IMG/VR virus record: IMGVR_UViG_3300021400_000095
Origin: a virus
Lineage: Duplodnaviria > Caudoviricetes
Reading direction: 5' to 3' (one strand)
DNA: 64,000 nt
Shown: positions 1 through 64,000 of the stretch, piece by piece
How positions within the stretch are numbered: position 1 is the stretch's first letter
How the letters are laid out: each line of letters begins with the position of its first letter
Notes under the pieces: generated by a model
What the model was told of the DNA's origin: nothing
The model's input: the letters and a program-made list of their open reading frames with translations, nothing else
Databases searched by the model: none
Translations under genes and position numbers: made by a program

Positions 1-1598
1 AACTTGGTGGTGAAGTTGAAACCTTCCATCAAACAGTTGTACCAGGAATCATTGTAACTGATTCACTACATGCTGTTAGAAGAGCACAAGCAACAGATTC
101 AAATTTTAAGGAAGCAAACCTTAAATATTCTGCAAAATATCTTGAAACTGTTAAACCAAACAGAGTTTATGTTCCTGGTGATATTATTGATAAAACACTT
201 ATTGATGAAACACCTTCCTATGCTTTCAATAATAATGATGGTACTTGGTATAAAATATCTGAAGATAAGCCTATTAAAGAAAACTATGAAGTTGTAACAG
301 GTAAATACATTGTTGAAAGATATTTGTTTGATGACCTTCAGGAATGTAATGATGTAGAATTGAAATTGAATACAGCTAGTTTCTTACTTTCAAAAATTCT
401 TCCACTATCATTTCAAAAATGTTGTACAATGGGTACTGCTGGACAATGGAAATCTCTTATGATGGCATGGTCCTATGAAAATAATCTTGCAATTCCATTT
501 GCTGAAAATACTGGAAAATTCACAGGTGGCCTTTCAAGATTACTTAAAGTTGGTGGATGTGGACCAATTGTAAAACTTGATTATAACTCACTGTATCCTT
601 CTATTATTCTTACTTGGGCAATTGAAGATGAAAAAGATATTTCAGGTGCAACACTGAAATTCCTTAACTATATCCTTACAACAAGAGAGAAATTTAAAGG
701 AATAAAAAAATCAGCAAATAAAATTGTTGAAAAATATGAGGACAAAATTAATAGTGGTCAAACTTTAACACCTGAAGAAAATGAAGAATACCATAAAGCA
801 CTAGGCACTTTCTCAGCAGCAGATAAAACACAGAACCAAATGAAGATAATGGGTAACTCATTCTTTGGTGCATATGGGTCAAACCTTGGCTCAGTATATC
901 CTTGGAAATCTGTTAAATGTGCTGAAAGAACAACTTGTACAGGAAGACAATCACTTAGATTAATGATTTCTCATTTTACTAAGCTTGGCTATGAACCTAT
1001 TGTGGGTGATAGTTTTACACCTGATACACCAATGTTCATAAAATACAAAGATAGTGGATTAATTGATATTAAACCTATTGAAGAACTTATTAATGAGAAA
1101 GAAATAAAGATTGATGCACTTGGAAGAGAATATGATTATTCCAAAAAAGATTATTATGTTTTATGTAGAAGTGGATGGGTAGAACCTAGTTATATTTACA
1201 GGCATAAGACAGAAAAGGATATATATGAAATCACTGATGGTGAAATGAAAGTTGAAGTAACTGAAGACCATAGTTTATTTAATTCTAAACAAGAAAAGAT
1301 TAAACCAAGTGAGATTACTAATAAAACAGAATTAGAATACTATACTGAAGAAGTAAGACCTGATGGATATACAAGATATTTTGCAACACAAGCACCTCAG
1401 GCAAAACAAATGGCAATGGATTTGGCTAATGGTAAAATAGACAGAGTACCAATGAAAGTTTTAAATTATCAAGAAGTATATCAAAAAATTTTCTATGATA
1501 CATTTATTGAAAATTATAAAAATGATATTAAATATAGTAAAACTTGTCTAGCTGGTTTACAATATATTAGAAAAATGCTTATGGAAAAAAAATTTTAA
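1..1598 (+). CDS. polB: Family B DNA polymerase, N-terminal half (5' truncated by window), fused to split-intein N-part
   Basis: Frame 3 is open from base 3, so the ORF starts before the window, not at 324. ExoIII-like YLFDD, motif A DYNSLYPSII, motif B KIMGNSFFG; motif C is broken after IVGD and followed by intein sequence. Confidence 0.93.
   Translation, partial: LGGEVETFHQTVVPGIIVTDSLHAVRRAQATDSNFKEANLKYSAKYLETVKPNRVYVPGDIIDKTLIDETPSYAFNNNDGTWYKISEDKPIKENYEVVTGKYIVERYLFDDLQECNDVELKLNTASFLLSKILPLSFQKCCTMGTAGQWKSLMMAWSYENNLAIPFAENTGKFTGGLSRLLKVGGCGPIVKLDYNSLYPSIILTWAIEDEKDISGATLKFLNYILTTREKFKGIKKSANKIVEKYEDKINSGQTLTPEENEEYHKALGTFSAADKTQNQMKIMGNSFFGAYGSNLGSVYPWKSVKCAERTTCTGRQSLRLMISHFTKLGYEPIVGDSFTPDTPMFIKYKDSGLIDIKPIEELINEKEIKIDALGREYDYSKKDYYVLCRSGWVEPSYIYRHKTEKDIYEITDGEMKVEVTEDHSLFNSKQEKIKPSEITNKTELEYYTEEVRPDGYTRYFATQAPQAKQMAMDLANGKIDRVPMKVLNYQEVYQKIFYDTFIENYKNDIKYSKTCLAGLQYIRKMLMEKKF
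1011..1595 (+). other. Split intein N-part (IntN, 195 aa, Ser1)
   Basis: Starts right after ..GYEPIVGD with SFTPDTPMFI (block A), contains VTEDHSLF (block B, TxxH), and ends at a stop with no block F/G. Confidence 0.88.
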
Positions 1599-1620
1599 TA
1601 GTGCTTTTTTTGGTTCTTAT

Positions 1621-1630
1621 ACTATTTATA
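1621..1630 (+). promoter_or_regulatory. Putative phage late promoter motif (AAC/A)TATTTAT, example 1
   Basis: The motif recurs upstream of about 17 genes (see findings). Confidence 0.55.
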
Positions 1631-1641
1631 AATAAAAAAAT

Positions 1642-3366
1642 ATGTTAAAAGAAAACAGAGAAATAAAAAAAAGAAATAGATACAATACAGAAACATTTAT
1701 TGAAAAAGCAAGAAGTTTAGAACATTGTGCAAATTATGATTTTAAAAAAAGTGTTTATAAAGCATATAATAAAAAACTTGTTGTAACTTGTCATGTAAAG
1801 GATGAAAATGGTAATGAGCATGGTGATTTTTTAATTACTCCTGGTCATTTATTTGAAGGACAGGGGTGTCCTGTTTGTAGATATATTAAATCTGCAAAAT
1901 CAAAAAGAAGGACATTTGATGAACTGGTTAATGATGCAAAAAAAGTTCATGGTGATAAATATGATTATAGTTTAATAACTGATTACAAAAATGACAGGAT
2001 TAAGTACCCAATTATTTGTCCAGAACATGGTATTTTTTATCAAACAATGAACAATCATATAACAGGAAAGCAAGGTTGTCCTACTTGTGGCAGAAACCTT
2101 GCAGATGAAAAAAGAAGGTTAACAACTGAAGAATTTGTTGAGAAAGCAAGAAAAGTTCATGGAAATAAGTATGATTATTCAAAAGTAAACTATGTTACAA
2201 GTGATGAAAAAGTTTGCATAATATGTCCTGAACATGGTGAATTTTGGCAAACACCATCAAATCATTTAATGGGGCAAAGATGTCCTCAATGTGGAAACAT
2301 AAGCAGAGGAATATTAAAAAGATTAACAACTGAAGAATTTGTTGAGAAAGCAAGAAAAGTTCATGGAAACAAGTATGATTATTCAAAAGTAAACTATGTT
2401 ACAAGTGATGAAAAAGTTTGTATAATATGTCCTGAACATGGTGAATTTTGGCAAAGCACAGGTAATCATTTACAAGGAAATGGATGCCCAAAATGTGCAC
2501 CACTATATTCAAAACCAGAAAATAAAGCACTTCAATTTGTTTATGATGTTCTTGGAGAAGAAAATGTAGAAACAAGGAATAGAATAATTTTAAGAGGAAA
2601 AGAATTAGATATCTATATTCCAAGTAAAAGGATTGCAATTGAATTTGATGGGATTTTTTGGCATAATGAATTAACTAAAGACAAATATTTTCATATTAAC
2701 AAAACCATTGAATGTGAAAAGAATAACATTCATTTAATCCATATTTTTGAGGATGAATGGAAATACAAACAAGACATTATCAAATCAATGTTATTAAACA
2801 TATTTGATAAAACACCTAACAAAATTTATGCAAGGAAATGTGAAATAAGAGAAGTATCTGCACATGATGCCAGTACATTTCTTGACAATAACCATCTTCA
2901 AGGCAAATGTGGCTCATCTGTAAAATTAGGTTTATATTATAATAATGAACTTGTTTCTCTTATGTGTTTTGGTAAATCAAGACATTTTGTTGGCAATGGG
3001 AAACATCAATGGGAATTACTTAGATTTTGTAATAAGTTAAATACCAATGTTATTGGAGGTGCTAGTAAATTATTCAAGCATTTTATTGAATTGTATAATC
3101 CTGAAGAAATTGTTTCTTATGCTGACAGAAGATGGTCAACAGGAAATTTATATAATGTTTTAGGATTTAAATTATATAATAAGTCACAACCAAATTATTA
3201 TTATGTGATTGGAGATAAAAGGTATTATAGGTTTAATTTTAGGAAAAGTATTTTAGTTAAAAAATATGGCTGTCCTGAAAATGTGAGTGAGCATGAGTTT
3301 TGTCTTTCACAGCATTGGTATAGAATTTATGATTGTGGCTGTTTATGTTACAAATGGGAAAAATAA
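1642..3366 (+). CDS. Free-standing homing endonuclease-like protein (four C-x2-H/C-x2-C zinc-ribbon repeats, PD-(D/E)XK/Vsr-like nuclease, Hef-like C-terminal domain)
   Basis: Repeats of YDYS..Y....K..IICPEHGEFWQ....H..G..CP.C; ELDIYIPSKRIAIEFDGIFWH; C-terminal FLDNNHLQG..WELLRFC..SYADRRWS..RIYDCG shared with 38526-40232. Confidence 0.75.
   Translation: MLKENREIKKRNRYNTETFIEKARSLEHCANYDFKKSVYKAYNKKLVVTCHVKDENGNEHGDFLITPGHLFEGQGCPVCRYIKSAKSKRRTFDELVNDAKKVHGDKYDYSLITDYKNDRIKYPIICPEHGIFYQTMNNHITGKQGCPTCGRNLADEKRRLTTEEFVEKARKVHGNKYDYSKVNYVTSDEKVCIICPEHGEFWQTPSNHLMGQRCPQCGNISRGILKRLTTEEFVEKARKVHGNKYDYSKVNYVTSDEKVCIICPEHGEFWQSTGNHLQGNGCPKCAPLYSKPENKALQFVYDVLGEENVETRNRIILRGKELDIYIPSKRIAIEFDGIFWHNELTKDKYFHINKTIECEKNNIHLIHIFEDEWKYKQDIIKSMLLNIFDKTPNKIYARKCEIREVSAHDASTFLDNNHLQGKCGSSVKLGLYYNNELVSLMCFGKSRHFVGNGKHQWELLRFCNKLNTNVIGGASKLFKHFIELYNPEEIVSYADRRWSTGNLYNVLGFKLYNKSQPNYYYVIGDKRYYRFNFRKSILVKKYGCPENVSEHEFCLSQHWYRIYDCGCLCYKWEK
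2119..2455 (+). repeat. Recent tandem duplication (133 bp near-identical unit, 204 bp period) in endonuclease zinc-ribbon repeats
   Basis: 2119-2251 and 2323-2455 differ only at two synonymous positions as read by eye. Confidence 0.9.
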
Positions 3367-3391
3367 TATGTTTATATAAAATGATAAAATA

Positions 3392-4279
3392 ATGAAAAAA
3401 ATAATATTAGATGAACAAACTAAGAATGAATTAAAGAACATAATTAATGAAGAACTAACTATTAACAATGAGATTAATCTTCTAACAACTTCAATTTATT
3501 CTGAAATAAAAAAGAACATTAAAAATGTAAAATATTCACCATTAAAACAAGATGTTTCTTTTGGTATATTACATTTAAAAAATATAAACATATTTGGATT
3601 AAAATTCAGTATTAAAATTACTATATACAACACAAATAAAAAAGAATCTTATAAGCAAATGTGTGAAGAATATGATTGTTATAATGGATATACTAATTTT
3701 ACAGATAATATTATTAACATAAATATTGGTGTCCTCAGTGGGTCAAGATATATTGATTTTGAAGGTATTCTGCAACATGAAATTGAACATGTTTTCCAAT
3801 ATACCAAAAAGAATAATCAAATAAACACAAAAATAGGCCAAAGCATTTATAAAAAGGCTTTCAACATAATCCAAAACTCTGACAATTATAACAAATATCA
3901 GTTTTATTGTGCATATCTAATTTATTGTTTGTCAGATAATGAGGTAGATGCTTTTGTTAATCAACTTTATAGGGATATTGTAAATGGAAATGCTTTAAAT
4001 GATGAACCTATTATACAAAACTCCACTATAATGCAAAATTATTTGAATTGCAAAAAAATATTAAATAATCTTGATATTAATAATAGATTTTATCAAATGG
4101 CACTTATGTCAATAGGTTTTGATACTGAGAAAAAACAAAAACAATTTATCAAATATTGTAACAATGCTCTTAAAAGAATGATAAACAAAATTGGTAAAAC
4201 TATTGTAAAAGCAAGAAAAGATTTAATTGAAAAAAAAGATGTTGCTGTGCAACTTAATAATTTGAAAATTGAAAATTAA
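3392..4279 (+). CDS. HExxH zincin-like metallopeptidase with leader helix; paralog of 44009-44824
   Basis: GILQHEIEHVFQ..EVDAFVNQLY; N-terminus MKKIILDEQTKNELKNIINEE. Confidence 0.55.
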   Translation: MKKIILDEQTKNELKNIINEELTINNEINLLTTSIYSEIKKNIKNVKYSPLKQDVSFGILHLKNINIFGLKFSIKITIYNTNKKESYKQMCEEYDCYNGYTNFTDNIININIGVLSGSRYIDFEGILQHEIEHVFQYTKKNNQINTKIGQSIYKKAFNIIQNSDNYNKYQFYCAYLIYCLSDNEVDAFVNQLYRDIVNGNALNDEPIIQNSTIMQNYLNCKKILNNLDINNRFYQMALMSIGFDTEKKQKQFIKYCNNALKRMINKIGKTIVKARKDLIEKKDVAVQLNNLKIEN

Positions 4280-4291
4280 TTTATATATTTA
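4261..4291 (+). promoter_or_regulatory. Bacteroidota-type promoter variant for the polB C-half
   Basis: TTTG(4261-64)-N19-TATATTTA(4284-91), one mismatch to TAnnTTTG. Confidence 0.45.
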
Positions 4292-4307
4292 CAAAAAATT
4301 TAATGTG

Positions 4308-4406
4308 ATGAAAATTTTAAATAAAGGTAAATGTTTAGATTATGTATATGATATATCATTAGATGGCACTGTAGTTAATGCATTGGGTATGAATATCTTA
4401 TCAAAT
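4308..4406 (+). other. Split intein C-part (IntC, 33 aa, terminal Ser-Asn, Thr+1)
   Basis: DYVYDISL (block F) and NILSN|TDG (block G with terminal Asn; penultimate Ser instead of His). Confidence 0.87.
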
Positions 4407-5894
4407 ACCGATGGGTTCAATTTCAAATTGCCTGATGAATCAAAATACAGATATACTAAAGAGCATCCATATGTCAGTACAGGTCTTTCAAGGGAAACTA
4501 AAAAAGATAAAGAATATGTTGGTTATGAAGCAGATGTTGCTGAATTTAATGACCAATATATGTGTGACATGCATTATGATGATAAAGCTGTTAACAAAAT
4601 GGGACTTGGCATAGACGAAATACTTAATTTCTCCTGCAACATTTCAAGAAAGAACTATTTGGATTATTTTCCAGAAAAGCCATATCCAAAGGATGTTAAG
4701 ATTGTTGGTAATACTTTAAAGTCAAAAAAATTGCCAATATATATACAGAATTTCATGGATAAGGGATTCAGATTGTTGTTACAGAATAAGGGTAGTGAAT
4801 TTCTTGAAGAGTATTACAATTATATTGAAAAGATTTACAATTTTAAGATACCACTTAAGGACATTGCCAGTAAAGGAAAGGTAAAGAAATCAATTGAGGA
4901 TTACATTGCTGATTGTGAAACAGTGACAAAGGCTGGAAATAAGAAATCAAGGCAAGCATGGATGGAGTTAGCAATTAAGAACAATGTAAAAGTTGATTTA
5001 GGTGAAACATTATATTATATAAACACAGGGACAAAGAAGTCACATTCTGATGTTAAGAGAATTACACATTATAATATGACTGATGATAGTGGTGAAATAA
5101 AAGATATAAAGACACAATTGGACAGAGAGTGGAAGAAAGCAGAAGATGGTAAAGCAGGTGTCAAGAAATCATTGAAATTTGATGAATGGGTAAAGAAACA
5201 TTATCCAAATGTAAAAATTAAGGATGAAATTGTTCTATGTGCTGAGTTATTACCAAGAGAAATTGTTGAATCAGATAAGGACTTTTATTGTGAAGAAGGA
5301 AAAGAATATAATGTTGAAAAGTACATTGACCAGTTCAATAAAAGAATTACACCACTATTAGTTTGTTTTTCAAAGGAAATCAGGTCAAAGATATTGATTA
5401 ATAAGCCAAATGAAAGGCAATATTTTACTGAAGAACAGACTGTTCTAACTTCAGGTGAGCCAAACAAGGAAGGAGACCAGGACACATATGAACAACTTAT
5501 GACAATGGAAGATAAGGAAATTAAGTTTTGGCTTGACCATCCTGAATGGAAGATTCCATTCTTAAAGGAATGTGATATGGATTGGGAAAAAATCAAGACA
5601 GATTATCTTGAAAGAAAAGAGAAGGAAAGACAATTTGGTATTGACAAAATTAGGGAAGAATTTGACAATGCAATTAACAATTTAACTCCTGAAGAAATTG
5701 AGAAGATTGATGATGGAAAGATACCAGCAAGTATTGAAAAAATTGCAGACATTGACCCATTGACTTTTAATTTTGTTAGTAAAATAGATAATAGTGTTGT
5801 TCTTGGTACTATTTATGATATCATAGATGCACAAACATATCAACAGGAAAAGAAAAGTTCTACAATGGAATATGTTCTTGAAAATAATAGTTAA
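4308..5894 (+). CDS. polB: Split-intein C-part fused to family B DNA polymerase C-terminal half
   Basis: ATG at 4308; first 33 aa are intein-like, then TDG completes motif C; SRKNY, KIVGNTLKS, YYINTG and YIDQFNKRI fit the PolB palm/thumb. Confidence 0.9.
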   Translation: MKILNKGKCLDYVYDISLDGTVVNALGMNILSNTDGFNFKLPDESKYRYTKEHPYVSTGLSRETKKDKEYVGYEADVAEFNDQYMCDMHYDDKAVNKMGLGIDEILNFSCNISRKNYLDYFPEKPYPKDVKIVGNTLKSKKLPIYIQNFMDKGFRLLLQNKGSEFLEEYYNYIEKIYNFKIPLKDIASKGKVKKSIEDYIADCETVTKAGNKKSRQAWMELAIKNNVKVDLGETLYYINTGTKKSHSDVKRITHYNMTDDSGEIKDIKTQLDREWKKAEDGKAGVKKSLKFDEWVKKHYPNVKIKDEIVLCAELLPREIVESDKDFYCEEGKEYNVEKYIDQFNKRITPLLVCFSKEIRSKILINKPNERQYFTEEQTVLTSGEPNKEGDQDTYEQLMTMEDKEIKFWLDHPEWKIPFLKECDMDWEKIKTDYLERKEKERQFGIDKIREEFDNAINNLTPEEIEKIDDGKIPASIEKIADIDPLTFNFVSKIDNSVVLGTIYDIIDAQTYQQEKKSSTMEYVLENNS

Positions 5895-5928
5895 AAAAAA
5901 GACTAAGTTTAATTACTTAGTCTTTTTT
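5894..5928. terminator. Bidirectional intrinsic terminator
   Basis: A-tract, gactaag..cttagtc stem, T-tract between convergent genes. Confidence 0.75.
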
Positions 5929-6521
5929 CTATCTTTAATATTTCCATCAAATTCAAGTTGAGCAGTAAAGATATTTCCTTTATTATCAACCAATTTAATT
6001 TTTCCTTCAGACAAGCCTATTTGTTTAAGACTTGCACTTTCATTAAGTGGTTGTTTTGAAAAATAATCTGAAATACATTCTTTAACAATTGCTTTTATTA
6101 TAGTATAATCAATACCAGCAGAAGTTGAACCATATTGTTGAACAGGTATTGATTTTTGTGAAGACATTTCAGTGATTTGTTGTTTTTTTGGTGATGGTTG
6201 TACCATTGATAAAGCATTACTCAATGATGCATCTTCTCCAACATTAATTGGATTGCTTTGCATTGATTCAAGGATTTCTTTTGGCATGTTGCTATTTTGG
6301 AAAGCATTAGGTGAATAAGCATTTATATTAGGTACATATGGTTTATCTTCTGATTCTGAAAGTCTGAAATTATCCCATTCATCAGAAAATGTATTAGGGT
6401 CAACATCTGTAGCCATTTGTGATTTTCCTACATGTTTATTAACAAGTTTATCACCATTTTCATTACATAATTGTCTTGACCTATTTAAAACTTGTGCTAA
6501 TTGTTCTGGTGTAAGTGCCAT
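5913..6521 (-). CDS. Hypothetical protein
   Basis: 202-aa ORF in a late-motif operon; contains LSE/ITE/LNE sites. Confidence 0.6.
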   Translation of the reverse strand: MALTPEQLAQVLNRSRQLCNENGDKLVNKHVGKSQMATDVDPNTFSDEWDNFRLSESEDKPYVPNINAYSPNAFQNSNMPKEILESMQSNPINVGEDASLSNALSMVQPSPKKQQITEMSSQKSIPVQQYGSTSAGIDYTIIKAIVKECISDYFSKQPLNESASLKQIGLSEGKIKLVDNKGNIFTAQLEFDGNIKDRKKTK

Positions 6522-6522
6522 T

Positions 6523-7413
6523 TTATTCTTCTTTATATAAATTATTCATTCTATTCATCATGTCATTATATGATTTTGTTAGTTCATTGTCTTTAACATT
6601 ACTAACATCATCATGTGTAACAGGTTCATCTGTTTGTTTTGGAATAGAATTATTTTCTTGTTTTTCACCTGTTTCTTCACCATTATTTATTTCTTGTTTT
6701 GTAACTGGTTTTGCATCAGGTGCAGTCATTAAGTTATTATTAATATCAGTTTTTTGTTCAGTATTGTCAATAGGATTTTCTTTTTTCCCAAGCATATTTT
6801 GAACTTTTTGTCCAAGATTACTATTTTTAATTCTTGAAATTAAATTGTTAATAATTTGTTTTGCAGAATATTTACTATTTGTTTGTGTTTTAGGGGTTTC
6901 CTCAACATCAATATTTTTAACATCATCTTTTGTTATTGGTTTATCATCAATCTCAATTTCTTTTTCATTACTGAAATCATTATTTTTCAATTTATTTTGT
7001 TTATGAATATATCTTGCATTACCAATTGGAGCAATGTTATAGATAACTGACATTGAGTCATCACCTGTTTCTGATGAACCATTTGACATAAAACCTTCAA
7101 GAGAATCACCATCAAATTTATTTTTCATATCAATGTTCCAAGATTTAATTCTGTCAACCCTGAAATATTTCCATTTTGGAATACCTCTTTTTGTATCACC
7201 ACTTGGTTGGAAAGCCCTGACAACAGGATTATTTGCTGTTGTTAAACCATATGCAACAGGGTATATAGTTCTTGGTCCTTTCCCTTTACCACCTTTTTGG
7301 TCATCATATACAATAGAAACCGGGTGCATCCCACTGATTGCTTTATTAATCTTTGTATTGGATACACTCTCTAATAAAATTGTTTCTTTATATATTTGTT
7401 CAAATAAATCCAT
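6523..7413 (-). CDS. WYL-like domain protein with low-complexity tail
   Basis: VSIVY..PRTIYPVAYG..VVRAFQ..WKYFRVDRIKSW fits the WYL domain pattern. Confidence 0.65.
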   Translation of the reverse strand: MDLFEQIYKETILLESVSNTKINKAISGMHPVSIVYDDQKGGKGKGPRTIYPVAYGLTTANNPVVRAFQPSGDTKRGIPKWKYFRVDRIKSWNIDMKNKFDGDSLEGFMSNGSSETGDDSMSVIYNIAPIGNARYIHKQNKLKNNDFSNEKEIEIDDKPITKDDVKNIDVEETPKTQTNSKYSAKQIINNLISRIKNSNLGQKVQNMLGKKENPIDNTEQKTDINNNLMTAPDAKPVTKQEINNGEETGEKQENNSIPKQTDEPVTHDDVSNVKDNELTKSYNDMMNRMNNLYKEE

Positions 7414-7799
7414 TACTTAACAATAATTTGACCATCTTCAACATTTGCTGTTGTGTCAACTGAATTTACACCATACTCATTTTCTTCATTGTAAATGCTG
7501 ATGTTTTTTAAAAAGGTTCTACCACCAACACCATTTCTACCATTAATATCATATGAACCACCAATATTCTCAGCCTTTGTATCAAAGTTTGAATAATCCA
7601 TCATAGATTTTGGTAAATCACAATTTGGTACACTATGGGTATGACCACCATGACCTGAACCTTTACCTTGTGGGTCACCATCACTTAATGCATCTTTGTG
7701 GGTTTGTGAATATTCATCATATCTTGTATAATCATTTCTTACAAGTTCTTCCTGTCTTCTTTCAAGACCAGTTTTTTCAAGACATGTTTGTTTTGCCAT
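7413..7799 (-). CDS. Hypothetical (probable virion) protein
   Basis: 128-aa Gly/His-rich ORF coupled to the next gene. Confidence 0.55.
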   Translation of the reverse strand: MAKQTCLEKTGLERRQEELVRNDYTRYDEYSQTHKDALSDGDPQGKGSGHGGHTHSVPNCDLPKSMMDYSNFDTKAENIGGSYDINGRNGVGGRTFLKNISIYNEENEYGVNSVDTTANVEDGQIIVK

Positions 7800-7807
7800 A
7801 ATTTTAT

Positions 7808-8950
7808 TTATTTTTTATAATCATCTTTTATTTTATCTCTTAATTGTTGTTTTGCATCATCAGACCATTTTGAATAATATGGATTGTTAAATGCTAAATC
7901 CTGTGCATCTTTTGACCTCCACCTATAAAAATCATTATGTTTCCCTTTAAATGGTTTATTTTTATCTCTTTCCTGTTTCTTATCAAATAAATTTTTAAAT
8001 GTGTTTGGTTCATTCATTCTATCTTTATAATAATTAGCATTTTTAACTAATAAAAGAACAAATTTCCCATCACCAAGTTTAACATAATCAATATCATCAC
8101 CAGGAACAAAACCATATTGTTTATTTTGCCTTATATCTTTTCTTACTCTTTCCAAATCACTATAATCAACAACACCAATAACATTTTCATCTGATATGTT
8201 ATGTAAATCAGCATTTGTCATAGGATAATTCTTATGTAGCCAAGGTGTTTGCTTTTCAATACCACCATGCTTTTGTAAAATGTTTAAAAGTTTTTTACTG
8301 TTAATTGACTTTCCTTCCTTAACAATACTTTCATATGTTATAACTTGTTTAGTAGGATTTAAGTCATTCTTACTTCCACCTGATTTTTGATAAACATTTT
8401 GTTCCCCCCTATTAAATTGTGACCTCTTAATGTTAGCATCATTTGCCATTGCATTGTTGTATTGGGTCTCAATTTGTTTTAAATTTGGATTGTTTTTCTC
8501 CATTGTTTTCATTGTGGAAATACCTTGTTGCTTAATTGTTGGGTCATTGCTTTGTGCTTTCTTCTTTGCAGCACCATATCTCCACTTTAATGTTGATGCA
8601 TTTGTATTTGAAACCCTGTTTTTATTATCACCATATGTTCTATTAACTAAGTTCTGATTATCTTCAAATATCTTATTCTCCCAATCAAATTTCTTTGTCT
8701 CAACATATATTGGTGTTTGTACACTAATGTTTCTGTTTAATCCATAAAAACTACTATCCCTTCTCATCTGTTTTGCAAGTTTATCAGTTGTTAATGGCTT
8801 TGCATCACCATTTTCAGTCTTGTCACCAGTGTAAACATAATTTGCCCCATCAAATTCATTGAAATCTGACCCAACATTATCTAAATATGCTGTGTTACAC
8901 CCAACAATCTCATCCAACTGCTTCTGTGTTAAAATAACCCTTTTTGACAT
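7808..8950 (-). CDS. Hypothetical protein with leader helix
   Basis: MSKRVILTQKQLDEI; TATTTAT motif upstream. Confidence 0.6.
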   Translation of the reverse strand: MSKRVILTQKQLDEIVGCNTAYLDNVGSDFNEFDGANYVYTGDKTENGDAKPLTTDKLAKQMRRDSSFYGLNRNISVQTPIYVETKKFDWENKIFEDNQNLVNRTYGDNKNRVSNTNASTLKWRYGAAKKKAQSNDPTIKQQGISTMKTMEKNNPNLKQIETQYNNAMANDANIKRSQFNRGEQNVYQKSGGSKNDLNPTKQVITYESIVKEGKSINSKKLLNILQKHGGIEKQTPWLHKNYPMTNADLHNISDENVIGVVDYSDLERVRKDIRQNKQYGFVPGDDIDYVKLGDGKFVLLLVKNANYYKDRMNEPNTFKNLFDKKQERDKNKPFKGKHNDFYRWRSKDAQDLAFNNPYYSKWSDDAKQQLRDKIKDDYKK

Positions 8951-9055
8951 ATATCATAGTAATTTATATATAAATATCTTATTAATTTAATTTCTATCTA
9001 AAAAATATTGACAATAATATCCATAAACATATTTTTTAAGAAAAATAAGTTTTTT

Positions 9056-10291
9056 ATGGATAGAAAAATTAAAGTTTTAGTTGTTCCATCAGACAGATTT
9101 GGTTGTGGGTTATGGAGGTCAGTTAAGCCACATACTAAATTAAATGAATTATATGGAGATGAATTTGATATTGATATTGAATATGAACCAAATTGGTTGG
9201 ATTTACCATCATTTGATAAATATGACATTATTCACTTCCATAAAGGTTTATATCAAGATATGGAACCTTTTAGAAATGCCCTTAAATATTTTAAGGAACA
9301 TAATATTGTAACAATTATGGACCTTGATGACCATTGGGAAGTTGGCCAATTCCACCCAATGTTCCAAACTGCAAGAAAAATGAAAATGGCAGAAAAAATT
9401 ACAGGAAATTTTGGTCTTGTTGATTATGTAACAACAACAACTGAAATTTTTGCTAATAAAATTAAGAAGTGGAACAAAAATGTTTTTGTTTTCCCAAATG
9501 CAATTGACCCAAATGATTCACAATTTTCAACAGAAAAAGAACAATCTGATAAAATTAGATTTGGATTTGTAATGGGTTCTTCACATAAAAGAGATATGGA
9601 ACAATTTTTTGGAACTGTTTCAACACTTCCTGAAGATGTCCTTAATAAAATACAAATTGTTCTTTGTGGATATGACCTTAGAGGACAAACATATGTCCAA
9701 AATCCTGATGGTACTATAACAACAAGACCAATTAAACCAACAGAATCTGTTTGGTTTGAATATGAAAGAAATGTTACTAATGACTTTAAAATTGTGTCAG
9801 ATGAATACAGGAATTTCTTATTTAATTTCTTGCCAAATGCACAATATCCTAAAGTAAATGAAGAACCATATAGAAGAGAATGGACCAAGGATGTAAATAG
9901 TTTTGGAACACATTACAAATATATTGATGTGTTGATTGCACCATTGGACACAAATCAATTCAATGAAGTTAAATCAGAATTAAAATTTGTTGAAGCAGGT
10001 TTTACTAATACTGCATTGATTTGCTCAGATTTTGGTCCATATCACTTGGTTGGAAAAAGTATATTTGAAAGAGGTGGTGGAATTAATGAAAATGGAAATT
10101 GTGTTCTTATTGACCCTGCAAAGAAACATAAAGCATGGTCTAAAGCAATTACTAGATTAACAAGAAATCCTGAACTAATTGATAAACTTAAATATAACCT
10201 TCATGAATTTGTTAAAGATGAATATAATCTTGATAATGTAACAAAAAGAAGAGCAGAATGGTATAAATCAATAATTAAAAAAGAGGACTAA
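9056..10291 (+). CDS. Glycosyltransferase, GT-B fold (GT4-like)
   Basis: MDLDDHW, VFPNAID, DVLIAPL..FNEVKSELKFVEAG..LICSD; probable ATG at 9056. Confidence 0.8.
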   Translation: MDRKIKVLVVPSDRFGCGLWRSVKPHTKLNELYGDEFDIDIEYEPNWLDLPSFDKYDIIHFHKGLYQDMEPFRNALKYFKEHNIVTIMDLDDHWEVGQFHPMFQTARKMKMAEKITGNFGLVDYVTTTTEIFANKIKKWNKNVFVFPNAIDPNDSQFSTEKEQSDKIRFGFVMGSSHKRDMEQFFGTVSTLPEDVLNKIQIVLCGYDLRGQTYVQNPDGTITTRPIKPTESVWFEYERNVTNDFKIVSDEYRNFLFNFLPNAQYPKVNEEPYRREWTKDVNSFGTHYKYIDVLIAPLDTNQFNEVKSELKFVEAGFTNTALICSDFGPYHLVGKSIFERGGGINENGNCVLIDPAKKHKAWSKAITRLTRNPELIDKLKYNLHEFVKDEYNLDNVTKRRAEWYKSIIKKED

Positions 10292-10307
10292 TGTTAGTCC
10301 TCTTTTT
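10278..10307. terminator. Bidirectional intrinsic terminator
   Basis: aaaaagaggactaa-tg-ttagtcctcttttt inverted repeat. Confidence 0.8.
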
Positions 10308-10330
10308 ATTTAAACAAAATATTTAAATTT

Positions 10331-11512
10331 TTAAATATCAACACTTGTCCAACCTGATGGAATACCATTAGTACCTGTTGTCCATGATGTCATTGATGGG
10401 TCTTTTACAAATGTACCTGATGATGCCACATTATAAACCCAATTACTTGTACAATCAGATGCTGAAATATCAGTTGCTAAACATTTAATATAATTTAAAT
10501 TAGTACAATCTAAAAACATACTATCATAACAACATTCTGCTAATGTGGTTGCTGGTAATTCTGGTGCAGTTGTTAAATTTGTACAACCATCAAACATTTG
10601 TAGATAACAATACCTTGCTAATGTAGTAGCTGGTAATTCTGGTGCTGTTGTTAAACTACTACAACCTTGGAACATACTTCCATAACACCATCCTGCTAAA
10701 GTAGTTGCAGGTAATTCTGATACAGTTGTTAAATTACTACAATCAGCAAACATATTTGCATAACAACATTCTGCTAATGTAGTAGCTGGTAATTCTGGTG
10801 CAGTTGTTAAACTATTACAGCCTCCAAACATATATTGATAACAATAATCTGCTAAAGTAGTTGCAGGTAATTCTGGTACAATTGTTAAACTACTACAACT
10901 ATAGAACATATATGAATAACAATAATCTGCTAAAGTAATAGTAGGTAATATTAATTCACTTGCATCTATCAAACCTGTACAGTGACTAAACATATATATA
11001 AAAATAGCTTCTGCACCATTATCAAAACTATTTACTGTTGAGAAGTTAGTACTATCAATTAATGACATTATATTTCCCTTAATTTTAAATGTTGCACTAG
11101 AAGACTGAAAACAACCTTTACTCTGATAAGTATCACTAATACCATATGTTGGATTGTCCCCTCTAAATTGAATAACATCACCACTAACTACAGGTATAAA
11201 TGTGTCACCAGATTGAGAATAGCCATTAAAATTTCCAGCTGTTATTGAAGTCCATTCACCTCCATTCTTACTATATTCAATTGTGGCTCTGCCTTCTTCT
11301 GTTGGCAAACCTTCACTACAACACCAATATATATTACCATCACCCTGTATTTCAAATGTTAAAGGTGTTTCTTCCAATGGAATTTCTTTATTTTTATTAT
11401 AATGAACATCTCTATTTTGCATGGTTAAAGACACCCATGGCTCATGATATTCATCACCATTATATGCAACATCAAATGTATTTGCACTTTCAAAATAATG
11501 CATGTATCTCAT
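10331..11512 (-). CDS. BspA-like leucine-rich repeat protein (six 26-aa repeats)
   Basis: LPATTLAxxCYxxMFxxCxxLTTAPE repeats with N- and C-caps shared with 60542-63439. Confidence 0.8.
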   Translation of the reverse strand: MRYMHYFESANTFDVAYNGDEYHEPWVSLTMQNRDVHYNKNKEIPLEETPLTFEIQGDGNIYWCCSEGLPTEEGRATIEYSKNGGEWTSITAGNFNGYSQSGDTFIPVVSGDVIQFRGDNPTYGISDTYQSKGCFQSSSATFKIKGNIMSLIDSTNFSTVNSFDNGAEAIFIYMFSHCTGLIDASELILPTITLADYCYSYMFYSCSSLTIVPELPATTLADYCYQYMFGGCNSLTTAPELPATTLAECCYANMFADCSNLTTVSELPATTLAGWCYGSMFQGCSSLTTAPELPATTLARYCYLQMFDGCTNLTTAPELPATTLAECCYDSMFLDCTNLNYIKCLATDISASDCTSNWVYNVASSGTFVKDPSMTSWTTGTNGIPSGWTSVDI

Positions 11513-11541
11513 AATATATAAAATTGTTTCTTATAAATAGT

Positions 11542-11572
11542 TTTGAAAAGTTCATTTTTATTGGTATATTTG
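11542..11572 (+). promoter_or_regulatory. Bacteroidota sigma-A-type promoter (-33/-7)
   Basis: TTTG-N19-TATATTTG, 17 nt before the ATG at 11590. Confidence 0.65.
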
Positions 11573-11589
11573 TAAAAAAATAAAATAAT

Positions 11590-12177
11590 ATGAAGATAGC
11601 AATTAACAGTGAAAAATTAGAAAAAGAGTTTACTACTTTTTGGATTGGCATGCAATTCTGTGGTCTTTCAAATTATTATAACAATGAAGAATATGATGAG
11701 TTACAAAAGCAACTATCAACAGCAACATGTGCATTGAATGAAGATACAGGTTGTTCATATCCTGGTTCACTTCTTGTACACATTAATCTTGCAACAGCAT
11801 TAGCACAAAGAATTGCAAAGATGATTAGTGGTACATTTACCATTGATGATGAAAGTCTTGTCAAGGTTTGTTTACTTATGCATTTATCCAAAATTGAAAT
11901 GTATGAACCTAATGACAATCAATGGGAGGTTGAAAAGAGAGGTTTGAATTACAAATTTGCTGAGTTGTCAGGAAAACTTAAATTTGGTGAAAGAAGCATT
12001 CTCAATGCAATGAACAAGGGTATCAAACTAACTGCTGAGGAATTTGAAGCCATGAAGTGTCTTGATAGTGAAAAAGAAGGAAACAGCAAATATGGTGATT
12101 GTATTATGTCAACCATTGTAAGACAGGCAAATGAACTTGCATATGCAATTGAAAAGGAAAAATATAACAAACTATGA
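11590..12177 (+). CDS. HD-domain-like protein, metal ligands apparently degenerate
   Basis: SYPGSLLVH..SLVKVCLLMHLSKI..IVRQANE aligns by eye to phage HD proteins but lacks the HD dyad. Confidence 0.5.
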   Translation: MKIAINSEKLEKEFTTFWIGMQFCGLSNYYNNEEYDELQKQLSTATCALNEDTGCSYPGSLLVHINLATALAQRIAKMISGTFTIDDESLVKVCLLMHLSKIEMYEPNDNQWEVEKRGLNYKFAELSGKLKFGERSILNAMNKGIKLTAEEFEAMKCLDSEKEGNSKYGDCIMSTIVRQANELAYAIEKEKYNKL

Positions 12178-12677
12178 AAATAAAAATTAAAAAATTAAAT
12201 GAAAATGCAAAAACTCCTGTTAAATCAAAAACAGGAGATTTTTGCTATGATGTTTGGGCCACTTCATGTGAAGAGGTTGCTCCAAATGTTTATAAATATG
12301 GAATTGGCCTTGCATTTGAAATTGTAAGGGATGATGAAATAATTGAGCAATATAATAAAGATTCTTGTTCATCTGGAAAGAATATTGATTTAAAAAACTC
12401 ACCACTTTGTTTGGACATTGATTTCAGACCAAGAAGTTCTGTTTGGAAAACAGGAATGGTATTATGTAATTGTGAAGGAACAATTGATGAAGGATATAGA
12501 AATCAGGTATTTGCATTTTTTTATCATGTAATGCCAAATATGTCAAAGTATGAGGTTGGTGATAGAATTGGTCAAATAAAGATTGGTTTTACAACACCTA
12601 TTGAATTTGAAATTGTTGATGAACTTGATATGGATACAGAAAGGGGTCTTAATGGTTTTGGTTCAACTGGAAAATAA
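12174..12677 (+). CDS. dut: Trimeric dUTPase
   Basis: RPRSS, GTIDEGYR, GDRIGQ, RGLNGFGSTG motifs. Confidence 0.92.
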   Translation: MKIKIKKLNENAKTPVKSKTGDFCYDVWATSCEEVAPNVYKYGIGLAFEIVRDDEIIEQYNKDSCSSGKNIDLKNSPLCLDIDFRPRSSVWKTGMVLCNCEGTIDEGYRNQVFAFFYHVMPNMSKYEVGDRIGQIKIGFTTPIEFEIVDELDMDTERGLNGFGSTGK

Positions 12678-12701
12678 ATAATATGTAAAAAAAATTAAAT
12701 A

Positions 12702-13697
12702 ATGAATTTATTTGATTTCTACAGAACAAAGCATCAGCAATTAATAGGCTATAATCCACTTACAACAATATGTTCAATTGATTTTTCAATAAAATATGTT
12801 GAAGATGCTGATTTTAAAAAAAGAGGTGAAGAACTTAACAAATCTATTGATACTAAAGAGTTTAATAATCTTGCCATTGTTGTAAGAAGAATGATAAGTG
12901 TTCCTAGTAATGGTAATAAGATTATTGTTAAGCCACTTATCAGTGAATATATTATTAATTTTGAAGAAGGAAAACCATTAACAGATTATACTGATGAAAT
13001 ATTGAAATTAATTCCAAAAGGTTGTTGTATTACAGCATATAATGGGTATAGAATGGATTTCATTGCATTAGAAAGAAAATTCAAAATTAATTTGAAGGAT
13101 TATATTCTGGTTGATACAATGAGGATTGAAAAACATTTTGACAATGATTGTTTAAGAGAAATGATGTGTATTGACATAAATAAATATCCTAAGACAAAAC
13201 TTGGTTCTGATGGAAAGATGCATATTGAAAGTCTTCTTAAATCATATATAAATTTGGAAATGTATGAATCACCATTTGTAAAAAAGCACATGTCATCCAA
13301 TGATGCTTTGGTTAATCTTGATTTATTAATGACACAATTTTACATGTATGGTTTTACTTGCTTTGAAGAAATGCAAGAAATGACAGAGCATTTCATGGAT
13401 ATGCAAGATAAGGATGATTACATGTTATATCATATAAAAAACTATGATATTTTCTATACTAAAATAAATAGGGCAGAATATCTGATGAACAAAAAATTTG
13501 TCTTTAATTTTGGTAGAATTGAAGGTCTTACTGTAGAAGGTCTTGATAATGACAGATTAATACATATGTTGAAAAAATACATGATTCCATTTAAAAGGGA
13601 TGGTGTTGTAGTAAATAAACATGACCCATATCTTTATGAAATTTTATATGTATTAAGGTTAGAATATTTAAGAAGGATTAAAAATAAATTGATTTAA
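12702..13697 (+). CDS. DEDDh exonuclease-like protein (possibly degenerate)
   Basis: TAYNGYRMDF, LVDTM, HMSSNDA resemble ExoII/ExoIII; ExoI is not clear. Confidence 0.45.
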   Translation: MNLFDFYRTKHQQLIGYNPLTTICSIDFSIKYVEDADFKKRGEELNKSIDTKEFNNLAIVVRRMISVPSNGNKIIVKPLISEYIINFEEGKPLTDYTDEILKLIPKGCCITAYNGYRMDFIALERKFKINLKDYILVDTMRIEKHFDNDCLREMMCIDINKYPKTKLGSDGKMHIESLLKSYINLEMYESPFVKKHMSSNDALVNLDLLMTQFYMYGFTCFEEMQEMTEHFMDMQDKDDYMLYHIKNYDIFYTKINRAEYLMNKKFVFNFGRIEGLTVEGLDNDRLIHMLKKYMIPFKRDGVVVNKHDPYLYEILYVLRLEYLRRIKNKLI

Positions 13698-13768
13698 CAA
13701 ATAAATGATTTTGATTTGGCATGATTTTTGTTAATGAAATAAGTATAAAATTAATAAATTTTTAAAGA

Positions 13769-14920
13769 ATGAAGACAAGTAAACTTACAAAAATTACTTA
13801 TGGACTTGATGACATTGGAATTAGGCAATCACCAATTTGTTATACTGAACATAGAAGTGATGTTAATCCTTATGTAACTGTTTGTGGAAGAGAAATGTAC
13901 CCTATATTTGCTTCACCAATGGAAAGTGTTATTGATGAAAAAAACTATAAATTTTTTATAGAAAATAAGATAACACCTGTTATTCCTAGGTCTATTATGC
14001 AAAGGTGTACAATAGAAGATAGATTAAAATTATCAGAAGAAACATTTGTTAGTTTTTCAGAAAAAGAAGTATATGATATTTTTGAAAATGGCCTGTTTGA
14101 TTTATCTGATAATGTTCAATACATTTGTATTGATATGGCACATGGAACATTAAATTCTTTGTATGAAATTTGCAAAAAAATCAAAAAAAAGTATGGGGAA
14201 AAGGTTATTTTAATGACAGGAAATGTAAACAATGAATTGGCATATTCATTTTATTGTGATGCAGGTATTTCATATATGAGACTTTGTATTGGTTCTGGAA
14301 GTAGGTGTACAACAGCTTGTGCTGTAGGTGTATACACAGGTGCTGCTACATTAATTGATGATATTAATATTGAAAGAAGTAAATGGATTGATGCACATCC
14401 AAATGAAAAAGAATATACTAAAATAATTGTTGATGGTGGAATTGATTGGTATGACAAAATTCAGAAAAGTCTTGCATTAGGAGGTGATTTTGTTATGATT
14501 GGTAAATTGTTTGCTGAATGTGAAGAAGCATGTGGAGAAATAGGTTATGCAGAATCAGAAGAAGACTTTTCCAATGGCTCATACCTAACAAGAGAACAGT
14601 ATGAAAATTATAAAAAATATACTGAAGAAGATTTAAACTTCCTTGGTAAAACAAGAAAACTTTTGATTCCTTATAGAATGTATAGGGGTATGTCACATAG
14701 ATATTCTCAAAAATTAATAGGAGGTGATGGGTCTAAGGTTAGTGAAGGAATTTGTAAGCCAGTTAAAGTAAAATATTCATTGAAACATTGGATAACAAAT
14801 ATGGACTCTTATCTCAGAAGTTGTATGACATATACTGATAGTAAAACAATTGAAGAATTAAAAGAAAACACAGAACTGTCAATACTAGCAAATAATGGAA
14901 AATTAGCATATGCTAAATAA
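13769..14920 (+). CDS. IMP dehydrogenase / GMP reductase family protein
   Basis: ASPMESV, IDMAHG, GNV, IGSGSRCTT (catalytic Cys), IVDGGI, VMIG, YRGMS, SEG. Confidence 0.88.
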   Translation: MKTSKLTKITYGLDDIGIRQSPICYTEHRSDVNPYVTVCGREMYPIFASPMESVIDEKNYKFFIENKITPVIPRSIMQRCTIEDRLKLSEETFVSFSEKEVYDIFENGLFDLSDNVQYICIDMAHGTLNSLYEICKKIKKKYGEKVILMTGNVNNELAYSFYCDAGISYMRLCIGSGSRCTTACAVGVYTGAATLIDDINIERSKWIDAHPNEKEYTKIIVDGGIDWYDKIQKSLALGGDFVMIGKLFAECEEACGEIGYAESEEDFSNGSYLTREQYENYKKYTEEDLNFLGKTRKLLIPYRMYRGMSHRYSQKLIGGDGSKVSEGICKPVKVKYSLKHWITNMDSYLRSCMTYTDSKTIEELKENTELSILANNGKLAYAK

Positions 14921-14959
14921 AAAAGAAATGGTAGACAAATTTTAGTCTACCATTTTTTT
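14921..14959. terminator. Bidirectional intrinsic terminator
   Basis: aaatggtagac..gtctaccattt stem flanked by A and T tracts. Confidence 0.8.
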
Positions 14960-15124
14960 AATTTATCTAAATGTTTTTTATTTGGGAATAATATATCTGT
15001 TTACACCAATAATTCTATAAAATGTTGAAGTCCAGTACAAAAATATGGATAAATCTGTGAGATTCACCCATATGTTCTGTAAGTCTATTAGCAAGGTTCT
15101 GTATGAAGATGTAAAGATGGTGGC

Positions 15125-15574
15125 TTAGCCTTCATAACTTAAACCTGGTGCTCCATCTCCATATGTATCAAGCCAAATCTTGTTTATTACCTTTTGTCCT
15201 TCTTTCCATTCATACTCATAATCGTCAATGATTCTTGTTGCTTCTGCATTTAATGCATTACATAATCTTGTTAGAACAATATCCCTGAATGCTTCTTCTT
15301 CTGTAGGCTCACCCCATCTGTCATAAACACTTCCCCCATCTTCAAAATCTGCATTAAAATCATAATCCTCTTTCAGTACTTTCTTCACACTCTCAGCAAC
15401 AATCTGCCTGAGAGTGTTTTCATTTAGTTTTATTATATTCTTTTTCATATTTATATTCTTTATTTCATTAGCATTATTGTTCTTTTGATATTTTTTGGCT
15501 ACCTTGTGATTGATAGTAATTATCTGCTTTTTCAACAGTGGTATTACCTGCTGAATTTCATATCTCATCACCAA
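15125..15574 (-). CDS. Small protein with leader helix (alternative start 15448)
   Basis: MKKNIIKLNENTLRQIVAESVKKVLKE. Confidence 0.55.
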   Translation of the reverse strand: MVMRYEIQQVIPLLKKQIITINHKVAKKYQKNNNANEIKNINMKKNIIKLNENTLRQIVAESVKKVLKEDYDFNADFEDGGSVYDRWGEPTEEEAFRDIVLTRLCNALNAEATRIIDDYEYEWKEGQKVINKIWLDTYGDGAPGLSYEG

Positions 15575-15665
15575 CTATTGATACAACTATAAATAGTATG
15601 AAAAATAAAAACTCACATGGTAGTGAGTTTTTTAGTGTAAATAAGTATATTATTCCCTTTTATTT

Positions 15666-16151
15666 TTAGTAGTTCATTTGTCCTTGTTGTGGGTTCATTG
15701 CATTCTGTGGGCTATATTGTCTATTATTGATATAACCTGTTTGTTGTCTTTGGTTAATTCTTTTACCAGCAGCATCCCATTTACTTTGCATGCCTTGTAC
15801 ATCACCCATTTTTGCTTTTATTGCTGCAATTTGTTGGTTAATTTGTTGATTTACTTGATTAACAGCAGCATTTACTCTTTGTTCTCTTGATGCTTCAATG
15901 GCATTAATTTGTTGTTGTAATTTCTCATTATCTGCTTGCATGCCTTGCATTTGTGCTTGGTATGCATTCATTTTTGCATTATCAACAACATTACCTACTG
16001 CATTACCAACACCCTTTGCAACACCTTTGATTCCTCTACCAAGATTTTGGAAAAACCCTTCATCCATATCAGATTCTTTAAGAACCTCAATAACAGATTC
16101 TCTAACAATATTTTTAAGTTCTGATTCAGTCAATCTAATTTTATTAGCCAT
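15666..16151 (-). CDS. Leader-helix protein with amphipathic segment and Gln-rich coiled coil
   Basis: MANKIRLTESELKNIVRESVIEVLKE..DEGFFQNLGRGIKGVAKG. Confidence 0.65.
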   Translation of the reverse strand: MANKIRLTESELKNIVRESVIEVLKESDMDEGFFQNLGRGIKGVAKGVGNAVGNVVDNAKMNAYQAQMQGMQADNEKLQQQINAIEASREQRVNAAVNQVNQQINQQIAAIKAKMGDVQGMQSKWDAAGKRINQRQQTGYINNRQYSPQNAMNPQQGQMNY

Positions 16152-16239
16152 AATAGATATATTTTTTATAATAAATATTATTTAACATAGAAAAAAACTT
16201 TACATATTTAATTATATTATTATTTTTTAAATAAAAATT

Positions 16240-16476
16240 ATGACTAAAATTAGTGATTTAACAATAGGTGAACTAATAAATTATTCAAAAGCATGTTCAC
16301 TTGTAATAGACAAACATATTAAAGGTTCAGATTATTATAGGTCAGTTCCAGAAGCAATGTTATCTGATGCTGATTTGGAAGCATATAGAACAATATCTGA
16401 AAAGTACAAAAAATATAAAGTTATAGAAGACAAAATTGTTTCTGAGATTAATAAAAGGTTAATGGATTTATGTTAA
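16240..16476 (+). CDS. Hypothetical protein
   Basis: 78-aa ORF, first in operon, overlaps next start. Confidence 0.55.
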   Translation: MTKISDLTIGELINYSKACSLVIDKHIKGSDYYRSVPEAMLSDADLEAYRTISEKYKKYKVIEDKIVSEINKRLMDLC

Positions 16477-17447
16477 AGAAAGTATTTTTTAATACATACT
16501 TATTTTTCAAAGGTTTATTTTTTGGTATGAAAGGTGCTGATGATATTATTTCACAGAAAGCATCATATAGTTCAGGAGATATTGAAATAGACCAAGAAAA
16601 GCATGTTGATAATATATATAGTCAACTTATTGCAGGAAAAGAAACCCAAGAAGTTAAAGAATTAAGGGATGAATATTATAGGGTAGTAAGGGAGGCTAAT
16701 AACTTTCATGTTGATGTGACAGGTAGTTTAGAGGAAGGTGCAACAGGAGATTTAAAGGCAAAGGCAAGAAAAAAGACTGCACTTGATTTTACATGTAAGA
16801 TTGAAGTGTTTAATCCTGAAAAATTACCAGTAAGAGTTATACAAGATAATAAATTAATTCCAAAACATGGAAATTTTTTTGCTGATGATTTATTCAGTTA
16901 TGGGACAAATGATTTTGTTTCAATTTTTACAGTTAAAAGAAATTTCATACCAAGGTTTGCACTTGAAAACTATGCCAATAAGGTTGTTGTTAGAACTATT
17001 AATGATGAATATTCATATATTGATATATATACAACCATTTATGCAAGTCAGTTTGGTAAAGTTGATGCAATTTTAATTTCCCAATTAAATGATTTAATAA
17101 AGACAAAGAATAAGAAATCAGATATTACAGATTTGTCTGAATTTTCATTTGTAACTGATAAGGCTTATGGTGAAAATGATTTATATGAATTTTCATTTGG
17201 TGAAATTAAATATGAAGGAATTAATGTTTTTGATGGAAATTTTGTTTTAACATTTAAAGGCAAAAACATTAAGAATGGTTTTGATATAACAGAGAAATAT
17301 AAGACAAAAGAATTGGATGAAAAGTTAAAAAACAAAAGTCCAAGAAATAAAGTAGAGGGTATAGATTTATTTGCCATTGATAGAAAAATAAAGAAGGAAG
17401 AAGAAAACTTTTCAACAACAAAGTTAGAGTTTTCAAATCCTGAATAA
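16470..17447 (+). CDS. Hypothetical protein
   Basis: 325-aa ORF with hydrophobic N-terminus. Confidence 0.6.
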   Translation: MLKKVFFNTYLFFKGLFFGMKGADDIISQKASYSSGDIEIDQEKHVDNIYSQLIAGKETQEVKELRDEYYRVVREANNFHVDVTGSLEEGATGDLKAKARKKTALDFTCKIEVFNPEKLPVRVIQDNKLIPKHGNFFADDLFSYGTNDFVSIFTVKRNFIPRFALENYANKVVVRTINDEYSYIDIYTTIYASQFGKVDAILISQLNDLIKTKNKKSDITDLSEFSFVTDKAYGENDLYEFSFGEIKYEGINVFDGNFVLTFKGKNIKNGFDITEKYKTKELDEKLKNKSPRNKVEGIDLFAIDRKIKKEEENFSTTKLEFSNPE

Positions 17448-17458
17448 AATAAAGTAAA

Positions 17459-18046
17459 ATGAAAACAAGGATTGCAATTGATTTAAATGATGTAATCAGA
17501 GATTATACTGATAATTTTATTAAAAATTATCTTTTGAATTACAACAGAGAATTTGATACAACTGATTTTTCCATATGGACTAATGACATGGAAACTTTAC
17601 TACCTTTTAAAACAAGGCATGCATATGAAAATTTTGTTTATGAAGATTATTCATATGAACTTTATGGTAAATGTGATACATGTACAAAGAACACACAAAT
17701 AGATTTAAACAGTTGGTTAGAATCATTAAAGGAAATTGAAGATAATGAAATAGATGTCATGTTTGTTTCACCAATGGAATATGGGCCAACAATTGGCTAT
17801 ACATACTTTTTCATTTCAAAACTAAATACAAGTGTAAGAAGGGTATATTTACCAAAAGATTCTTCAACAATTTGGGATGAATGTGACATTTTAATAACAG
17901 CAAATCCAATGTTATTAAATAATAAGCCTGAAGGTAAAACATCAATTAAAATAGAAAAAGAATATAATCAAAATTGTGATGCAGATTATAGTTATAAGAC
18001 TTTTAGTGCATTTACTAAAGATGAAAATAATATATTAAACAAATAA
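17459..18046 (+). CDS. HAD-superfamily 5'(3')-deoxyribonucleotidase-like protein
   Basis: IAIDLNDVIRD (motif I variant), DILI, KEYNQ. Confidence 0.6.
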   Translation: MKTRIAIDLNDVIRDYTDNFIKNYLLNYNREFDTTDFSIWTNDMETLLPFKTRHAYENFVYEDYSYELYGKCDTCTKNTQIDLNSWLESLKEIEDNEIDVMFVSPMEYGPTIGYTYFFISKLNTSVRRVYLPKDSSTIWDECDILITANPMLLNNKPEGKTSIKIEKEYNQNCDADYSYKTFSAFTKDENNILNK

Positions 18047-18049
18047 AAT

Positions 18050-18394
18050 ATGGGGAACAAATATTTTAGCATTGAAGGTAAAAAATATTATCTTGACTTT
18101 GAAAAAATCAGAGAAATATGGAATCAGAGTAAAAATGATATTCTAACAGATGTAGAAATAACAGATGTTTCATCTTTAGATGATGAAGCAAATAATGAAT
18201 TTGTTAATCAAAAGATTATTAAAGAAAACAAATATTGCAATACACAAACAGATGTATTAATGCAAGATATTGTAAAGGCATGTATTTTAGGTATACTTGA
18301 AATTGAGACATTAGATGGTGATGATACAACATTTGGAGAAATGATATGTTTTAATACATGCTTAAAATTTGGAATAATAAAAGAAATCAATTAA
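18050..18394 (+). CDS. Hypothetical protein
   Basis: 114-aa ORF within operon. Confidence 0.6.
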   Translation: MGNKYFSIEGKKYYLDFEKIREIWNQSKNDILTDVEITDVSSLDDEANNEFVNQKIIKENKYCNTQTDVLMQDIVKACILGILEIETLDGDDTTFGEMICFNTCLKFGIIKEIN

Positions 18395-18397
18395 AAT

Positions 18398-19510
18398 ATG
18401 GCAAAATTAACAGAACAAGAAATGCTTCAAGTTGTTGAAGAAAGTATAAAGAAAATTGAAAATAAGGATTTTACTGCATATTTTTTAGTAATTGACACAA
18501 AAGGAAACCCATCAGGTTCTCTTGAATACATTTATCAAACAGCATTCACTTTAAGAGAACTTGGTTATAATGCAGTAATAATTCACAATGATAAAGAATT
18601 TGTTGGTGTTGAGGAATGGCTTGGAAAGAAATATGCTGATTTACCACATAAGAATTTTGAAACAGAAAATGTTGAGATTGGGCCTTCTGACTTTTTATTC
18701 ATTCCTGAAATTTTTGCAAACATTGTTGGTCAATTAAAGAATATTAGTTGTAAAAAAATAATGATAGTTCAAAACTATAATTATTTACCTGAATTCATGC
18801 CAATTTCAAGTACTTTGGATGATATGAAGATTAATGATGTTGTAACAACAACTAATGTTCAGGCAACAAAGGTAAAGGAATATTTTCCAACAGTTCAAAC
18901 ACATGTTGTTGCACCAAGTATTAAAAAGGTTTTTAGAAATAGTGATAAACCAAGAAAGTTAATTATAAATGTTGTTTCCAAGAATCAAGAAGATGTTTAT
19001 AGAATTATGAAACCATTCTATTGGAAATATCCTATTTACAAGTGGATTTCATTCAGGGAACTAAGAGGTCTTGACCAAGAAACTTTAAGTACTGCACTAA
19101 GGGAAACACCTATAACTGTTTGCATTGATGCAGAAACTAATTTTGGATATGTTGAACTTGAAGCACTAAGATGTGGCTCAATAGTATTAGCAAAAATACC
19201 AAGCACACCTAGTGATTGGAATCTTGAAACTGACAAGAATGGTGAGCAACATTTAACTGATGCATGTGTTTGGTTTGATAACATTGACAGTGTTCCTGAT
19301 ATGCTTGCAAGTATTATTAGAACATGGACACTTGATAGAATTCCTTCAGAAGTATATAATAATCTACATAAATTTGATTTAATGTTCACACCTGAGCAGC
19401 AATCAAAAGAAATTGAAAGAGTTTATGGGCATGACATCTTTGAAAAAAGATTAAATGATTTGAAAGAATTCCACATTCAATTAAAGAATAATATAAATGA
19501 GAATAAATAA
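18398..19510 (+). CDS. Glycosyltransferase-like protein (GT-B)
   Basis: PSGSLEYIY, DFLFIPE, ETNFGYVELEALRCGSIV (E-x7-E-like). Confidence 0.65.
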   Translation: MAKLTEQEMLQVVEESIKKIENKDFTAYFLVIDTKGNPSGSLEYIYQTAFTLRELGYNAVIIHNDKEFVGVEEWLGKKYADLPHKNFETENVEIGPSDFLFIPEIFANIVGQLKNISCKKIMIVQNYNYLPEFMPISSTLDDMKINDVVTTTNVQATKVKEYFPTVQTHVVAPSIKKVFRNSDKPRKLIINVVSKNQEDVYRIMKPFYWKYPIYKWISFRELRGLDQETLSTALRETPITVCIDAETNFGYVELEALRCGSIVLAKIPSTPSDWNLETDKNGEQHLTDACVWFDNIDSVPDMLASIIRTWTLDRIPSEVYNNLHKFDLMFTPEQQSKEIERVYGHDIFEKRLNDLKEFHIQLKNNINENK

Positions 19511-19513
19511 AAT

Positions 19514-20305
19514 ATGAAAGATTTAACAGTAATTGTTCCAATACATGAATATACTGAAGAAGTAGAAAAGTTACTTACAAATGCAGTTGAGAGTTACAAG
19601 AAAATTGCAGATGATGAAAATATTTTAATGTTTGTTGGCCCTGCCAAAGTTTTGGATAAAGTCAAAAAAATGTCAGTTTTAGATGGAAACAACAATGTTG
19701 TGTTTCTTGAAAACAAGGATATTGATTTTTGTACACAAATAAATGTTGCAGTAGATGCATGTGTAACAAAATATTTCTCAATTCTTGAATTTGATGATTT
19801 GTATATGCCAAACTGGTTTAAGAATGCAGAAGCATATATGGAATTAGATAATAACATTTCAGTTGTATTACCATTAACTGAAATTGTTATGGCTGATAAA
19901 ATGGAAGATGGACCTGTTGGTTATGTAAATGAGGCTGTTTGGGCAACATCTTTTTCTGATGAAATTGGTTATCTTGATATTGAAGCACTTTTAACTTATA
20001 TGAATTTTAATACTACAGGTGGAATTTTTAACAAGGAAGATTTTATTAAAATTGGAAAACTTAAGAAATCAATTAAATTAACCTATTGGTATGAATATTT
20101 ATTAAGAAGTGTATATAATGGTAAAAAGGTATATGTTGTACCAAAAGTTGGATATCAACATTTCTTGAATAGAAAGGGTTCAATTTCAGACACATATAAT
20201 AATACTTTAACACCTGATGAAGCTGATTTCTGGATTGAATTAGCACAAAAAGACTACTTATTCAACAAAGAAAGAGATAAGTCACACTATCAATTTGAGC
20301 AATAA
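19514..20305 (+). CDS. Glycosyltransferase family 2-like protein
   Basis: LTVIVPIH, KYFSILEFDD (DxD-like), GGIFNKEDF, YEYLLR. Confidence 0.75.
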   Translation: MKDLTVIVPIHEYTEEVEKLLTNAVESYKKIADDENILMFVGPAKVLDKVKKMSVLDGNNNVVFLENKDIDFCTQINVAVDACVTKYFSILEFDDLYMPNWFKNAEAYMELDNNISVVLPLTEIVMADKMEDGPVGYVNEAVWATSFSDEIGYLDIEALLTYMNFNTTGGIFNKEDFIKIGKLKKSIKLTYWYEYLLRSVYNGKKVYVVPKVGYQHFLNRKGSISDTYNNTLTPDEADFWIELAQKDYLFNKERDKSHYQFEQ

Positions 20306-20319
20306 AATAATAATGCAAA

Positions 20320-20434
20320 CATGGGGTACTTAATGTGCCCCATGCATCAACATAAGACTTGTTATACAAGTATGTCAGGAAAGTACACTTAATTGTGTAG
20401 AAATGATGCTGCTTAAGAAAAAAATCAGTAAGCA
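20320..20434 (+). promoter_or_regulatory. Putative structured RNA leader of the late sigma gene
   Basis: Four or five self-complementary stems fill the intergenic region (see findings). Confidence 0.45.
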
Positions 20435-20437
20435 CAA

Positions 20438-21310
20438 ATGGGAAGAGGAAGAAAACCAAAAGAAAGAAAAGGTTATTTTTATGAAAAAGAAGAACAAGCA
20501 GTAATAGACTACATTAATTCAACAAATAACATTGAAAAAAACCATATTTTTAATACCATATTATTTCCTGCTTTTAGTAAAATGATTGAATCAATCATTA
20601 GAAGATATAAATTATATGTCCCTGATGAAGATTTTGACCAAACATTTAATGATACTATATCATATTTGATGACAAAAATCATGCATTATAAGCCTATTAT
20701 TTATGAATATGAAGAAATTGATTCAATACCTGATGGCATAATACCTGTAATGGTTAATGAAGTTGATAAGAAAGAAATTTTTAAAAATGCCACAAGCGGT
20801 AGTCCAAAATATATTATCATAAATTCACTTGATGATATTGTACCATATGAATTAAATGAGAAGAAATATAGAGCCTTTTCATATTGTCAAACAATTTGTA
20901 AAAATTATTTAATGTTTAAGGGCATACAATATGTTAAAGGACAACAAAGAAATTTGCCATATGAATCAGATTCATTTGAAAATAATTACAAATATGCAAC
21001 AGAAGAAAACAATAGTTATATTTTGGCTGAAAAATTGATAAAAAAATCATCAAATGAAATCCTAAAGATGGTTAAATCACCTAAAGAATATGATTTAAAT
21101 GATAGTGAACTAAAAGTTGGTTATGCTCTTGTTGATTTGTTAAACAATTGGGACAAGTTGGTGATTGAAAATGGTAGTAATAAACTCCAAAAAAACTCAG
21201 TTCTTTATTTCTTAAGAGAAGAAACAATGATGTCAACAAAATTAGTTAGGGACAATATGAAGAAATTTAAAACATTATATTATCTATTAAAGGAAAAGGA
21301 ACTTGAATAG
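20438..21310 (+). CDS. gp55-like late-transcription sigma factor
   Basis: FSKMIESIIRRY..DTISYLMTKIMHYKP..RAFSYCQTICKNYL resembles sigma region 2 of T4 gp55-type proteins. Confidence 0.6.
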   Translation: MGRGRKPKERKGYFYEKEEQAVIDYINSTNNIEKNHIFNTILFPAFSKMIESIIRRYKLYVPDEDFDQTFNDTISYLMTKIMHYKPIIYEYEEIDSIPDGIIPVMVNEVDKKEIFKNATSGSPKYIIINSLDDIVPYELNEKKYRAFSYCQTICKNYLMFKGIQYVKGQQRNLPYESDSFENNYKYATEENNSYILAEKLIKKSSNEILKMVKSPKEYDLNDSELKVGYALVDLLNNWDKLVIENGSNKLQKNSVLYFLREETMMSTKLVRDNMKKFKTLYYLLKEKELE

Positions 21311-21322
21311 AAAACAGGTAAC

Positions 21323-21333
21323 AACTATTTATA
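21323..21333 (+). promoter_or_regulatory. Putative late promoter AACTATTTATA
   Basis: 12 nt upstream of the structural operon start at 21346. Confidence 0.6.
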
Positions 21334-21345
21334 AGAAAAAAGAAA

Positions 21346-21747
21346 ATGGCAAAATATAAAGTTAAATTAAATTCAATTGAAAAAATTGAAGAACTTCTTC
21401 AAGAAATTTATGAGGAAGCATGTAGATTGATTGTACAAATACAATGTGAGATTGATAAAATACAAAATAGCACTAATTTAGGTGCTGAAAATATTACCAT
21501 TGATGATAAAGCAAAGTATGCAAAAGCAATGAATGATTTCATGAATGCAAAGAAAAAAGCAATTGATAGTAAATTTGAAATTGCAAAATTTATGGGTGAA
21601 CTTGCAAAGCATAGTGGTGATATTGCTAACACATTGAATGACCCTTCTTTTGTAAAAGAAACAAAGCTTAATTTGGCTGGTTTGAGAAATGCAGCATTTG
21701 AAGACACTGGTGATAATGATTTTGATTCCTATAACTTAAAGAAATAA
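21346..21747 (+). CDS. Hypothetical coiled-coil protein
   Basis: 133-aa ORF after a late motif. Confidence 0.6.
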   Translation: MAKYKVKLNSIEKIEELLQEIYEEACRLIVQIQCEIDKIQNSTNLGAENITIDDKAKYAKAMNDFMNAKKKAIDSKFEIAKFMGELAKHSGDIANTLNDPSFVKETKLNLAGLRNAAFEDTGDNDFDSYNLKK

Positions 21748-23708
21748 TGAACAGTGAAAGTAGAATAATTGGTCTAATAGGTGCAATACAAACACTCATA
21801 GAGAATTTCCCTATGAGTGTGCTTTCAGTTAGAGGCAAGACCTATACATCAGCAATGGATTTTATCTTAGACATTCTAAGACAAATTGGATTGGATGAAA
21901 TAACATTGACTGATGAAATTATAAAACTTTTCTTTAATGTTCCTAATGCCATAGAAATATATGGAAACATGGGAACACTTGTCTATAAACCAATTAAAAA
22001 ACCCACTGATGAGCAAATTAAAAATGCACAATATAGAACAAATGTTCCAACAGATGTGTCAATTGATGACCCTGATTATATTGTTGTAAATAATGTTTAT
22101 TATTTTAAAACAACAAATGTGTCACATGATGTACAAAGTGAATTTGTTAATGGGCTTGAAGATTCTGTAAAAAATATTATAATGAATATTCTTACAGCAA
22201 TTTTGTCTTGTTCCATTGTCCCTGAAATACCTGATTATGATTTAGATTTATCTGAACAATATAGAATTGAATTACCTTTATCATTAATTGACACTTGTAA
22301 CTATCTAAACATTTGCCCAACAACAGAAATAGGACAAAATTTCTATAATGTAGACTATAATATAACACCAAACACATTGTATAAATCAAAAGATTTAAAT
22401 GCTTTTATTTGGTATGTTTTAAATAGAGGAACTACTATTAACCAAACTGAAATAAATAAAATGATGTGGGATAGTAGAATGAAATCTGAAAATTATAGTG
22501 ATTATAATAGAAACACACCTGAAAAATGGAATTCATGGCTTTCATCAAAAACAGGTCCAACAACCACTAATCCAAATAACATTTTATATGCTTCAGGCAA
22601 AACAAATGAATATTTTAATGCATTAGAAGATAGTGAAGGAAGAAATACTACAACACAAATTCCACTTCACCCAATAATTCAGTTTTATCCAAATAATAGT
22701 GTAACAGGTGAAAAAACTTTAAATCTTTTAATATCAAGTCAAAGTTATTGGCAACCAAACAGAACATTTAATAAAAGTATTTATGAATTCAATAAGGATT
22801 ATTTGGAAAATATAAAAATTTTTTCACCAAGAGTTCTTGTTGCAAGCATGATTAATGAATTATTGAATGGCAATGTTTTAGGCTCATTAGGCTTAAGTTA
22901 TAGTATTGAAGAAAATTATATTGATGCACAAATTAATGAAATTGTAAAAAGAGCATTGGAAGAGGATGATATGACAATTTCAGATTGCTATTTCACATTT
23001 TCAAATGATGAATATAATAAAATGCTTGCCAACATGGAAGTTCAAAGATATGGTGGAAAAGTATTAAATAGTGAAACAGCACCTGTAATTAAGATTGGAA
23101 AAGACTTTGGCATTGATAAATTGAATGAAATTAATTCAATGGCAACCATTAATGAAAAGATTACAACAATAACTAAAACAATATATGACATTGCAGCAAT
23201 ACCAGGAACAGATGCTTCAATAGAAATTAGTGATAAATTAAGTTTAGGTTACAATAATGAATGGCTTAGACAAATTTTAATGTCTATTATCAGACCAATT
23301 GTAAAATCATTACTTTCACCTAAACTTATGTTATTGTTTTTAATTGATTTTGAAATAATGGGTTTAATAAACCTTGAAGATATTAATGCAATTAAAAATA
23401 TTAATGATATATTGAATATATTTTATAGGAAAATTTTTGGTGCAATGATTTCTGTTATCAGATATATTAAAGATAAGATAATTGAGTTTTTACTTAATCT
23501 TTTCTTTAAGCACATTGAGCCATTACTAATCAAATTCTTTGCTATTGTTTTAACTGAAAAACTTGATGCATGGATTGCACTATTAGCAGAGGCTGCTGCC
23601 TGTCTTCCAAGATTTAAACAGCAAAAAGTATTAACAGAAATTGATGATGTTAACTATGCTGATATAACAAAAACAAGTGATGTTCCTGAATCATCAGTAA
23701 CTTGCTAA
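21747..23708 (+). CDS. Hypothetical (probable virion/baseplate-associated) protein
   Basis: 653-aa ORF with hydrophobic helical C-terminus, in an operon with the spike-like gene. Confidence 0.55.
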   Translation: MNSESRIIGLIGAIQTLIENFPMSVLSVRGKTYTSAMDFILDILRQIGLDEITLTDEIIKLFFNVPNAIEIYGNMGTLVYKPIKKPTDEQIKNAQYRTNVPTDVSIDDPDYIVVNNVYYFKTTNVSHDVQSEFVNGLEDSVKNIIMNILTAILSCSIVPEIPDYDLDLSEQYRIELPLSLIDTCNYLNICPTTEIGQNFYNVDYNITPNTLYKSKDLNAFIWYVLNRGTTINQTEINKMMWDSRMKSENYSDYNRNTPEKWNSWLSSKTGPTTTNPNNILYASGKTNEYFNALEDSEGRNTTTQIPLHPIIQFYPNNSVTGEKTLNLLISSQSYWQPNRTFNKSIYEFNKDYLENIKIFSPRVLVASMINELLNGNVLGSLGLSYSIEENYIDAQINEIVKRALEEDDMTISDCYFTFSNDEYNKMLANMEVQRYGGKVLNSETAPVIKIGKDFGIDKLNEINSMATINEKITTITKTIYDIAAIPGTDASIEISDKLSLGYNNEWLRQILMSIIRPIVKSLLSPKLMLLFLIDFEIMGLINLEDINAIKNINDILNIFYRKIFGAMISVIRYIKDKIIEFLLNLFFKHIEPLLIKFFAIVLTEKLDAWIALLAEAAACLPRFKQQKVLTEIDDVNYADITKTSDVPESSVTC

Positions 23709-23732
23709 ATAATATTTAAAACCCAATGAACA

Positions 23733-24128
23733 ATGTTAACATTAGATAAAATATCAAGTGTTATAACCAATACACTTAATAAAATGAAAACACCTGCTGA
23801 TATATTGCCAACAGTTCTGTTAAATTGTGTGGCAATGAGAAGACCAGGATTATCAGCAGCAAAAATTGCTGCACAAATTATAAGCAACAACAATGCTATT
23901 GGCATACCAACAGGTTTAAATCCTGATGGGACACCTAATATGATAAATGAATATACATATAACATTGTTAAGTGTGTTATTGATGCAATCCAACAAGATG
24001 GTGTTGTTCAAGTTGCAATTCCAGCAGGTTCAATCATGGTTCAAACTGAAGGTGCAAATGCTGGTGGCCCACTTGTTGGTGTTGGAACAAATGTAATAAA
24101 TTCAGTAGCTAAAGGTTTAATTAGGTAA
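23733..24128 (+). CDS. Hypothetical virion protein
   Basis: 131-aa ORF, GANAGGPLVGVG. Confidence 0.55.
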   Translation: MLTLDKISSVITNTLNKMKTPADILPTVLLNCVAMRRPGLSAAKIAAQIISNNNAIGIPTGLNPDGTPNMINEYTYNIVKCVIDAIQQDGVVQVAIPAGSIMVQTEGANAGGPLVGVGTNVINSVAKGLIR

Positions 24129-24129
24129 T

Positions 24130-24318
24130 ATGGAATTTAAAAATATAAAAGAATTAAGTAATGGTGAACTTGACATTTATAAATTAGAGTTATATCATCA
24201 ATATGAAGCATTGAAAACAAAAATTGATAGAATGTGTGATGAACTTGACAAAATTTCATCAGAATATGATAAGGCAAAAAAAGAAATAAGAATAAGACAA
24301 AGTAAAATATATAAATAA
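24130..24318 (+). CDS. Small coiled-coil hypothetical protein
   Basis: 62-aa ORF tightly packed between neighbours. Confidence 0.5.
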   Translation: MEFKNIKELSNGELDIYKLELYHQYEALKTKIDRMCDELDKISSEYDKAKKEIRIRQSKIYK

Positions 24319-25211
24319 TGGCAGAAAATTTTGCATTGGTTAGATTGGCAAAAGTTTTATCAGTAAAAGACATTGCAGATGGTGATAGAATTAAAGTTAG
24401 ATTGTTACCAGAAGATGCAGGAAAAGAAACTGAAGTCATTGACAATGTTTTACCTATCATACCAAAATTATTACATATAAAGCCAAAAGTTGGTGAAATG
24501 GTTTTGATTTTGACTGCACAAGCAACAGATGGTAACAGTCAAAGATATTATTTTGGTCCTGTGATTTCTCAAAAAAACCATATGTATTATGAACCATATG
24601 AAAAAGAAGCAACATCACTATACAAAGGCTCAACTGTCTCACCTGAACAAGCACAAGATATGATTCCTGAAACAAATGGTGCATTTCCTAAAGATGAAGA
24701 TATTTCACTTGAAGGTAGAAAAAACACAGGAATCCAATTAACAGATGATGATGTTAGAATTAAAGCAGGTGTTAAAGTTGTAAAACCAGGAACAAATAAT
24801 AGAGAAATACAATTTAATACAAAAAATCCTGCATATGTAAAACTAAAGTTTAATGATGAACAGCAACACACCAATAAAGGTAAAGAATATCAAAGTACAG
24901 CACTTGTGGTTGCTGATAAAATAAACCTGATTGGAACTGACAGTAAGCTTGTTGCAGAAAATAAAGAAATCAAAATTACAGACCCTGATGATTTGGCAAC
25001 AGATGAAGCAATGAAAGCAATTATTGATAAAGCACATCAATTACCATATGGTGACATACTTGTTGATTTCTTAAAATTGATGAGAACTGCACTTTTAACA
25101 CATGTACACCCATTCTCAGGAACACCACCATGTATTATTGGAACACCTTTAGAAACTGTACAGACTTATGATATGAATAAAATTTTATCAGATACAGTTA
25201 GAATATCTTAA
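24318..25211 (+). CDS. Baseplate hub/central spike protein (gp5/gpV-like)
   Basis: OB-fold-like DRIKVR..PKVGEMVLI..RYYFG and C-terminal THVHP (HxH apex motif). Confidence 0.65.
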   Translation: MAENFALVRLAKVLSVKDIADGDRIKVRLLPEDAGKETEVIDNVLPIIPKLLHIKPKVGEMVLILTAQATDGNSQRYYFGPVISQKNHMYYEPYEKEATSLYKGSTVSPEQAQDMIPETNGAFPKDEDISLEGRKNTGIQLTDDDVRIKAGVKVVKPGTNNREIQFNTKNPAYVKLKFNDEQQHTNKGKEYQSTALVVADKINLIGTDSKLVAENKEIKITDPDDLATDEAMKAIIDKAHQLPYGDILVDFLKLMRTALLTHVHPFSGTPPCIIGTPLETVQTYDMNKILSDTVRIS

Positions 25212-25241
25212 AAAGAAAAGACCTCATGTGAGGTCTTTTTT
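25211..25241. terminator. Bidirectional intrinsic terminator
   Basis: aaaagacctca-tg-tgaggtctttt. Confidence 0.8.
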
Positions 25242-25242
25242 G

Positions 25243-26766
25243 TTATTCATATCTTTCTGTTACATCACTTACAACTGTGAATCTTAATACCTTTTTAAAA
25301 TATTTAATCTCCCTACCTAAGTTTACTTTTATGTCTACAAAATACTCATGTGGTACTAAATCTGCTGTGTAAATCAAGAAGAAATTGTTTAAGAAATTCT
25401 TATCAATAGGATGATAATCAATGACAGTTAACTCTCTGTTTCCATCTTTAATATATAATCTGTATTCAGCACTATCTATTAATTCTTTGACATCTGTTTC
25501 ATATTCTTTCCTGAAATCTACTGTAATTTCTCTTACTTCACCTCTATGTAGAACTTCAGCATCATTGATTCCATATAAACTTGGTACAAAACTACTCTTA
25601 TTAGATGACCTGTTTCCAACCACTAAGAAATTTGATTGTGGTTTAACTTCAAACTCTAATTCAATATCATCTATTTTTTGGCCATTTAAAGACAAATTAG
25701 ACCATTTGTCATAACCAATGGTTCCATCCTCCAACTTAATCTTTTGAGGCTCAATATGGGCAAAATAGACACCTTTTTGGGCTTGTTGGACTTCAAATTC
25801 AACACCATCAATTGTACAAGTTGGAATATTGTCAAGATTTACTGGTTCACCATTTATATTTGAATAAAGATACAAATCATTTTCCCTACCAAGGCAAAAA
25901 TTTTCTCTATCATCAGAAACTGTTTTACAATACTTTGCTTCAATATATGGATGGAAGAAAGTATTTGTATTATTAGTAAAGAAACCAACATATTGTGGCA
26001 TTATAGTTTCCATTCTTTCAATATTAGGGGAAAACATAATACCAATACCATAATTTTCTTCACCATTTACCAAATCAATTATATATTTTGTTATATCAAT
26101 ACAAAGATTTTCATTCCCAAAATCAAAATGTTGTTCTCCAATAACAATAGATTGTTCATTGTTTTTGAATAAATCATACTGTTCTTTTAAAAATTCATTT
26201 GAATAAACACCACCTTCAAGAATAATTTTTCTTCTTATTGTGTTTCCTTCTTCATCTTCTTCCAAAACCCAAATATTTTTTGGTGAAATATTTAAATTAG
26301 GGTCATTTAAATCTATCTTTTCTTTATCCACTGGCCAGACATAACCATCACTACTAAAATACCAGTTTGATGGGTTATCATTAAAAGACCTATTATTATT
26401 AATCCAAAAATCAGCAACAAAATCAAAACCTCTACCTTCATCAAAATGTGCAGGTAGTTTAAATGCAATTATATCAAAAGATGCTGCTCTTTGTCTAATT
26501 TCTTTACCATTTAATAAAAGTTTTTCAAGAGGATATCCATCAACTGAAAAACAATTTGTCATTTTTAATTTTACTGATAAATTATCTAAATCAGCAAATG
26601 TTTTATCTTTAATAAGGTCAAGTATTTCATTTTCATCAAAATGAATTAATCCCCTTGTAATTACTTTTCTGCCATAATTTAATTCCATTACAGGATTAAG
26701 ACCCATATTAGAATATTGGCCTTTTACAATTGTATTTACTTTATCTAAAAAAAAGTGTCTTACCAT
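25243..26766 (-). CDS. Probable virion structural protein
   Basis: 507-aa beta-rich ORF under a late motif; FDEGRGFD, FFTNNTNTFFHPYIE. Confidence 0.55.
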   Translation of the reverse strand: MVRHFFLDKVNTIVKGQYSNMGLNPVMELNYGRKVITRGLIHFDENEILDLIKDKTFADLDNLSVKLKMTNCFSVDGYPLEKLLLNGKEIRQRAASFDIIAFKLPAHFDEGRGFDFVADFWINNNRSFNDNPSNWYFSSDGYVWPVDKEKIDLNDPNLNISPKNIWVLEEDEEGNTIRRKIILEGGVYSNEFLKEQYDLFKNNEQSIVIGEQHFDFGNENLCIDITKYIIDLVNGEENYGIGIMFSPNIERMETIMPQYVGFFTNNTNTFFHPYIEAKYCKTVSDDRENFCLGRENDLYLYSNINGEPVNLDNIPTCTIDGVEFEVQQAQKGVYFAHIEPQKIKLEDGTIGYDKWSNLSLNGQKIDDIELEFEVKPQSNFLVVGNRSSNKSSFVPSLYGINDAEVLHRGEVREITVDFRKEYETDVKELIDSAEYRLYIKDGNRELTVIDYHPIDKNFLNNFFLIYTADLVPHEYFVDIKVNLGREIKYFKKVLRFTVVSDVTERYE

Positions 26767-26994
26767 TATCTTTATACATTTATATATAAATAGTTGTAAT
26801 TTAAGAACAAAATTTTTTTTTATAATAATTATTTTTATTAAGTTTTGGTTATTAATATGTTATGTATTTAGCAAATAAAATACTTTATTTTGATTGATTT
26901 TTTTCTTTCATTATAAACTATTTATTAGTAGTTGAAGGAATTTATTTTCTGGCCAGAAAAATTATATTGAAAATAATGAACTAAAACTATGTGA

Positions 26995-27723
26995 ATGGGG
27001 AAAAAGAAAAAAGAAGTTTCAGGATTGACTGAAACTGTGTTAGAAATTGGAGTTAAACCCTTGTCTTACAGGGTTAACTTAAAGTGCAAAAACCAAAAAC
27101 AGAAAGAATTGGTTAACAACATTAAGGCCAATCAAATTACAGTTGTTGAAGGTGTTTTTGGTGTTGGCAAAACATTTGTCATTAATTCTGTTGCACTTGA
27201 AATGTTAAAAAATCAAGAAGTAGAAAAAATAATTTTAATTGTTCCATCTGTTAGTAATGGTAGTATGAGTTTGGGTCATTTACCAGGCAGTCTTGATGAA
27301 AAAATCTATAATTTTGCAGTAAATGAATTAGAAAGTTTTAGAAAAATATTGCAAAAATATGGAAATGAAAATGCAGACCAAATCATAGAAGAACTGTTCA
27401 AAAAAGAAATGATACAAATTAGACCACTTGCATTTTTGAGAGGTGCATCTTTTGAAAATGCTTTTATCTGTGTGTCTGAAGCAGAACAATTTACTAAAGA
27501 AGACCTTTTTCTAATACTTACAAGATTTGAAAGTGGGAAAATGGTTATCTCAGGTGACCAATTACAAACAGATAGAAAAGAGGTTAAATCAGGAAATAGT
27601 GGATTACAACATGCAATGGAAAGATTAAATGGAATAAATGGTGTTGGAATTGTTAAGTTTTCTGAAAATGATATTGTAAGAAATGATATATTATTAGATA
27701 TATATAACAAATGGAAAAACTAA
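26995..27723 (+). CDS. phoH: PhoH-family ATPase
   Basis: GVFGVGKT, LGHLPGSLDEK, PLAFLRGASF, SEAEQ, LTR, SGDQLQTD, DIVRN. Confidence 0.92.
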   Translation: MGKKKKEVSGLTETVLEIGVKPLSYRVNLKCKNQKQKELVNNIKANQITVVEGVFGVGKTFVINSVALEMLKNQEVEKIILIVPSVSNGSMSLGHLPGSLDEKIYNFAVNELESFRKILQKYGNENADQIIEELFKKEMIQIRPLAFLRGASFENAFICVSEAEQFTKEDLFLILTRFESGKMVISGDQLQTDRKEVKSGNSGLQHAMERLNGINGVGIVKFSENDIVRNDILLDIYNKWKN

Positions 27724-27777
27724 ATTGTTTGGCTTAAATTGCAAAATTGCAGTCACAAAGTTATGTATTAGTTTTTC

Positions 27778-27804
27778 AACCACCTAAAATTAGGTGGTTT
27801 TTTT
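27778..27804 (+). terminator. Intrinsic terminator
   Basis: aaccaccta-aaat-taggtggtt followed by T-tract. Confidence 0.75.
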
Positions 27805-27863
27805 AATTTTGACCCCTTGATTTTTATAAAAAATACTTTATTTTTTATAAAAAAACAAATGAT

Positions 27864-28298
27864 ATGGACAAAAAAATTACAAGTGTTATTAAATTTGACA
27901 ATAATTTAAAAATAGGAACAACTGATAAAAAAAATCCAAAAGTTATTTATTTTGAATGGGGCTATTATATTAGGCCAAAAATAAAAAAAGAACAATATTT
28001 CCAAGATATTGAATCTGTGAAAAAAGAACTTGCTGATTTTTTAAAAGATTATATGAAAAATGCAACAGCATTAAAAAAAGATTATCTTTTTTTTAGTGAA
28101 ATTGCTGAAGATAGAATTTTTTATAATAAAAAATCATTCTTTACTTTTCAATTACTAATGAAACCAAATGATTTTATTGTTGACCATTATGGTTTTAAAG
28201 AAATTGCAGAAGCATTTTCTGAAAGTCAAACATTAGTTAGTGACTTTAAGAAAATAATTAGAAAATATGACTTTGCAGTTTGTAAATCTAAGTCATAA
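27864..28298 (+). CDS. Hypothetical protein
   Basis: 144-aa ORF. Confidence 0.6.
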   Translation: MDKKITSVIKFDNNLKIGTTDKKNPKVIYFEWGYYIRPKIKKEQYFQDIESVKKELADFLKDYMKNATALKKDYLFFSEIAEDRIFYNKKSFFTFQLLMKPNDFIVDHYGFKEIAEAFSESQTLVSDFKKIIRKYDFAVCKSKS

Positions 28299-28324
28299 AC
28301 TATTTATTATTAAAATAGATACAA

Positions 28325-28714
28325 ATGGCACAAGAATTTTATTTAATAAAAGGAGCAACATCCCCATATCTTAGGATGGAATTAATAAATGATGGTAGAT
28401 ATGATTATAAAAAATCATTATTTGATAATGCCTTACAAGATAGTGTTGTAACATTTTCAATGAAAAATGTTGAAACAGGTCTTTTAAAAGTAGCAAAAGC
28501 ACCTGTTGATATTGTTTTAGCAAAAAGTGAAGGCTGTGAAGAAAAATATGTTCTGCAATATAAATGGAAAGAAAGAGATACCAAAGAATCAGGTGTATTT
28601 GAAGGTATGTTTGAAATAAAATTTAATGGAAACCTTTCTGAAGATGGTATTGAATACCCTAATGGTATATTAAAAGTTCCTGTGGAAGAACCACTTATAA
28701 TTTATATTAGATGA
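28325..28714 (+). CDS. Probable virion protein (BppU N-terminal-like beta sandwich)
   Basis: FYLIKGATSPYL..VTFSMKN..YKWKERDT..GVFEGMFEIKF; late motif upstream. Confidence 0.5.
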   Translation: MAQEFYLIKGATSPYLRMELINDGRYDYKKSLFDNALQDSVVTFSMKNVETGLLKVAKAPVDIVLAKSEGCEEKYVLQYKWKERDTKESGVFEGMFEIKFNGNLSEDGIEYPNGILKVPVEEPLIIYIR

Positions 28715-28744
28715 AAAAAGAGAGTTAATCAACTCTCTTTTTTT
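28714..28744. terminator. Bidirectional intrinsic terminator
   Basis: aaaaaagagagtt-aatc-aactctctttttt. Confidence 0.8.
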
Positions 28745-29445
28745 TATGCCAAATCAGGATATAATCTTATTATCTTGTTTCTAATACTTTTAACCTTGTT
28801 CTCATAATTTTTATCACTTGCATACCTCATTCCAAGGTCATTAACAAATCCACCAGGGCTTAAAAGTTCATCAATTGATTTATCATTTAAATATTTTGCT
28901 TTCATTAAATTAATGTATGGTTGTATGCTATCATCCTGTGTTGGATATGTGCATGCATTTTTTCCACTATCATATGAACCAACAGACCAAACACTATTTG
29001 TTTTTCTTGCTCTATTTGTCATACCAAAACAACTTTCCAAATGTGCTTGTGCTAATAGTAATGGCAAATCAAAATTATTTTTTTGGCAAACATCAACAAT
29101 TTTTTCTGGTGAAAGTTGAAGATTTTCTATTGACATATTCTGATTCTTTAATGCCTGTGCAATGTACTTTGTAACATCTTTAATCTTTTTATCTCTTAAA
29201 GTATCTACTTGCTGTTCCACACCAACCTCATGTTTAATGTAATTTTTATATTTTTCATTAAGCTCCAAGCCATCAATTGCAAATGCAATAACACTTGCAG
29301 CAATACCAGCAGCAAGTGCTGCTTTATATCTTTTTATTAGAGATTTTATATCAAATCCTTCAGTCAGTGTTTCACCTGTTATTTCTTGTAAGATTGAATA
29401 TTCCTTTATGAAATCAAACTGACTTTCATTAACAATGAATTTCAT
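28744..29445 (-). CDS. Glucosaminidase (GH73-like) peptidoglycan hydrolase
   Basis: LLLAQAHLESCFG, NSVWSVG, YASDKNYENKV. Confidence 0.8.
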   Translation of the reverse strand: MKFIVNESQFDFIKEYSILQEITGETLTEGFDIKSLIKRYKAALAAGIAASVIAFAIDGLELNEKYKNYIKHEVGVEQQVDTLRDKKIKDVTKYIAQALKNQNMSIENLQLSPEKIVDVCQKNNFDLPLLLAQAHLESCFGMTNRARKTNSVWSVGSYDSGKNACTYPTQDDSIQPYINLMKAKYLNDKSIDELLSPGGFVNDLGMRYASDKNYENKVKSIRNKIIRLYPDLA

Positions 29446-29450
29446 ATTAA

Positions 29451-30368
29451 TTAATCAAAAATTCCAATAATTTCAAAAAGATTATTTATATCTTCAACAA
29501 GGCTTTCTTTTGAATATGTCTTTGATTTTATTTGTTCAAAAATTGCAGAAACTTTTTTAGCTGAAGCACTATCACCACTATTCTCAAATTCATCCTTTTT
29601 CTTCAACATTTTTGATTCACATATTTCCTTATATTTGTTGAAGATTTCTTCAGGATTATTTGATTTACCAAGTTCCATTACAATTTGTTTTTCATCTTCA
29701 TTTAAAATATTAGCATATTTTTCATTGAATTCTTTAACTAAATTTTCAGCAAAACCATCAATGTTTTTTGAAGGTGCAAATGAAACAATATTTTCTCTTT
29801 TATTAATATCCTCTCTTAAAACTTTAATAGCAGCACTAAATTCAGCCAAATTTCTTGCAGATTTTTTGTTTTCAACAATGTATTCAATTGCTGAGTCAAG
29901 TTCTGTATTCTCTTCAGCTAAATGTGCATCAGCACTTTCTCCTAAATACTTATAAGCACTTGCAAGAACTTCTCCTAATTTCTTAACATCTTCTTTAAGT
30001 GTTTTTGCAATAACCTTGTTTTCTGCAAAATTATTTACAAAATAATCAATATCAGAATTTGTACCAGCCTTTCTAATACTTTCATATATGTCATGTAAGG
30101 TACTTAAATTCTTTGAAGACTTAATTGTATTTACATATTTAGCAATAATTGATTTTCCTTTAGTTGTTTCAATTAATAAACCAGATACACCTTCAAAAGA
30201 TTCTTTAATATACCCAAATGATTTATTGGATATTTCTTCAGCCTTTTCATTTATCATTATTTCATGAAGCCTCTCCATAAAACTATTATTAATGTCTTCT
30301 TGAAGTTGCTTAAGTTCAGCACTGTTGTTTATCTTATTTAAATTTATATTGTATGTTCTCATAATCAT
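29451..30368 (-). CDS. Helical head-associated hypothetical protein
   Basis: 305-aa ORF downstream of portal, with several (L/I)xE sites. Confidence 0.55.
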   Translation of the reverse strand: MIMRTYNINLNKINNSAELKQLQEDINNSFMERLHEIMINEKAEEISNKSFGYIKESFEGVSGLLIETTKGKSIIAKYVNTIKSSKNLSTLHDIYESIRKAGTNSDIDYFVNNFAENKVIAKTLKEDVKKLGEVLASAYKYLGESADAHLAEENTELDSAIEYIVENKKSARNLAEFSAAIKVLREDINKRENIVSFAPSKNIDGFAENLVKEFNEKYANILNEDEKQIVMELGKSNNPEEIFNKYKEICESKMLKKKDEFENSGDSASAKKVSAIFEQIKSKTYSKESLVEDINNLFEIIGIFD

Positions 30369-30390
30369 ATTTTTTTAATAAATAGTTTTG

Positions 30391-32505
30391 TTAAATGATT
30401 TGTTCAGTGTCACCATCTAATTCATTGTAAAAATCTGTTTCAGTATAACCACTTTCCTTGTTTTCATCATCTGATGAATCACTATCTTCAACTTCTTCAC
30501 TAATTATGTTTTTATCTGAATCATCAAGCAAATTATCAATCTTGTCAAAAATATTACCAACAACCTCATTTATAAAAACATTCTTGCTTTCAAAATCAAA
30601 AGGCTCTTCAACATAATCTGGTGATTCCTTGATACATTTATTCAATAAATCAAAATATTGTTCAGTAAATGTTTTAACTTCATTAATTACAGGCTTTTTC
30701 TTTTTCCTTGATTCCATTGGACCACCATTATCTGCTTCAGGTGCTTCTGACATGTCCATTGTGTCCTCAGTTCCACCCATGTCACCCATGTCTTCAGAAC
30801 CAGCACTTCCAAGTGAATCCATATTAAGTGAACCACCTCCAATGTCAGGACTACCACCAGGGCCACCACCCATGTCCCCCATTTCATCATTACTTTGTGC
30901 TTGTTGCTGACCACCATTCAATGCATCATAATCACCATATACTCTATCTACATCATCAAACACACCTGTTTTCTTAATTATGCTTGCTGTGTTTTCAAGT
31001 TCAGCAGCCATTGCCTTCTCCAACCTGATTTCTAATAACATGTCTTTGATTTCTTCATCTGTCATCTTCATGATTTTTTTCAATACCAAATGAAGTGACA
31101 TTAATGGCATACCAATACCAGGGTCTGCTAAAGCAGCAGTTGCTGTTCCAATTCTCTTTGTAATGTCTTCAAGTTCAAGTGCTTCAATTTGTGCTGATGG
31201 ATTGTTTAATGATAAACTGAAATTCATTAATTCATCATCAAGCCCAAGAAAATGAAGGTGAACCATTGCAACTTTATTTAATTCCATTAATAGATATTGT
31301 TGAATAGTGTTTATCATTCTGGAAAACCTTACATCCAATAATGATAAATTCTGACCCTTTCCTTGTGCCTCTTGGAAATTTAAGAAAGTTTTAGGTACTC
31401 TTAAAGCAGCAAATATTTTGTTCTGCATATAATTAATATCATCCATTTGAGTTGGATTTTGTGCAGATGGCAAATTCTCAATTGGTGTAGGTGCAGAAGG
31501 GTCTCTGACTGGAATAAAATAATCAGTTGAAACATCCATGAAGTTCTTTCTTAAATCAACTTGACCTGTTTGTGGGTCAATAACAGGTGTTCTCTTAAAC
31601 TGATTAGCAAATTCTTGAATAAATGCAGGAACATCTTGGTCATCAATTGCACCAACATAAACCTTAAACACCCTTCTTTCAATACTCTTATCCAATCTGT
31701 AAATCAACATGGCATCTTCCATCATAGACCACATTCTCCATGCCCTTCTTGCTTTATGCAAATGACTTACACCATATGGTAAAAATAAACTGTCTTTTAA
31801 TAATCTAAAATGTGCAACCTGCCAATCTTTATATGGTGTTGCTTCATTATGACCAACCCAAACAAATCTTGTTTCATCTGGCTTTAAATCTTGAATTTGA
31901 TTTGGTAATACACCTGAATACATTGAAGTATATCCATTTTCAACTCTGTCCATTTCATAAACAGGTAACTGCTTCCAACCTAAAACACCATTTTTTTGGT
32001 CAATATTTAATAACATGAATTGATTACCATATTTTGCCATTGCTCTTGCAATCATAGGTAATGTAATATGTATGTTTAACCTGTTTACAAATAAATCTTC
32101 AAGTATTGACTTAACTCTTCTTGACTTTGATTTGATGGATAACATGACATTATCACTATTGAAATTACATGCTTCCTCTGATATAATGTCAAGTGCTGCC
32201 CCAATTTCAGGTGTTGCATCCATTAAATCAGCATCCCTGTACATTAACTTCACAGCAGTATAACCAGCAAGACTTTCCATTGCATTATCTGCTCCTGCTT
32301 TAGCCCACTGATATGATAATAATTTCTGTTGCTTTAACTGAGTTAATTTTCTTTCATATGCTTCCTTGTCAGTTGTTGTATATAATACCCTTTCACTTGC
32401 AGCAGGAAGTCCTGTTGCTGGTGTTCTTGTAATATCAGGTGAAACACTGCTTCCAAATAATGTATTTCCAACCCTTTGAAATATTGTTTGTCTTTTATCT
32501 GCCAT
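30391..32505 (-). CDS. Portal protein (T4 gp20-like) with acidic C-terminal extension
   Basis: PEIGAALDIISEE, PYGVSHL, MEDAMLIYR..ERRVFKVYVG, DYFIPVR, ALRVPKTFL, DVRFSR. Confidence 0.93.
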   Translation of the reverse strand: MADKRQTIFQRVGNTLFGSSVSPDITRTPATGLPAASERVLYTTTDKEAYERKLTQLKQQKLLSYQWAKAGADNAMESLAGYTAVKLMYRDADLMDATPEIGAALDIISEEACNFNSDNVMLSIKSKSRRVKSILEDLFVNRLNIHITLPMIARAMAKYGNQFMLLNIDQKNGVLGWKQLPVYEMDRVENGYTSMYSGVLPNQIQDLKPDETRFVWVGHNEATPYKDWQVAHFRLLKDSLFLPYGVSHLHKARRAWRMWSMMEDAMLIYRLDKSIERRVFKVYVGAIDDQDVPAFIQEFANQFKRTPVIDPQTGQVDLRKNFMDVSTDYFIPVRDPSAPTPIENLPSAQNPTQMDDINYMQNKIFAALRVPKTFLNFQEAQGKGQNLSLLDVRFSRMINTIQQYLLMELNKVAMVHLHFLGLDDELMNFSLSLNNPSAQIEALELEDITKRIGTATAALADPGIGMPLMSLHLVLKKIMKMTDEEIKDMLLEIRLEKAMAAELENTASIIKKTGVFDDVDRVYGDYDALNGGQQQAQSNDEMGDMGGGPGGSPDIGGGSLNMDSLGSAGSEDMGDMGGTEDTMDMSEAPEADNGGPMESRKKKKPVINEVKTFTEQYFDLLNKCIKESPDYVEEPFDFESKNVFINEVVGNIFDKIDNLLDDSDKNIISEEVEDSDSSDDENKESGYTETDFYNELDGDTEQII

Positions 32506-32561
32506 ATATTTTTATTTCTAATAAAATAAGTTATAGCAACTTAAATGTAAATGTTTATTAA

Positions 32562-32759
32562 CTACTTTCCTTCTTTCCAACAATCAAAACAACCCTTTCC
32601 TAATAAATGGTCATATACTGATTGATAAAATAAACCATGTTTAGGACAATAAATTGGAATGTTGTTAAATGGTTCTATATTTGTATCTGGTACACTTCTA
32701 TAATCATATGTGTTACCATATATTTCAGTTGCTCTCTCAACAAATTCTTTCTTTGTCAT
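32562..32759 (-). CDS. Stand-alone single zinc-ribbon repeat (endonuclease remnant or DNA-binding mini-protein)
   Basis: EFVERA..YDY..IYCPKHGLFYQ..HLLGKGCFDC; one unit of the repeat in 1642-3366 and 35824-36621, with no nuclease domain. Confidence 0.7.
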   Translation of the reverse strand: MTKKEFVERATEIYGNTYDYRSVPDTNIEPFNNIPIYCPKHGLFYQSVYDHLLGKGCFDCWKEGK

Positions 32760-32761
32760 AA

Positions 32762-33892
32762 TTAAATTACATATATATTAAGAGGTGTGTGCTTTTGAAT
32801 ACTCAATGTAGCCTCTATTAATTCTGCTTGTTCTTTCATTAAATTAACAGGTCTCATCTTATCAAGCCTATCAACAAGTGCTTTCATTGCTTCATCCCAC
32901 TCTTCCTTTCCTTGTTGATTTAAAAGTTGATAATCCATTGTCATTTCTGCTTGTGGAATGTTTACCTTTCCACTAAATTTACCTCTAATTAAGGCTAAGG
33001 TCTGTTTTGCCCTTGCAACTAATAATTGTCTTATTGTTGCCTTTGTTGGGTCATTTAAAAATGCATAATCAATATTTGCTAACTTAATTTGGTCTGGTGT
33101 TAAAATTACATTTCCAGCATTTGCCCTTGCACACTCATCTGCTTCCTCAGCACTCTTTGTATCATAATATGTGTACCAAACTTCACAACCAACTAAACCA
33201 AGTCCACCACCAACACCACCAATGTATCCAAAAGATAATTTACTACCAGGTGTTGACATTAAATGAATTAAATGTGTACCATTTGGACCTGCTGTAACTT
33301 TATAAACCAAGTCACTTCTCAATAATCTGTTTTTGTATTGTAAATCTGTTGCAAGATATGCAACATCAGCAGCAGGTGCTGTGTAAAAACCACCAACAGG
33401 CCCATATGCTCCACCACCTAATTGACCAAATCCACCAGCAAACCCAATGTCAATACCACCATAATTAGCAAATAATGCTGCTTGTGATACAGGTGGATTT
33501 ACATACATAACCTTGTTAATTGTCCTTCCAGCTGGCACAACATAAACTTGCTTACCTTTTTCAATTGTGAAAAAATCTTTCTTTAATTCCCATGGACCTT
33601 CTTGCTGTAAACCAACTTGCTTTGAAAACCAATATGAATAATCCTTACTCATGTCCAAAGACCTTGTTGATAATGCAAATGCCATATCAAGATTTGTTAC
33701 ATTCTTTCCATATAATGATACCCACTGGCTTTGTATTAACCAATTGTTGACCTTCTCTGAATAATCCTCAATACAAGATTCAAGTAAATCACAAAGCTGC
33801 TCATCAGTTAATTCAACACTGACAACAGGTGCACCCAACATGCTCCTGACTCTCTTAAATAATGCCCTTACTTCATCTGTTACCTTTGTCAT
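32762..33892 (-). CDS. Neck/head-completion protein (T4 gp13-like)
   Basis: LGAPVVSVELTDEQL..AKQTLALIRGKFSG..QQGKEE. Confidence 0.8.
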   Translation of the reverse strand: MTKVTDEVRALFKRVRSMLGAPVVSVELTDEQLCDLLESCIEDYSEKVNNWLIQSQWVSLYGKNVTNLDMAFALSTRSLDMSKDYSYWFSKQVGLQQEGPWELKKDFFTIEKGKQVYVVPAGRTINKVMYVNPPVSQAALFANYGGIDIGFAGGFGQLGGGAYGPVGGFYTAPAADVAYLATDLQYKNRLLRSDLVYKVTAGPNGTHLIHLMSTPGSKLSFGYIGGVGGGLGLVGCEVWYTYYDTKSAEEADECARANAGNVILTPDQIKLANIDYAFLNDPTKATIRQLLVARAKQTLALIRGKFSGKVNIPQAEMTMDYQLLNQQGKEEWDEAMKALVDRLDKMRPVNLMKEQAELIEATLSIQKHTPLNIYVI

Positions 33893-33910
33893 AACATAAA
33901 CATATTTTTA

Positions 33911-33921
33911 TATAAATAGTT
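33911..33921 (-). promoter_or_regulatory. Putative late promoter AACTATTTATA
   Basis: 18 nt upstream of the neck gene start. Confidence 0.6.
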
Positions 33922-33938
33922 GAATAAACTATTAAAAA

Positions 33939-35837
33939 TTATTTTATCAACCACCTATAAGCATCAATAACTGTGTTGCCTACCTTATCTATTGTGTGAT
34001 TACTGTATATTGGCATATATGTTTTTGTTGGCTCTGCTGATATTGTTCTGTTGCTTTGCTTCTGTGGCATGCTTGCCTGTATTTTTTTTGCACTGTTAAT
34101 CCATGCCATTAAAAATGATGCATCTTTCTCTCTTGCAACTTGTAAATTATTAAAATGAAACTTGTAAACAAACATACCCATACCTAAACATGTCAATGTA
34201 TCATCATGACAACCATCTTGATGGTCTTGCCTACCATTCTTGAATATCCATGTGTCCAACTCACCAATAACTCTCTTACTTCTAATCCTAATTGCATTTG
34301 TCTTAATGTCATTGGCAAAAAATGATAACATTTGAAATCTAACTGAACTGTTGTGAAAACCTGGTAATTTTCCATCATTTGTCAATTGTATTGTGGATGC
34401 ATCTCTCTGTATAGTAAATGTTTTTAATGTTGGGTCATCATAAAATAAATTCTTGTAACCTAGCCTCATCATGGCTAATACTGTTGCATCACCATAACCA
34501 CCAATACACTCAACAATGGCAAAGGCTTCATTATACCACATACCATACCAATATGCAATCTCACCTAAATTGTCACCAGTAATCTTTCCATTGTATTCCA
34601 ATACTTGCTCAATACATGGTAAACCATTTTCATCAATGGCATCAATGTCAAGAATTTCAATAGCAGACCTATCATCACTGTCACCTCTACTTGCATCAAT
34701 TGGCATAATGTACCTGTGACCAGGAATTGGTTTCTTCCAAACCCATGTATCTTCAAGATGAAACATATCATCATCCTCTGATTTTGATAATGGTGTTCTT
34801 ACATTCAATGTCTCCTGCATCTCAATAAACTCTGGCTCCACAACATTTGATGCTGAACCTAAAAATGAAACATCCAATTCCTGTGCAATCTTTTGTTCAT
34901 CATTGTTAAATTGCTGACACATCTTTGTATACCATGGTGACCTTGGTTTCCATCCATCTTTGACCATCTCAGACCAATGCTCATTGTCCCATTTTATATT
35001 ACCATCCTTGTCAATCAAAGGCTCCTTGAATACCTCTATTTCACCTGTTTCTTTGTTCTTCTTTGTCCATTCAAGATGCTTGTTATATCTTGGGTCTTGA
35101 TACCACTTTAATTCAACTAATTCAAAATTGTTCCAATCACTTGTACCCTTTAATGCAGCCCTTCTACATGTTTCATAATAAAGTTGGTCCTTACCATTAG
35201 GTGTTGAAATCATAATAGTATGACCACCTGTTGAAATTGTAGGAACTGCTGATGCATAAACATCTTTACCATTTTCAATGAAAGCAGCCTCATCAAGTAC
35301 CAACCATGTAACACCACCAACACCTCTTGATGCATCAGGCCCTGATGACCTTGCAACAACCTTACAACCATTTTTTAATCTCAATTCTTTGTTGTTACAT
35401 ACATCAAATATGATGTTTTTGTTATCAGGTGCTTTTAATATATCATATCCTTTGTCAAAATATTCATCACCCCACATCCATAAAGGAAATTGTAGCAAAA
35501 AGTCTCTTACTTTAAAAAGAAATTGCTGTGCCAAATCCAATGTGTTACCAATACAAAGTACTGTTTGTGGCATATCCTTATCAGCAAGGCACATCTCACA
35601 TGAAATAAATGCACTTGCTGTTGTTGTAATACCAGCCTGTCTCGGCTTGGTGCAAACAACATTATGACCACCTGAAAATGCTTCACATAGTTTAATTTGT
35701 CTTGGGTATAACTTGAAATTTACCTCTTTACCTTGTGTGGCATCATAGGTTTTAAGATAATTTTCTATCATATATACCCTTGTTTTATTTCTAAAACATT
35801 TAATATACTCACTTTGTAAATACCTAATGTCTATCAT
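33939..35837 (-). CDS. terL: Terminase large subunit (T4 gp17-like)
   Basis: LYPRQ, KPRQAGITT, LVLDEAAF, ISTPNG, IAQELDVSFLGS, PIDASRG, HDDTL. Confidence 0.93.
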   Translation of the reverse strand: MIDIRYLQSEYIKCFRNKTRVYMIENYLKTYDATQGKEVNFKLYPRQIKLCEAFSGGHNVVCTKPRQAGITTTASAFISCEMCLADKDMPQTVLCIGNTLDLAQQFLFKVRDFLLQFPLWMWGDEYFDKGYDILKAPDNKNIIFDVCNNKELRLKNGCKVVARSSGPDASRGVGGVTWLVLDEAAFIENGKDVYASAVPTISTGGHTIMISTPNGKDQLYYETCRRAALKGTSDWNNFELVELKWYQDPRYNKHLEWTKKNKETGEIEVFKEPLIDKDGNIKWDNEHWSEMVKDGWKPRSPWYTKMCQQFNNDEQKIAQELDVSFLGSASNVVEPEFIEMQETLNVRTPLSKSEDDDMFHLEDTWVWKKPIPGHRYIMPIDASRGDSDDRSAIEILDIDAIDENGLPCIEQVLEYNGKITGDNLGEIAYWYGMWYNEAFAIVECIGGYGDATVLAMMRLGYKNLFYDDPTLKTFTIQRDASTIQLTNDGKLPGFHNSSVRFQMLSFFANDIKTNAIRIRSKRVIGELDTWIFKNGRQDHQDGCHDDTLTCLGMGMFVYKFHFNNLQVAREKDASFLMAWINSAKKIQASMPQKQSNRTISAEPTKTYMPIYSNHTIDKVGNTVIDAYRWLIK

Positions 35838-36621
35838 AACTTGAAATACTTTTAATATTCTTTATTAATTCCTCTTCATTAGTATAAATTTTACTTAAAT
35901 ATTCATTAGGGATTTCTTTAGTTTTTTCATATGTAAAATATAATAATATTATATTGTTTTTGACACATAAATTATACTTCCTTTTATCCCTTTCACAAAC
36001 ATCAATATATCCTTTTATTCCTCCAAATTTTGAAATTGGTTTAAAATGTTGTCTTCCTTGGTATTCAATTCCAATATTATAATCAGGCAAAAAAATATCT
36101 ATTGATTGTGGTTTTCCATTTGTTTTTAAAAAATCAGGTTTGTATTGTGAAATAACATTACTAAAACTTTTTTTCATTATTTCATAAAGTTTTTTCTCTG
36201 AAACATCATTTCTTCCACATATTGGGCAACCACTACCAGCAATGTGATGATGTGGTGTTTGCCAAAATTCCCCATGTTCTGGGCAAATAATACATACTTT
36301 TGTCTCATTGTTTACATATTCTACTTTACTGTAGTCATATTTGTTTCCATGTATTTTTATTGCTTTTTTCACAAAATCTTCTGTTGATAAACCTTGTTTT
36401 TCCCTAATTTTTTTTGTTGAATTAATATATCTACAAACAGGACAACCTTGCCCTCTTCTCATATGACAATCAGGTGTTTGCCAAAATTCTCCATGTTCTG
36501 GACAAATAATGCATACCTTTGTTTTATTGTTTATATATTCAACTTTTGAATAATCATATTTATTTTTGTGCAATTTAACAGACCTTTCAATAAATTCTTC
36601 AAGATTTAATTTTTGTGGCAT
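35824..36621 (-). CDS. Free-standing homing endonuclease-like protein (two zinc-ribbon repeats and PD-(D/E)XK/Vsr-like domain)
   Basis: IICPEHGEFWQ twice; SIDIFLPDYNIGIEYQGRQHF..RDKRK; overlaps the terminase start. Confidence 0.78.
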   Translation of the reverse strand: MPQKLNLEEFIERSVKLHKNKYDYSKVEYINNKTKVCIICPEHGEFWQTPDCHMRRGQGCPVCRYINSTKKIREKQGLSTEDFVKKAIKIHGNKYDYSKVEYVNNETKVCIICPEHGEFWQTPHHHIAGSGCPICGRNDVSEKKLYEIMKKSFSNVISQYKPDFLKTNGKPQSIDIFLPDYNIGIEYQGRQHFKPISKFGGIKGYIDVCERDKRKYNLCVKNNIILLYFTYEKTKEIPNEYLSKIYTNEEELIKNIKSISSYDRH

Positions 36622-36679
36622 ATTAATAAGTCTTAGTTTAATTGTTATTATATTAATAAATATTTTAAATAGTATATTT

Positions 36680-36710
36680 TTTGAAAAAATCAGATTTTTT
36701 TATATATTTG
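36680..36710 (+). promoter_or_regulatory. Bacteroidota-type promoter
   Basis: TTTG-N19-TATATTTG. Confidence 0.5.
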
Positions 36711-36751
36711 TATGAAATATTTTAGATAATTAATAATATTTATATAAAAAC

Positions 36752-37714
36752 ATGTCTTTATATATGAAAACACAACTTAATGAAACAATTAATCTTATGA
36801 ATAGAATGAACTTGTTTGAAGGTACATCACCAAGACAACAAGTTTCAAGAGATGAAATTATTGATATTCTTAATCAACAAGATGATAGTGCTGGTGGTAC
36901 TTTTGTTTCCTTTGTTTATGTAAAACCACAAAGTTTTTATGTAACAAGAAAAAATTGGAGAACTGATGATGTTAACAATGTACTTTCAAAATATGGTGAA
37001 GAAGGTAATGAACACTGGTATCCTTATGTCAAAAAATTTAATGATGATGCAACACAGAAAAAATTAAATGGCATTGATGGCATTATTGTTACTACAAGAT
37101 ATAATGTCCACTGGACAACCCCTGAATCATATAAAAAAGCATATTCAGACTACTCTGAAAAATTACATGCTCTTAGAATGAGAAATGGTATTGGCCTTGA
37201 TTCTGATGGTATGCTTGGTGATAACCATAACCAAAGACAAACAAGTGACTATGGCCCACAATTTAACCAAACAGGAAATCTTTCAAAAGATTTTAATCTT
37301 GCATCAATGACAACAAAACCAAAATCAACTTGTTATGTTGTTGGTAATGATGGACTTATTAAAGGTGAAATTCCTGATGAAATGATTAAAGCAATGAATA
37401 AGCCATATACACCACAAGGCCCTGAAAAAGCAGTTGCTGATGTATTATCTGGTGAAGCACTTGAAGCCTATATGAAAGCAAAAGCAGAACTTGATAAAAC
37501 ATTTAATGGCAAAAATTTCCTATATGATAAAATCCTTTCAATTGTTGCAACAGTTAATGGAACATCATATTATTATATCAATGATGCAATTAAATCAGAA
37601 ATTAGGAAAAACTCTGAAATAACTGTTAATCCACAAGAACTTGTTAAAATTGCACAAGAACAATTATCAAATTCGTTCAAGGAAATTGCTGATTATGACC
37701 CAGCAAAAAGATAA
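36752..37714 (+). CDS. Hypothetical protein with scaffold-like N-terminal helix
   Basis: KTQLNETINLMNRMNLFEG; late motif at about 36735. Confidence 0.65.
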   Translation: MSLYMKTQLNETINLMNRMNLFEGTSPRQQVSRDEIIDILNQQDDSAGGTFVSFVYVKPQSFYVTRKNWRTDDVNNVLSKYGEEGNEHWYPYVKKFNDDATQKKLNGIDGIIVTTRYNVHWTTPESYKKAYSDYSEKLHALRMRNGIGLDSDGMLGDNHNQRQTSDYGPQFNQTGNLSKDFNLASMTTKPKSTCYVVGNDGLIKGEIPDEMIKAMNKPYTPQGPEKAVADVLSGEALEAYMKAKAELDKTFNGKNFLYDKILSIVATVNGTSYYYINDAIKSEIRKNSEITVNPQELVKIAQEQLSNSFKEIADYDPAKR

Positions 37715-37736
37715 TATCTAATTTTTAAAATAACCT

Positions 37737-37770
37737 AATGGCAATAACTTGTTTTATTGCCATTTTTTTT
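37737..37770 (+). terminator. Intrinsic terminator
   Basis: aatggcaataa..ttattgccatt followed by T-tract. Confidence 0.75.
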
Positions 37771-37797
37771 ATATTTTTACAAAAAAAAATATATAAT

Positions 37798-38187
37798 ATG
37801 GGAAAAACATATAAAGAACTTCAACAAGAATTTGATAGACTATTAAAAATAGTCCAAGATAAAGAAGATGATTGTGCTAAAAAAGGTATGCCATTTGAAG
37901 ATATGATTCAACAAACATCAATGGAAAGAAATAACCTTATTGATATTTCACAACAAATGAGACTAATCCAAGAACCAGTACTTGAATTTGGTAAAACTTG
38001 GAAAGGTGATATAATCCCTTTTGATAATTTTAAACAAATGTGCCAAAATAAAACAATTGTTGATTCTGATGGCTATGGATATTATGCAACTGAAACTGCT
38101 AAAAGCAATATTGAAATCTATCCATCTGATATTATTGAAAATAAATATAGAACAGACTTTTCTCATGTAATATGGTTTAACAAATAA
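37798..38187 (+). CDS. Hypothetical protein
   Basis: Probable ATG at 37798 (the longer ORF runs through the terminator); DSDGYGYY, HVIWFNK. Confidence 0.6.
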   Translation: MGKTYKELQQEFDRLLKIVQDKEDDCAKKGMPFEDMIQQTSMERNNLIDISQQMRLIQEPVLEFGKTWKGDIIPFDNFKQMCQNKTIVDSDGYGYYATETAKSNIEIYPSDIIENKYRTDFSHVIWFNK

Positions 38188-38197
38188 TGTAATTGAT

Positions 38198-38524
38198 ATG
38201 TTTAAAATTAATGAAGAAATAAATGGAGGATGGCCAATATATGCACTTACTCTTAAAGAAATCCTAACACAACTTGGCTTTGAAATAAATAAAACCAATG
38301 ATATTATATATCTGAATTTAAATGAAACTAATAATAAACTTCTTGACTCATATCCAATACTACTTGAAGATGATGGAATGGGTTATGGTATTAACCCACA
38401 GTTCATTACTCTTGTGGATAAAGAAATATATGAAGATGAATGTACTAATAGTAAATTGAATGTATTTAATTTGTGGAAAGAAAAATATTCTAATACAAAT
38501 GAAAATGATAAAGAGACTGATTAA
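38198..38524 (+). CDS. Hypothetical protein
   Basis: 108-aa ORF. Confidence 0.55.
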   Translation: MFKINEEINGGWPIYALTLKEILTQLGFEINKTNDIIYLNLNETNNKLLDSYPILLEDDGMGYGINPQFITLVDKEIYEDECTNSKLNVFNLWKEKYSNTNENDKETD

Positions 38525-38538
38525 CTCAGTCTCTTTTT
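38510..38538. terminator. Bidirectional intrinsic terminator
   Basis: aaagagactga-ttaac-tcagtctcttt. Confidence 0.75.
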
Positions 38539-40232
38539 CTTTCCCATACATATTTTATTAATCCACAATCCCATATTCTATCATATCCTAATTCTTTTGC
38601 CATTTCAGTTTCTGTCATTGTTAATGGAAAACCAAATTTTTTATGCAATTTTTTCTTATTTAAAAGCATCTTGTGTATTCTTTTATATTTGTTATTGTCT
38701 TTTGTCTTATCACTATAATATTTATAATCAGGTGGATTAAATCTATCAAATTTAAAACCTAACTTAGTATAAAGATTTTCAGTACTATTAATTGTCCATC
38801 TTCTATCAGCAAATGATACTATTTTGTTTGGTTTAAATTCTTTTACAAAATAACCAAACAACTTTCCACCAATTCCTTGGCAAATATAATTATAATTACT
38901 TGCAAATCTTGAAAGTTCCCAACAAGCATTTCTCATTGAGCCATTTTTAAATGTCATAACAGCCACTAATTCATCATTATAATAAGCACCTAAATAAATA
39001 CTTGATGCAACATATCCTTGTATGTGGTATTTTTCAAGAAAATCCTTTGCATCTGACATTCTTATTTGCTTTATTTCACACTTTCTACCCATAATTTTTG
39101 GTTTGTTATTATCAAGATGTAAAATGTGACTTAATTTATTAAATACAATATCTTTATGAAAAAAATATTCATCTTCAAAAATGTGAATAAGGCCATATCC
39201 ATGTTTATTACAAATTTCTGTCTTTTCTAAATGATACCTGTGTGATTTTTTACCAAACCATTCTGTATGCCACTTAAGTCCATCAAACTCAATACCAATT
39301 TTTAAATCAGGAATTAAAATATCTATTTCCTTACCTTCAAGAATTTGTCTATTGGTTTCAAATTTTATGTTATTATTAGTTAAAAATTCTTGTATTTCTT
39401 TTTCATATTTAGAAACAAATCTATGTTTGTTGGTTGTTAAATTAACAAGTTTTTGTGCATCTAATGTTTGTTTATACATGTTTTCTGACATTAATTGCAC
39501 TTCAGGATATTTTTCTTTTAATTCAGAAAGACTAATGCCATGTGTTTTAATATGTGATAAAGTTAATTTTTCATATTTCTCACCACAAATAGGGCATTGA
39601 ACAAAATTACTATTATTTTCTAACAATAATCCCCTTTCAATATGTTTTTTATATTTCTTAAAATAAAAAATATCATCAGGAAATTCTTTAATATAGTCAG
39701 CAAGTGATTTATTGTGTACCTCTTTTAAATGTACTTCAAATGCACCACTCTTATTTTCTATATCAACAGTTTCCCAATCACAATAAGGACACTTTTTTAC
39801 TTCTTTTTTTTCTCTTTTTTCAACATCAAACCACTGTTCCCACCAATAATTACCTGTTGTTTGATAATAAATCCTTCTGTCATATAAACTTGGTATTTCT
39901 ATCTTTAGTTTTTCCCTAATATGGCTTGTTAGATGACCCCCATCATTATTACAATCAACATATTCAGTACCATCAATTTTAGATTTAGCAACATAATAAT
40001 AACTATCTGTATTTATATACTTTTTTATATGAAAATCAGGCACAACAAAATTTCTAACAATTCTTTCAGAATGCCTATCTCTTAACTTAATATTATTTCT
40101 TGATAAAATTTCTTTTGCTTTAATTTTACCTATTCTATATTTTGTGCAAATATCCAATAACTTGGAACCATTTAAATACTCATTACACAATTCAAGTTCA
40201 TTAATGCTAATATCTTTTCTCATGTTTATCAT
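38526..40232 (-). CDS. Free-standing homing endonuclease-like protein (C2H2-like fingers, PD-(D/E)XK, Hef-like C-domain)
   Basis: CPYC..H...H, CPIC..H...H; EIDILIPDLKIGIEFDGLKWH; FLEKYHIQG..WELSRF..SFADRRW..RIWDCG; directly downstream of the capsid gene. Confidence 0.75.
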   Translation of the reverse strand: MINMRKDISINELELCNEYLNGSKLLDICTKYRIGKIKAKEILSRNNIKLRDRHSERIVRNFVVPDFHIKKYINTDSYYYVAKSKIDGTEYVDCNNDGGHLTSHIREKLKIEIPSLYDRRIYYQTTGNYWWEQWFDVEKREKKEVKKCPYCDWETVDIENKSGAFEVHLKEVHNKSLADYIKEFPDDIFYFKKYKKHIERGLLLENNSNFVQCPICGEKYEKLTLSHIKTHGISLSELKEKYPEVQLMSENMYKQTLDAQKLVNLTTNKHRFVSKYEKEIQEFLTNNNIKFETNRQILEGKEIDILIPDLKIGIEFDGLKWHTEWFGKKSHRYHLEKTEICNKHGYGLIHIFEDEYFFHKDIVFNKLSHILHLDNNKPKIMGRKCEIKQIRMSDAKDFLEKYHIQGYVASSIYLGAYYNDELVAVMTFKNGSMRNACWELSRFASNYNYICQGIGGKLFGYFVKEFKPNKIVSFADRRWTINSTENLYTKLGFKFDRFNPPDYKYYSDKTKDNNKYKRIHKMLLNKKKLHKKFGFPLTMTETEMAKELGYDRIWDCGLIKYVWERKRD

Positions 40233-40238
40233 TTTTTA

Positions 40239-40269
40239 CAAATATACACATTTTTATAATAAATATCAA
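40239..40269 (-). promoter_or_regulatory. Bacteroidota-type promoter of the endonuclease gene
   Basis: TTG-N20-TATATTTG on the minus strand. Confidence 0.55.
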
Positions 40270-40387
40270 TAATCCTTAAAAATTTTTATCAAACAATGGT
40301 TTTATTACAAGATTAAAAACTATTGTATACATAAAGTGTAATGGTTTTAATTATAAAAAAGTGATAGCATAAATGATAAAAAAAGAA

Positions 40388-40412
40388 AGAGTCTCTGAAT
40401 TTCAGAGACTCT
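40388..40412 (-). terminator. Terminator of the major capsid gene
   Basis: agagtctctgaa-t-ttcagagactct with a T-rich tract following on the minus strand. Confidence 0.8.
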
Positions 40413-40442
40413 AACTTATTATTTATCAATGTTTTACAAAGA

Positions 40443-42347
40443 TTATCTAAGTTCATTGATATCCCATGTTGTAAGGCCATCTACTCTCACGCCACCATAA
40501 AATCTGTTGTTAACACACTTCTTGGCATATCTTGTGATAATGCCCTTTACAGGAGCAAAGTTGTGAGGGTTGTAGATAACTGGAGTAAGTTGCATAGGGA
40601 TATAAGGAGCATAGATATAGCCAGTATCAAGAAGGCTCTTACCCTTGTGACCAATGATGATTGACCAAGCAGGGGAATAAGGGTCTCTATAGACCTGATA
40701 TCTACCACCAAGTGAACCTACTCTTTCAATACCCATATTGTATTGGTCTGATTCAGCAGAAGCATCAGAGACATGGAAGTATTCAAGGTTATCAAATACA
40801 GCAGAGATTTCAGAAGAAACTACAAGGAAGTTTGCACCACCTCTAAGAGTTGCTTTATGGATTTGAGCAGAGATTTGGTTAACCTTAGTTACAAGTTCTT
40901 GGTTCCAGTCTTTTTGGGTGTAGTTAGTGCTGAAGCCAGCCATTCTTCTCCAACCATTGACATCCCATCTTGCTTGCCATGGAGCAAATTTTCTAAGGTC
41001 TCTAAGAATCTCTCTATCAATTTCAGCAGCAATTTGTTCTGAAAGGAGAGCAGTTAATTCAGCCTCAGCATCAATATTATGGAAAGCACTTACATCTTGT
41101 GCAAGTTCAGGTGACCATGTTGCTCTAAGTTTTCTTTCTTCAACTGAAACAGTAACACTATCAAGTTTGAAAGAAACCTCACCAATTTCAGTTTCAAGTT
41201 CAAGGCTATCATACTGACACCATGCTACTTGGAAGAGGTCATCAATAGAGTCAGGCATTTCAACACCAAGATAGCCATCCATAGAAGCACCTTGTACTTT
41301 TGCAGGTTTTGCAAGGTCAATATCAAGGTAGATGCAACCTTCAGCATCACATACACCTGCATATTCTACAATACCCTTACCATATTTTTGGGTAACAACT
41401 CTGAAAGGAATTGATTCATTAGCAGCAAAGCAAGTTGAGCCTGAGCCACCAATAGCTTCCTTAGCAACTACTTTAAGAGAACCAAGGAAAGCTTCAGTAT
41501 CCATTTCATTTCCATCAGGGCCTGTAAGTTTGCTTGCATTGTAAGATGAGAAGCCTTTAACTTTAAGGATAAGGTTTCTAAGAGTACCATCACTATAGAG
41601 TTTAAGGTCATCCTTAGTTGCATCAACTAATTGGCCTCTCTTGAAGACAACAGGAGTAGCTTCACCAACTTTGATATGAATCTTACCCTTTGAGTTATCA
41701 AAAAGGAAATCATTATAGAAGAGGTCATAAAGGGTTTTGCCCATATACTTAGTAACTTCAGGAGAAACCTGTCTTACTCTTTGACCATCTTCAAGTGAAG
41801 CAAAAGCCTCATCATATGAAGTGAAACCTGAAGAAACAACCTCACCAGATTTTACATCATAAACTTCAAAGATTTGTTCATTAACAACCTCATCAGGGAG
41901 ATAGAATCTGTTATAAGTAGAACCATCTCTTCTGTCAGTTCTCTCATAACCCATAAGACCTCTATGTCTGCCAGTAGTACCATCTTCAATTTCTTCAGAT
42001 GACCACTCTCTTTCACTGGTAACAGGGAGTAAGTAGAAGAGTTTACCAATAGGAAGGTTCATAGCCTGTACTGATACAATATCATTAGCAAGGAGTTTGC
42101 TGAATACTCTTCTGATAATAGGGAATACAACAGTTTCAAATGAACCACTGTTGCTTGCATCTGATGCTTCTTTAAGCATTGCCTTAGCTTGGTTTTCATA
42201 AAGGGTTGCTACATTTTCCTTTACAATACCAACAAGACCATCAGTCATACCAAGAGAATCCCATCTCTTAGCAATTTCAGTTCTAATTCTTTTCTGTTCA
42301 TTAAGTTCAATAGTACCTACTTGACCAGATTTTAAAAATTCAACCAT
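40443..42347 (-). CDS. Major capsid protein (T4 gp23-like)
   Basis: PIIRRVF..DIVSVQAMNLPIG, RKLRATWSPELAQD..AEAELTALLSEQIAAEIDREIL, GYIYAPYIP, TRYA. Confidence 0.95.
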   Translation of the reverse strand: MVEFLKSGQVGTIELNEQKRIRTEIAKRWDSLGMTDGLVGIVKENVATLYENQAKAMLKEASDASNSGSFETVVFPIIRRVFSKLLANDIVSVQAMNLPIGKLFYLLPVTSEREWSSEEIEDGTTGRHRGLMGYERTDRRDGSTYNRFYLPDEVVNEQIFEVYDVKSGEVVSSGFTSYDEAFASLEDGQRVRQVSPEVTKYMGKTLYDLFYNDFLFDNSKGKIHIKVGEATPVVFKRGQLVDATKDDLKLYSDGTLRNLILKVKGFSSYNASKLTGPDGNEMDTEAFLGSLKVVAKEAIGGSGSTCFAANESIPFRVVTQKYGKGIVEYAGVCDAEGCIYLDIDLAKPAKVQGASMDGYLGVEMPDSIDDLFQVAWCQYDSLELETEIGEVSFKLDSVTVSVEERKLRATWSPELAQDVSAFHNIDAEAELTALLSEQIAAEIDREILRDLRKFAPWQARWDVNGWRRMAGFSTNYTQKDWNQELVTKVNQISAQIHKATLRGGANFLVVSSEISAVFDNLEYFHVSDASAESDQYNMGIERVGSLGGRYQVYRDPYSPAWSIIIGHKGKSLLDTGYIYAPYIPMQLTPVIYNPHNFAPVKGIITRYAKKCVNNRFYGGVRVDGLTTWDINELR

Positions 42348-42394
42348 AGTTTTGTTTATTTTCTTTTTTTAATTATTTTAATGTTAGATTTTTT

Positions 42395-43894
42395 TTAGCA
42401 ATTATTCATTCTCTTGATTAAGTCAAGTGTATTAAGTAAGTCTTGTGACTTATAAGTAGTTTTTGATTCATTGACTACAGTTTTATTTTCAACAGTCATT
42501 GGTTTACTACTTTCAAGAGTAAGTTGTTTGCTTTTAAGTTGTTTGTCAATTGATTCATAGAGAGCATTAGATTGTTCAATAGTTTTTGCTTCATTAACAA
42601 ATCTATTAACAATTTCTTTTTTCTCTGATTGACTTACAGTGTTTTCAGTGAAAAGTCTGGTAATTTTTGCAAGGTTTGTATTGACAACATAAGCTTCTTT
42701 AAGGGTTTTCTTAAGGTCTTTAACAGATTCTTTAAGTTCCTTATTTTCTTTCTTATAAGCCTCAGCAATTGCCTTATAGTCACCAGCAACTGAAACATTT
42801 TTAGAAACTTTTGGGAGTTCAGCATTTGAAGGTTTATTAGATTTAGTTTCTTTTCTGTCAGCTTGTCTGCTTCTTGACATTGCTGCTTCATCAACAGTAT
42901 CTTCTTCAGCCATAGCAGCACCACATTCTTCAAGATTTGCATCATCTTCTTCATTTACTGTTTTTTCAAAAGGTTCTCCCTTTGACTTTGAATCACCAGC
43001 CCAAGGTTTTTCTGTCCCAGTAGGAACACCCTTTTCCCAAGATTTACCTGACTTTGAAGGTTCAGCATTTGATAAACCTTGAATTGGGTCTTTATCTTGA
43101 TAATTGTCAGTGTATCCAAGGTCAATTTCAAATAACATTTCCTTGTTTTCTTTCATAACTTTTTTAGATTTTTTACCTTCAAACTTAGGTTCATTATTTT
43201 CAGCATCATCAAGATTTTCTTCTTCAAATTCATCCATATCATCTGGAATACCAGCAATATCAGAATCATCTTCTTTAATGACACCTTCTTCAATATCCTG
43301 TTCCTCACTTTCACCTTTAATGGCATCATCACCATCCATACCAAGGTCAATTACATATTCATTACCAGTTTCATTATCAGATAATGAAATTGTATTACCA
43401 TCTTGTTTAACAACAACTTGGTCATCATCTTTCATTAACTTATAAACTTTTACTATTTGGTCATAGTCTTGCACACTAGTAAGGTCATAGGTATTTTCAT
43501 CACCTGTTTGATATTGTGAAAATTCAGACCAATCATCACCTTCTTCTTGTGGTTGTTCAGCAGCAGGTTCTTCTTCAGTTTGTGCAGGTACTTCAGCATC
43601 AGTTTGTGCCATAGGTTCTTCCTGTGCATCTGCATCATTTACATCAGTTTCATTTGCTTCTGAAACATCACCTGTAGATTTGTCATCTTTTTCATCAGTA
43701 CCATCAGTGTTATTTTCAATTTCATACTCATCAGAATCTTCATCATCATCTTCAACTGAGTTTCTGATAGCATCTTTTACAGCTTCACTAAGCAAAGCTT
43801 TAAGTGTTTCCTTGCTTTCTTCTTTAATGGACTTTTTAATTTCATCCATTTCAAGAAGTGCTTGTTTTGCTATATTTTTATCTGTTTTGCTCAT
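42395..43894 (-). CDS. Prohead core/scaffold protein (gp22-like by position)
   Basis: Very acidic coiled coil with many (L/I/V)xE sites, immediately upstream of the capsid gene. Confidence 0.7.
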   Translation of the reverse strand: MSKTDKNIAKQALLEMDEIKKSIKEESKETLKALLSEAVKDAIRNSVEDDDEDSDEYEIENNTDGTDEKDDKSTGDVSEANETDVNDADAQEEPMAQTDAEVPAQTEEEPAAEQPQEEGDDWSEFSQYQTGDENTYDLTSVQDYDQIVKVYKLMKDDDQVVVKQDGNTISLSDNETGNEYVIDLGMDGDDAIKGESEEQDIEEGVIKEDDSDIAGIPDDMDEFEEENLDDAENNEPKFEGKKSKKVMKENKEMLFEIDLGYTDNYQDKDPIQGLSNAEPSKSGKSWEKGVPTGTEKPWAGDSKSKGEPFEKTVNEEDDANLEECGAAMAEEDTVDEAAMSRSRQADRKETKSNKPSNAELPKVSKNVSVAGDYKAIAEAYKKENKELKESVKDLKKTLKEAYVVNTNLAKITRLFTENTVSQSEKKEIVNRFVNEAKTIEQSNALYESIDKQLKSKQLTLESSKPMTVENKTVVNESKTTYKSQDLLNTLDLIKRMNNC

Positions 43895-44008
43895 TTTAAA
43901 AAAAGCATTAATAGTCTTATTTTTACAATAAATATTAAGTAATTTTAAAAAAAACTAGTTTTTCAAAAAATAAATACTTGAAAACTAATATTTTTTTGTA
44001 TTTATTTA

Positions 44009-44824
44009 TTAATTTTTCTCTCTAAATCCCTGTTTTTTGTATTTATCTTGTTTAACTTTTACAATAACTTTTCCAATTTTTTTAATAAAATTATCACATA
44101 GTTTCATAACTTTTTCAGGGGTCATTTTATATTTTTTTAATTCTTTAATGAAATCCTGTTCATCACAAAATTCATTATATATTGAACACATTTTTTCATA
44201 TAATATCCAGCATTCACTTTTTTTAATGATTTCCATTGATGGCATTTCAGGTTTTGCCATTAAATAAGCATATAATCCATTAACATAGGAATCTTGTTCT
44301 GATTTTATACAACCATACATTAATTGTGCAGTTTTACTGACAATAACATTTCTTGATTCCATATTTGTTTTAATAAAAGAATATATGTTACTATCAGAAT
44401 ATTTCTTTCCCATCATCTTCTGCTCAAATAAGTGTGATAATTCATGTTGAATTGTATCAATAACATTAGATTTTACAATTTGACCAGAAATCATTGGAAT
44501 TGTTAACCCCATAAAAAATAATTTATCTGAAACATAAACAGACCAACCTGTGGAAACAACACCTGAATATTCATAATATTCTTTTGTAAAAAAATTATAA
44601 CAAGTAATTGAACAACTTACTTTACCACCAAATAAATCAAATGTTAAAGAGTTATTCCATTTTGAATAAAAATCACTTGTTTCAACATCAGTCTTTATCT
44701 TTATTTCTTCCTCTATTTTTTTATAAACAGACATGGATAAATCAGCAACCATTTCTGAAACACCAAGTTCTTCATTTAAAAGTTGCTTAAATTGATTTTC
44801 TGTTATGGTTAATTTCTTCTGCAT
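44009..44824 (-). CDS. HExxH zincin-like metallopeptidase with leader helix; paralog of 3392-4279
   Basis: Start at 44824 is coupled to the upstream stop; MQKKLTITENQFKQLLNEE; TIQHELSHLFE..EQDSYVNGLY. Confidence 0.55.
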   Translation of the reverse strand: MQKKLTITENQFKQLLNEELGVSEMVADLSMSVYKKIEEEIKIKTDVETSDFYSKWNNSLTFDLFGGKVSCSITCYNFFTKEYYEYSGVVSTGWSVYVSDKLFFMGLTIPMISGQIVKSNVIDTIQHELSHLFEQKMMGKKYSDSNIYSFIKTNMESRNVIVSKTAQLMYGCIKSEQDSYVNGLYAYLMAKPEMPSMEIIKKSECWILYEKMCSIYNEFCDEQDFIKELKKYKMTPEKVMKLCDNFIKKIGKVIVKVKQDKYKKQGFREKN

Positions 44825-45282
44825 TATTTCCCAAAAATTGCTCTTGTGTCTATGCCTGTATTTTCCATGATTTCTTCCCAATATTCAATAGCAAAAGCAA
44901 TAAGTTCATCTTTTGTACCAATAATACAATGTCCACCCATTGAATTATCACAACCTGTAGGAGTATTTAAACCTCTTCTATAGAGTACACATTCACCACC
45001 AAGGTCAAAAACAAGGTCACCAGGTTTTGGATTTTTATCATTATCAGCATAAAAGTTAGTGAATTCTGTACTATAGAATTGCCATTCACCATTTACAAAG
45101 ATAGAATTATCTTCAAGATTAATATCTTCATCTTTTAAGACACAATCTGGTTTAATGAGATTAAATGGTTTATCCCATTCATTATCATAAACAATAAAAA
45201 TTTCATTAATAATGTTTTCTTTCAAGAATTTTTTAACAGATTCTAGAACAATATTTTTTAATTGTTTTTCAGTAATTAACAT
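44824..45282 (-). CDS. Hypothetical protein with leader helix
   Basis: MLITEKQLKNIVLESVKKFLKENIINE. Confidence 0.6.
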   Translation of the reverse strand: MLITEKQLKNIVLESVKKFLKENIINEIFIVYDNEWDKPFNLIKPDCVLKDEDINLEDNSIFVNGEWQFYSTEFTNFYADNDKNPKPGDLVFDLGGECVLYRRGLNTPTGCDNSMGGHCIIGTKDELIAFAIEYWEEIMENTGIDTRAIFGK

Positions 45283-45304
45283 TTATTATCCTCCTATAGT
45301 TTTT

Positions 45305-46036
45305 TTACCCATTTAACCAATCATTATATTTATCTAATTTGTCAAACAGAACATTTCCCTTTTTGTCATTATTTTCTTTAACATAGACATATTCTGATGG
45401 TATACCATCAGGGCAAATCCAAGCATTTCCAGTACTTGGTTCACTAACAACATCAAAACACACCAATTCAAAATCATCACCAACATACAAGGTTCCCATT
45501 CTTTGTGTTACAGAACCAAGACCTCTTGAAGATAGACCAATTTTATAGCCTTGTAACAATAGGTTTGCTGTTTGGTCACCTTGACATGATATAATACCAA
45601 ATTTTCTAAAACCTGGACTAGTAATAATTTCAATTTTACCAACAAGAGTATTTCCCTGCCAATGTAATTCAACAACATTAATTGCAACTCTACTAAGGTC
45701 AATTGTGGAGGATTCTGGGTGGTTTAGTTCGGCCAATGCTCTTCTTTCATCCATAATTTTTTGATATTTTTGGACTTCTCTTTTAAGAATATGTTCAGGA
45801 TATATTCTACCATTGGCATTCTCAACACCAAATCTTTGGAACACAGCATCAACAATAAATGGGTATGGGCAATGGAATTCATTGTCAATACCTTCATTTA
45901 TTTTATTATAGGATTCAAACAACTGTTGGTTATTGCCACAATCTTTAGAGATATAGCCATCACATTCAATCAATAATCCTGTACCAATTTCACCTTTATG
46001 TATTTCAGTCAAATTTCTTACATCCATAATTAACAA
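45305..46036 (-). CDS. Prohead maturation protease (T4 gp21-like)
   Basis: NANGRIYP, ALAELNHP, GLSSRGLGS, FDVVSEPS. Confidence 0.93.
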   Translation of the reverse strand: MLIMDVRNLTEIHKGEIGTGLLIECDGYISKDCGNNQQLFESYNKINEGIDNEFHCPYPFIVDAVFQRFGVENANGRIYPEHILKREVQKYQKIMDERRALAELNHPESSTIDLSRVAINVVELHWQGNTLVGKIEIITSPGFRKFGIISCQGDQTANLLLQGYKIGLSSRGLGSVTQRMGTLYVGDDFELVCFDVVSEPSTGNAWICPDGIPSEYVYVKENNDKKGNVLFDKLDKYNDWLNG

Positions 46037-46722
46037 TACATTTTTAATTCATCAAGTATTTTATGAACCTTTTCATCTTGTACAAGGTCATAATTTTCCA
46101 TCATTGCTTGAATTTTATTAAATACTTTTGCATTAAATTGTTTAACATCATAATAATATTTAAGATGTGCAATCATATCATCAAAAGCAGTTTGTTTAAA
46201 GCCAAATTCATCTTCTTCAGGAGCATTATATTCAGCAAATATATTTGAAAGTTGCTTAATTAAAGATTCAACTTTTTCACCCCAGTTAACTTCAATACCA
46301 GGATAATAGTCACCATAATCTTCTTTTTCAGAATAATCAATATTATCAACAAATTCTCTTAAGACTTTAGATACACATTCACCAACAAATTTTTCATAAT
46401 TATCCTTATTAATTTTCATTGGTTTTCTATCTGCTTTAGATGTTTTATGTGTTTTAGTGTTAGATTTAAAACCAGGTCCATTCAGTTCCATATCAGCATC
46501 TCTACTACCTTTTCTAACAGCAGCAAGGGTAGATTTAGGGCCATTATGCTTTTTTGCACCATGTGATTCAGTGAGCATACCTGTTTCAAGTAATTTGTTA
46601 TAGAAATTTCTCAATAAGGGATAGCATTTTTGTGCCATTGCTCTTAATTCAGGATACTGCTCATCTAAATCTGTGTCATATCTAAGTGCATCTATGAGGC
46701 TAAAAAATTTATCAACTTCCAT
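46030..46722 (-). CDS. Hypothetical protein with internal leader-like helix
   Basis: MLTE and FVGECVSKVLRE segments. Confidence 0.55.
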   Translation of the reverse strand: MEVDKFFSLIDALRYDTDLDEQYPELRAMAQKCYPLLRNFYNKLLETGMLTESHGAKKHNGPKSTLAAVRKGSRDADMELNGPGFKSNTKTHKTSKADRKPMKINKDNYEKFVGECVSKVLREFVDNIDYSEKEDYGDYYPGIEVNWGEKVESLIKQLSNIFAEYNAPEEDEFGFKQTAFDDMIAHLKYYYDVKQFNAKVFNKIQAMMENYDLVQDEKVHKILDELKMYC

Positions 46723-46742
46723 TTCAATCTATGTTTAATTTT

Positions 46743-47921
46743 TTATAATTCATCTGGATGAATATATTCATCATTAATAATATTTTTATCAGTTTGCAAT
46801 GTTGACATTTTATCAACAAATGAATAATATTCTTTTTCTTCTTTTGCTTTTTTTGTTAATCTATGTAATATTTCTTTACCTTTTTTTGATTTAATAAAAA
46901 TTTCTGACATTATTTTACTAAACTTATCAACAGGTAACTTTGCAATTTTCCTATATAAATAAGGGATAAGGTCTGTATCAACATTTTCAAAACAATCTGT
47001 TAAAATTTCCCATAATTGTGGGCCAATTCTCATATCCCAAGGTTCTGCTTTCAAATAATCTGCTTTATTAAGAATATAATCAATTTGATTCTTATCTTTT
47101 GGTAAACCATGTGAAGCAAACAATTCCATAAAACCTCTTATTGTTTCACTAAGAAGAACTGGAAATATTTTACCACTTGCTTCAATAACAACTTTTTCAT
47201 CAGGTTGACCAAGTTTTACTGCAACAGAACCAAACAATAATTTGTTATTATCATCAATTCCAAGGTCTTCTTTTACAAATAATAAATATTCATTTAAGAA
47301 GATAATTTTTCTATACAAATCACACAATGTTGGGTCAACATCATATATGTCTGATATGTATGATTTAATATTTGAAGATATTTTCATAGCAGCCCCCATA
47401 TTAAGAACATCAAGAATTCTTCTTTTTTCAACTTCTTTTTTAAGTGTTTCTGCTTCTTCAATATCTGAAAATTCAACATCAATAGTATCTGGTTCAATTT
47501 TTATATTATCACCATCAATCTCTTCAACCAAATCTAATTGAAGTGTAATTGTATCATCAGGAACTTTAAAAAGGTTTGTAACATAGTTAAAACAAATCTT
47601 TTCAAGTTCTGCTTTATGCAACTGTTCAATTTTTTGACATTTGATTACTAATTTTGAAAGAACACTTTCAATTTTATCATCATTAAAATCATTAATTGAA
47701 CCTATTTTCTTTAATTCATTTTTAACTTCAAGAAAATGTTTTTTTGTCAAATGTTCAATGAAATTTTCATCAAATATATTTGGTATTGCTGCATTGTTTT
47801 TTAATGATGTTTGACCTTTGAAAATACAATTAACAATGTCATCAGGCAAAGAATCCAATAAGATACTTTCCTTTAATTGCTTATACATATTTTCATTTAT
47901 AAATACTGTTTTCATTATCAT
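46743..47921 (-). CDS. Hypothetical head-module protein
   Basis: 392 aa; MKTVFINENMYKQLKES; EPWDMRIGP. Confidence 0.6.
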   Translation of the reverse strand: MIMKTVFINENMYKQLKESILLDSLPDDIVNCIFKGQTSLKNNAAIPNIFDENFIEHLTKKHFLEVKNELKKIGSINDFNDDKIESVLSKLVIKCQKIEQLHKAELEKICFNYVTNLFKVPDDTITLQLDLVEEIDGDNIKIEPDTIDVEFSDIEEAETLKKEVEKRRILDVLNMGAAMKISSNIKSYISDIYDVDPTLCDLYRKIIFLNEYLLFVKEDLGIDDNNKLLFGSVAVKLGQPDEKVVIEASGKIFPVLLSETIRGFMELFASHGLPKDKNQIDYILNKADYLKAEPWDMRIGPQLWEILTDCFENVDTDLIPYLYRKIAKLPVDKFSKIMSEIFIKSKKGKEILHRLTKKAKEEKEYYSFVDKMSTLQTDKNIINDEYIHPDEL

Positions 47922-47958
47922 ACACTATGTCAATTATAAATATCATTTAAACAACAAA

Positions 47959-47987
47959 AAAAACCCATTTTCTATTGAAAATGGGTT
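47959..47987 (-). terminator. Intrinsic terminator
   Basis: aacccattttc-tatt-gaaaatgggtt with an A-tract on the plus strand. Confidence 0.75.
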
Positions 47988-48005
47988 ATATATAGCATTA
48001 AAAAC

Positions 48006-49016
48006 TTAAATATTATTTAATATATTAACAAATTTTTCCTGTTGTTCAGGTGTTGCTTTATTATACATGTCAATGATTGCTTCTTTCATATCCCAACTAT
48101 TTGATAATCTTTGGACCTCATCATCACCAAAAACATCACTAAATGCTTGAAGTACTTCAAAAACATTTAATCCACCAATAAGTTCAGCAATATTAACTGA
48201 TTCATCATTACCAAGTAATTCTTCAGTCAATTGTTTTTTTGTCATGGTTTTGCCATTTCTTTTCATTTCATAAAGTCTAGCAATTTCAACATTTCTTTTT
48301 GTAAAACTTTTGCTTTCAGACACACCATTAGTTATATCTTCACTATTTCCATTAATTGAAATTTTATTAGGGTCTGCACCATTTGAAACTGCATTTTGAA
48401 ATGCTGTTGTAACAGAATCTTTAATATTTGGCTTGCTTGAATCAAATGAAATGTTTACTTCATCTTTATCAGTTGCATTATTTGTTGTGGTTTTTCCTTG
48501 CATTGATATGGAATTATTATTTAAACCTGCTCTAAGTGCATCACTATATTTTTCTTGTGCATTTTGACCTAATTCATTTGCATTTGAGCCAGTAAAAGTA
48601 ACAACAGTTTTTTTGTTATCCATTATCTCATTCAATTGTTTTGGTGAAATAATAATTCTTTTTTCTTGAACATCCCTTTTCTTGTCTGGATATAAACTTA
48701 TTGTCATATCATATTTATCAAATTCATCTTGGACAGTACCAGCAGCATGGCATCTAATATATCCATATAAATTTCCAAAATCTGTTGTGACCATTGTTTC
48801 ATAATCTCTATATGCACCTGCATTTGTATCAACCTTATTAATATAATTATGATATACACCTGCACCAACAATTACATCATTAACACCATCAACTGATTTA
48901 ATCATACTGATAAGTTTTCCAACATTTTGCCATGCATCATCATGATGTAATTGCCCACAAAAATTAGAAACAAATCTATAAATTCTATTTTGAATTTTTT
49001 TTATTTCATTTGCCAT
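48006..49016 (-). CDS. Hypothetical multi-segment protein
   Basis: Segments separated by VQE/LNE/VSE/LTE; internal RIIISPKQLNE. Confidence 0.6.
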   Translation of the reverse strand: MANEIKKIQNRIYRFVSNFCGQLHHDDAWQNVGKLISMIKSVDGVNDVIVGAGVYHNYINKVDTNAGAYRDYETMVTTDFGNLYGYIRCHAAGTVQDEFDKYDMTISLYPDKKRDVQEKRIIISPKQLNEIMDNKKTVVTFTGSNANELGQNAQEKYSDALRAGLNNNSISMQGKTTTNNATDKDEVNISFDSSKPNIKDSVTTAFQNAVSNGADPNKISINGNSEDITNGVSESKSFTKRNVEIARLYEMKRNGKTMTKKQLTEELLGNDESVNIAELIGGLNVFEVLQAFSDVFGDDEVQRLSNSWDMKEAIIDMYNKATPEQQEKFVNILNNI

Positions 49017-49533
49017 TGTTTGGATTATTAAATGGTGTGTTATTTACTTTACTTTTTTTCTGTTCTGGCTTTGGTTCATCTTTTTGCTCATCATCAACAC
49101 CAAAAACCTCATTTAAATTTTTCTTTTTAAAGAAAACAGATTCCATTGGCATTTGTTGACCCATATCAACAGGCTCTTGCTCAATGCTATCAGGGTCATC
49201 AGTTGGGTCTGCATTTTCATCATCTTCACCATCAAGTGAATCTAACATTCCACTAACCCATTTACCAAGTTCTTCCTTATCTTTCCCTTGATAATTTCTG
49301 AAATCATCACATGCCTTACCAATGTTTTTTTGAATATCCTTTTTTGTTTTTTCATCACTACCCATTGATGGTTCATCAGCACCAACTGTTGGGTCTAAGT
49401 TCATACTCTGGTCACTACCACCCATCATGTTAGGGTCTTCAACACCCATATTGGGGTCAATATTTTGGTCAGGTGTTGACATCATGTTTGGGTCTTGTTG
49501 TGGCATTGGTTGAGACACAGAAGCATCACCCAT
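49006..49533 (-). CDS. Acidic Pro/Met-rich ORF; probably the -1 frameshift extension of 49590-51227
   Basis: The frame stays open upstream of the ATG back to the A9 run at 49599-49607. Confidence 0.6.
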   Translation of the reverse strand: MGDASVSQPMPQQDPNMMSTPDQNIDPNMGVEDPNMMGGSDQSMNLDPTVGADEPSMGSDEKTKKDIQKNIGKACDDFRNYQGKDKEELGKWVSGMLDSLDGEDDENADPTDDPDSIEQEPVDMGQQMPMESVFFKKKNLNEVFGVDDEQKDEPKPEQKKSKVNNTPFNNPNNGK

Positions 49534-49589
49534 TGGCTGTGTTGCTACAGGTGATGCTTTCTTTTTAATTTTTATAACTTTTTTCTCAG

Positions 49590-51227
49590 TTAGTCCACTT
49601 TTTTTTTATTGTCAAGAGGTGCACCATGCTTTAACTGATACATCACATCCTTAGTAACAGCATCTACCAAGTCATTAAATGGGGAACTATCACCAATTTG
49701 CTTACCAAATGGTTCTTCACTGTGTGCACTCTCATCATTCCAATCCTCACCATGTTCATTTTTATCTTCACCAGTTGGAGGTAAATCCATAGGTTTCTTT
49801 CTATAACCAGGATGGTCACCAAATACATGTAATTCATCTTCATTTAAGAAAGATTTAACAACTGACTCAACAATGTTATTAAGAACATTCTTCTTTGATT
49901 CAAACATACTGTCATCATCAAAATCATCTTCATCATCAAGTTCATCTTCAACCTCAGCATCAGCAGAAACATCATCACCTTCTACAGCATCATCATCAAC
50001 TGCTGGCTCATCTTCAACTGCTGGTTCTTCATCATCAACTGCTGGTTCATCTTCAACAGCTGGCTCTTCATCAGCATTTATTTGTGCTTTAAGTGCAGCA
50101 AGTTGTGCTTCAAGGTCAGCAATTTTTGCTGCAATATCATCATCAGCAGCAACTTCATCATCAACAGCTGGTTCATCTTCAACTGCTGGTTCTTCATCAG
50201 CAAGTTCATCATCAAGAATTTCATCATCTGCTAATTCATCATCAAGTTCATCTTCCTCATCATCTTCAATATCATAGTCATCATCTGAGAATTCATCAAA
50301 ATCATCCTCATCTTCAGCCTCATCATCTTCCATTAAATGACCATCAGGTGAACCAATACCTGCATCAGAATCAGCTGGAAGACCTTCTGAACCCCATTCT
50401 TTTTCATCTTCTTCATTTACTGATTTATCACCTTCCATATCCCAACCAATTGATTTAGGGTCTTCACCTTTATCAAGACCTTCTGAACCCCAATCACATT
50501 TTCCATCTTCACACTCTTCATTAACTCTAACAACCTTGCCACCAGATGGATGTTCAGCAGCAACTGCTTTACCATCAGATGCAATATCACTATCCTTTAC
50601 ATCCTTACCCTTTTCAGGTGCAGAACCATCACCAAAAGGTTCACTTTGGTTTTCAGGTTTTTCACTATTGAACTTAGGGTCTTTATCAAGAGATGCTTTT
50701 GCTACATTAACAAATGGTTTGTCTTCATCATTTGAACCCTTAGGTGCTTCAGGCACACCTGTATTATTAAATCCAATGGATTCATTCATTAACATAGATG
50801 CATTGTACATGATTTGTCTTTGTCTTGCAATCTCATTTTTCATTGCATCAGTACTTTCAATAACTAAATCTTCCTTTTTGAAAGGGTCAAGTGTTGAAAT
50901 ATTTATTTTACCATCATGTGCTTCATTAATAGAAGCAAGTTTAAGTTCAAGATTTTTAAGTGCATTTGCATAACTGTCATATTGATAGTTTTTCTTATTC
51001 ATAAAACCACCAATATATTCATATGATTCTGCAATATTTTGTTTACCATCAACTGATTGTTTAATATAATAATGGTTACATTCTTTTACAATACCATAAA
51101 ATTTACCATCAGCTGCCTTTTTGGTAAACTCCAATGTATAATTACTTTGCTTGTTACTGTCCTCATTAATAGTTCCATAAGTATAAAGAGCTTTCATTCT
51201 GGCAACAGCATCATTAAAATTACTCAT
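49590..51227 (-). CDS. Highly acidic prohead core/internal protein
   Basis: EEPAVEDEPAVDD repeats, WGSEGL twice, many (I/V/L/M)NE sites; late motif upstream. Confidence 0.65.
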   Translation of the reverse strand: MSNFNDAVARMKALYTYGTINEDSNKQSNYTLEFTKKAADGKFYGIVKECNHYYIKQSVDGKQNIAESYEYIGGFMNKKNYQYDSYANALKNLELKLASINEAHDGKINISTLDPFKKEDLVIESTDAMKNEIARQRQIMYNASMLMNESIGFNNTGVPEAPKGSNDEDKPFVNVAKASLDKDPKFNSEKPENQSEPFGDGSAPEKGKDVKDSDIASDGKAVAAEHPSGGKVVRVNEECEDGKCDWGSEGLDKGEDPKSIGWDMEGDKSVNEEDEKEWGSEGLPADSDAGIGSPDGHLMEDDEAEDEDDFDEFSDDDYDIEDDEEDELDDELADDEILDDELADEEPAVEDEPAVDDEVAADDDIAAKIADLEAQLAALKAQINADEEPAVEDEPAVDDEEPAVEDEPAVDDDAVEGDDVSADAEVEDELDDEDDFDDDSMFESKKNVLNNIVESVVKSFLNEDELHVFGDHPGYRKKPMDLPPTGEDKNEHGEDWNDESAHSEEPFGKQIGDSSPFNDLVDAVTKDVMYQLKHGAPLDNKKKVD

Positions 51228-51295
51228 TTTGTTATGTTTTTAATACTATTATTTCATTATTTTTCTTATAAATATCATTTAAAAAACAAAAAACT

Positions 51296-54200
51296 TTATA
51301 AACTACTTAAAATATCATAAGTTTTTGTTTTTAACTTATATAATTTATCTAAATACTTACCTCTTCTAAGTGATTTGAATATTATGTTAAAATTGTTCAC
51401 CTCTTTACCACCACTTATTTCAAAGCCTTTTTTCCTACTGTTTTTAATTTCATCCCAGAGTTTATTTGCTTTCTTTGAAATTTTTTCAAGTTTATATTCA
51501 TCATTTTTATTTTTCTTATATAGATAAATTAATTTATCAATTTGGTTAACATATTCTGACACTTTATTTTTAATAAATTGTTTGTTTACTTTAGATGTTG
51601 CTAAAACATCTCTATCAGGTTCAACAAGCCAAACATCTCTATCCAATGAATAAACACCACTTGAATCATGCTCTTCATTTATATCTTGTACATAAAGTTC
51701 AACAGGAAAACCAAATATTTTAATATCTTTATGCTCATCATTCCATAAACTTTTCTTTGATAAGAAATAATTTTTTACCAAATTAACATTTTCATCAACA
51801 TCAGAAAAGTCCATTAAAATATGTAAATCAATATCTGAATATTCACCATTCCAATTAAAATTTGCAAGTGAACCTGTCATTATAACATCTTTTGGTTTAA
51901 CCCAATCCACATCAAGAAAATCAATAAAATCATCAGCAATGTCAAGTAATTTCATTCTGATTCTTGAATCAAGATGACCATCTTGCCAAAATTTTGGATT
52001 TAATTTCTTCTTTATATTAAATGATGATAAATCAACCTCATCAGGTGAAACAATTTCTTTTTCAATATTCTCAGAAACACTCTTGTTTCTATATCTTGTG
52101 TCAATTAATTCAATTGCAGATGCAGGAACATTGCCAGTATAACAATAACAACCCTTATATCTCAAATGCCTATCAGGGTCTAAATAAAATTGTGTTCTAT
52201 CTAATTTGGTTGTATCTACTTTATATATATCCATGCTATCAAGATAATAAGTATCTGACCAAGTATAAGGTTGATAAGATAAAAATACCATTTCAGGAAG
52301 TTTTTCATCATCAGGAATCTCACCATTTGGTCCATCATAATTCCACCAATCCTTATATTCATCACCAATGGATGCTAATATTCCATTTTGTAAAATACTA
52401 TTCCTGTTTTTCTTTAATGATGCATGGTATAAAATTTTAGGCACATTTTTCACAGGTCTTAATTTCCACTCTTCACCTTCACCACTCCATTTTGATTCAG
52501 ATATACTATTGCTGATATAATCACATGATTTTTTTCCACCTTGGATAAAGGCTGATGATAAATCACCCCTTTGATGTGCAACATCAAGACATCTGTTAAT
52601 TAATATTAATAAATCTTCAGCACTCATATTAGGTGTATATTCATGTATGTTTTGGAACAATGGATTAAGACCATAATCTGACCAAGCATCTGTACCATCT
52701 GGAAATTTACACCAATCATAGAAACCAATGCTATCAAGATACTTTGAACCTGTTTCATAATCAACAATATTATCAGCATCAAAATAATCAGAAACAATAT
52801 CTGATGGAAAATAACTTGAATGTCCTGCTAAGTTTGTAATATAATAAATGTCAAGTGCATTGGGAATTATAATGTTAGTAAACCAATTATGAACAACACT
52901 ATATGGTATTCTTGCCATTGTTGGGTCATTCATGTATCTTTTTAACAATGTATGATATTGTTCTGCTGGAATTAAATTCCATTTTTTTTGTTTAATGTTA
53001 TTTTCTTTATCATGCATGAATTCAGATAATAAATCAAATTCAGTATGGTCCTCATAAAACTCTTCACAATCAGTGAAACTTTCATTTAATTTACTTTCAT
53101 CTAATGTAAATGGCATTGTTCCAAAATATTTACCACAATCTTTACAAACATAAACTGGTTCACCATGAATTTGCACAACAACTTTTCCCCCACACTTGTC
53201 ACAAGTTTCAGGTACTATTTCTCCTTTATCATTTTTAATTATTTTTTTATTTCTTTTACCTTCATTAAAGGCATATGTGTATTGATATTTTTTTTCAACA
53301 AAGTTACCAGCAATGTCAAGTTCATATTTTTCACCATTTGGGAAAAACACAGTAAAAGTAGTATATTTTTTATTATCAATATACTCTGATGAATCATTTG
53401 GATAAATTTGAAAAACACCTTTTTCTTTTAGCATATCAAATGTACCATTTGTAAACCATCTAAATGGTATTAACATGTCCACAGGCCCATCCCAATAATC
53501 AATAAGAAGATATTTAATATCAATATTTGATTTTACACTAAAAGATGTTATTGCATCCATCATTTTACTTTTGTTATAAACAGGGGTTTTCCAAAAAGAA
53601 ATAACATTTGCACTTGGCCAGTATCTTCCTGTTCTTTCCAAATCAACATATTTGAAGAAATTATCTTCATCAATCTCCTTCAATTCTTCTTCAGATAAAC
53701 CAAGTTCTTCCATCATTTTAATATGTGTTGTTTGACTATCTGCAACATAAAATTTATTGGTTTTAAGATAGTACATAAAACTAACAGCCTCACTGTCTCT
53801 GAAATTTAATTTTAAACTCCAAATACTATCAGGACTTTCATTAATGATATTTTTCATCTTGTTTTTGTTTTCATATATTGAATCACTACTTGGGTTAAAT
53901 GCAAGACTTTTTATTGATTTAAACTGGTTTGGTTCAAGAAAACAATATTCAATTCCACCTTTAGGACCACCCATTCCATCCATACTTGCAATAAAACCAT
54001 CATATCCAAATTCTTTTAATGCATTCCCAAAATTAGTATGTATATGAAATTTTACTAGCTGGTGATTTGGTACTTGTAATAATTTTTTAGTTTCTGCTAT
54101 AAACTTTTTATAATATTCATCCCTTCCATATTCTTTTAGATAATGTTTACCAAACTCATCATATTTAATATGCATTTCAAACATATTATTTAAGTCTTGT

Positions 54201-54787
54201 TCAGTTATATTAAATAAATCAAGTGGATGTCTCACATTAAGAAATCCAGATAAAATAGTACCTTTTCTTGAATAATCAGGTCTAACAGTAAATGAACTAT
54301 TTCCAAAATGTACTGGGACTGAAAATCTTCTTGCCCATTCAATGTCTTGTGTTGTACAAAAAATACCTTGCTCACCAAAATTCATTGAGTGACCAATATA
54401 TTTTTTATCAAAACTATCACCAAAAAATTTAGGACTTCCATGATGTACAACAATAGGAAAACCATTTTTATCAACAATCTTGCTTGAATTTTGTGGGTCA
54501 TTCTGCCAATCACCAAACCAGCCCTTAAAAACATCTGTATATATTATATTATTAATATCAAACATGCTTTCTTGTTCATCATGTTCTTCATTAACATGAT
54601 AGTATGGACTCATTTCATTTTTTTCAGGTGCAAGTTTATACTTGTCATCCTCAACATTTTCACACATCCCACCAACAACAGCATCCATAACACCTGCATT
54701 GACTTTACCACCAACTTGGTCTTGTGCTGCTATTGCTTTCTTTATATGTTTTTTTTGTTTTTCTGTAATGTATATTGTCTTGTTCAT
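51296..54787 (-). CDS. Polyvalent protein: ART-PolyVal-like domain, unknown domains, zinc ribbon, second ART-like domain, Pol-beta-type nucleotidyltransferase
   Basis: FKGWFGDW..SKIVDKNGFPIVVHHGS..GIFCT; CDKC..CKDC; LYHAS..SILQNGI..VFLS; MTGSLANFNW..SDIDLHI..VELYVQD. Confidence 0.7.
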   Translation of the reverse strand: MNKTIYITEKQKKHIKKAIAAQDQVGGKVNAGVMDAVVGGMCENVEDDKYKLAPEKNEMSPYYHVNEEHDEQESMFDINNIIYTDVFKGWFGDWQNDPQNSSKIVDKNGFPIVVHHGSPKFFGDSFDKKYIGHSMNFGEQGIFCTTQDIEWARRFSVPVHFGNSSFTVRPDYSRKGTILSGFLNVRHPLDLFNITEQDLNNMFEMHIKYDEFGKHYLKEYGRDEYYKKFIAETKKLLQVPNHQLVKFHIHTNFGNALKEFGYDGFIASMDGMGGPKGGIEYCFLEPNQFKSIKSLAFNPSSDSIYENKNKMKNIINESPDSIWSLKLNFRDSEAVSFMYYLKTNKFYVADSQTTHIKMMEELGLSEEELKEIDEDNFFKYVDLERTGRYWPSANVISFWKTPVYNKSKMMDAITSFSVKSNIDIKYLLIDYWDGPVDMLIPFRWFTNGTFDMLKEKGVFQIYPNDSSEYIDNKKYTTFTVFFPNGEKYELDIAGNFVEKKYQYTYAFNEGKRNKKIIKNDKGEIVPETCDKCGGKVVVQIHGEPVYVCKDCGKYFGTMPFTLDESKLNESFTDCEEFYEDHTEFDLLSEFMHDKENNIKQKKWNLIPAEQYHTLLKRYMNDPTMARIPYSVVHNWFTNIIIPNALDIYYITNLAGHSSYFPSDIVSDYFDADNIVDYETGSKYLDSIGFYDWCKFPDGTDAWSDYGLNPLFQNIHEYTPNMSAEDLLILINRCLDVAHQRGDLSSAFIQGGKKSCDYISNSISESKWSGEGEEWKLRPVKNVPKILYHASLKKNRNSILQNGILASIGDEYKDWWNYDGPNGEIPDDEKLPEMVFLSYQPYTWSDTYYLDSMDIYKVDTTKLDRTQFYLDPDRHLRYKGCYCYTGNVPASAIELIDTRYRNKSVSENIEKEIVSPDEVDLSSFNIKKKLNPKFWQDGHLDSRIRMKLLDIADDFIDFLDVDWVKPKDVIMTGSLANFNWNGEYSDIDLHILMDFSDVDENVNLVKNYFLSKKSLWNDEHKDIKIFGFPVELYVQDINEEHDSSGVYSLDRDVWLVEPDRDVLATSKVNKQFIKNKVSEYVNQIDKLIYLYKKNKNDEYKLEKISKKANKLWDEIKNSRKKGFEISGGKEVNNFNIIFKSLRRGKYLDKLYKLKTKTYDILSSL

Positions 54788-54825
54788 ATACTAAAAATCT
54801 ACATAATAAATAGTTGAAAGAAAAG

Positions 54826-54857
54826 AAAAAAGCACCACAATTTTTGTGATGCTTTTT
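54826..54857. terminator. Intrinsic terminator
   Basis: aaaaagcaccacaa..ttgtgatgcttttt. Confidence 0.65.
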
Positions 54858-54879
54858 AATTATTTAGAATATTATTTAA

Positions 54880-56508
54880 TTAGTCTTTTACAACTTCATA
54901 AACTTTTACACCATCTTCAACTGATGGAACAACATGGTATCCAGGTGCAACAAAACTTACAGGACCATTTGGTTCACCATAAGATTGTGATGGGTCAAAT
55001 TCATAGAACTTACCACCATAAACATTAATTTTTGCATCACCTGAAGCAAAATCAGCATCATGACAGTTAAGTAAGAACTTAAAGTTACCATTTACATCTC
55101 TATCTTTGTCTCTATCAACATTTAATAATTTAAATGTACCACCATAGACATTAATTGTACCCTTTTCTGCATAGAGAACATGTGTATAGGCTTCAAAATC
55201 ACCACCATTTACATTGAGGACACAATCTTTACCTGCAAGCCAAACACCATAAGACTCTGCATTGTTAATAAATTTACCATCACCATTGATTGTCATATTA
55301 ACAGCATTTCTCATGAAGATACTACCAGATGTTTTGTTACCACATTTTACTTCATGACCATTAAGGTTATAAATATATCTACCACTACCAAGTATACCAA
55401 ATGCAACTGCTTTTGTTGTATCAACATCATCAACAAATGTATAAATACCTGGTGTACTAGTTAATTTTGAGAAGTTATCAACATTAACATCAAGTGTGAA
55501 TGGTCTTACTTCAATATCCTTATTTACAAAATTATTTGTAAAATCAGCAATATCAATACCATATAATTGAACAGCACCCTTAAGTACATTTAATGACTGA
55601 GCAAAGAAGCCTGATTTTAATATTAATGTGTTTTCACTGACAGTTGCAGTTACATCAGTATATTTACCACTCATAGTAACTGTTGCATTTGGTGCATATA
55701 TTGTTGGGCTACCCATAACACTTGTATTGCCATCATTAACTGTTAAATCATCAGTGCCTAAATATTTAACACCTGATTCATCACCAACAAAGTTAACAGC
55801 AACAGTAACAGGTTGCTTAGTGTCTTCAATTGAAATTACACCATATACATCAGCATATTTTGAAAGTGATGCATTAATTGATTTACCAGCCAAATAAATG
55901 TTATTATATTTACCTCTTAAATAAGTACTAGCACCATTAGTTGACTCAATAACAATGTCAACAGGTTCTTCTGATGTATTGTCAATAGTTAAATTTTTTT
56001 CAGATTCATTTCTGATGGTTGCACCATTTTGAACATTTGCTGTTACAGTTGCTGCAACTGTTGCACTTTCTGGAACAGTTAAATTATTAAGTGTACCTTC
56101 AACAACTACTGTTTTTTCACCTGATAAGATTTTATTAACAACATCTTGCTCAATTGCATTTTGTTCTTCAGTGTTTTCAGTTTTTTCAGGTTTTACAATT
56201 TCTTCTTCAGGTTCAGGCTCTGGTTCTGGCTCAGGCTCTGGTTCAGGTTCTGGCTCAGGTTCAGGCTCTGGTTCTGGCTCAGGTTCTGGTTCATCACCAC
56301 CTTCAGATTCACTTTCAGCAATTAACTGTGAACTGATAACTTTCATGGTATCAACACCATTTGCAGTTGGGTCATAAATTGAAACAAGTTCATCTGAAAG
56401 ACCTGTACAGACTTCCTCACCAACAAGTTCCATTGTCTTAGGCATAAGACCTTCAAAATCAACACCTTCAACAAACCCATATTCATTAAAATTGTGATTT
56501 ATTGTCAT
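54880..56508 (-). CDS. Probable virion display protein: anchor domain, (EP)n linker, beta-helix-like passenger
   Basis: N-terminal ~65 aa closely match 56532-56735; about 14 EP repeats; NVNGGDF/NVYGGTF/NVYGGKF repeats. Confidence 0.65.
   Translation of the reverse strand: MTINHNFNEYGFVEGVDFEGLMPKTMELVGEEVCTGLSDELVSIYDPTANGVDTMKVISSQLIAESESEGGDEPEPEPEPEPEPEPEPEPEPEPEPEPEPEEEIVKPEKTENTEEQNAIEQDVVNKILSGEKTVVVEGTLNNLTVPESATVAATVTANVQNGATIRNESEKNLTIDNTSEEPVDIVIESTNGASTYLRGKYNNIYLAGKSINASLSKYADVYGVISIEDTKQPVTVAVNFVGDESGVKYLGTDDLTVNDGNTSVMGSPTIYAPNATVTMSGKYTDVTATVSENTLILKSGFFAQSLNVLKGAVQLYGIDIADFTNNFVNKDIEVRPFTLDVNVDNFSKLTSTPGIYTFVDDVDTTKAVAFGILGSGRYIYNLNGHEVKCGNKTSGSIFMRNAVNMTINGDGKFINNAESYGVWLAGKDCVLNVNGGDFEAYTHVLYAEKGTINVYGGTFKLLNVDRDKDRDVNGNFKFLLNCHDADFASGDAKINVYGGKFYEFDPSQSYGEPNGPVSFVAPGYHVVPSVEDGVKVYEVVKD
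56206..56293 (-). repeat. Coding hexamer repeat for (Glu-Pro)n
   Basis: gaacca/gagcca/gaacct/gagcct array. Confidence 0.9.
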
Positions 56509-56531
56509 AATTATATTTTATTTTTTGTTAC

Positions 56532-56735
56532 TTATTTTTCAGCAATCAATTGTGGGCTAACAACCTTCATGGAATCAACACCATTTGCAGTTGGGTCATA
56601 AACAGATACAAGTTCATCTGAATGTCCTGTACATACATCTTCACCAACAAGTTCCATTACTTTTGGCATAAGACCTTCAAATGCTTTACCTTCTTTGAAA
56701 CCATATCTTTTCATTTCAACATTTACTTTATTCAT
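56532..56735 (-). CDS. Small anchor-only paralog (candidate capsid decoration protein)
   Basis: YGF.EG..FEGLMPK.MELVGE.VCTG.SDELVS.YDPTANGVD.MKV.S.QLIAE shared with the downstream gene. Confidence 0.7.
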   Translation of the reverse strand: MNKVNVEMKRYGFKEGKAFEGLMPKVMELVGEDVCTGHSDELVSVYDPTANGVDSMKVVSPQLIAEK

Positions 56736-56797
56736 ATGTATAATAATTGTATAATTTGTTATTATTTTATAGATAAATAGTTGAATTTTTTGAAAAA

Positions 56798-57517
56798 TTA
56801 AATGGCCATCTTATATCTTCTTAATATATTTTGAGCAGTTCCTGATAATTTTGTATTATCTCTGACAAAAGCAATATCTTCAAATGAATTCTGTGTCATT
56901 GCAGCATCTCTTTCCTCATCAGTTTTAAACCCACCAACAAGATTAATAACTTTTTCATTTTTGTTTCTAGGTGCTTCCAACATATGATAAACAGTAATTC
57001 TTTTTGGGTCTATTTTAAGAACATCCAATAAATAATTTTGTGCCATAATATCAACACCATAATAATCACCAACAACAAATAAACTTTCAGGGTCATTATC
57101 AACAACATCAAGAATCTTTTTTTGATAATACATTTCAAATTCAGCATCTGTTATATCTCTGTGCCCTGAAATAAAATATGTTTTCCATTTTTCATTTGTT
57201 TTTTGGCAAACTTTATCATATTCTTCTCTAAGTTGTTGAATTGACTCATCAGCAACCCTTTCAAATTCATATTTTCCTTTAATTACTTTATTCAGTGTTT
57301 TACCTTGTGAAACATCTGTTCCACCTGCAATTAACAAAACATAATCTTCTAATAAAACTTCTTTATATTTATATGTAGCACCATTTTTAAAGGTTACATA
57401 TAAATCAACACAATTCCTATCATCATATTCAATGGCTTTTGTGTAATAAAACATAGAAGAATCAAACCAAGCCTTCTCAGTTTTTGTTTCTTCATTATAG
57501 ATTTTCTTTAGTAACAT
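56798..57517 (-). CDS. KTSC-domain and SLOG (YspA-like) fusion protein
   Basis: SS..LYVTFKNGATYKY..SQGKTLNKVIKGKY (KTSC); YFISGHRD..VVGD..GVD..RD..M..SGT (SLOG). Confidence 0.65.
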   Translation of the reverse strand: MLLKKIYNEETKTEKAWFDSSMFYYTKAIEYDDRNCVDLYVTFKNGATYKYKEVLLEDYVLLIAGGTDVSQGKTLNKVIKGKYEFERVADESIQQLREEYDKVCQKTNEKWKTYFISGHRDITDAEFEMYYQKKILDVVDNDPESLFVVGDYYGVDIMAQNYLLDVLKIDPKRITVYHMLEAPRNKNEKVINLVGGFKTDEERDAAMTQNSFEDIAFVRDNTKLSGTAQNILRRYKMAI

Positions 57518-57519
57518 AG

Positions 57520-57550
57520 TTGCTTTTTTTACTAAAAATATGTATATTTG
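57520..57550 (+). promoter_or_regulatory. Bacteroidota-type promoter of clpC/B
   Basis: TTG-N20-TATATTTG. Confidence 0.55.
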
Positions 57551-57580
57551 TCAAAAATATCAATATAAAAAAAGAAGAGA

Positions 57581-60097
57581 ATGATAGAGAGAGAAAAATA
57601 TTCAGATGAATTAAACCATGTATTTGATTACATGCTTAATGAACTTGTTAATGAAATACCAACAATTGCATTGACACCAACATACCTGATAGTCTCAATT
57701 TTAAGAGAAAAGACATCCATTGCATATAACAAATTATCAAATTGTTTAACAACAACTTCATTAAATGCAATGGAAACAACATTTACCAATTATTTAACAA
57801 CAAAGGCTTTAACTGTTGTTAAACCAGGAAGAGAACCAATGTATAGTCAATCATTTGTTTCATTAATGGAAAATGCTGAACATGAAAGAAATAAAACAAA
57901 ACAACCAAAAATTACAAGTGAACATGTCATCCTTGCAATTTTAAATGATACATCACCTGAAAATAAAATTGCAACAGTATTTAGAAGAGCTGGACTTACA
58001 TATGTTACATTCCTTGAAAAGAAAGTAACACAAAATCCAGTGCAACAAACACCAAATGCAATCCTTCTTAATTTAACAGGTGTTGAAAATCCCCAGGAAT
58101 TTATAAAAAATGTCACAGGAAACTTTATGACTGAACAAAACAACAATAATGGTGGAAATAAGAAAAAGTCAAAACACCCAAATATTGATGCATTCTGCTC
58201 AAATATTAATGACCTTGTTTTTAATCATCAAATTGACAAAATTATTGGTAGAGAAAATGAACTTGAAGAAATTATAAGAATCCTTGGCAGAAGAAGAAAA
58301 AACAATGTTATTATTGTTGGCCCTGAAGGATGTGGTAAAACAGCACTTGCTGAATCACTTGCATATAAAATTGTTGAAGGAGATGTACCTGAATTCTTGC
58401 AAAATAAAATTGTCATTTCACTTGATATGACTGCACTTGTTGCTGGAACTACTCTTAGGGGTATGTTTGAAGATAGAGTTAAAGGAATTATTAATGAAAT
58501 TAAACAAAGTGGTAATTATATCCTCCTTATTGATAATATTGGTGCTGTAATGGCAGATAAGGGTAAAAATGACTATGACATTAGTTCAATGCTCTCACAT
58601 TCCCTTGAAAATGGAGATATTCAAGTTGTTGGTACTTCTGACTATAAGTCCTATAGAGCAACATTTGATAAAGACCCTTCATTGGCAAGAAGATTTCAGA
58701 AACTTAATATTGAATCACCATCACTTGATGATTCTAAGAAAATCCTTGATGGAATTAAACAATATTATGAAGATTATCATGGTGTAAAATATACTGATAA
58801 TGCAATTAACCTTTGTGTTGAATTGGCAAATAGATATTTCCCTGAAAGAAATTTACCAGATTCTGCAATTGATATTATGGATGAAGCAGGTTCAGTTGTT
58901 GGAACAAAAGCAAATTCAAGTAAAGAAATACAACAAAAGAAAATTGAAATCAAAAATCTTGAAGATGGAATTGAAAAAGAAAAGAAAAATGAAAACTATG
59001 ATGAAGTTGATAATCTTGAAAGAGTACTTCAATCACAGAAAAACTTCTTGACCAATCTTGAAAAAGATTTTAAAGACTACAGAAAAAGATATCCTGAAGT
59101 AGTTGATGATAATGTTATATTTGAAATTGTCTCAAAGAAAACAGGTATTCCAACAAATAAATTGTCCTCAGATGATAAACAAAGAATATCACAACTTGAT
59201 GATAGACTTAAACAAGAAATTATTGGACAAGACCATGCAATTGATATGGTTTGTAGAGCAATTAAAAGAAATAGAGTTGGCCTTTCAAATAACAAATGCC
59301 TCTGCTCCTATTTGGTCCTAGGTCGGACCGGAGTCGGTAAAACTTTATTAGCCAAGATGTTAGCAAAAGAAATCTTTGGTGATGAAAAAGCATTGATTAG
59401 ATTTGATATGTCTGAATATCCTGATAAGACAGCAGTTAATAAATTAATTGGTTCAAACCCTGGATATGTTGGATATGAAGATGGTGGTTTATTAACAGAG
59501 GCAGTTAAAAACAGGAAACATTGTGTTCTTCTTCTTGATGAAATTGAAAAAGCAGATAAAGATGTATATAATATATTCTTACAGGTTCTTGATGAAGGCT
59601 TCCTTACAGATAATTCTGGAATGAAAGTAGATTTTAGAAATGTAATCATTATTTTTACATCAAATGTTGGTGCAAAAACAGCAAGTGATTTCAGTAAAGT
59701 TATTGGTTTTGTTGATGATGAAGGGAAAAATACAAAAAAAGTTATTTCAAAGGAACTTAAAAATAAATTCCCACCTGAATTTCTTAATAGATTAAATGAT
59801 ATTATATATTTCAATAATCTTACAGACAATGACCTTGAAAAAATTATTGGCCTTGAACTTAAGAAATCTGAAAATAGAATCAATAAAATTGGTTATGAAT
59901 TAAAATATAATGATGATGTTGTTAAATATCTTCTGAATATTGTTAAGGAGGAAAAAGAATTTGGTGCAAGACCTGTTATCAGAACAATTCAAACTGAAAT
60001 TGAAGATAGAATAACTGATATGCTTCTTGATAAAGAATATGAACAACAACATATATTTAATGTTACTTGTAATGAAAATAAAATAGCCATAGATTAA
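57581..60097 (+). CDS. ClpC/ClpB-family AAA+ chaperone
   Basis: Clp N-domain, IIGRENE, GPEGCGKT, LPDSAIDIMDEA, UVR-like coil, GRTGVGKT, RFDMSEY, GYVGYEDGG, LLDEIEKA, FGARP. Confidence 0.93.
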   Translation: MIEREKYSDELNHVFDYMLNELVNEIPTIALTPTYLIVSILREKTSIAYNKLSNCLTTTSLNAMETTFTNYLTTKALTVVKPGREPMYSQSFVSLMENAEHERNKTKQPKITSEHVILAILNDTSPENKIATVFRRAGLTYVTFLEKKVTQNPVQQTPNAILLNLTGVENPQEFIKNVTGNFMTEQNNNNGGNKKKSKHPNIDAFCSNINDLVFNHQIDKIIGRENELEEIIRILGRRRKNNVIIVGPEGCGKTALAESLAYKIVEGDVPEFLQNKIVISLDMTALVAGTTLRGMFEDRVKGIINEIKQSGNYILLIDNIGAVMADKGKNDYDISSMLSHSLENGDIQVVGTSDYKSYRATFDKDPSLARRFQKLNIESPSLDDSKKILDGIKQYYEDYHGVKYTDNAINLCVELANRYFPERNLPDSAIDIMDEAGSVVGTKANSSKEIQQKKIEIKNLEDGIEKEKKNENYDEVDNLERVLQSQKNFLTNLEKDFKDYRKRYPEVVDDNVIFEIVSKKTGIPTNKLSSDDKQRISQLDDRLKQEIIGQDHAIDMVCRAIKRNRVGLSNNKCLCSYLVLGRTGVGKTLLAKMLAKEIFGDEKALIRFDMSEYPDKTAVNKLIGSNPGYVGYEDGGLLTEAVKNRKHCVLLLDEIEKADKDVYNIFLQVLDEGFLTDNSGMKVDFRNVIIIFTSNVGAKTASDFSKVIGFVDDEGKNTKKVISKELKNKFPPEFLNRLNDIIYFNNLTDNDLEKIIGLELKKSENRINKIGYELKYNDDVVKYLLNIVKEEKEFGARPVIRTIQTEIEDRITDMLLDKEYEQQHIFNVTCNENKIAID

Positions 60098-60116
60098 TCT
60101 ATGGCTATTATTTTTT
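60082..60116. terminator. Bidirectional intrinsic terminator
   Basis: atagccatagatt/aatctatggctat perfect palindrome followed by T-tract. Confidence 0.75.
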
Positions 60117-60142
60117 AATCATTTTTGTCCTAAATACATGTT

Positions 60143-60520
60143 TTAGTCTTTGGTTTTCATCCCACTATTTTTTATAATTTTCTTCATCCATATATAGTTT
60201 GGTTCTTTATCATCATTTGTTAAATTATAATAACCATGTCTTTTATACCATTGGTGTGCAAAAGAACCTTTTTTAACTTTTAAACAAATTGAGGATGCCA
60301 TCATTTTTTTTGCAATTTGTTCAGTTGAAGATAAGATAACATTTCCATATCCTTGCCCTCTATTATTTTCACTAACAAAAACATTGGACAAATAAATAGT
60401 ATCTATATCATCATCATATCTGTATATAGCAAACCTAAATGTTCCATCAGATGCTCTTAAATACCAAACATCACCAAAATCTGTTTTTTCATGCCTTGTA
60501 TTTATACTAATATTTTCCAT
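60143..60520 (-). CDS. GNAT-family acetyltransferase
   Basis: YLSNVFVSENNRGQGYG..AHQWYKRHGY. Confidence 0.85.
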   Translation of the reverse strand: MENISINTRHEKTDFGDVWYLRASDGTFRFAIYRYDDDIDTIYLSNVFVSENNRGQGYGNVILSSTEQIAKKMMASSICLKVKKGSFAHQWYKRHGYYNLTNDDKEPNYIWMKKIIKNSGMKTKD

Positions 60521-60541
60521 AATAAATGAAACATTTAAGAA

Positions 60542-63439
60542 TTAACTTGCATCTACTCTTGTCCAATTGGTTGGAATACCAGATGTACCTGTTGTCCAAC
60601 TAGTTAAAGAAGGAGTAACAAATGTACCAGAATTTGTTTGAACACCAATTACCCAACCACTTGTACAATTAGATGCTGAAATATCAGTTGCTAAACATTT
60701 AATAGAATTTAACTTACTACAACTCCAAAACATATATTGATAACAACTATTTGCTAAAGTAGTAGCAGGTAGTTCTGGTGCTGTGGTTAAATTAGTACAA
60801 CCTTGGAACATACCAAAGTAACAACTATTTGCTAAAGTAGTAGCAGGTAATTCTGGTGCTTGTGTTAAACTTTTACAATTATAAAACATACTAGTACAAG
60901 CAGAAGCTGGCATCATTGTAGTTGCAGATGTGCCAATACTACTTGGGCCATTTACTAAACTAGTACAACCATAAAACATATAATAATAACAACCTTGTGC
61001 TAAAGTGGTTGCTGGTAATGCAGGTGCTGTTGTTAAACTAGTACAGCCACTAAACATATAAGTACAAGCAGATGTAGTCATTGTAGTTGCAGATGTGCCA
61101 ATACTACTTGGGCCATTTACTAAACTAGTACAACCTTGGAACATTTCTGAATAACAACATTGTGCTAATGTTGTAACTGATAATGCAGGTGCTGTAGTTA
61201 ATCCTGTACAATTTCTAAACATACCATAATAACAATAATTTGCTAATGTAGTAGCAGGTAATGCAGGTGCTGTTGTTAAACTAGTATTACCAAACATAAA
61301 TGTATAACAATAATTTGCTAATGTGGTAGCTGGTAATCCTGGTGTATTTATTAAACTAGTACAATAATAAAACATCCTTTCATAACAACCTTGTGTTAAT
61401 GCTGTTGCTGGTAATAATAAATTACTTGCATCTGTTAAACCAGTACAATAACTAAATAGTGATATAAATGTATATGCACTTTCTAATGTTGTTAATTTAG
61501 CAAAATCTGTACTATTAATTAAACTCATAATATTGCCCTTAACACTAAATTGTGCTGTACTTCCACCAAAATAATTATAACCATTATATTCTCTTAAATC
61601 ATCATATCCATAACTTTTATTATTACCTCTAAATTGAATAATATCACCACTTACAACAGAAATACTAGTGCCACCTGTAGAACTTGTTATACTTGTCCAA
61701 CTATTATTATTTAATTTATATTCTATTGTTTTATAAAAATTATGATTATCTCTACCACCTTTTTTCCATATAATATTGCCATCACTTTGTACTTCAAATG
61801 TCAATGGTGCTGCTAAATAATCATCTTCAACTGTCCAACCTGCTGGAATACCACTATCACCTGTTGTCCAATTAACACCTGCTGTTTTAACAAATGTACC
61901 AGTACTTGCCACATAACCTACCCAAGAAAATTTACAATTAGTTGCTGACATATCAGTTGCTAAACATTTAATATAATTTAAACTATTACAATAATAAAAC
62001 ATATTTCTATAGCATTCTCTAACTAATGTAGTAGCTGGCAACACAGGAGCAGTTGTTAAACTAGTACATCCATAAAACATAGAAGAATAACAACCTTCTG
62101 CTAATATTGTTGCTGGTAATTCTGGTGCTTGTGTCAAACTAGTACAATTGTAAAACATACTATTATAACAATAAATTGCTAAAGTAGTAGCTGGTAATTC
62201 TGGTGCTGTTGTTAAACTTGTACAACTATAAAACATATTATCATAACATTGTTTTGTTAATGCTGTTGCAGGTAATACAGTTGGTGCTCCTGTTAAACTG
62301 GTACAATTTCTAAACATACTATAATAACAATAAGTTGCTAAAGTAGTGGCTGGTAATTCTGGTGCAGTTGTTAAACTTGTACAACTTTGGAACATATGTC
62401 CATAACAACTATCTGCTAATGTTATTGCTGGTAATTCTGGTGCTGTTGTTAAACTTCTACAACTATCAAACATATCATAATAACACTCTTGTGCTAATGT
62501 GGTTGATGGTAATTCTGGAGCTGTGGTTAAACTACTACAACCATAAAACATTTGATAATAACATCTTGTTGTCAATGTGGTTGATGGTAATTCTGGAGCT
62601 GTGGTTAAACTACTACAACCATAAAACATTTGATAGTAACAACTTGTTGCTAAAGTAGTTGTTGGTAAATAATTAGCAGGAACACCTGTTAAACTAGTAC
62701 AACCACCAAACATACCATCATAACAGTTACTTGCTAATGTAGTTGCTGATAATTCAGGTGCTGTTGTTAAATTAGTACAACCCCAAAACATGCTTTGATA
62801 ACAACTTTCTGTTAATATAGTAGCAGGTAACTCAGGTACACTTCTTAAACTTGTACAATAACTAAACATATCCCAATAACAACCCATTGCTAATGTAGTT
62901 GCAGGTAATATTAATTCACTTGCATCTGTTAAGCCTGTACAGTGATAAAATAATCCTTGAAAATTATAACTACCTGATAAAGTTTTTAGTTTTACAAAAT
63001 CAGTACTATCAATTAAACTCATCACATTACCTTTAACACTAAATTGTGCTGTACTTCCACTAAATGAACTATATACATAATTACTATTATTACCTCTAAA
63101 TTGAACTGTGTCACCACTTTCTACAGAAATGCTTGGTGCAGTATCTCCTGTTGCATTTGTAATACTTGTCCATGTTTCACCATTGTCCTTACTATATTCA
63201 ATGGTTCTAACTGCATTATATGATGAGTCTTTTACCCATCTGATATTACCATTACTTTGAATTTCAAATGTCAATGGTGTTCCAAGAAGTCTATCTCTTT
63301 CTTTTTCTTCTTCAGTTTTATTATATCTTATGGTTGTTTTGTCATAATTTATACAAGAAACAAATGGTTCTTGATAACCATTTTCCATATATTCTTTATA
63401 ATCTTCTATTGTTTTAAAATGATGTATTGTTTCACCCAT
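60542..63439 (-). CDS. BspA-like LRR protein with two tandem capped modules (12 and 9 repeats)
   Basis: Two copies of PLTFE..QFRGNN..KGN.MSLI cap, then repeats, then IKCLATD..GTFV..WTTG.SGIP..WT cap. Confidence 0.82.
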   Translation of the reverse strand: MGETIHHFKTIEDYKEYMENGYQEPFVSCINYDKTTIRYNKTEEEKERDRLLGTPLTFEIQSNGNIRWVKDSSYNAVRTIEYSKDNGETWTSITNATGDTAPSISVESGDTVQFRGNNSNYVYSSFSGSTAQFSVKGNVMSLIDSTDFVKLKTLSGSYNFQGLFYHCTGLTDASELILPATTLAMGCYWDMFSYCTSLRSVPELPATILTESCYQSMFWGCTNLTTAPELSATTLASNCYDGMFGGCTSLTGVPANYLPTTTLATSCYYQMFYGCSSLTTAPELPSTTLTTRCYYQMFYGCSSLTTAPELPSTTLAQECYYDMFDSCRSLTTAPELPAITLADSCYGHMFQSCTSLTTAPELPATTLATYCYYSMFRNCTSLTGAPTVLPATALTKQCYDNMFYSCTSLTTAPELPATTLAIYCYNSMFYNCTSLTQAPELPATILAEGCYSSMFYGCTSLTTAPVLPATTLVRECYRNMFYYCNSLNYIKCLATDMSATNCKFSWVGYVASTGTFVKTAGVNWTTGDSGIPAGWTVEDDYLAAPLTFEVQSDGNIIWKKGGRDNHNFYKTIEYKLNNNSWTSITSSTGGTSISVVSGDIIQFRGNNKSYGYDDLREYNGYNYFGGSTAQFSVKGNIMSLINSTDFAKLTTLESAYTFISLFSYCTGLTDASNLLLPATALTQGCYERMFYYCTSLINTPGLPATTLANYCYTFMFGNTSLTTAPALPATTLANYCYYGMFRNCTGLTTAPALSVTTLAQCCYSEMFQGCTSLVNGPSSIGTSATTMTTSACTYMFSGCTSLTTAPALPATTLAQGCYYYMFYGCTSLVNGPSSIGTSATTMMPASACTSMFYNCKSLTQAPELPATTLANSCYFGMFQGCTNLTTAPELPATTLANSCYQYMFWSCSKLNSIKCLATDISASNCTSGWVIGVQTNSGTFVTPSLTSWTTGTSGIPTNWTRVDAS

Positions 63440-63614
63440 AAAAATATTTTATTTTTTAACATTATTTACTAAAGATAAATATTAAACAAATGTTAAAAAA
63501 AGCAATATAACTTTCGGATAATCAATATATTAGATACATTTTATATTTTAAATTATTGATTTTGTTTTTGTTTACAATTCAACTATTTATTATTATAATG
63601 ATATTGTATATAAC

Positions 63615-64000
63615 ATGAAAAAAGTAATTATAACAGAGGAACAAGAAAAAAAGTTAATTGGTTTATTAACAGAGGAACAGATTCAAAAAATGCCTGTTCC
63701 TGGCAAGGCAAACAAGCCATATTGTATTAATCCTGACAAGGTTTTAATTGTCAAAAAATTTTTGGACAACACATTTCCAAAAAAGGGAAAAATTGAAAGA
63801 ATTGGTGCAAATGGTTTAATTGAATTAATTCCAATTGCTAGTATTATGTCATCAACAGGTGAGCCTCTTAAAAATTTTTATAAGGAAGACATTCATGATA
63901 TGCTTGTTGAAAAATTCAAGAAAATGTTTCTTGACCACACAGAAAGGGATTTGTTTTTGAAACAAGTTGTTGAAGATTGGTTCAATAATAAGATAAGTGT
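63615..64000 (+). CDS. Hypothetical protein with leader helix (3' truncated; not in ORF track)
   Basis: ATG at 63615, MKKVIITEEQEKKLIGLLTEE, open to the window end; AACTATTTAT at 63581. Confidence 0.7.
   Translation, partial: MKKVIITEEQEKKLIGLLTEEQIQKMPVPGKANKPYCINPDKVLIVKKFLDNTFPKKGKIERIGANGLIELIPIASIMSSTGEPLKNFYKEDIHDMLVEKFKKMFLDHTERDLFLKQVVEDWFNNKIS

Follow-up and report, generated by a model that had tools for sequence, protein, structure and literature searches.

Results

A common peptide at the start of ten late proteins

The 64-kb window analysed here (the whole stretch of DNA, 64,000 nucleotides) raises the question of why late proteins of apparently different kinds should begin alike. 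A sequence-only reading had proposed that they carry a leader helix ending in prohead-protease-type (L/I)xE sites, resembling the capsid-targeting sequence (CTS) of T4, which would load diverse cargo into the prohead. Translation of the window placed all ten listed N-termini where that reading had them. It is thus confirmed that ten late proteins of a giant rumen phage, with mostly unrelated bodies, start with a common short peptide, hereafter the tag.

The recurrence was scored with a leave-one-out PSSM of 17 columns built from 11 seeds (the ten proteins and 18398, later withdrawn), with 18,926 internal positions as the null. Eight of the 11 seeds scored above every null position, and the remaining three were each reached by one, which excludes chance and bears out the pattern as quoted. 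When all six frames were scanned with the full matrix, the top ten places were taken by ten of the 11 seeds, each directly following a Met; the eleventh, 45282, in which the first column is a gap, was found only via its second half, with a score of 12.9, which was also reached by chance in a non-coding frame. A stricter test dropped the Met/Lys columns and took the N-terminal sequences of the 50 untagged genes as background; eight of the 11 seeds exceeded all of these, and 63615, 3392 and 29445 were marginal. Identical tag residues are encoded by differing codons across the window genes, and selection therefore acts on the protein.

After removal of the first 32 residues, similarity was left only between 3392 and 44824 (28% identity, E 1.5e-8), and all other body pairs gave E > 0.1. 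The bodies are thus unrelated, as had been claimed, for all pairs except these two, which are paralogues. The seed 18398, a conserved glycosyltransferase-like protein, was withdrawn as a tagged gene when its look-alike helix proved family-specific, which shows that amphipathic N-terminal helices may imitate the tag's second half.

Tagged genes in the window

The full 26-residue tag is found in only three of the ten window proteins (15448, 16151 and 45282), and the other seven have the first half only, h-x-h-(T/N)-E-x-Q-h, and after it h-x-E sites particular to each. Tag coordinates below are on the minus strand except for the genes at 3392 and 63615. The small protein 15125-15448 carries the full tag at 15368..15448 (KLNE / VAE-S / VLKE; 63.6 bits). 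Its start may instead lie at 15568, with a TATTTAT motif 27 nt ahead of it; the tag would then be internal, at about residue 41. Three relatives, P0023, P0029 and P0075, have 100-185 residues ahead of the tag motif. The other two full tags belong to the 161-aa Gln-rich protein 15666-16151 (16074..16151; RLTE-S / VRE-S / VLKE-S; 49.4 bits) and to the 152-aa protein 44824-45282, encoded directly downstream of the protease (45217..45282; ITE / VLE-S / FLKE; 37.6 bits), an ortholog of which is absent from the corresponding place in G005.

Among the shorter tags, that of the 295-aa HExxH protein 3392-4279 (3392..3454, plus strand) consists of the first half with INE and NEE sites. Its paralogue, the 271-aa HExxH protein 44009-44824, is encoded between the protease and the scaffold and carries KLTITENQFKQLLNEE at 44768..44824 (MAKQIIITEEQFNKLLNEE in the G005 ortholog); the gene has an internal ATG start and a TAATG overlap with the stop of the upstream gene. 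The 233-aa protein 28744-29445 (Pfam Glucosaminidase, 5.8e-9) has the first half and then IKE and LQE at 29383..29445, and the leader profile matches the first residues of its G005 ortholog, which is 63.5% identical. The tag of the 392-aa protein 46743-47921 reads TVFINENMYKQLKE-S (47868..47921) and that of its G005 ortholog MKTIFITESMYGILKE, and the protein starting at 63615, which continues past the window end, has KVIITEEQEKKLIGLLTEE at 63615..63677 (plus strand) where its G005 ortholog reads MRRIIITEAQEQQLIRLLKE. The 380-aa protein 7808-8950 starts with MSKRVILTQKQLDEIV (8903..8950), in which the core Glu is replaced by Gln; its relative P0014 is identical to it from the start through position 56. 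The 1163-aa polyvalent protein 51296-54787, with ART-PolyVal and nucleotidyltransferase domains, starts with TIYITEKQKK (54737..54787) and has a single h-x-E site; 11 database matches of 46-1156 aa begin alike, nine of which also have body sequence in common with it. The single site of 54787, the Gln of 8950 and the half length of seven of the ten window tags count against a CTS-like reading.

Domain searches agreed with the proposed diversity of the cargo, which includes the giant ART-PolyVal and nucleotidyltransferase protein, the glucosaminidase and the two HExxH proteins. The tag is not confined to N-termini. In the scan in which the tags of 15448 and 45282 scored 47.1 and 33.5, an internal copy of the second half scored 15.5, fourth behind the three full tags, with the next best at 4.9. 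It lies at residues 441-465 of the 545-aa acidic head-module protein 49590-51227 (49833..49907; MFE-SKKNVLNNIVE-SVVKSFLNE-DE). A degenerate internal tag, RIIISPKQLNEIM, occupies residues 120-136 (48609..48659) of the 336-aa protein 48006-49016, in the G005 ortholog of which the tag is the very N-terminus.

Architecture of the tag and its predicted cut sites

Two features are new to this analysis: the tag has two parts, with up to three (L/I/V)-x-E sites, and copies of it are also found internally and at the C-terminal ends of proteins. A short hydrophobic h-x-h stretch would be followed by a Thr/Asn helix cap and then by an amphipathic helix some 18 residues long, and AlphaFold places a helix, at low confidence, at residues 5-23 of the 152-aa protein 44824-45282. 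The full tag would present three predicted T4-type S77 sites, L-(T/N)-E↓S, V-x-E↓S and V-L-K-E↓x (arrows mark predicted cuts), and a further possible cut site, (N/Y)-E-S-(K/R), stands ahead of internal copies.

Across 117 instances, column information is 1.1-1.6 bits in the Met/Lys columns ahead of h-x-h, 1.4-3.5 bits from h-x-h through V-L-K-E, 0.96 at P1' and 0.2-0.6 beyond, so that conservation ends exactly at the last Glu, V-L-(K/N)-E. The h-h-x-E pattern around this Glu recurs in the capsid protein, at its conserved predicted maturation site (AMLKE↓AS). Besides the end of the helix, the best-conserved part of the tag, h-(T/N)-E, also has the form of a cut site. The tag is N-terminal in the ten window proteins, as had been stated, but internal and C-terminal copies are frequent in related phages and internal ones occur in the window.

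The head module

The presumed cutter is encoded on the minus strand at 45305..46036. Three comparisons identify it as a T4 gp21-type prohead core serine protease (S77): Pfam Peptidase_S77 (89.4 bits, cut-off 27), PHROG 207 'head maturation protease' (1e-39) and PDB 5JBL (E 1.3e-16). At the positions where the crystallised 5JBL chain has ELNAP and ASRGLGS, which we take to hold the catalytic His and Ser, the window protein has ELNHP and SSRGLGS. Other T4-type head genes are present (Pfam Gp23, 240 bits; Portal_T4, 266 bits). In the gp23-type major capsid protein 40443-42347, the predicted maturation site MLKE↓A (residues 57-60; 42168..42179, minus strand) is conserved in relatives as h-h-x-E↓A (LINE↓A, LISE↓A, LLKE↓A, IVSE↓A). 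Ahead of this site is an ENQ motif, presumably shared with T4 gp23, and after it comes the N-arm, which aligns to mature T4 gp23*. By position and composition, 42395..43894 (minus strand) encodes a probable scaffold/core protein with a helical N-terminus and many h-x-E sites, followed by an acidic region; profile comparison of the tag with scaffold N-termini gave no similarity. The stretch between protease and scaffold contains two tagged genes, and others are found just upstream.

Promoter motif and untagged genes

The motif TATTTAT stands directly upstream of five of the ten tagged genes (26 nt upstream of those at 8950 and 16151), and four others lie downstream of it, in operons or behind a long leader; the gene at 3392 has only a variant, TATGTTTAT. 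The proposed association is thus real, but within this mostly late window it discriminates weakly, as 14 of the 50 untagged genes likewise have the motif ahead of them. As had been noted, the metabolic genes for dUTPase, IMPDH/GMPR and the Clp ATPase all lack the tag.

The tag in relatives and metagenomes

Tags are kept in the orthologs of a syntenic 363-kb relative, the capsid protein of which is 91% identical. Among 1.84 billion proteins, the leader profile matched 80 unnamed metagenome proteins at E <= 0.001 (consensus MKKTIKLNESQLRKIVAESVKKVLKE), with the motif within the first 8 residues in 65. These matches fall into 55 body clusters, with domains that include ART-PolyVal, NTP_transf_2, PG_binding, GNAT and GDSL lipase, and 50 of them have at least two tag copies, arranged as body-tag-body or with a tag at each end. 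Two complete relatives have 18-19 tag matches each, and about half of these are no more than 40 kb away from the protease gene (P = 0.008 and 0.004). Among contigs with ESVKKVLKE, S77 is encoded on four of five large ones and gp23 on 10 of 21 fragments; a canonical tag is also present on one 73-kb contig, rated 92% complete, that matched neither S77 nor gp23. Across 596 Gb of prokaryote genomes, only four MAG contigs, probably binned phage, had the full tag (five copies). No close copy was found among GenBank phages and no cultured phage with the tag, and a literature search returned no description of this 26-residue sequence.

Discussion

A candidate capsid-targeting propeptide

Taken together, these data favor, with a probability of roughly 0.6, a capsid-targeting and processing propeptide, similar to the T4 CTS but longer and more widely used; within this reading, the cleavage of the tag and the packaging and injection of the cargo are inferred. 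Of the original capsid-cargo proposal, what stands is the S77 protease, tags built from (L/I/V)-x-E sites, the head-module genes and the cargo types; the strictly N-terminal leader, the generality of the full tag and the promoter as a discriminator do not. The tag helix would dock a protein to the assembling prohead core, and once the shell has closed, the protease 45305-46036 would cut the tag into pieces. The cargo, including the giant ADP-ribosyltransferase/nucleotidyltransferase protein, the glucosaminidase, the two HExxH proteins and several unknowns, would be freed inside the head and would exit it together with the DNA. Internal and C-terminal copies may serve both for docking and as marks for cutting multi-module proteins apart. 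A bolder version, which we offer tentatively, is that the tag is a position-independent, self-removing cargo-loading cassette, its three Glu sites shredded by the head protease, and that copies between modules create polyproteins delivering several effectors. If true, a whole clade of uncultured 0.2-0.4 Mb gut/rumen Bacteroidota phages would inject 15-20 or more different proteins per infection, and the 26-residue peptide would become a handle for spotting injected effectors in metagenomes.

Several other explanations have to be weighed. Similar N-termini could arise by chance in a 29% GC genome with a proteome rich in K, E, I, L and N, and the strictest test left three of the ten tags marginal; however, the leave-one-out scores rise above ~19,000 null positions, an unbiased search among 1.84 billion proteins recovers the same N-terminal motif, and tags are kept in orthologs. 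Such a composition artefact is already refuted for the core tag set and is extremely improbable overall. Hardly more credible is a degradation or unfolding tag for the phage's own ClpB/ClpC-like AAA+ ATPase (57581-60097), which would control the timing of late proteins or remodel them. Clp enzymes usually recognise terminal peptides, and the window encodes this 838-aa double-AAA Clp-type ATPase, but the occurrence of gene and tag in one genome is the only link, the Clp promoter is host-type rather than late, and the match to protease sites would be left unexplained.

Two further explanations we regard as unlikely, each to the same degree. The tag could be solely an S77 recognition and cutting module that activates pro-proteins and separates modules, with capsid entry otherwise determined or the proteins unpackaged. 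The density of h-x-E sites, the multiple copies in 50 of the 80 database matches and the possible cut site preceding internal copies would fit this, but the T4 protease acts inside the closed prohead (PMC9026906), so that its substrates are head proteins by definition, and a conserved 26-residue amphipathic helix far exceeds the two or three residues that such proteases need. Alternatively, the helix could dock proteins to another late structure or partner (such as a tail or baseplate hub, an assembly chaperone or, in self-association, one another), with the Glu residues mere parts of an amphipathic helix and no role inside the head. N-terminal, internal and C-terminal use is typical of interaction motifs, and the 18398 family has similar helices as ordinary protein parts. 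The start of Pfam PF25734 RelB_like_antitoxin (43 positions), a strand and helix of ribbon-helix-helix type, also resembles the tag below the family threshold: the best score in the individual scans was 19.4 bits against a cut-off of 27, with only model positions 2-24 aligning, and the window protein at 16151 scored 13.8 bits. Against docking elsewhere, conservation stops exactly at the h-h-x-E that matches the capsid protein's site, tagged genes cluster around protease and scaffold, the tag co-occurs with S77/gp23 phages, and the cargo types match known injected proteins.

Comparison with known systems

In T4, the 10-residue CTS of IPIII is sufficient for packaging and is removed by gp21, and the ADP-ribosyltransferase Alt is cut at both ends. 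The tag resembles the T4 CTS as a short N-terminal peptide common to otherwise unrelated proteins, with an (L/I)-x-E end, a gp21-type protease and a gp23-type capsid; both systems have an ADP-ribosyltransferase among the cargo and a tagged gene set that varies between relatives, and Alt provides a precedent for C-terminal copies. In contrast, the tag has ~26 residues in two parts with up to three predicted sites, at least ten genes carry it in a 64-kb window and 18-19 matches are found per related genome, compared with a handful in T4 (IPI-III, Alt). Internal and C-terminal copies are frequent, unlike in the classical CTS, and function here is deduced from sequence. In a by-eye comparison with the T4 CTS (MKTYQEFIAE), length (26 residues against 10) and sequence both differed and no similarity was seen beyond the closing h-x-E; we regard the tag system as analogous.

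Encapsulin cargo-loading peptides and the coat-binding C-terminal helices of phage scaffolding proteins such as that of P22 are short helices, at either protein end, that dock cargo inside an HK97-fold shell and are not known to be removed by a protease. The tag is likewise a predicted short helix usable at either end, with no sequence relation to them.

For the polyvalent proteins of phages and conjugative elements, transfer along with the DNA has been predicted and, for those of phages, packaging (Iyer et al. 2017, PMC5512222). The part of that account considered here proposes zincin self-cleavage and mentions neither a shared N-terminal tag nor prohead-protease processing; it does match the window in the ART-PolyVal and nucleotidyltransferase domains of the 1163-aa protein and in HExxH (zincin) companions.

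The giant phages phiKZ, 201phi2-1 and SPN3US have a T4-type protease, a gp21 homologue that cuts the propeptides of head and ejection proteins, and many of their head proteins are processed after Glu (PMC10052503, PMC5694885, PMC9026906). As is predicted for the tag, a propeptide can contain more than one cut site in phiKZ, and in SPN3US several are used; SPN3US gp245 favors Ser at P1' (PMC9026906, PMC10052503), and a targeting role has been suggested. These propeptides are mostly 111-254 residues long, with no common sequence and the motif (S/A/G)-x-E, whereas the phages described here use one short, highly conserved and transferable sequence.

A portable tag on proteins with unrelated bodies

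The sequence-only reading quoted a shared peptide at the N-termini of ten proteins of the window, whose genes start at 3392, 8950, 15448, 16151, 29445, 44824, 45282, 47921, 54787 and 63615, and all ten sequences were found as quoted. With the protein of 18398-19510, added during the analysis, they formed a set of 11 seeds. In a leave-one-out comparison with a 17-column matrix, eight of these outscored all 18,926 null positions, and the remaining three were each equalled or exceeded by one position. When all six frames were scanned with the full matrix, ten seeds took the top ten places, each right behind a Met. The eleventh, 45282, was detected through its second half only, at a score of 12.9 that a chance match in a non-coding frame also reached. 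With the Met/Lys columns left out, eight of the 11 seeds still scored above every N-terminus of the 50 untagged genes, 63615, 3392 and 29445 being the marginal ones against this set. The common residues are written with different codons across the genes, which points to selection on the protein and not on DNA or mRNA.

The bodies behind the tag had been described as unrelated. This holds for all pairs but one: the 3392 and 44824 proteins are alike (28% identity over ~250 residues with the first 32 residues removed), and HExxH is present in both. The start of the 44824 gene is supported by its ATG, which overlaps the upstream stop codon as TAATG. The true start of the 15448 gene may be 15568, making its motif internal, as it is in its relatives P0023, P0029 and P0075.

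The 18398-19510 gene is probably not an eleventh tagged gene, as the N-terminal helix of its homologues, MAELTKxEMLRIVEEN, is family-specific and lacks the h-(T/N)-E core of the tag (h, hydrophobic residue). Its product is a conserved protein of ~370 aa, glycosyltransferase-like by eye and without a Pfam family. At E <= 1e-5, 1342 homologues were counted; the 120 listed are 53-99% identical, on contigs as long as 384 kb. The gene appears to belong to the core of this giant-phage clade.

Anatomy of the tag and its predicted cut sites

The full tag, of ~26 residues, is carried by three window proteins (15448, 16151 and 45282), whereas the other seven have the first half, h-x-h-(T/N)-E-x-Q-h, in common and continue with h-x-E sites of their own. 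Its consensus over 117 instances outside the window, MKKTIKLNESQLRKIVAESVKKVLKE, contains three T4-type sites: L-(T/N)-E|S, V-x-E|S and V-L-K-E|x. Conservation peaks at h-(T/N)-E, which is a T4-type site in its own right; from the placement of the conserved Thr/Asn, we read this residue as a helix N-cap. AlphaFold, run without an alignment, predicted a helix at residues 5-23 of the 45282 protein (pLDDT ~67, model mean 44); the model, which covered 44824-45282, was poor overall, with the tag helix as its best-scored and only usable part. Residues 4-34 contain on average 2.5 (L/I/V)-x-E sites in tagged and 0.7 in untagged proteins (P = 4e-6), a comparison that is partly circular because the sites are part of the motif. 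Pfam, PHROGs and the protein atlas returned no family for the tag, nor for most of the cargo bodies.

The tag ends at a Glu. Across the 117 instances, column information is 1.1-1.6 bits in the leading Met/Lys columns and 1.4-3.5 bits from the h-x-h stretch through V-L-K-E; it is 0.96 bits at P1', where Gly, Asp or Ser is weakly favoured, and 0.2-0.6 bits past P1'. T4 gp23, the capsid protein of that phage, is cut at LTE|A. The capsid protein of the window has an N-arm that can be aligned to mature T4 gp23* and an ENQ motif that we take to be common to T4 gp23. Between the two lies one h-h-x-E|A site, conserved across lineages: AMLKE|AS in the window, YLINE|AA in about 60 relatives, LISE|A in Microcystis phage Mel-JY01, LLKE|A in LR756508.1 and IVSE|A in Flavobacterium phage immuto. 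The end of the tag thus matches the form of the phage's own presumed maturation site. In the scaffolds of relatives, the N-terminal helical region closes in LLKE|S and is followed by an acidic stretch. The word h-(L/V/I)-K-E occurs 23 times in the window proteome, compared with 8.8 +/- 2.9 times in shuffled proteins, and two of the occurrences are in the capsid-protein propeptide.

A T4-type head module in the window

The minus strand of the window (64 kb, 29% GC) carries the genes of a T4-type head module, comprising a portal (30391-32505; Pfam Portal_T4, 266 bits), a large terminase (33939-35837), a gp23-type major capsid protein (40443-42347; 240 bits), an acidic scaffold-like protein (42395-43894) and a gp21-type prohead protease of peptidase family S77 (45305-46036; Pfam 89 bits; PHROG 'head maturation protease' 1e-39; PDB 5JBL 1.3e-16). 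At the positions where the protease has ELNHP and SSRGLGS, the sequence of the crystallised T4 chain is ELNAP and ASRGLGS; the residues that differ are the catalytic His and Ser, which were mutated for crystallisation. Immediately upstream, 46030-46722 encodes a conserved protein that could be a core protein or a partner; inside it, the stretch KPMKINKDNYEKFVGECVSKVLRE weakly resembles the tag (8.5 bits). Homing-endonuclease-like genes with DUF4379/DUF723 zinc-finger modules are found at 1642-3366, 32562-32759 and 35824-36621. In G005, a syntenic 363-kb relative, such genes lie at 259596-260951 and 261653-262624, on both sides of the protease gene; their positions in the head module differ between the two phages.

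A megablast search of the GenBank phages with 20 kb of the window gave no match, none of these phages being close at the DNA level; the most similar capsid proteins (~40% identity) are those of an uncultured 484-kb phage, Mel-JY01 and immuto. The absence of a Shine-Dalgarno sequence from most window genes, the TAnnTTTG promoters upstream of the dUTPase operon and the Clp gene, and the binning of tag-bearing contigs into Bacteroidales and Prevotellaceae MAGs all fit a phage of Bacteroidota.

Ten window sites (among them 54806-54815, 63581-63590 and 33912-33921) match AACTATTTAT, each upstream of a gene on the same strand, at ~15-35 nt for nine of them and at 76 nt for PhoH. We presume that these sites are late promoters in their strong form; upstream of other late genes the motif is weaker, (A/G)ATATTTAT. 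The proposed association of tagged genes with this promoter does not discriminate within the window, where the motif lies directly upstream of 5 of 11 tagged genes (18398 included) and 14 of 50 untagged ones.

Spread, position and turnover of the tag

A profile of the window leaders, searched against 1.84 billion cluster representatives, retrieved 80 proteins at E <= 0.001. The motif falls within the first eight residues in 65 of them, and with the tags masked they form 55 clusters. All ten that were looked up are metagenome proteins, nameless or 'hypothetical'. Pfam recognised few bodies: ART-PolyVal, NTP_transf_2, PG_binding, GNAT and a GDSL lipase.

The pattern is not exclusively a leader, as had been supposed from the N-termini, since internal and C-terminal copies occur as well. 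At least two copies are present in 50 of the 80 matches, either N-terminal plus internal or one per end, and internal copies are usually preceded by (N/Y)-E-S-(K/R). Related phages encode a conserved protein of 340-400 aa whose C-terminal end is VIKESVKKVLKEYINKKK; in the family members at six loci (L090, L104, L107, L108, L112 and L114), of 185-404 aa, the tail reads ...(V/I)(V/I)KE(S/T)VKKVLKE..NKK(K)-stop, the second half of the tag. By eye, these proteins also contain a peptidoglycan-binding-like FPF.LGC..IGDLN motif. In the window, residues 441-465 of an acidic head protein of 545 aa form a clear internal copy of the second half (score 15.5; next non-tag position 4.9). The 336-aa protein of 48006-49016 has a 119-residue extra N-terminal domain followed by a degenerate tag, which forms the very N-terminus of the G005 ortholog (272358-273044), placing the point of fusion or fission exactly at the tag-like motif. 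Use other than as a leader has precedents: in T4, Alt is cleaved at either end and gp21 at the C-terminal one, propeptides of phiKZ have several sites and those of SPN3US are cut at several sites (PMC9026906, PMC10052503).

Compared with the window, G005 has a 91% identical capsid protein and a 65% identical protease, and it keeps the tags on its orthologs of 29445, 44824, 47921, 54787 and 63615. Near its protease there is no 45282 ortholog and a different small tagged gene instead; the tagged set thus turns over, as does the set of T4 internal-protein genes (PMC9026906). Two complete relatives (355 and 363 kb) stood in for a genome-wide scan, the phage itself being scanned within the window. 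Each has 18-19 profile matches, about half of them <40 kb from the protease (P = 0.004 and 0.008).

Contigs bearing the tag were also sought with a degenerate DNA pattern for ESVKKVLKE, which matched 30 viral contigs. S77 is encoded by four of the five largest, including both complete genomes, and gp23 by 10 of the 21 smaller records, most of which are 3-30% complete. An exception is a 72,928-bp record (IMGVR_UViG_3300021387_000535; CheckV 92%) that carries one canonical N-terminal tag and no S77 or gp23 match; either CheckV overrates its completeness, or phages that are not of the T4 type use the tag as well. Across 596 Gb of prokaryote genomes there were 73 occurrences of the pattern, with the first half of the tag upstream in only five cases, on four MAG contigs. 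Two canonical tags (L165 and L181) were seen on CACYXI010000001.1 (286,648 bp), a contig of the rumen MAG RUG12352 ('Bacteroidales') that probably comes from a giant phage and was binned together with the host. Tblastn of the full tag against 50,697 GenBank phage records gave no match at E <= 10; immuto had no match to the tag profile, and LR756508.1 and Mel-JY01 had weak ones only.

Interpretation and comparison with known systems

The best-supported reading, to which we give a probability of about 0.6, is that the tag is a capsid-targeting and processing propeptide of the kind of the T4 capsid targeting sequence (CTS). It would dock its protein to the prohead core and be cleaved, and the cargo would be retained in the head and injected. 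Docking by mimicry of a scaffold helix was considered and rejected: the scaffold sequence LKALLSEAVKDAIRN of the window is alike by eye, yet its score with the matrix for the second half is -3.8, and when the tag profile was compared with 13 scaffold N-termini by hhalign, the probability was 0.2%.

Two other roles seem to us unlikely, to a similar degree. The tag may be a pure processing cassette, a role for which the array of T4-type sites would serve as well, or a helix that docks proteins to a structure other than the head. That the peptide is a recognition tag for Clp, which the window encodes, is very improbable, and an artefact of composition, set beside the null positions, the database matches and the tags kept on orthologs, is more improbable still.

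If the propeptide reading is right, a 26-residue peptide picks out, by sequence alone, head-carried and probably injected proteins of a large group of uncultured giant phages of the gut and rumen. Candidates for host takeover and counter-defence, mostly of unknown function, could then be listed directly, and a peptide, the protease in recombinant form and a reporter would suffice to test the idea. The literature searches turned up T4 and giant-phage precedents but no description of the present tag; a paper on the related gut 'Jug' phages mentions the protease in passing only. The concept is not new, as both the tag of T4 and giant-phage propeptides are already well known; here the T4 principle would be used far more extensively and in another form, with multiple sites and with copies at either end of a protein or between its modules. 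Every feature of membership in the CTS class that sequence can address was found, and the system would work like the T4 CTS. By eye, the two tags themselves have no sequence similarity, and the present one differs from the T4 CTS in its length, two-part build, number of sites, scale and positional freedom.

Follow-up and report, generated by a model that had tools for sequence, protein, structure and literature searches.

Fractured genes that carry Vsr-like endonucleases have been described (Dassa et al. 2009, PMC2677866), as have EDxHD homing endonucleases, Vsr-like enzymes of the I-Bth0305I type (Taylor et al. 2011, PMC3239194). Free-standing endonucleases are known to cut hundreds of bp from their own gene and to co-convert the interval (PMC2988022). 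Phage genomes may be depleted of certain short words, in the manner of restriction-site avoidance; this forms the background to the present analysis, which concerns the exceptions to such a purge and not its cause. The DNA stretch analysed here (the window; 64,000 nt) belongs to a giant rumen phage from whose genome nearly all CpG has been removed. It contains exactly 13 CpGs (O/E 0.009) at a GC content of 29.4%, in agreement with the original prediction of roughly 13 at these positions, and the O/E values of TpG and CpA are 1.44 and 1.40, respectively. Twelve of the 13 CpGs are located in coding sequence, where every one is synonymously avoidable: eight lie at NNC/G codon boundaries, three within NCG codons and one within a CGG codon.

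Strain-level contigs, obtained through exact-protein look-ups, showed 97–98.5% nucleotide identity to the window and were likewise purged of CpG. Searches with terL, Clp and the capsid protein in IMG/VR and metagenomes yielded relatives whose divergence precluded silent-site tests, and the nearest record in the phage collection reached a capsid identity of only about 40%. With the 363-kb relative G001 as conservation reference, CpGs were not enriched in conserved stretches (mean percentile of smoothed amino-acid identity 0.51 genome-wide and 0.41 within their own genes), so that conserved motifs are not the general rule; the predicted placement of 8 of the 13 CpGs in such motifs had been a subjective count. 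Deep catalytic motifs carry a CpG only at polB motif C, the terL Walker A and the Clp D2 Walker A, while the IDE site of polB and the protease site are of average conservation. The predicted locally GC-rich surroundings were confirmed, as GC within 6–10 nt of the CpGs was raised in comparison with five dinucleotide controls (GpC, TpG, CpA, GG and CC; P about 0.001–0.015) and four of the 13 most GC-rich 21-mers of the window contain a surviving CpG. Eight of the 13 CpGs (6 of 11 loci) lie inside or within 250 nt of a strain-variable mobile-element junction, DNA which makes up 10.4% of the window, at a distance threshold picked post hoc with the data already seen. When patches were defined by a fixed threshold of five or more differences per 25 nt, they contained 3 of the 8 covered loci versus 11% of covered positions, an only marginally significant result.

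We consider it probable that the surviving CpGs comprise two classes, about half each: targets of mobile endonucleases or DNA converted by them, and ordinary mutation-selection noise. The first would include about seven CpGs at five loci (three in Clp, one in terL, two in polB and possibly one in the capsid gene), on or beside sites targeted by mobile endonuclease elements, which vary from strain to strain in otherwise nearly identical genomes. The other approximately six, isolated single CpGs, would fit mutation-selection noise.

The clearest case is a gene for a ClpB/ClpC-like double-AAA+ ATPase (57581–60097, plus strand; AAA_2, AAA_lid_9 and ClpB_D2-small, strain-level protein cluster), which is uninterrupted in the window. 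A recoded patch at its D2 Walker A motif GRTGVGKT (59320–59343, plus strand) contains CpGs 59324, 59329 and 59335, three within 11 nt, for which uniform placement gives a probability of about 2.5e-5. For this site the original prediction had postulated an endonuclease that the window lacks. Such an element was indeed found in sister strains: L121, L122 and sequencing run X9 carry a split intein and a Vsr-like endonuclease gene inside the Clp P-loop (GVGK/T), inserted between window positions 59340 and 59341; the X9 contig joins 59323 and 59338 with 1,674 nt between them. The two sister-strain ORFs encode 620 and 374 amino acids, and joining the exteins gives a reading frame of 839 codons (with stop) that aligns collinearly with the window gene of 838 aa. 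The short N-terminal intein half (33 aa) starts with CISGETNV, and the long C-terminal half (123 aa), which closes with ILSHN/T, matched PF14890 with an E-value of 3.8e-6, below Pfam's own cut-off.

The endonuclease gene between the Clp halves encodes a 377-aa protein whose only PHROG match is phrog_22677. Neither a Pfam family above cut-off nor a PDB sequence match was obtained for this protein, and BLASTP found no match between it and the capsid-adjacent endonuclease of the window. Foldseek alone gave weak E-values; a second structural alignment was clear. Residues 247–377 superimposed on Vsr with a Z-score of 11.1 (rmsd 3.3 over 129 residues), and the C-terminal domain on I-Bth0305I with a Z-score of 10.3 (rmsd 2.4 over 94 of 97 residues). 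With split ORFs, intein ends and an endonuclease gene between the halves, the sister-strain element is organised as a fractured gene, for which protein trans-splicing and site-specific cleavage of the empty allele would be expected.

Three alleles of the Clp P-loop with identical flanks were identified, namely the intein-occupied one, the window allele with three CpGs and that of strain L114. The window patch differs from the intein-bearing exteins at 8 and from the L114 allele at 9 of 21 nt; over the whole gene of 2,517 nt, window and intein-bearing exteins show 36 differences, a background of 1.4%. All wobble positions of seven consecutive codons are changed in the window allele, in addition to an exchange of K to R. 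At the five wobble positions of codons shared with the outgroup G001, the intein-bearing exteins agree with it throughout and the window patch nowhere. The spike of local divergence anticipated by the original prediction is present at Clp, as an excess of mainly silent, derived substitutions directly on the insertion site, and is missing at the capsid gene and, in comparison with L130, at the protease gene. Relative to the outgroup, the alignments identify the window patch as a derived, recoded allele of 21 nt, which was also found in 10 independent assemblies as well as in runs X8 and X15. In run X2, contigs break at 59324 and 59337; this may reflect mixed alleles in one sample, but contig ends by themselves prove nothing.

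From these alleles we infer that the ancestral CpG-free P-loop would be the homing site of the split intein and its free-standing Vsr-like endonuclease, and that the derived allele of the window would resist cleavage. CpGs would arise where dense wobble recoding hits codons followed by a codon that begins with G (Gly, Val, Asp, Ala), with local selection or recent conversion outweighing the genome-wide penalty on CpG. In simulations of random full wobble recoding, the Clp patch gained 1.67 CpGs, the patch at polB motif B 3.0 and an average run of seven codons 1.43; dense wobble recoding thus yields CpGs as a by-product. Non-CpG synonymous alternatives existed for most of the changes that created a CpG in the patches, hence the CpGs were not forced.

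An unlikely explanation, yet the strongest of the rivals, is that the patches are neutral, short gene-conversion tracts received from CpG-normal, GC-richer relatives, without involvement of endonucleases, and that the most conserved motifs are affected because homology is highest there. In its favour, most relatives show CpG O/E values of 0.5–1.0 and a higher GC content. Moreover, GRTGVGKT is the version of the motif seen most often across the wider family (48 of 129), where the L114 version GKTGTGKT also occurs, and the exchange of V to T in L114, with three base changes within one codon, favours a templated change. However, the position of the Clp patch matches the intein insertion point to the nucleotide, and the exact 21-mer of the patch is absent from IMG/VR and from 96 related P-loops, the best of which, from distant genes, matched 21 of 24 nt. 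In addition, all seven wobble positions differ, compared with about 42% expected from a diverged donor (about 0.002), and only 3 of the 96 CpG-normal relatives have at least three CpGs in the corresponding 24-mer.

We regard it as improbable that the CpGs were retained because they themselves function as signals in DNA or RNA, for instance regulatory or packaging sites or sites of a CpG-specific modification that blocks binding of the endonuclease. The CpG density of the patches, far above that of even CpG-normal relatives, would fit such a role, as would 40490, 7321 and 63515, which are conserved among strains although they lie in no patch. Against it, random recoding alone predicts the CpG counts, and the L114 allele was recoded without creating any CpG. 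Similarly improbable is a protective role of the patch CpGs themselves, in which a CpG-reading or CpG-modifying agent behind the purge also masks the target from the homing endonuclease. In that case the phage would put up with CpG solely at places where it confers protection from a selfish element, and the CpG-directed agent would be tied to the dynamics of inteins and endonucleases.

A second association with mobile elements was observed at the large terminase gene terL (33939–35837, minus strand; Terminase_6N), upstream of which lies the gene of a putative free-standing homing endonuclease (35824–36621, minus strand; phrog_559, phrog_681 and phrog_9084). In Pfam this protein matched only the zinc-finger modules DUF4379 and DUF723, while its PHROG families are annotated as HNH or homing endonucleases. 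The gene is intergenic; the window and L222 carry it, and strains L127–L131 and G001 do not. The five endonuclease-less strains differ from the window in terL only at nt 49–195 and are near-identical beyond; this divergent tract (35643–35789, minus strand) contains 34 differences in 147 nt, with many amino-acid changes besides silent ones, and its residues in the five strains correspond to the G001 consensus. Conversely, L222 shares the endonuclease gene and about 205 nt with the window (4 differences) and diverges by 8.5% after terL nt 227. The flanking tract is thus inherited together with the gene in two different backgrounds, which argues against conversion independent of endonucleases. 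CpG 35643, in the Pro codon of the Walker A motif KPRQAG, is the innermost divergent base of the tract, and its predicted role as marker of an endonuclease-linked site was upheld; L130 has kept this CpG, although it lacks the gene. Presumably, the endonuclease gene and the first approximately 200 nt of terL move as a unit, in the manner of homing in which cleavage at a remote site is followed by co-conversion, and we infer this cut site to be at the Walker A codons where the unit ends. The expectation that the carrier allele is the recoded one is compatible with terL, where the carrier differs from non-carriers, and is reversed at Clp, where the non-carrier is recoded.

The endonuclease genes reported beside polB, terL and the capsid gene all match PHROG families of endonucleases. 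At polB, gene annotation and comparison with G001 place the N-extein at 3–1046 (plus strand, as all features of this locus), with its 5' end beyond the window. It is followed by the N-terminal half of a split intein in motif C (1047–1598; contiguous polB in G001, weak PF14890 match with E 0.039), a free-standing homing endonuclease gene (1642–3366; phrog_559 with E 1.5e-147, and phrog_3339), the C-terminal intein half ending in ILSN/T (4269–4406; delimited by sequence and strain comparison) and the C-extein (4407–5894) with CpGs 4409 and 4616. The intein is present in all strains compared, and G001 represents the intein-free form. CpG 4409, in the +1 Thr codon at the intein junction, had been proposed as a scar; it is identical in intein-free G001, and by the prediction's own terms the proposal fails at this site. 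Around 4616, strains L135–L137 have four CpGs (4613–4640). Four CpGs also occur in polB motif B of L134 (about 855–878), where 6 of 6 changes are synonymous; the residues differ in G001, which gives no polarity here.

The major capsid gene (40443–42347, minus strand; strain comparison) is followed downstream by a homing endonuclease gene (38526–40232, minus strand; phrog_3339, E 1.7e-93), which is replaced by different genes in L127 and L131 (635 aa) and in L130 (335 aa). Its CpG 40490, on a variable residue (G/S/H/T), was kept in 3 of 3 strains, each with a further CpG at 40493. The claim that it lies in a recoded patch was not borne out, as the strain comparison revealed a conserved CpG and no patch.

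The remaining CpGs are isolated. The protease CpG (45730–45731, minus strand) is private to the window, absent from every strain compared and a single-base difference from L130, and comparison with L130 revealed no recoded protease allele. The protease had been named as an endonuclease target, and endonuclease genes do adjoin the protease gene in L130 and G001. By strain comparison, CpGs 20797–20798 and 37674–37675 (both plus strand) are private (0 of 4 strains), 7321–7322 (minus strand) occurs in 4 of 5 strains without a patch, and the intergenic 63515–63516 is shared with L121, the only strain covering the site. CpG 15223–15224 (minus strand) lies within a window-specific insertion (14984–15657) absent from the strains, whose ORF 15125–15574 is unrelated to a 149-aa ORF in L132. 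None of the five isolated CpGs other than that of the protease is linked to an endonuclease gene.

That the survivors are without exception recent random mutations not yet removed, with meaningless placement, is very improbable, even though this explanation stands for roughly half of them. It agrees with the lack of enrichment in conserved stretches and with the private single CpGs; most comparable isolated CpGs are one transition away from a neighbour strain, and L035, the other CpG-free lineage, retains a different capsid CpG. The clustered sites contradict it, given the three CpGs within 11 nt at Clp, the presence of cluster CpGs in many independent assemblies (e.g. 10 of 13 contigs) and the recurrence of clusters at intein and endonuclease sites. 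Among strains, clusters were found also at polB motif B, 4409/4412, 4613–4640 and 40490/40493.

The link between surviving CpGs and endonuclease targets is new. A CpG-stripped genome acts as a natural contrast medium in which dense silent recoding appears as a small CpG cluster, and in the phage population studied here these clusters indicate homing sites; the occupied Clp site had been anticipated from the sequence by itself before it was detected in sister strains. In wild gut samples of cattle and sheep, drawn from many studies, the occupied ancestral Clp site exists beside two independently recoded empty alleles, which would represent the rarely seen resistance stage of the homing-endonuclease life cycle. 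The locus provides candidate target sites at which a Vsr-like endonuclease can be tested, and Clp is likely a new intein host gene.

In comparison with known systems, the sister-strain Clp and window polB loci resemble fractured genes (PMC2677866) in that the host gene is interrupted within a catalytic motif, giving two ORFs that carry intein halves at their facing ends and enclose an endonuclease gene. At Clp, this endonuclease shares the Vsr/I-Bth0305I fold of the I-Bth0305I-type systems (PMC3239194). In the part of the fractured-gene report cited here, the listed hosts do not include a ClpB-like ATPase (D2 P-loop); further differences are the unequal lengths of the Clp intein halves and the coexistence of two different recoded empty-site alleles with an occupied ancestral site. 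As for the Seg and Mob endonucleases of T4 (PMC2988022; mobE, PMC2790892; SegB, PMC2330249), the gene at terL is intergenic, adjacent to a core gene and strain-variable. Those systems are characterised by intronless homing, distant cleavage, co-conversion and marker exclusion, and the likeness of terL consists in the co-inherited tract, whose far end lies within a conserved motif at a distance of about 200 nt. In contrast to them, the predicted terL nuclease belongs to a DUF723/treble-clef family with PHROGs of the HNH or homing endonuclease type, its cleavage is presumed and its tract is not confined to silent changes. Phage nuclease genes at boundaries of genetic exchange (PMC10055350), according to the cited part of that report, likewise mark the edges of mosaic segments between close phages, in a phage group different from that of the window.

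The window is a portion of a T4-like jumbo phage and encodes a Gp23-type capsid protein, an S77 prohead protease, a T4-type terminase, a ClpB-like ATPase and a family-B DNA polymerase in two pieces; DNA near-identical to it occurs in 14 studies of cattle and sheep gut metagenomes. The CpG positions of the original prediction were exact, and the count is 13 CpGs in 64,000 nt (O/E 0.009). Twelve of the 13 are coding, and a silent change could remove every one of these. The three CpGs of the clp gene lie within 11 nt, which has a probability of about 2.5e-5 if placement is uniform. Local GC-richness around the surviving CpGs was also confirmed against five control dinucleotides (P about 0.001–0.015), and 4 of the 13 most GC-rich 21-mers of the window contain a survivor. 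As a general rule, the claimed enrichment in conserved motifs did not hold, the mean conservation percentile of the survivors being 0.51 against G001, a complete relative of 363 kb with a CpG O/E of 0.64.

Relatives from IMG/VR and metagenome contigs showed capsid identities to the window of 59–91%, and nearly all were CpG-normal (O/E 0.45–1.2). The exception was the 2.6-kb contig L035 (Ga0310696_10142551), which is CpG-free apart from one capsid CpG placed elsewhere than that of the window. The protein encoded by this second CpG-free capsid gene is only 84% identical to that of the window, less than the 91% of CpG-normal G001; either CpG was purged on more than one occasion, or recombination moves capsid genes across lineages. 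Where residues are identical, the wobble positions agree in only 58% of cases, which makes these relatives unsuitable for silent-site tests. Exact-protein look-ups yielded strain-level contigs (L114–L137 and L218–L222) which are 97–98.5% identical to the window, CpG-purged to the same degree and variable in endonuclease gene content.

At the Clp D2 P-loop (CpGs 59324, 59329 and 59335), three alleles occur among the strains, all flanked by the same sequence: the window type, GGT CGG ACC GGA GTC GGT AAA ACT, found in ten assemblies; the CpG-free GGC AAG ACT GGA ACT GGA AAA ACT of L114; and GGT AAG ACT GGT GTG GGA AAG | ACA in the exteins of a split gene. In the latter, from strains L121 and L122, clp is interrupted between GVGK and T. 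The N-terminal ORF runs on past GVGK as CISGETNV... (33 aa), whereas the first 123 aa of the C-terminal ORF end in ...ILSHN and are followed by TLLAK. The 123-aa piece matches an intein splicing domain (E 3.8e-6). Between the halves sits a 377-aa gene (L121:11926–13059), the C-terminal domain of whose product aligns with Vsr (Z 11.1) and with I-Bth0305I, a homing endonuclease (Z 10.3, rmsd 2.4, 94 of 97 residues). A sheep-gut contig has the same insertion, with 1,674 nt intervening at the joint of 59323 to 59338. Window and split-allele exteins differ at 8 of 21 nt, including 7 of 7 consecutive wobble positions, and at only 36 positions in the entire 2,517-nt gene. At the five wobble positions that can be compared, the exteins always agree with the outgroup G001 and the window never does, so the CpG-free sequence is ancestral and the three-CpG patch derived; the ancestral sequence is the homing site that is occupied in L121 and L122. 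A donor of the patch was searched for and none was found. In the wider family this P-loop, as a rule invariant, shows unusual variability, with R, K, Q or N at position 2 and V, T, I or C at position 5; among 129 homologues, GRTGVGKT occurs 48 times, GKTGVGKT 29, GKTGTGKT 8 and the canonical GPTGVGKT once. Such variability is consistent with this stretch of DNA having been under long-term pressure.

Downstream of the Clp region, L115 (12474–13628), L116 and L118 carry an IS605 OrfB/TnpB-type gene with a Cas12f1-like TNB domain, the place of which is taken in the window by a longer, repeat-rich 965-aa gene. Periodic repeats of ~78 nt make up paralogous genes at 10331–11512 and 60542–63439, which match one another, and several places in G001, at many offsets.

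As originally claimed, an endonuclease-family gene adjoins each of polB, terL and the capsid gene. The one upstream of terL (265 aa, 35824–36621) is missing from five strains and from G001. Between nt 49 and 195 of terL, endonuclease-less strains show 34 differences from the window, and almost none further on; as their residues equal the G001 consensus, the version of the window is the odd one. In the endonuclease-bearing strain L222, the gene and the initial ~205 nt of terL are shared with the window (4 differences), after which the two diverge by 8.5%. Together, these patterns indicate that the gene and ~200 nt of terL move as one unit, which stops in the Walker A codons; CpG 35643, in the CCG of KPRQAG, is its last divergent base. 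This CpG is retained in L130 despite the absence of the endonuclease gene there.

PolB is uninterrupted in G001 and contains a split intein at motif C in the window and in all six strains covering the region (L132–L137), among which the sets of genes between the polB halves differ. The +1 to +3 extein codons (CpG 4409) vary as ACC GAT GGG, ACC GAC GGT (two CpGs), ACC GAT GGT and ACT GAT GGT (none). Because 17 nt at the junction of the window are identical to intein-free G001, it is not a carrier-specific change. Near CpG 4616, three strains (L135–L137) have four CpGs at 4613–4640, within 28 nt (L135:1225–1260, window 4610–4645). These strains are without the 627-aa endonuclease gene which L132 and L134 have just upstream of the polB C-half. 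One strain only, L134 (1181–1204, window 855–878), carries a wholly synonymous patch in polB motif B (N S F F G A Y G), with four CpGs and 6 of 6 consecutive wobble changes. No mobile element was found at this patch or at 4613–4640, and we predict an undiscovered homing site at motif B and likewise one at the 4613–4640 cluster.

The capsid CpG 40490 is kept in three of three strains, where a further CpG follows at 40493. The residue at 40490 is variable, and about 120 nt separate this CpG from the strain-variable site of a downstream endonuclease gene; against the strains, no recoded patch was found in the capsid gene, which shows only 13–15 differences in total. At CpG 45730 of the protease gene, only one base differs from L130; compared with L127 and L131, this CpG lies inside a long mosaic segment. 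The gene is flanked by an endonuclease gene downstream in L130 and upstream in G001. CpGs 20797 and 37674 occur in the window only (each absent from 4 of 4 strains), and 15223 falls inside an insertion (14984–15657, with a 149-aa ORF and this one CpG) missing from the strains, 14983 being joined directly to 15658 in all those compared. CpG 7321 is common to 4 of 5 strains and 63515 to the single strain covering that place. The strains' own scattered single CpGs are mostly CA/CG differences. One strain has an extra DUF723-type endonuclease gene between two head-region genes (L121:2242–3369, between the equivalents of window 51227 and 51296), without counterpart in the window and in a region unremarkable by CpG. 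A 65-aa DUF723 fragment annotated in strains between the gp13-like and portal genes (window 32505–32762, L127:13079–13276) is probably a decayed endonuclease remnant.

Simulated random synonymous replacement of every wobble position gained on average 1.67 CpGs in the Clp stretch, 3.0 in the motif B stretch and 1.43 in an average 7-codon run of this genome. Dense recoding therefore makes CpGs without a special CpG benefit, and the CpG-free allele of L114 shows that a stretch can be recoded without gaining CpG. Eight of the 13 CpGs (6 of 11 loci) lie inside or at most 250 nt from a strain-variable mobile-element junction, a threshold picked after seeing the data; such DNA makes up 10.4% of the window. 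Under a stricter definition of a patch, only 3 of the 8 loci covered count, versus a background of 11%.

The proposal that surviving CpGs mark endonuclease targets thus stands for clp, where in sister strains a split intein and a Vsr-like gene occupy the site of the recoded patch, and for terL with its moving unit; for polB it is plausible and for the capsid gene unproven, and it is not supported for the protease or other single CpGs. From these sequences we infer cleavage of the homing sites and resistance of the recoded alleles. T4 free-standing endonucleases cleave some way off, and the DNA in between is co-converted (PMC2988022); a gene inherited together with ~200 nt of terL is the product expected of them. 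The split clp gene of the sister strains, with its intein halves and Vsr-like gene, corresponds to the 'fractured gene' arrangement as outlined in PMC2677866.
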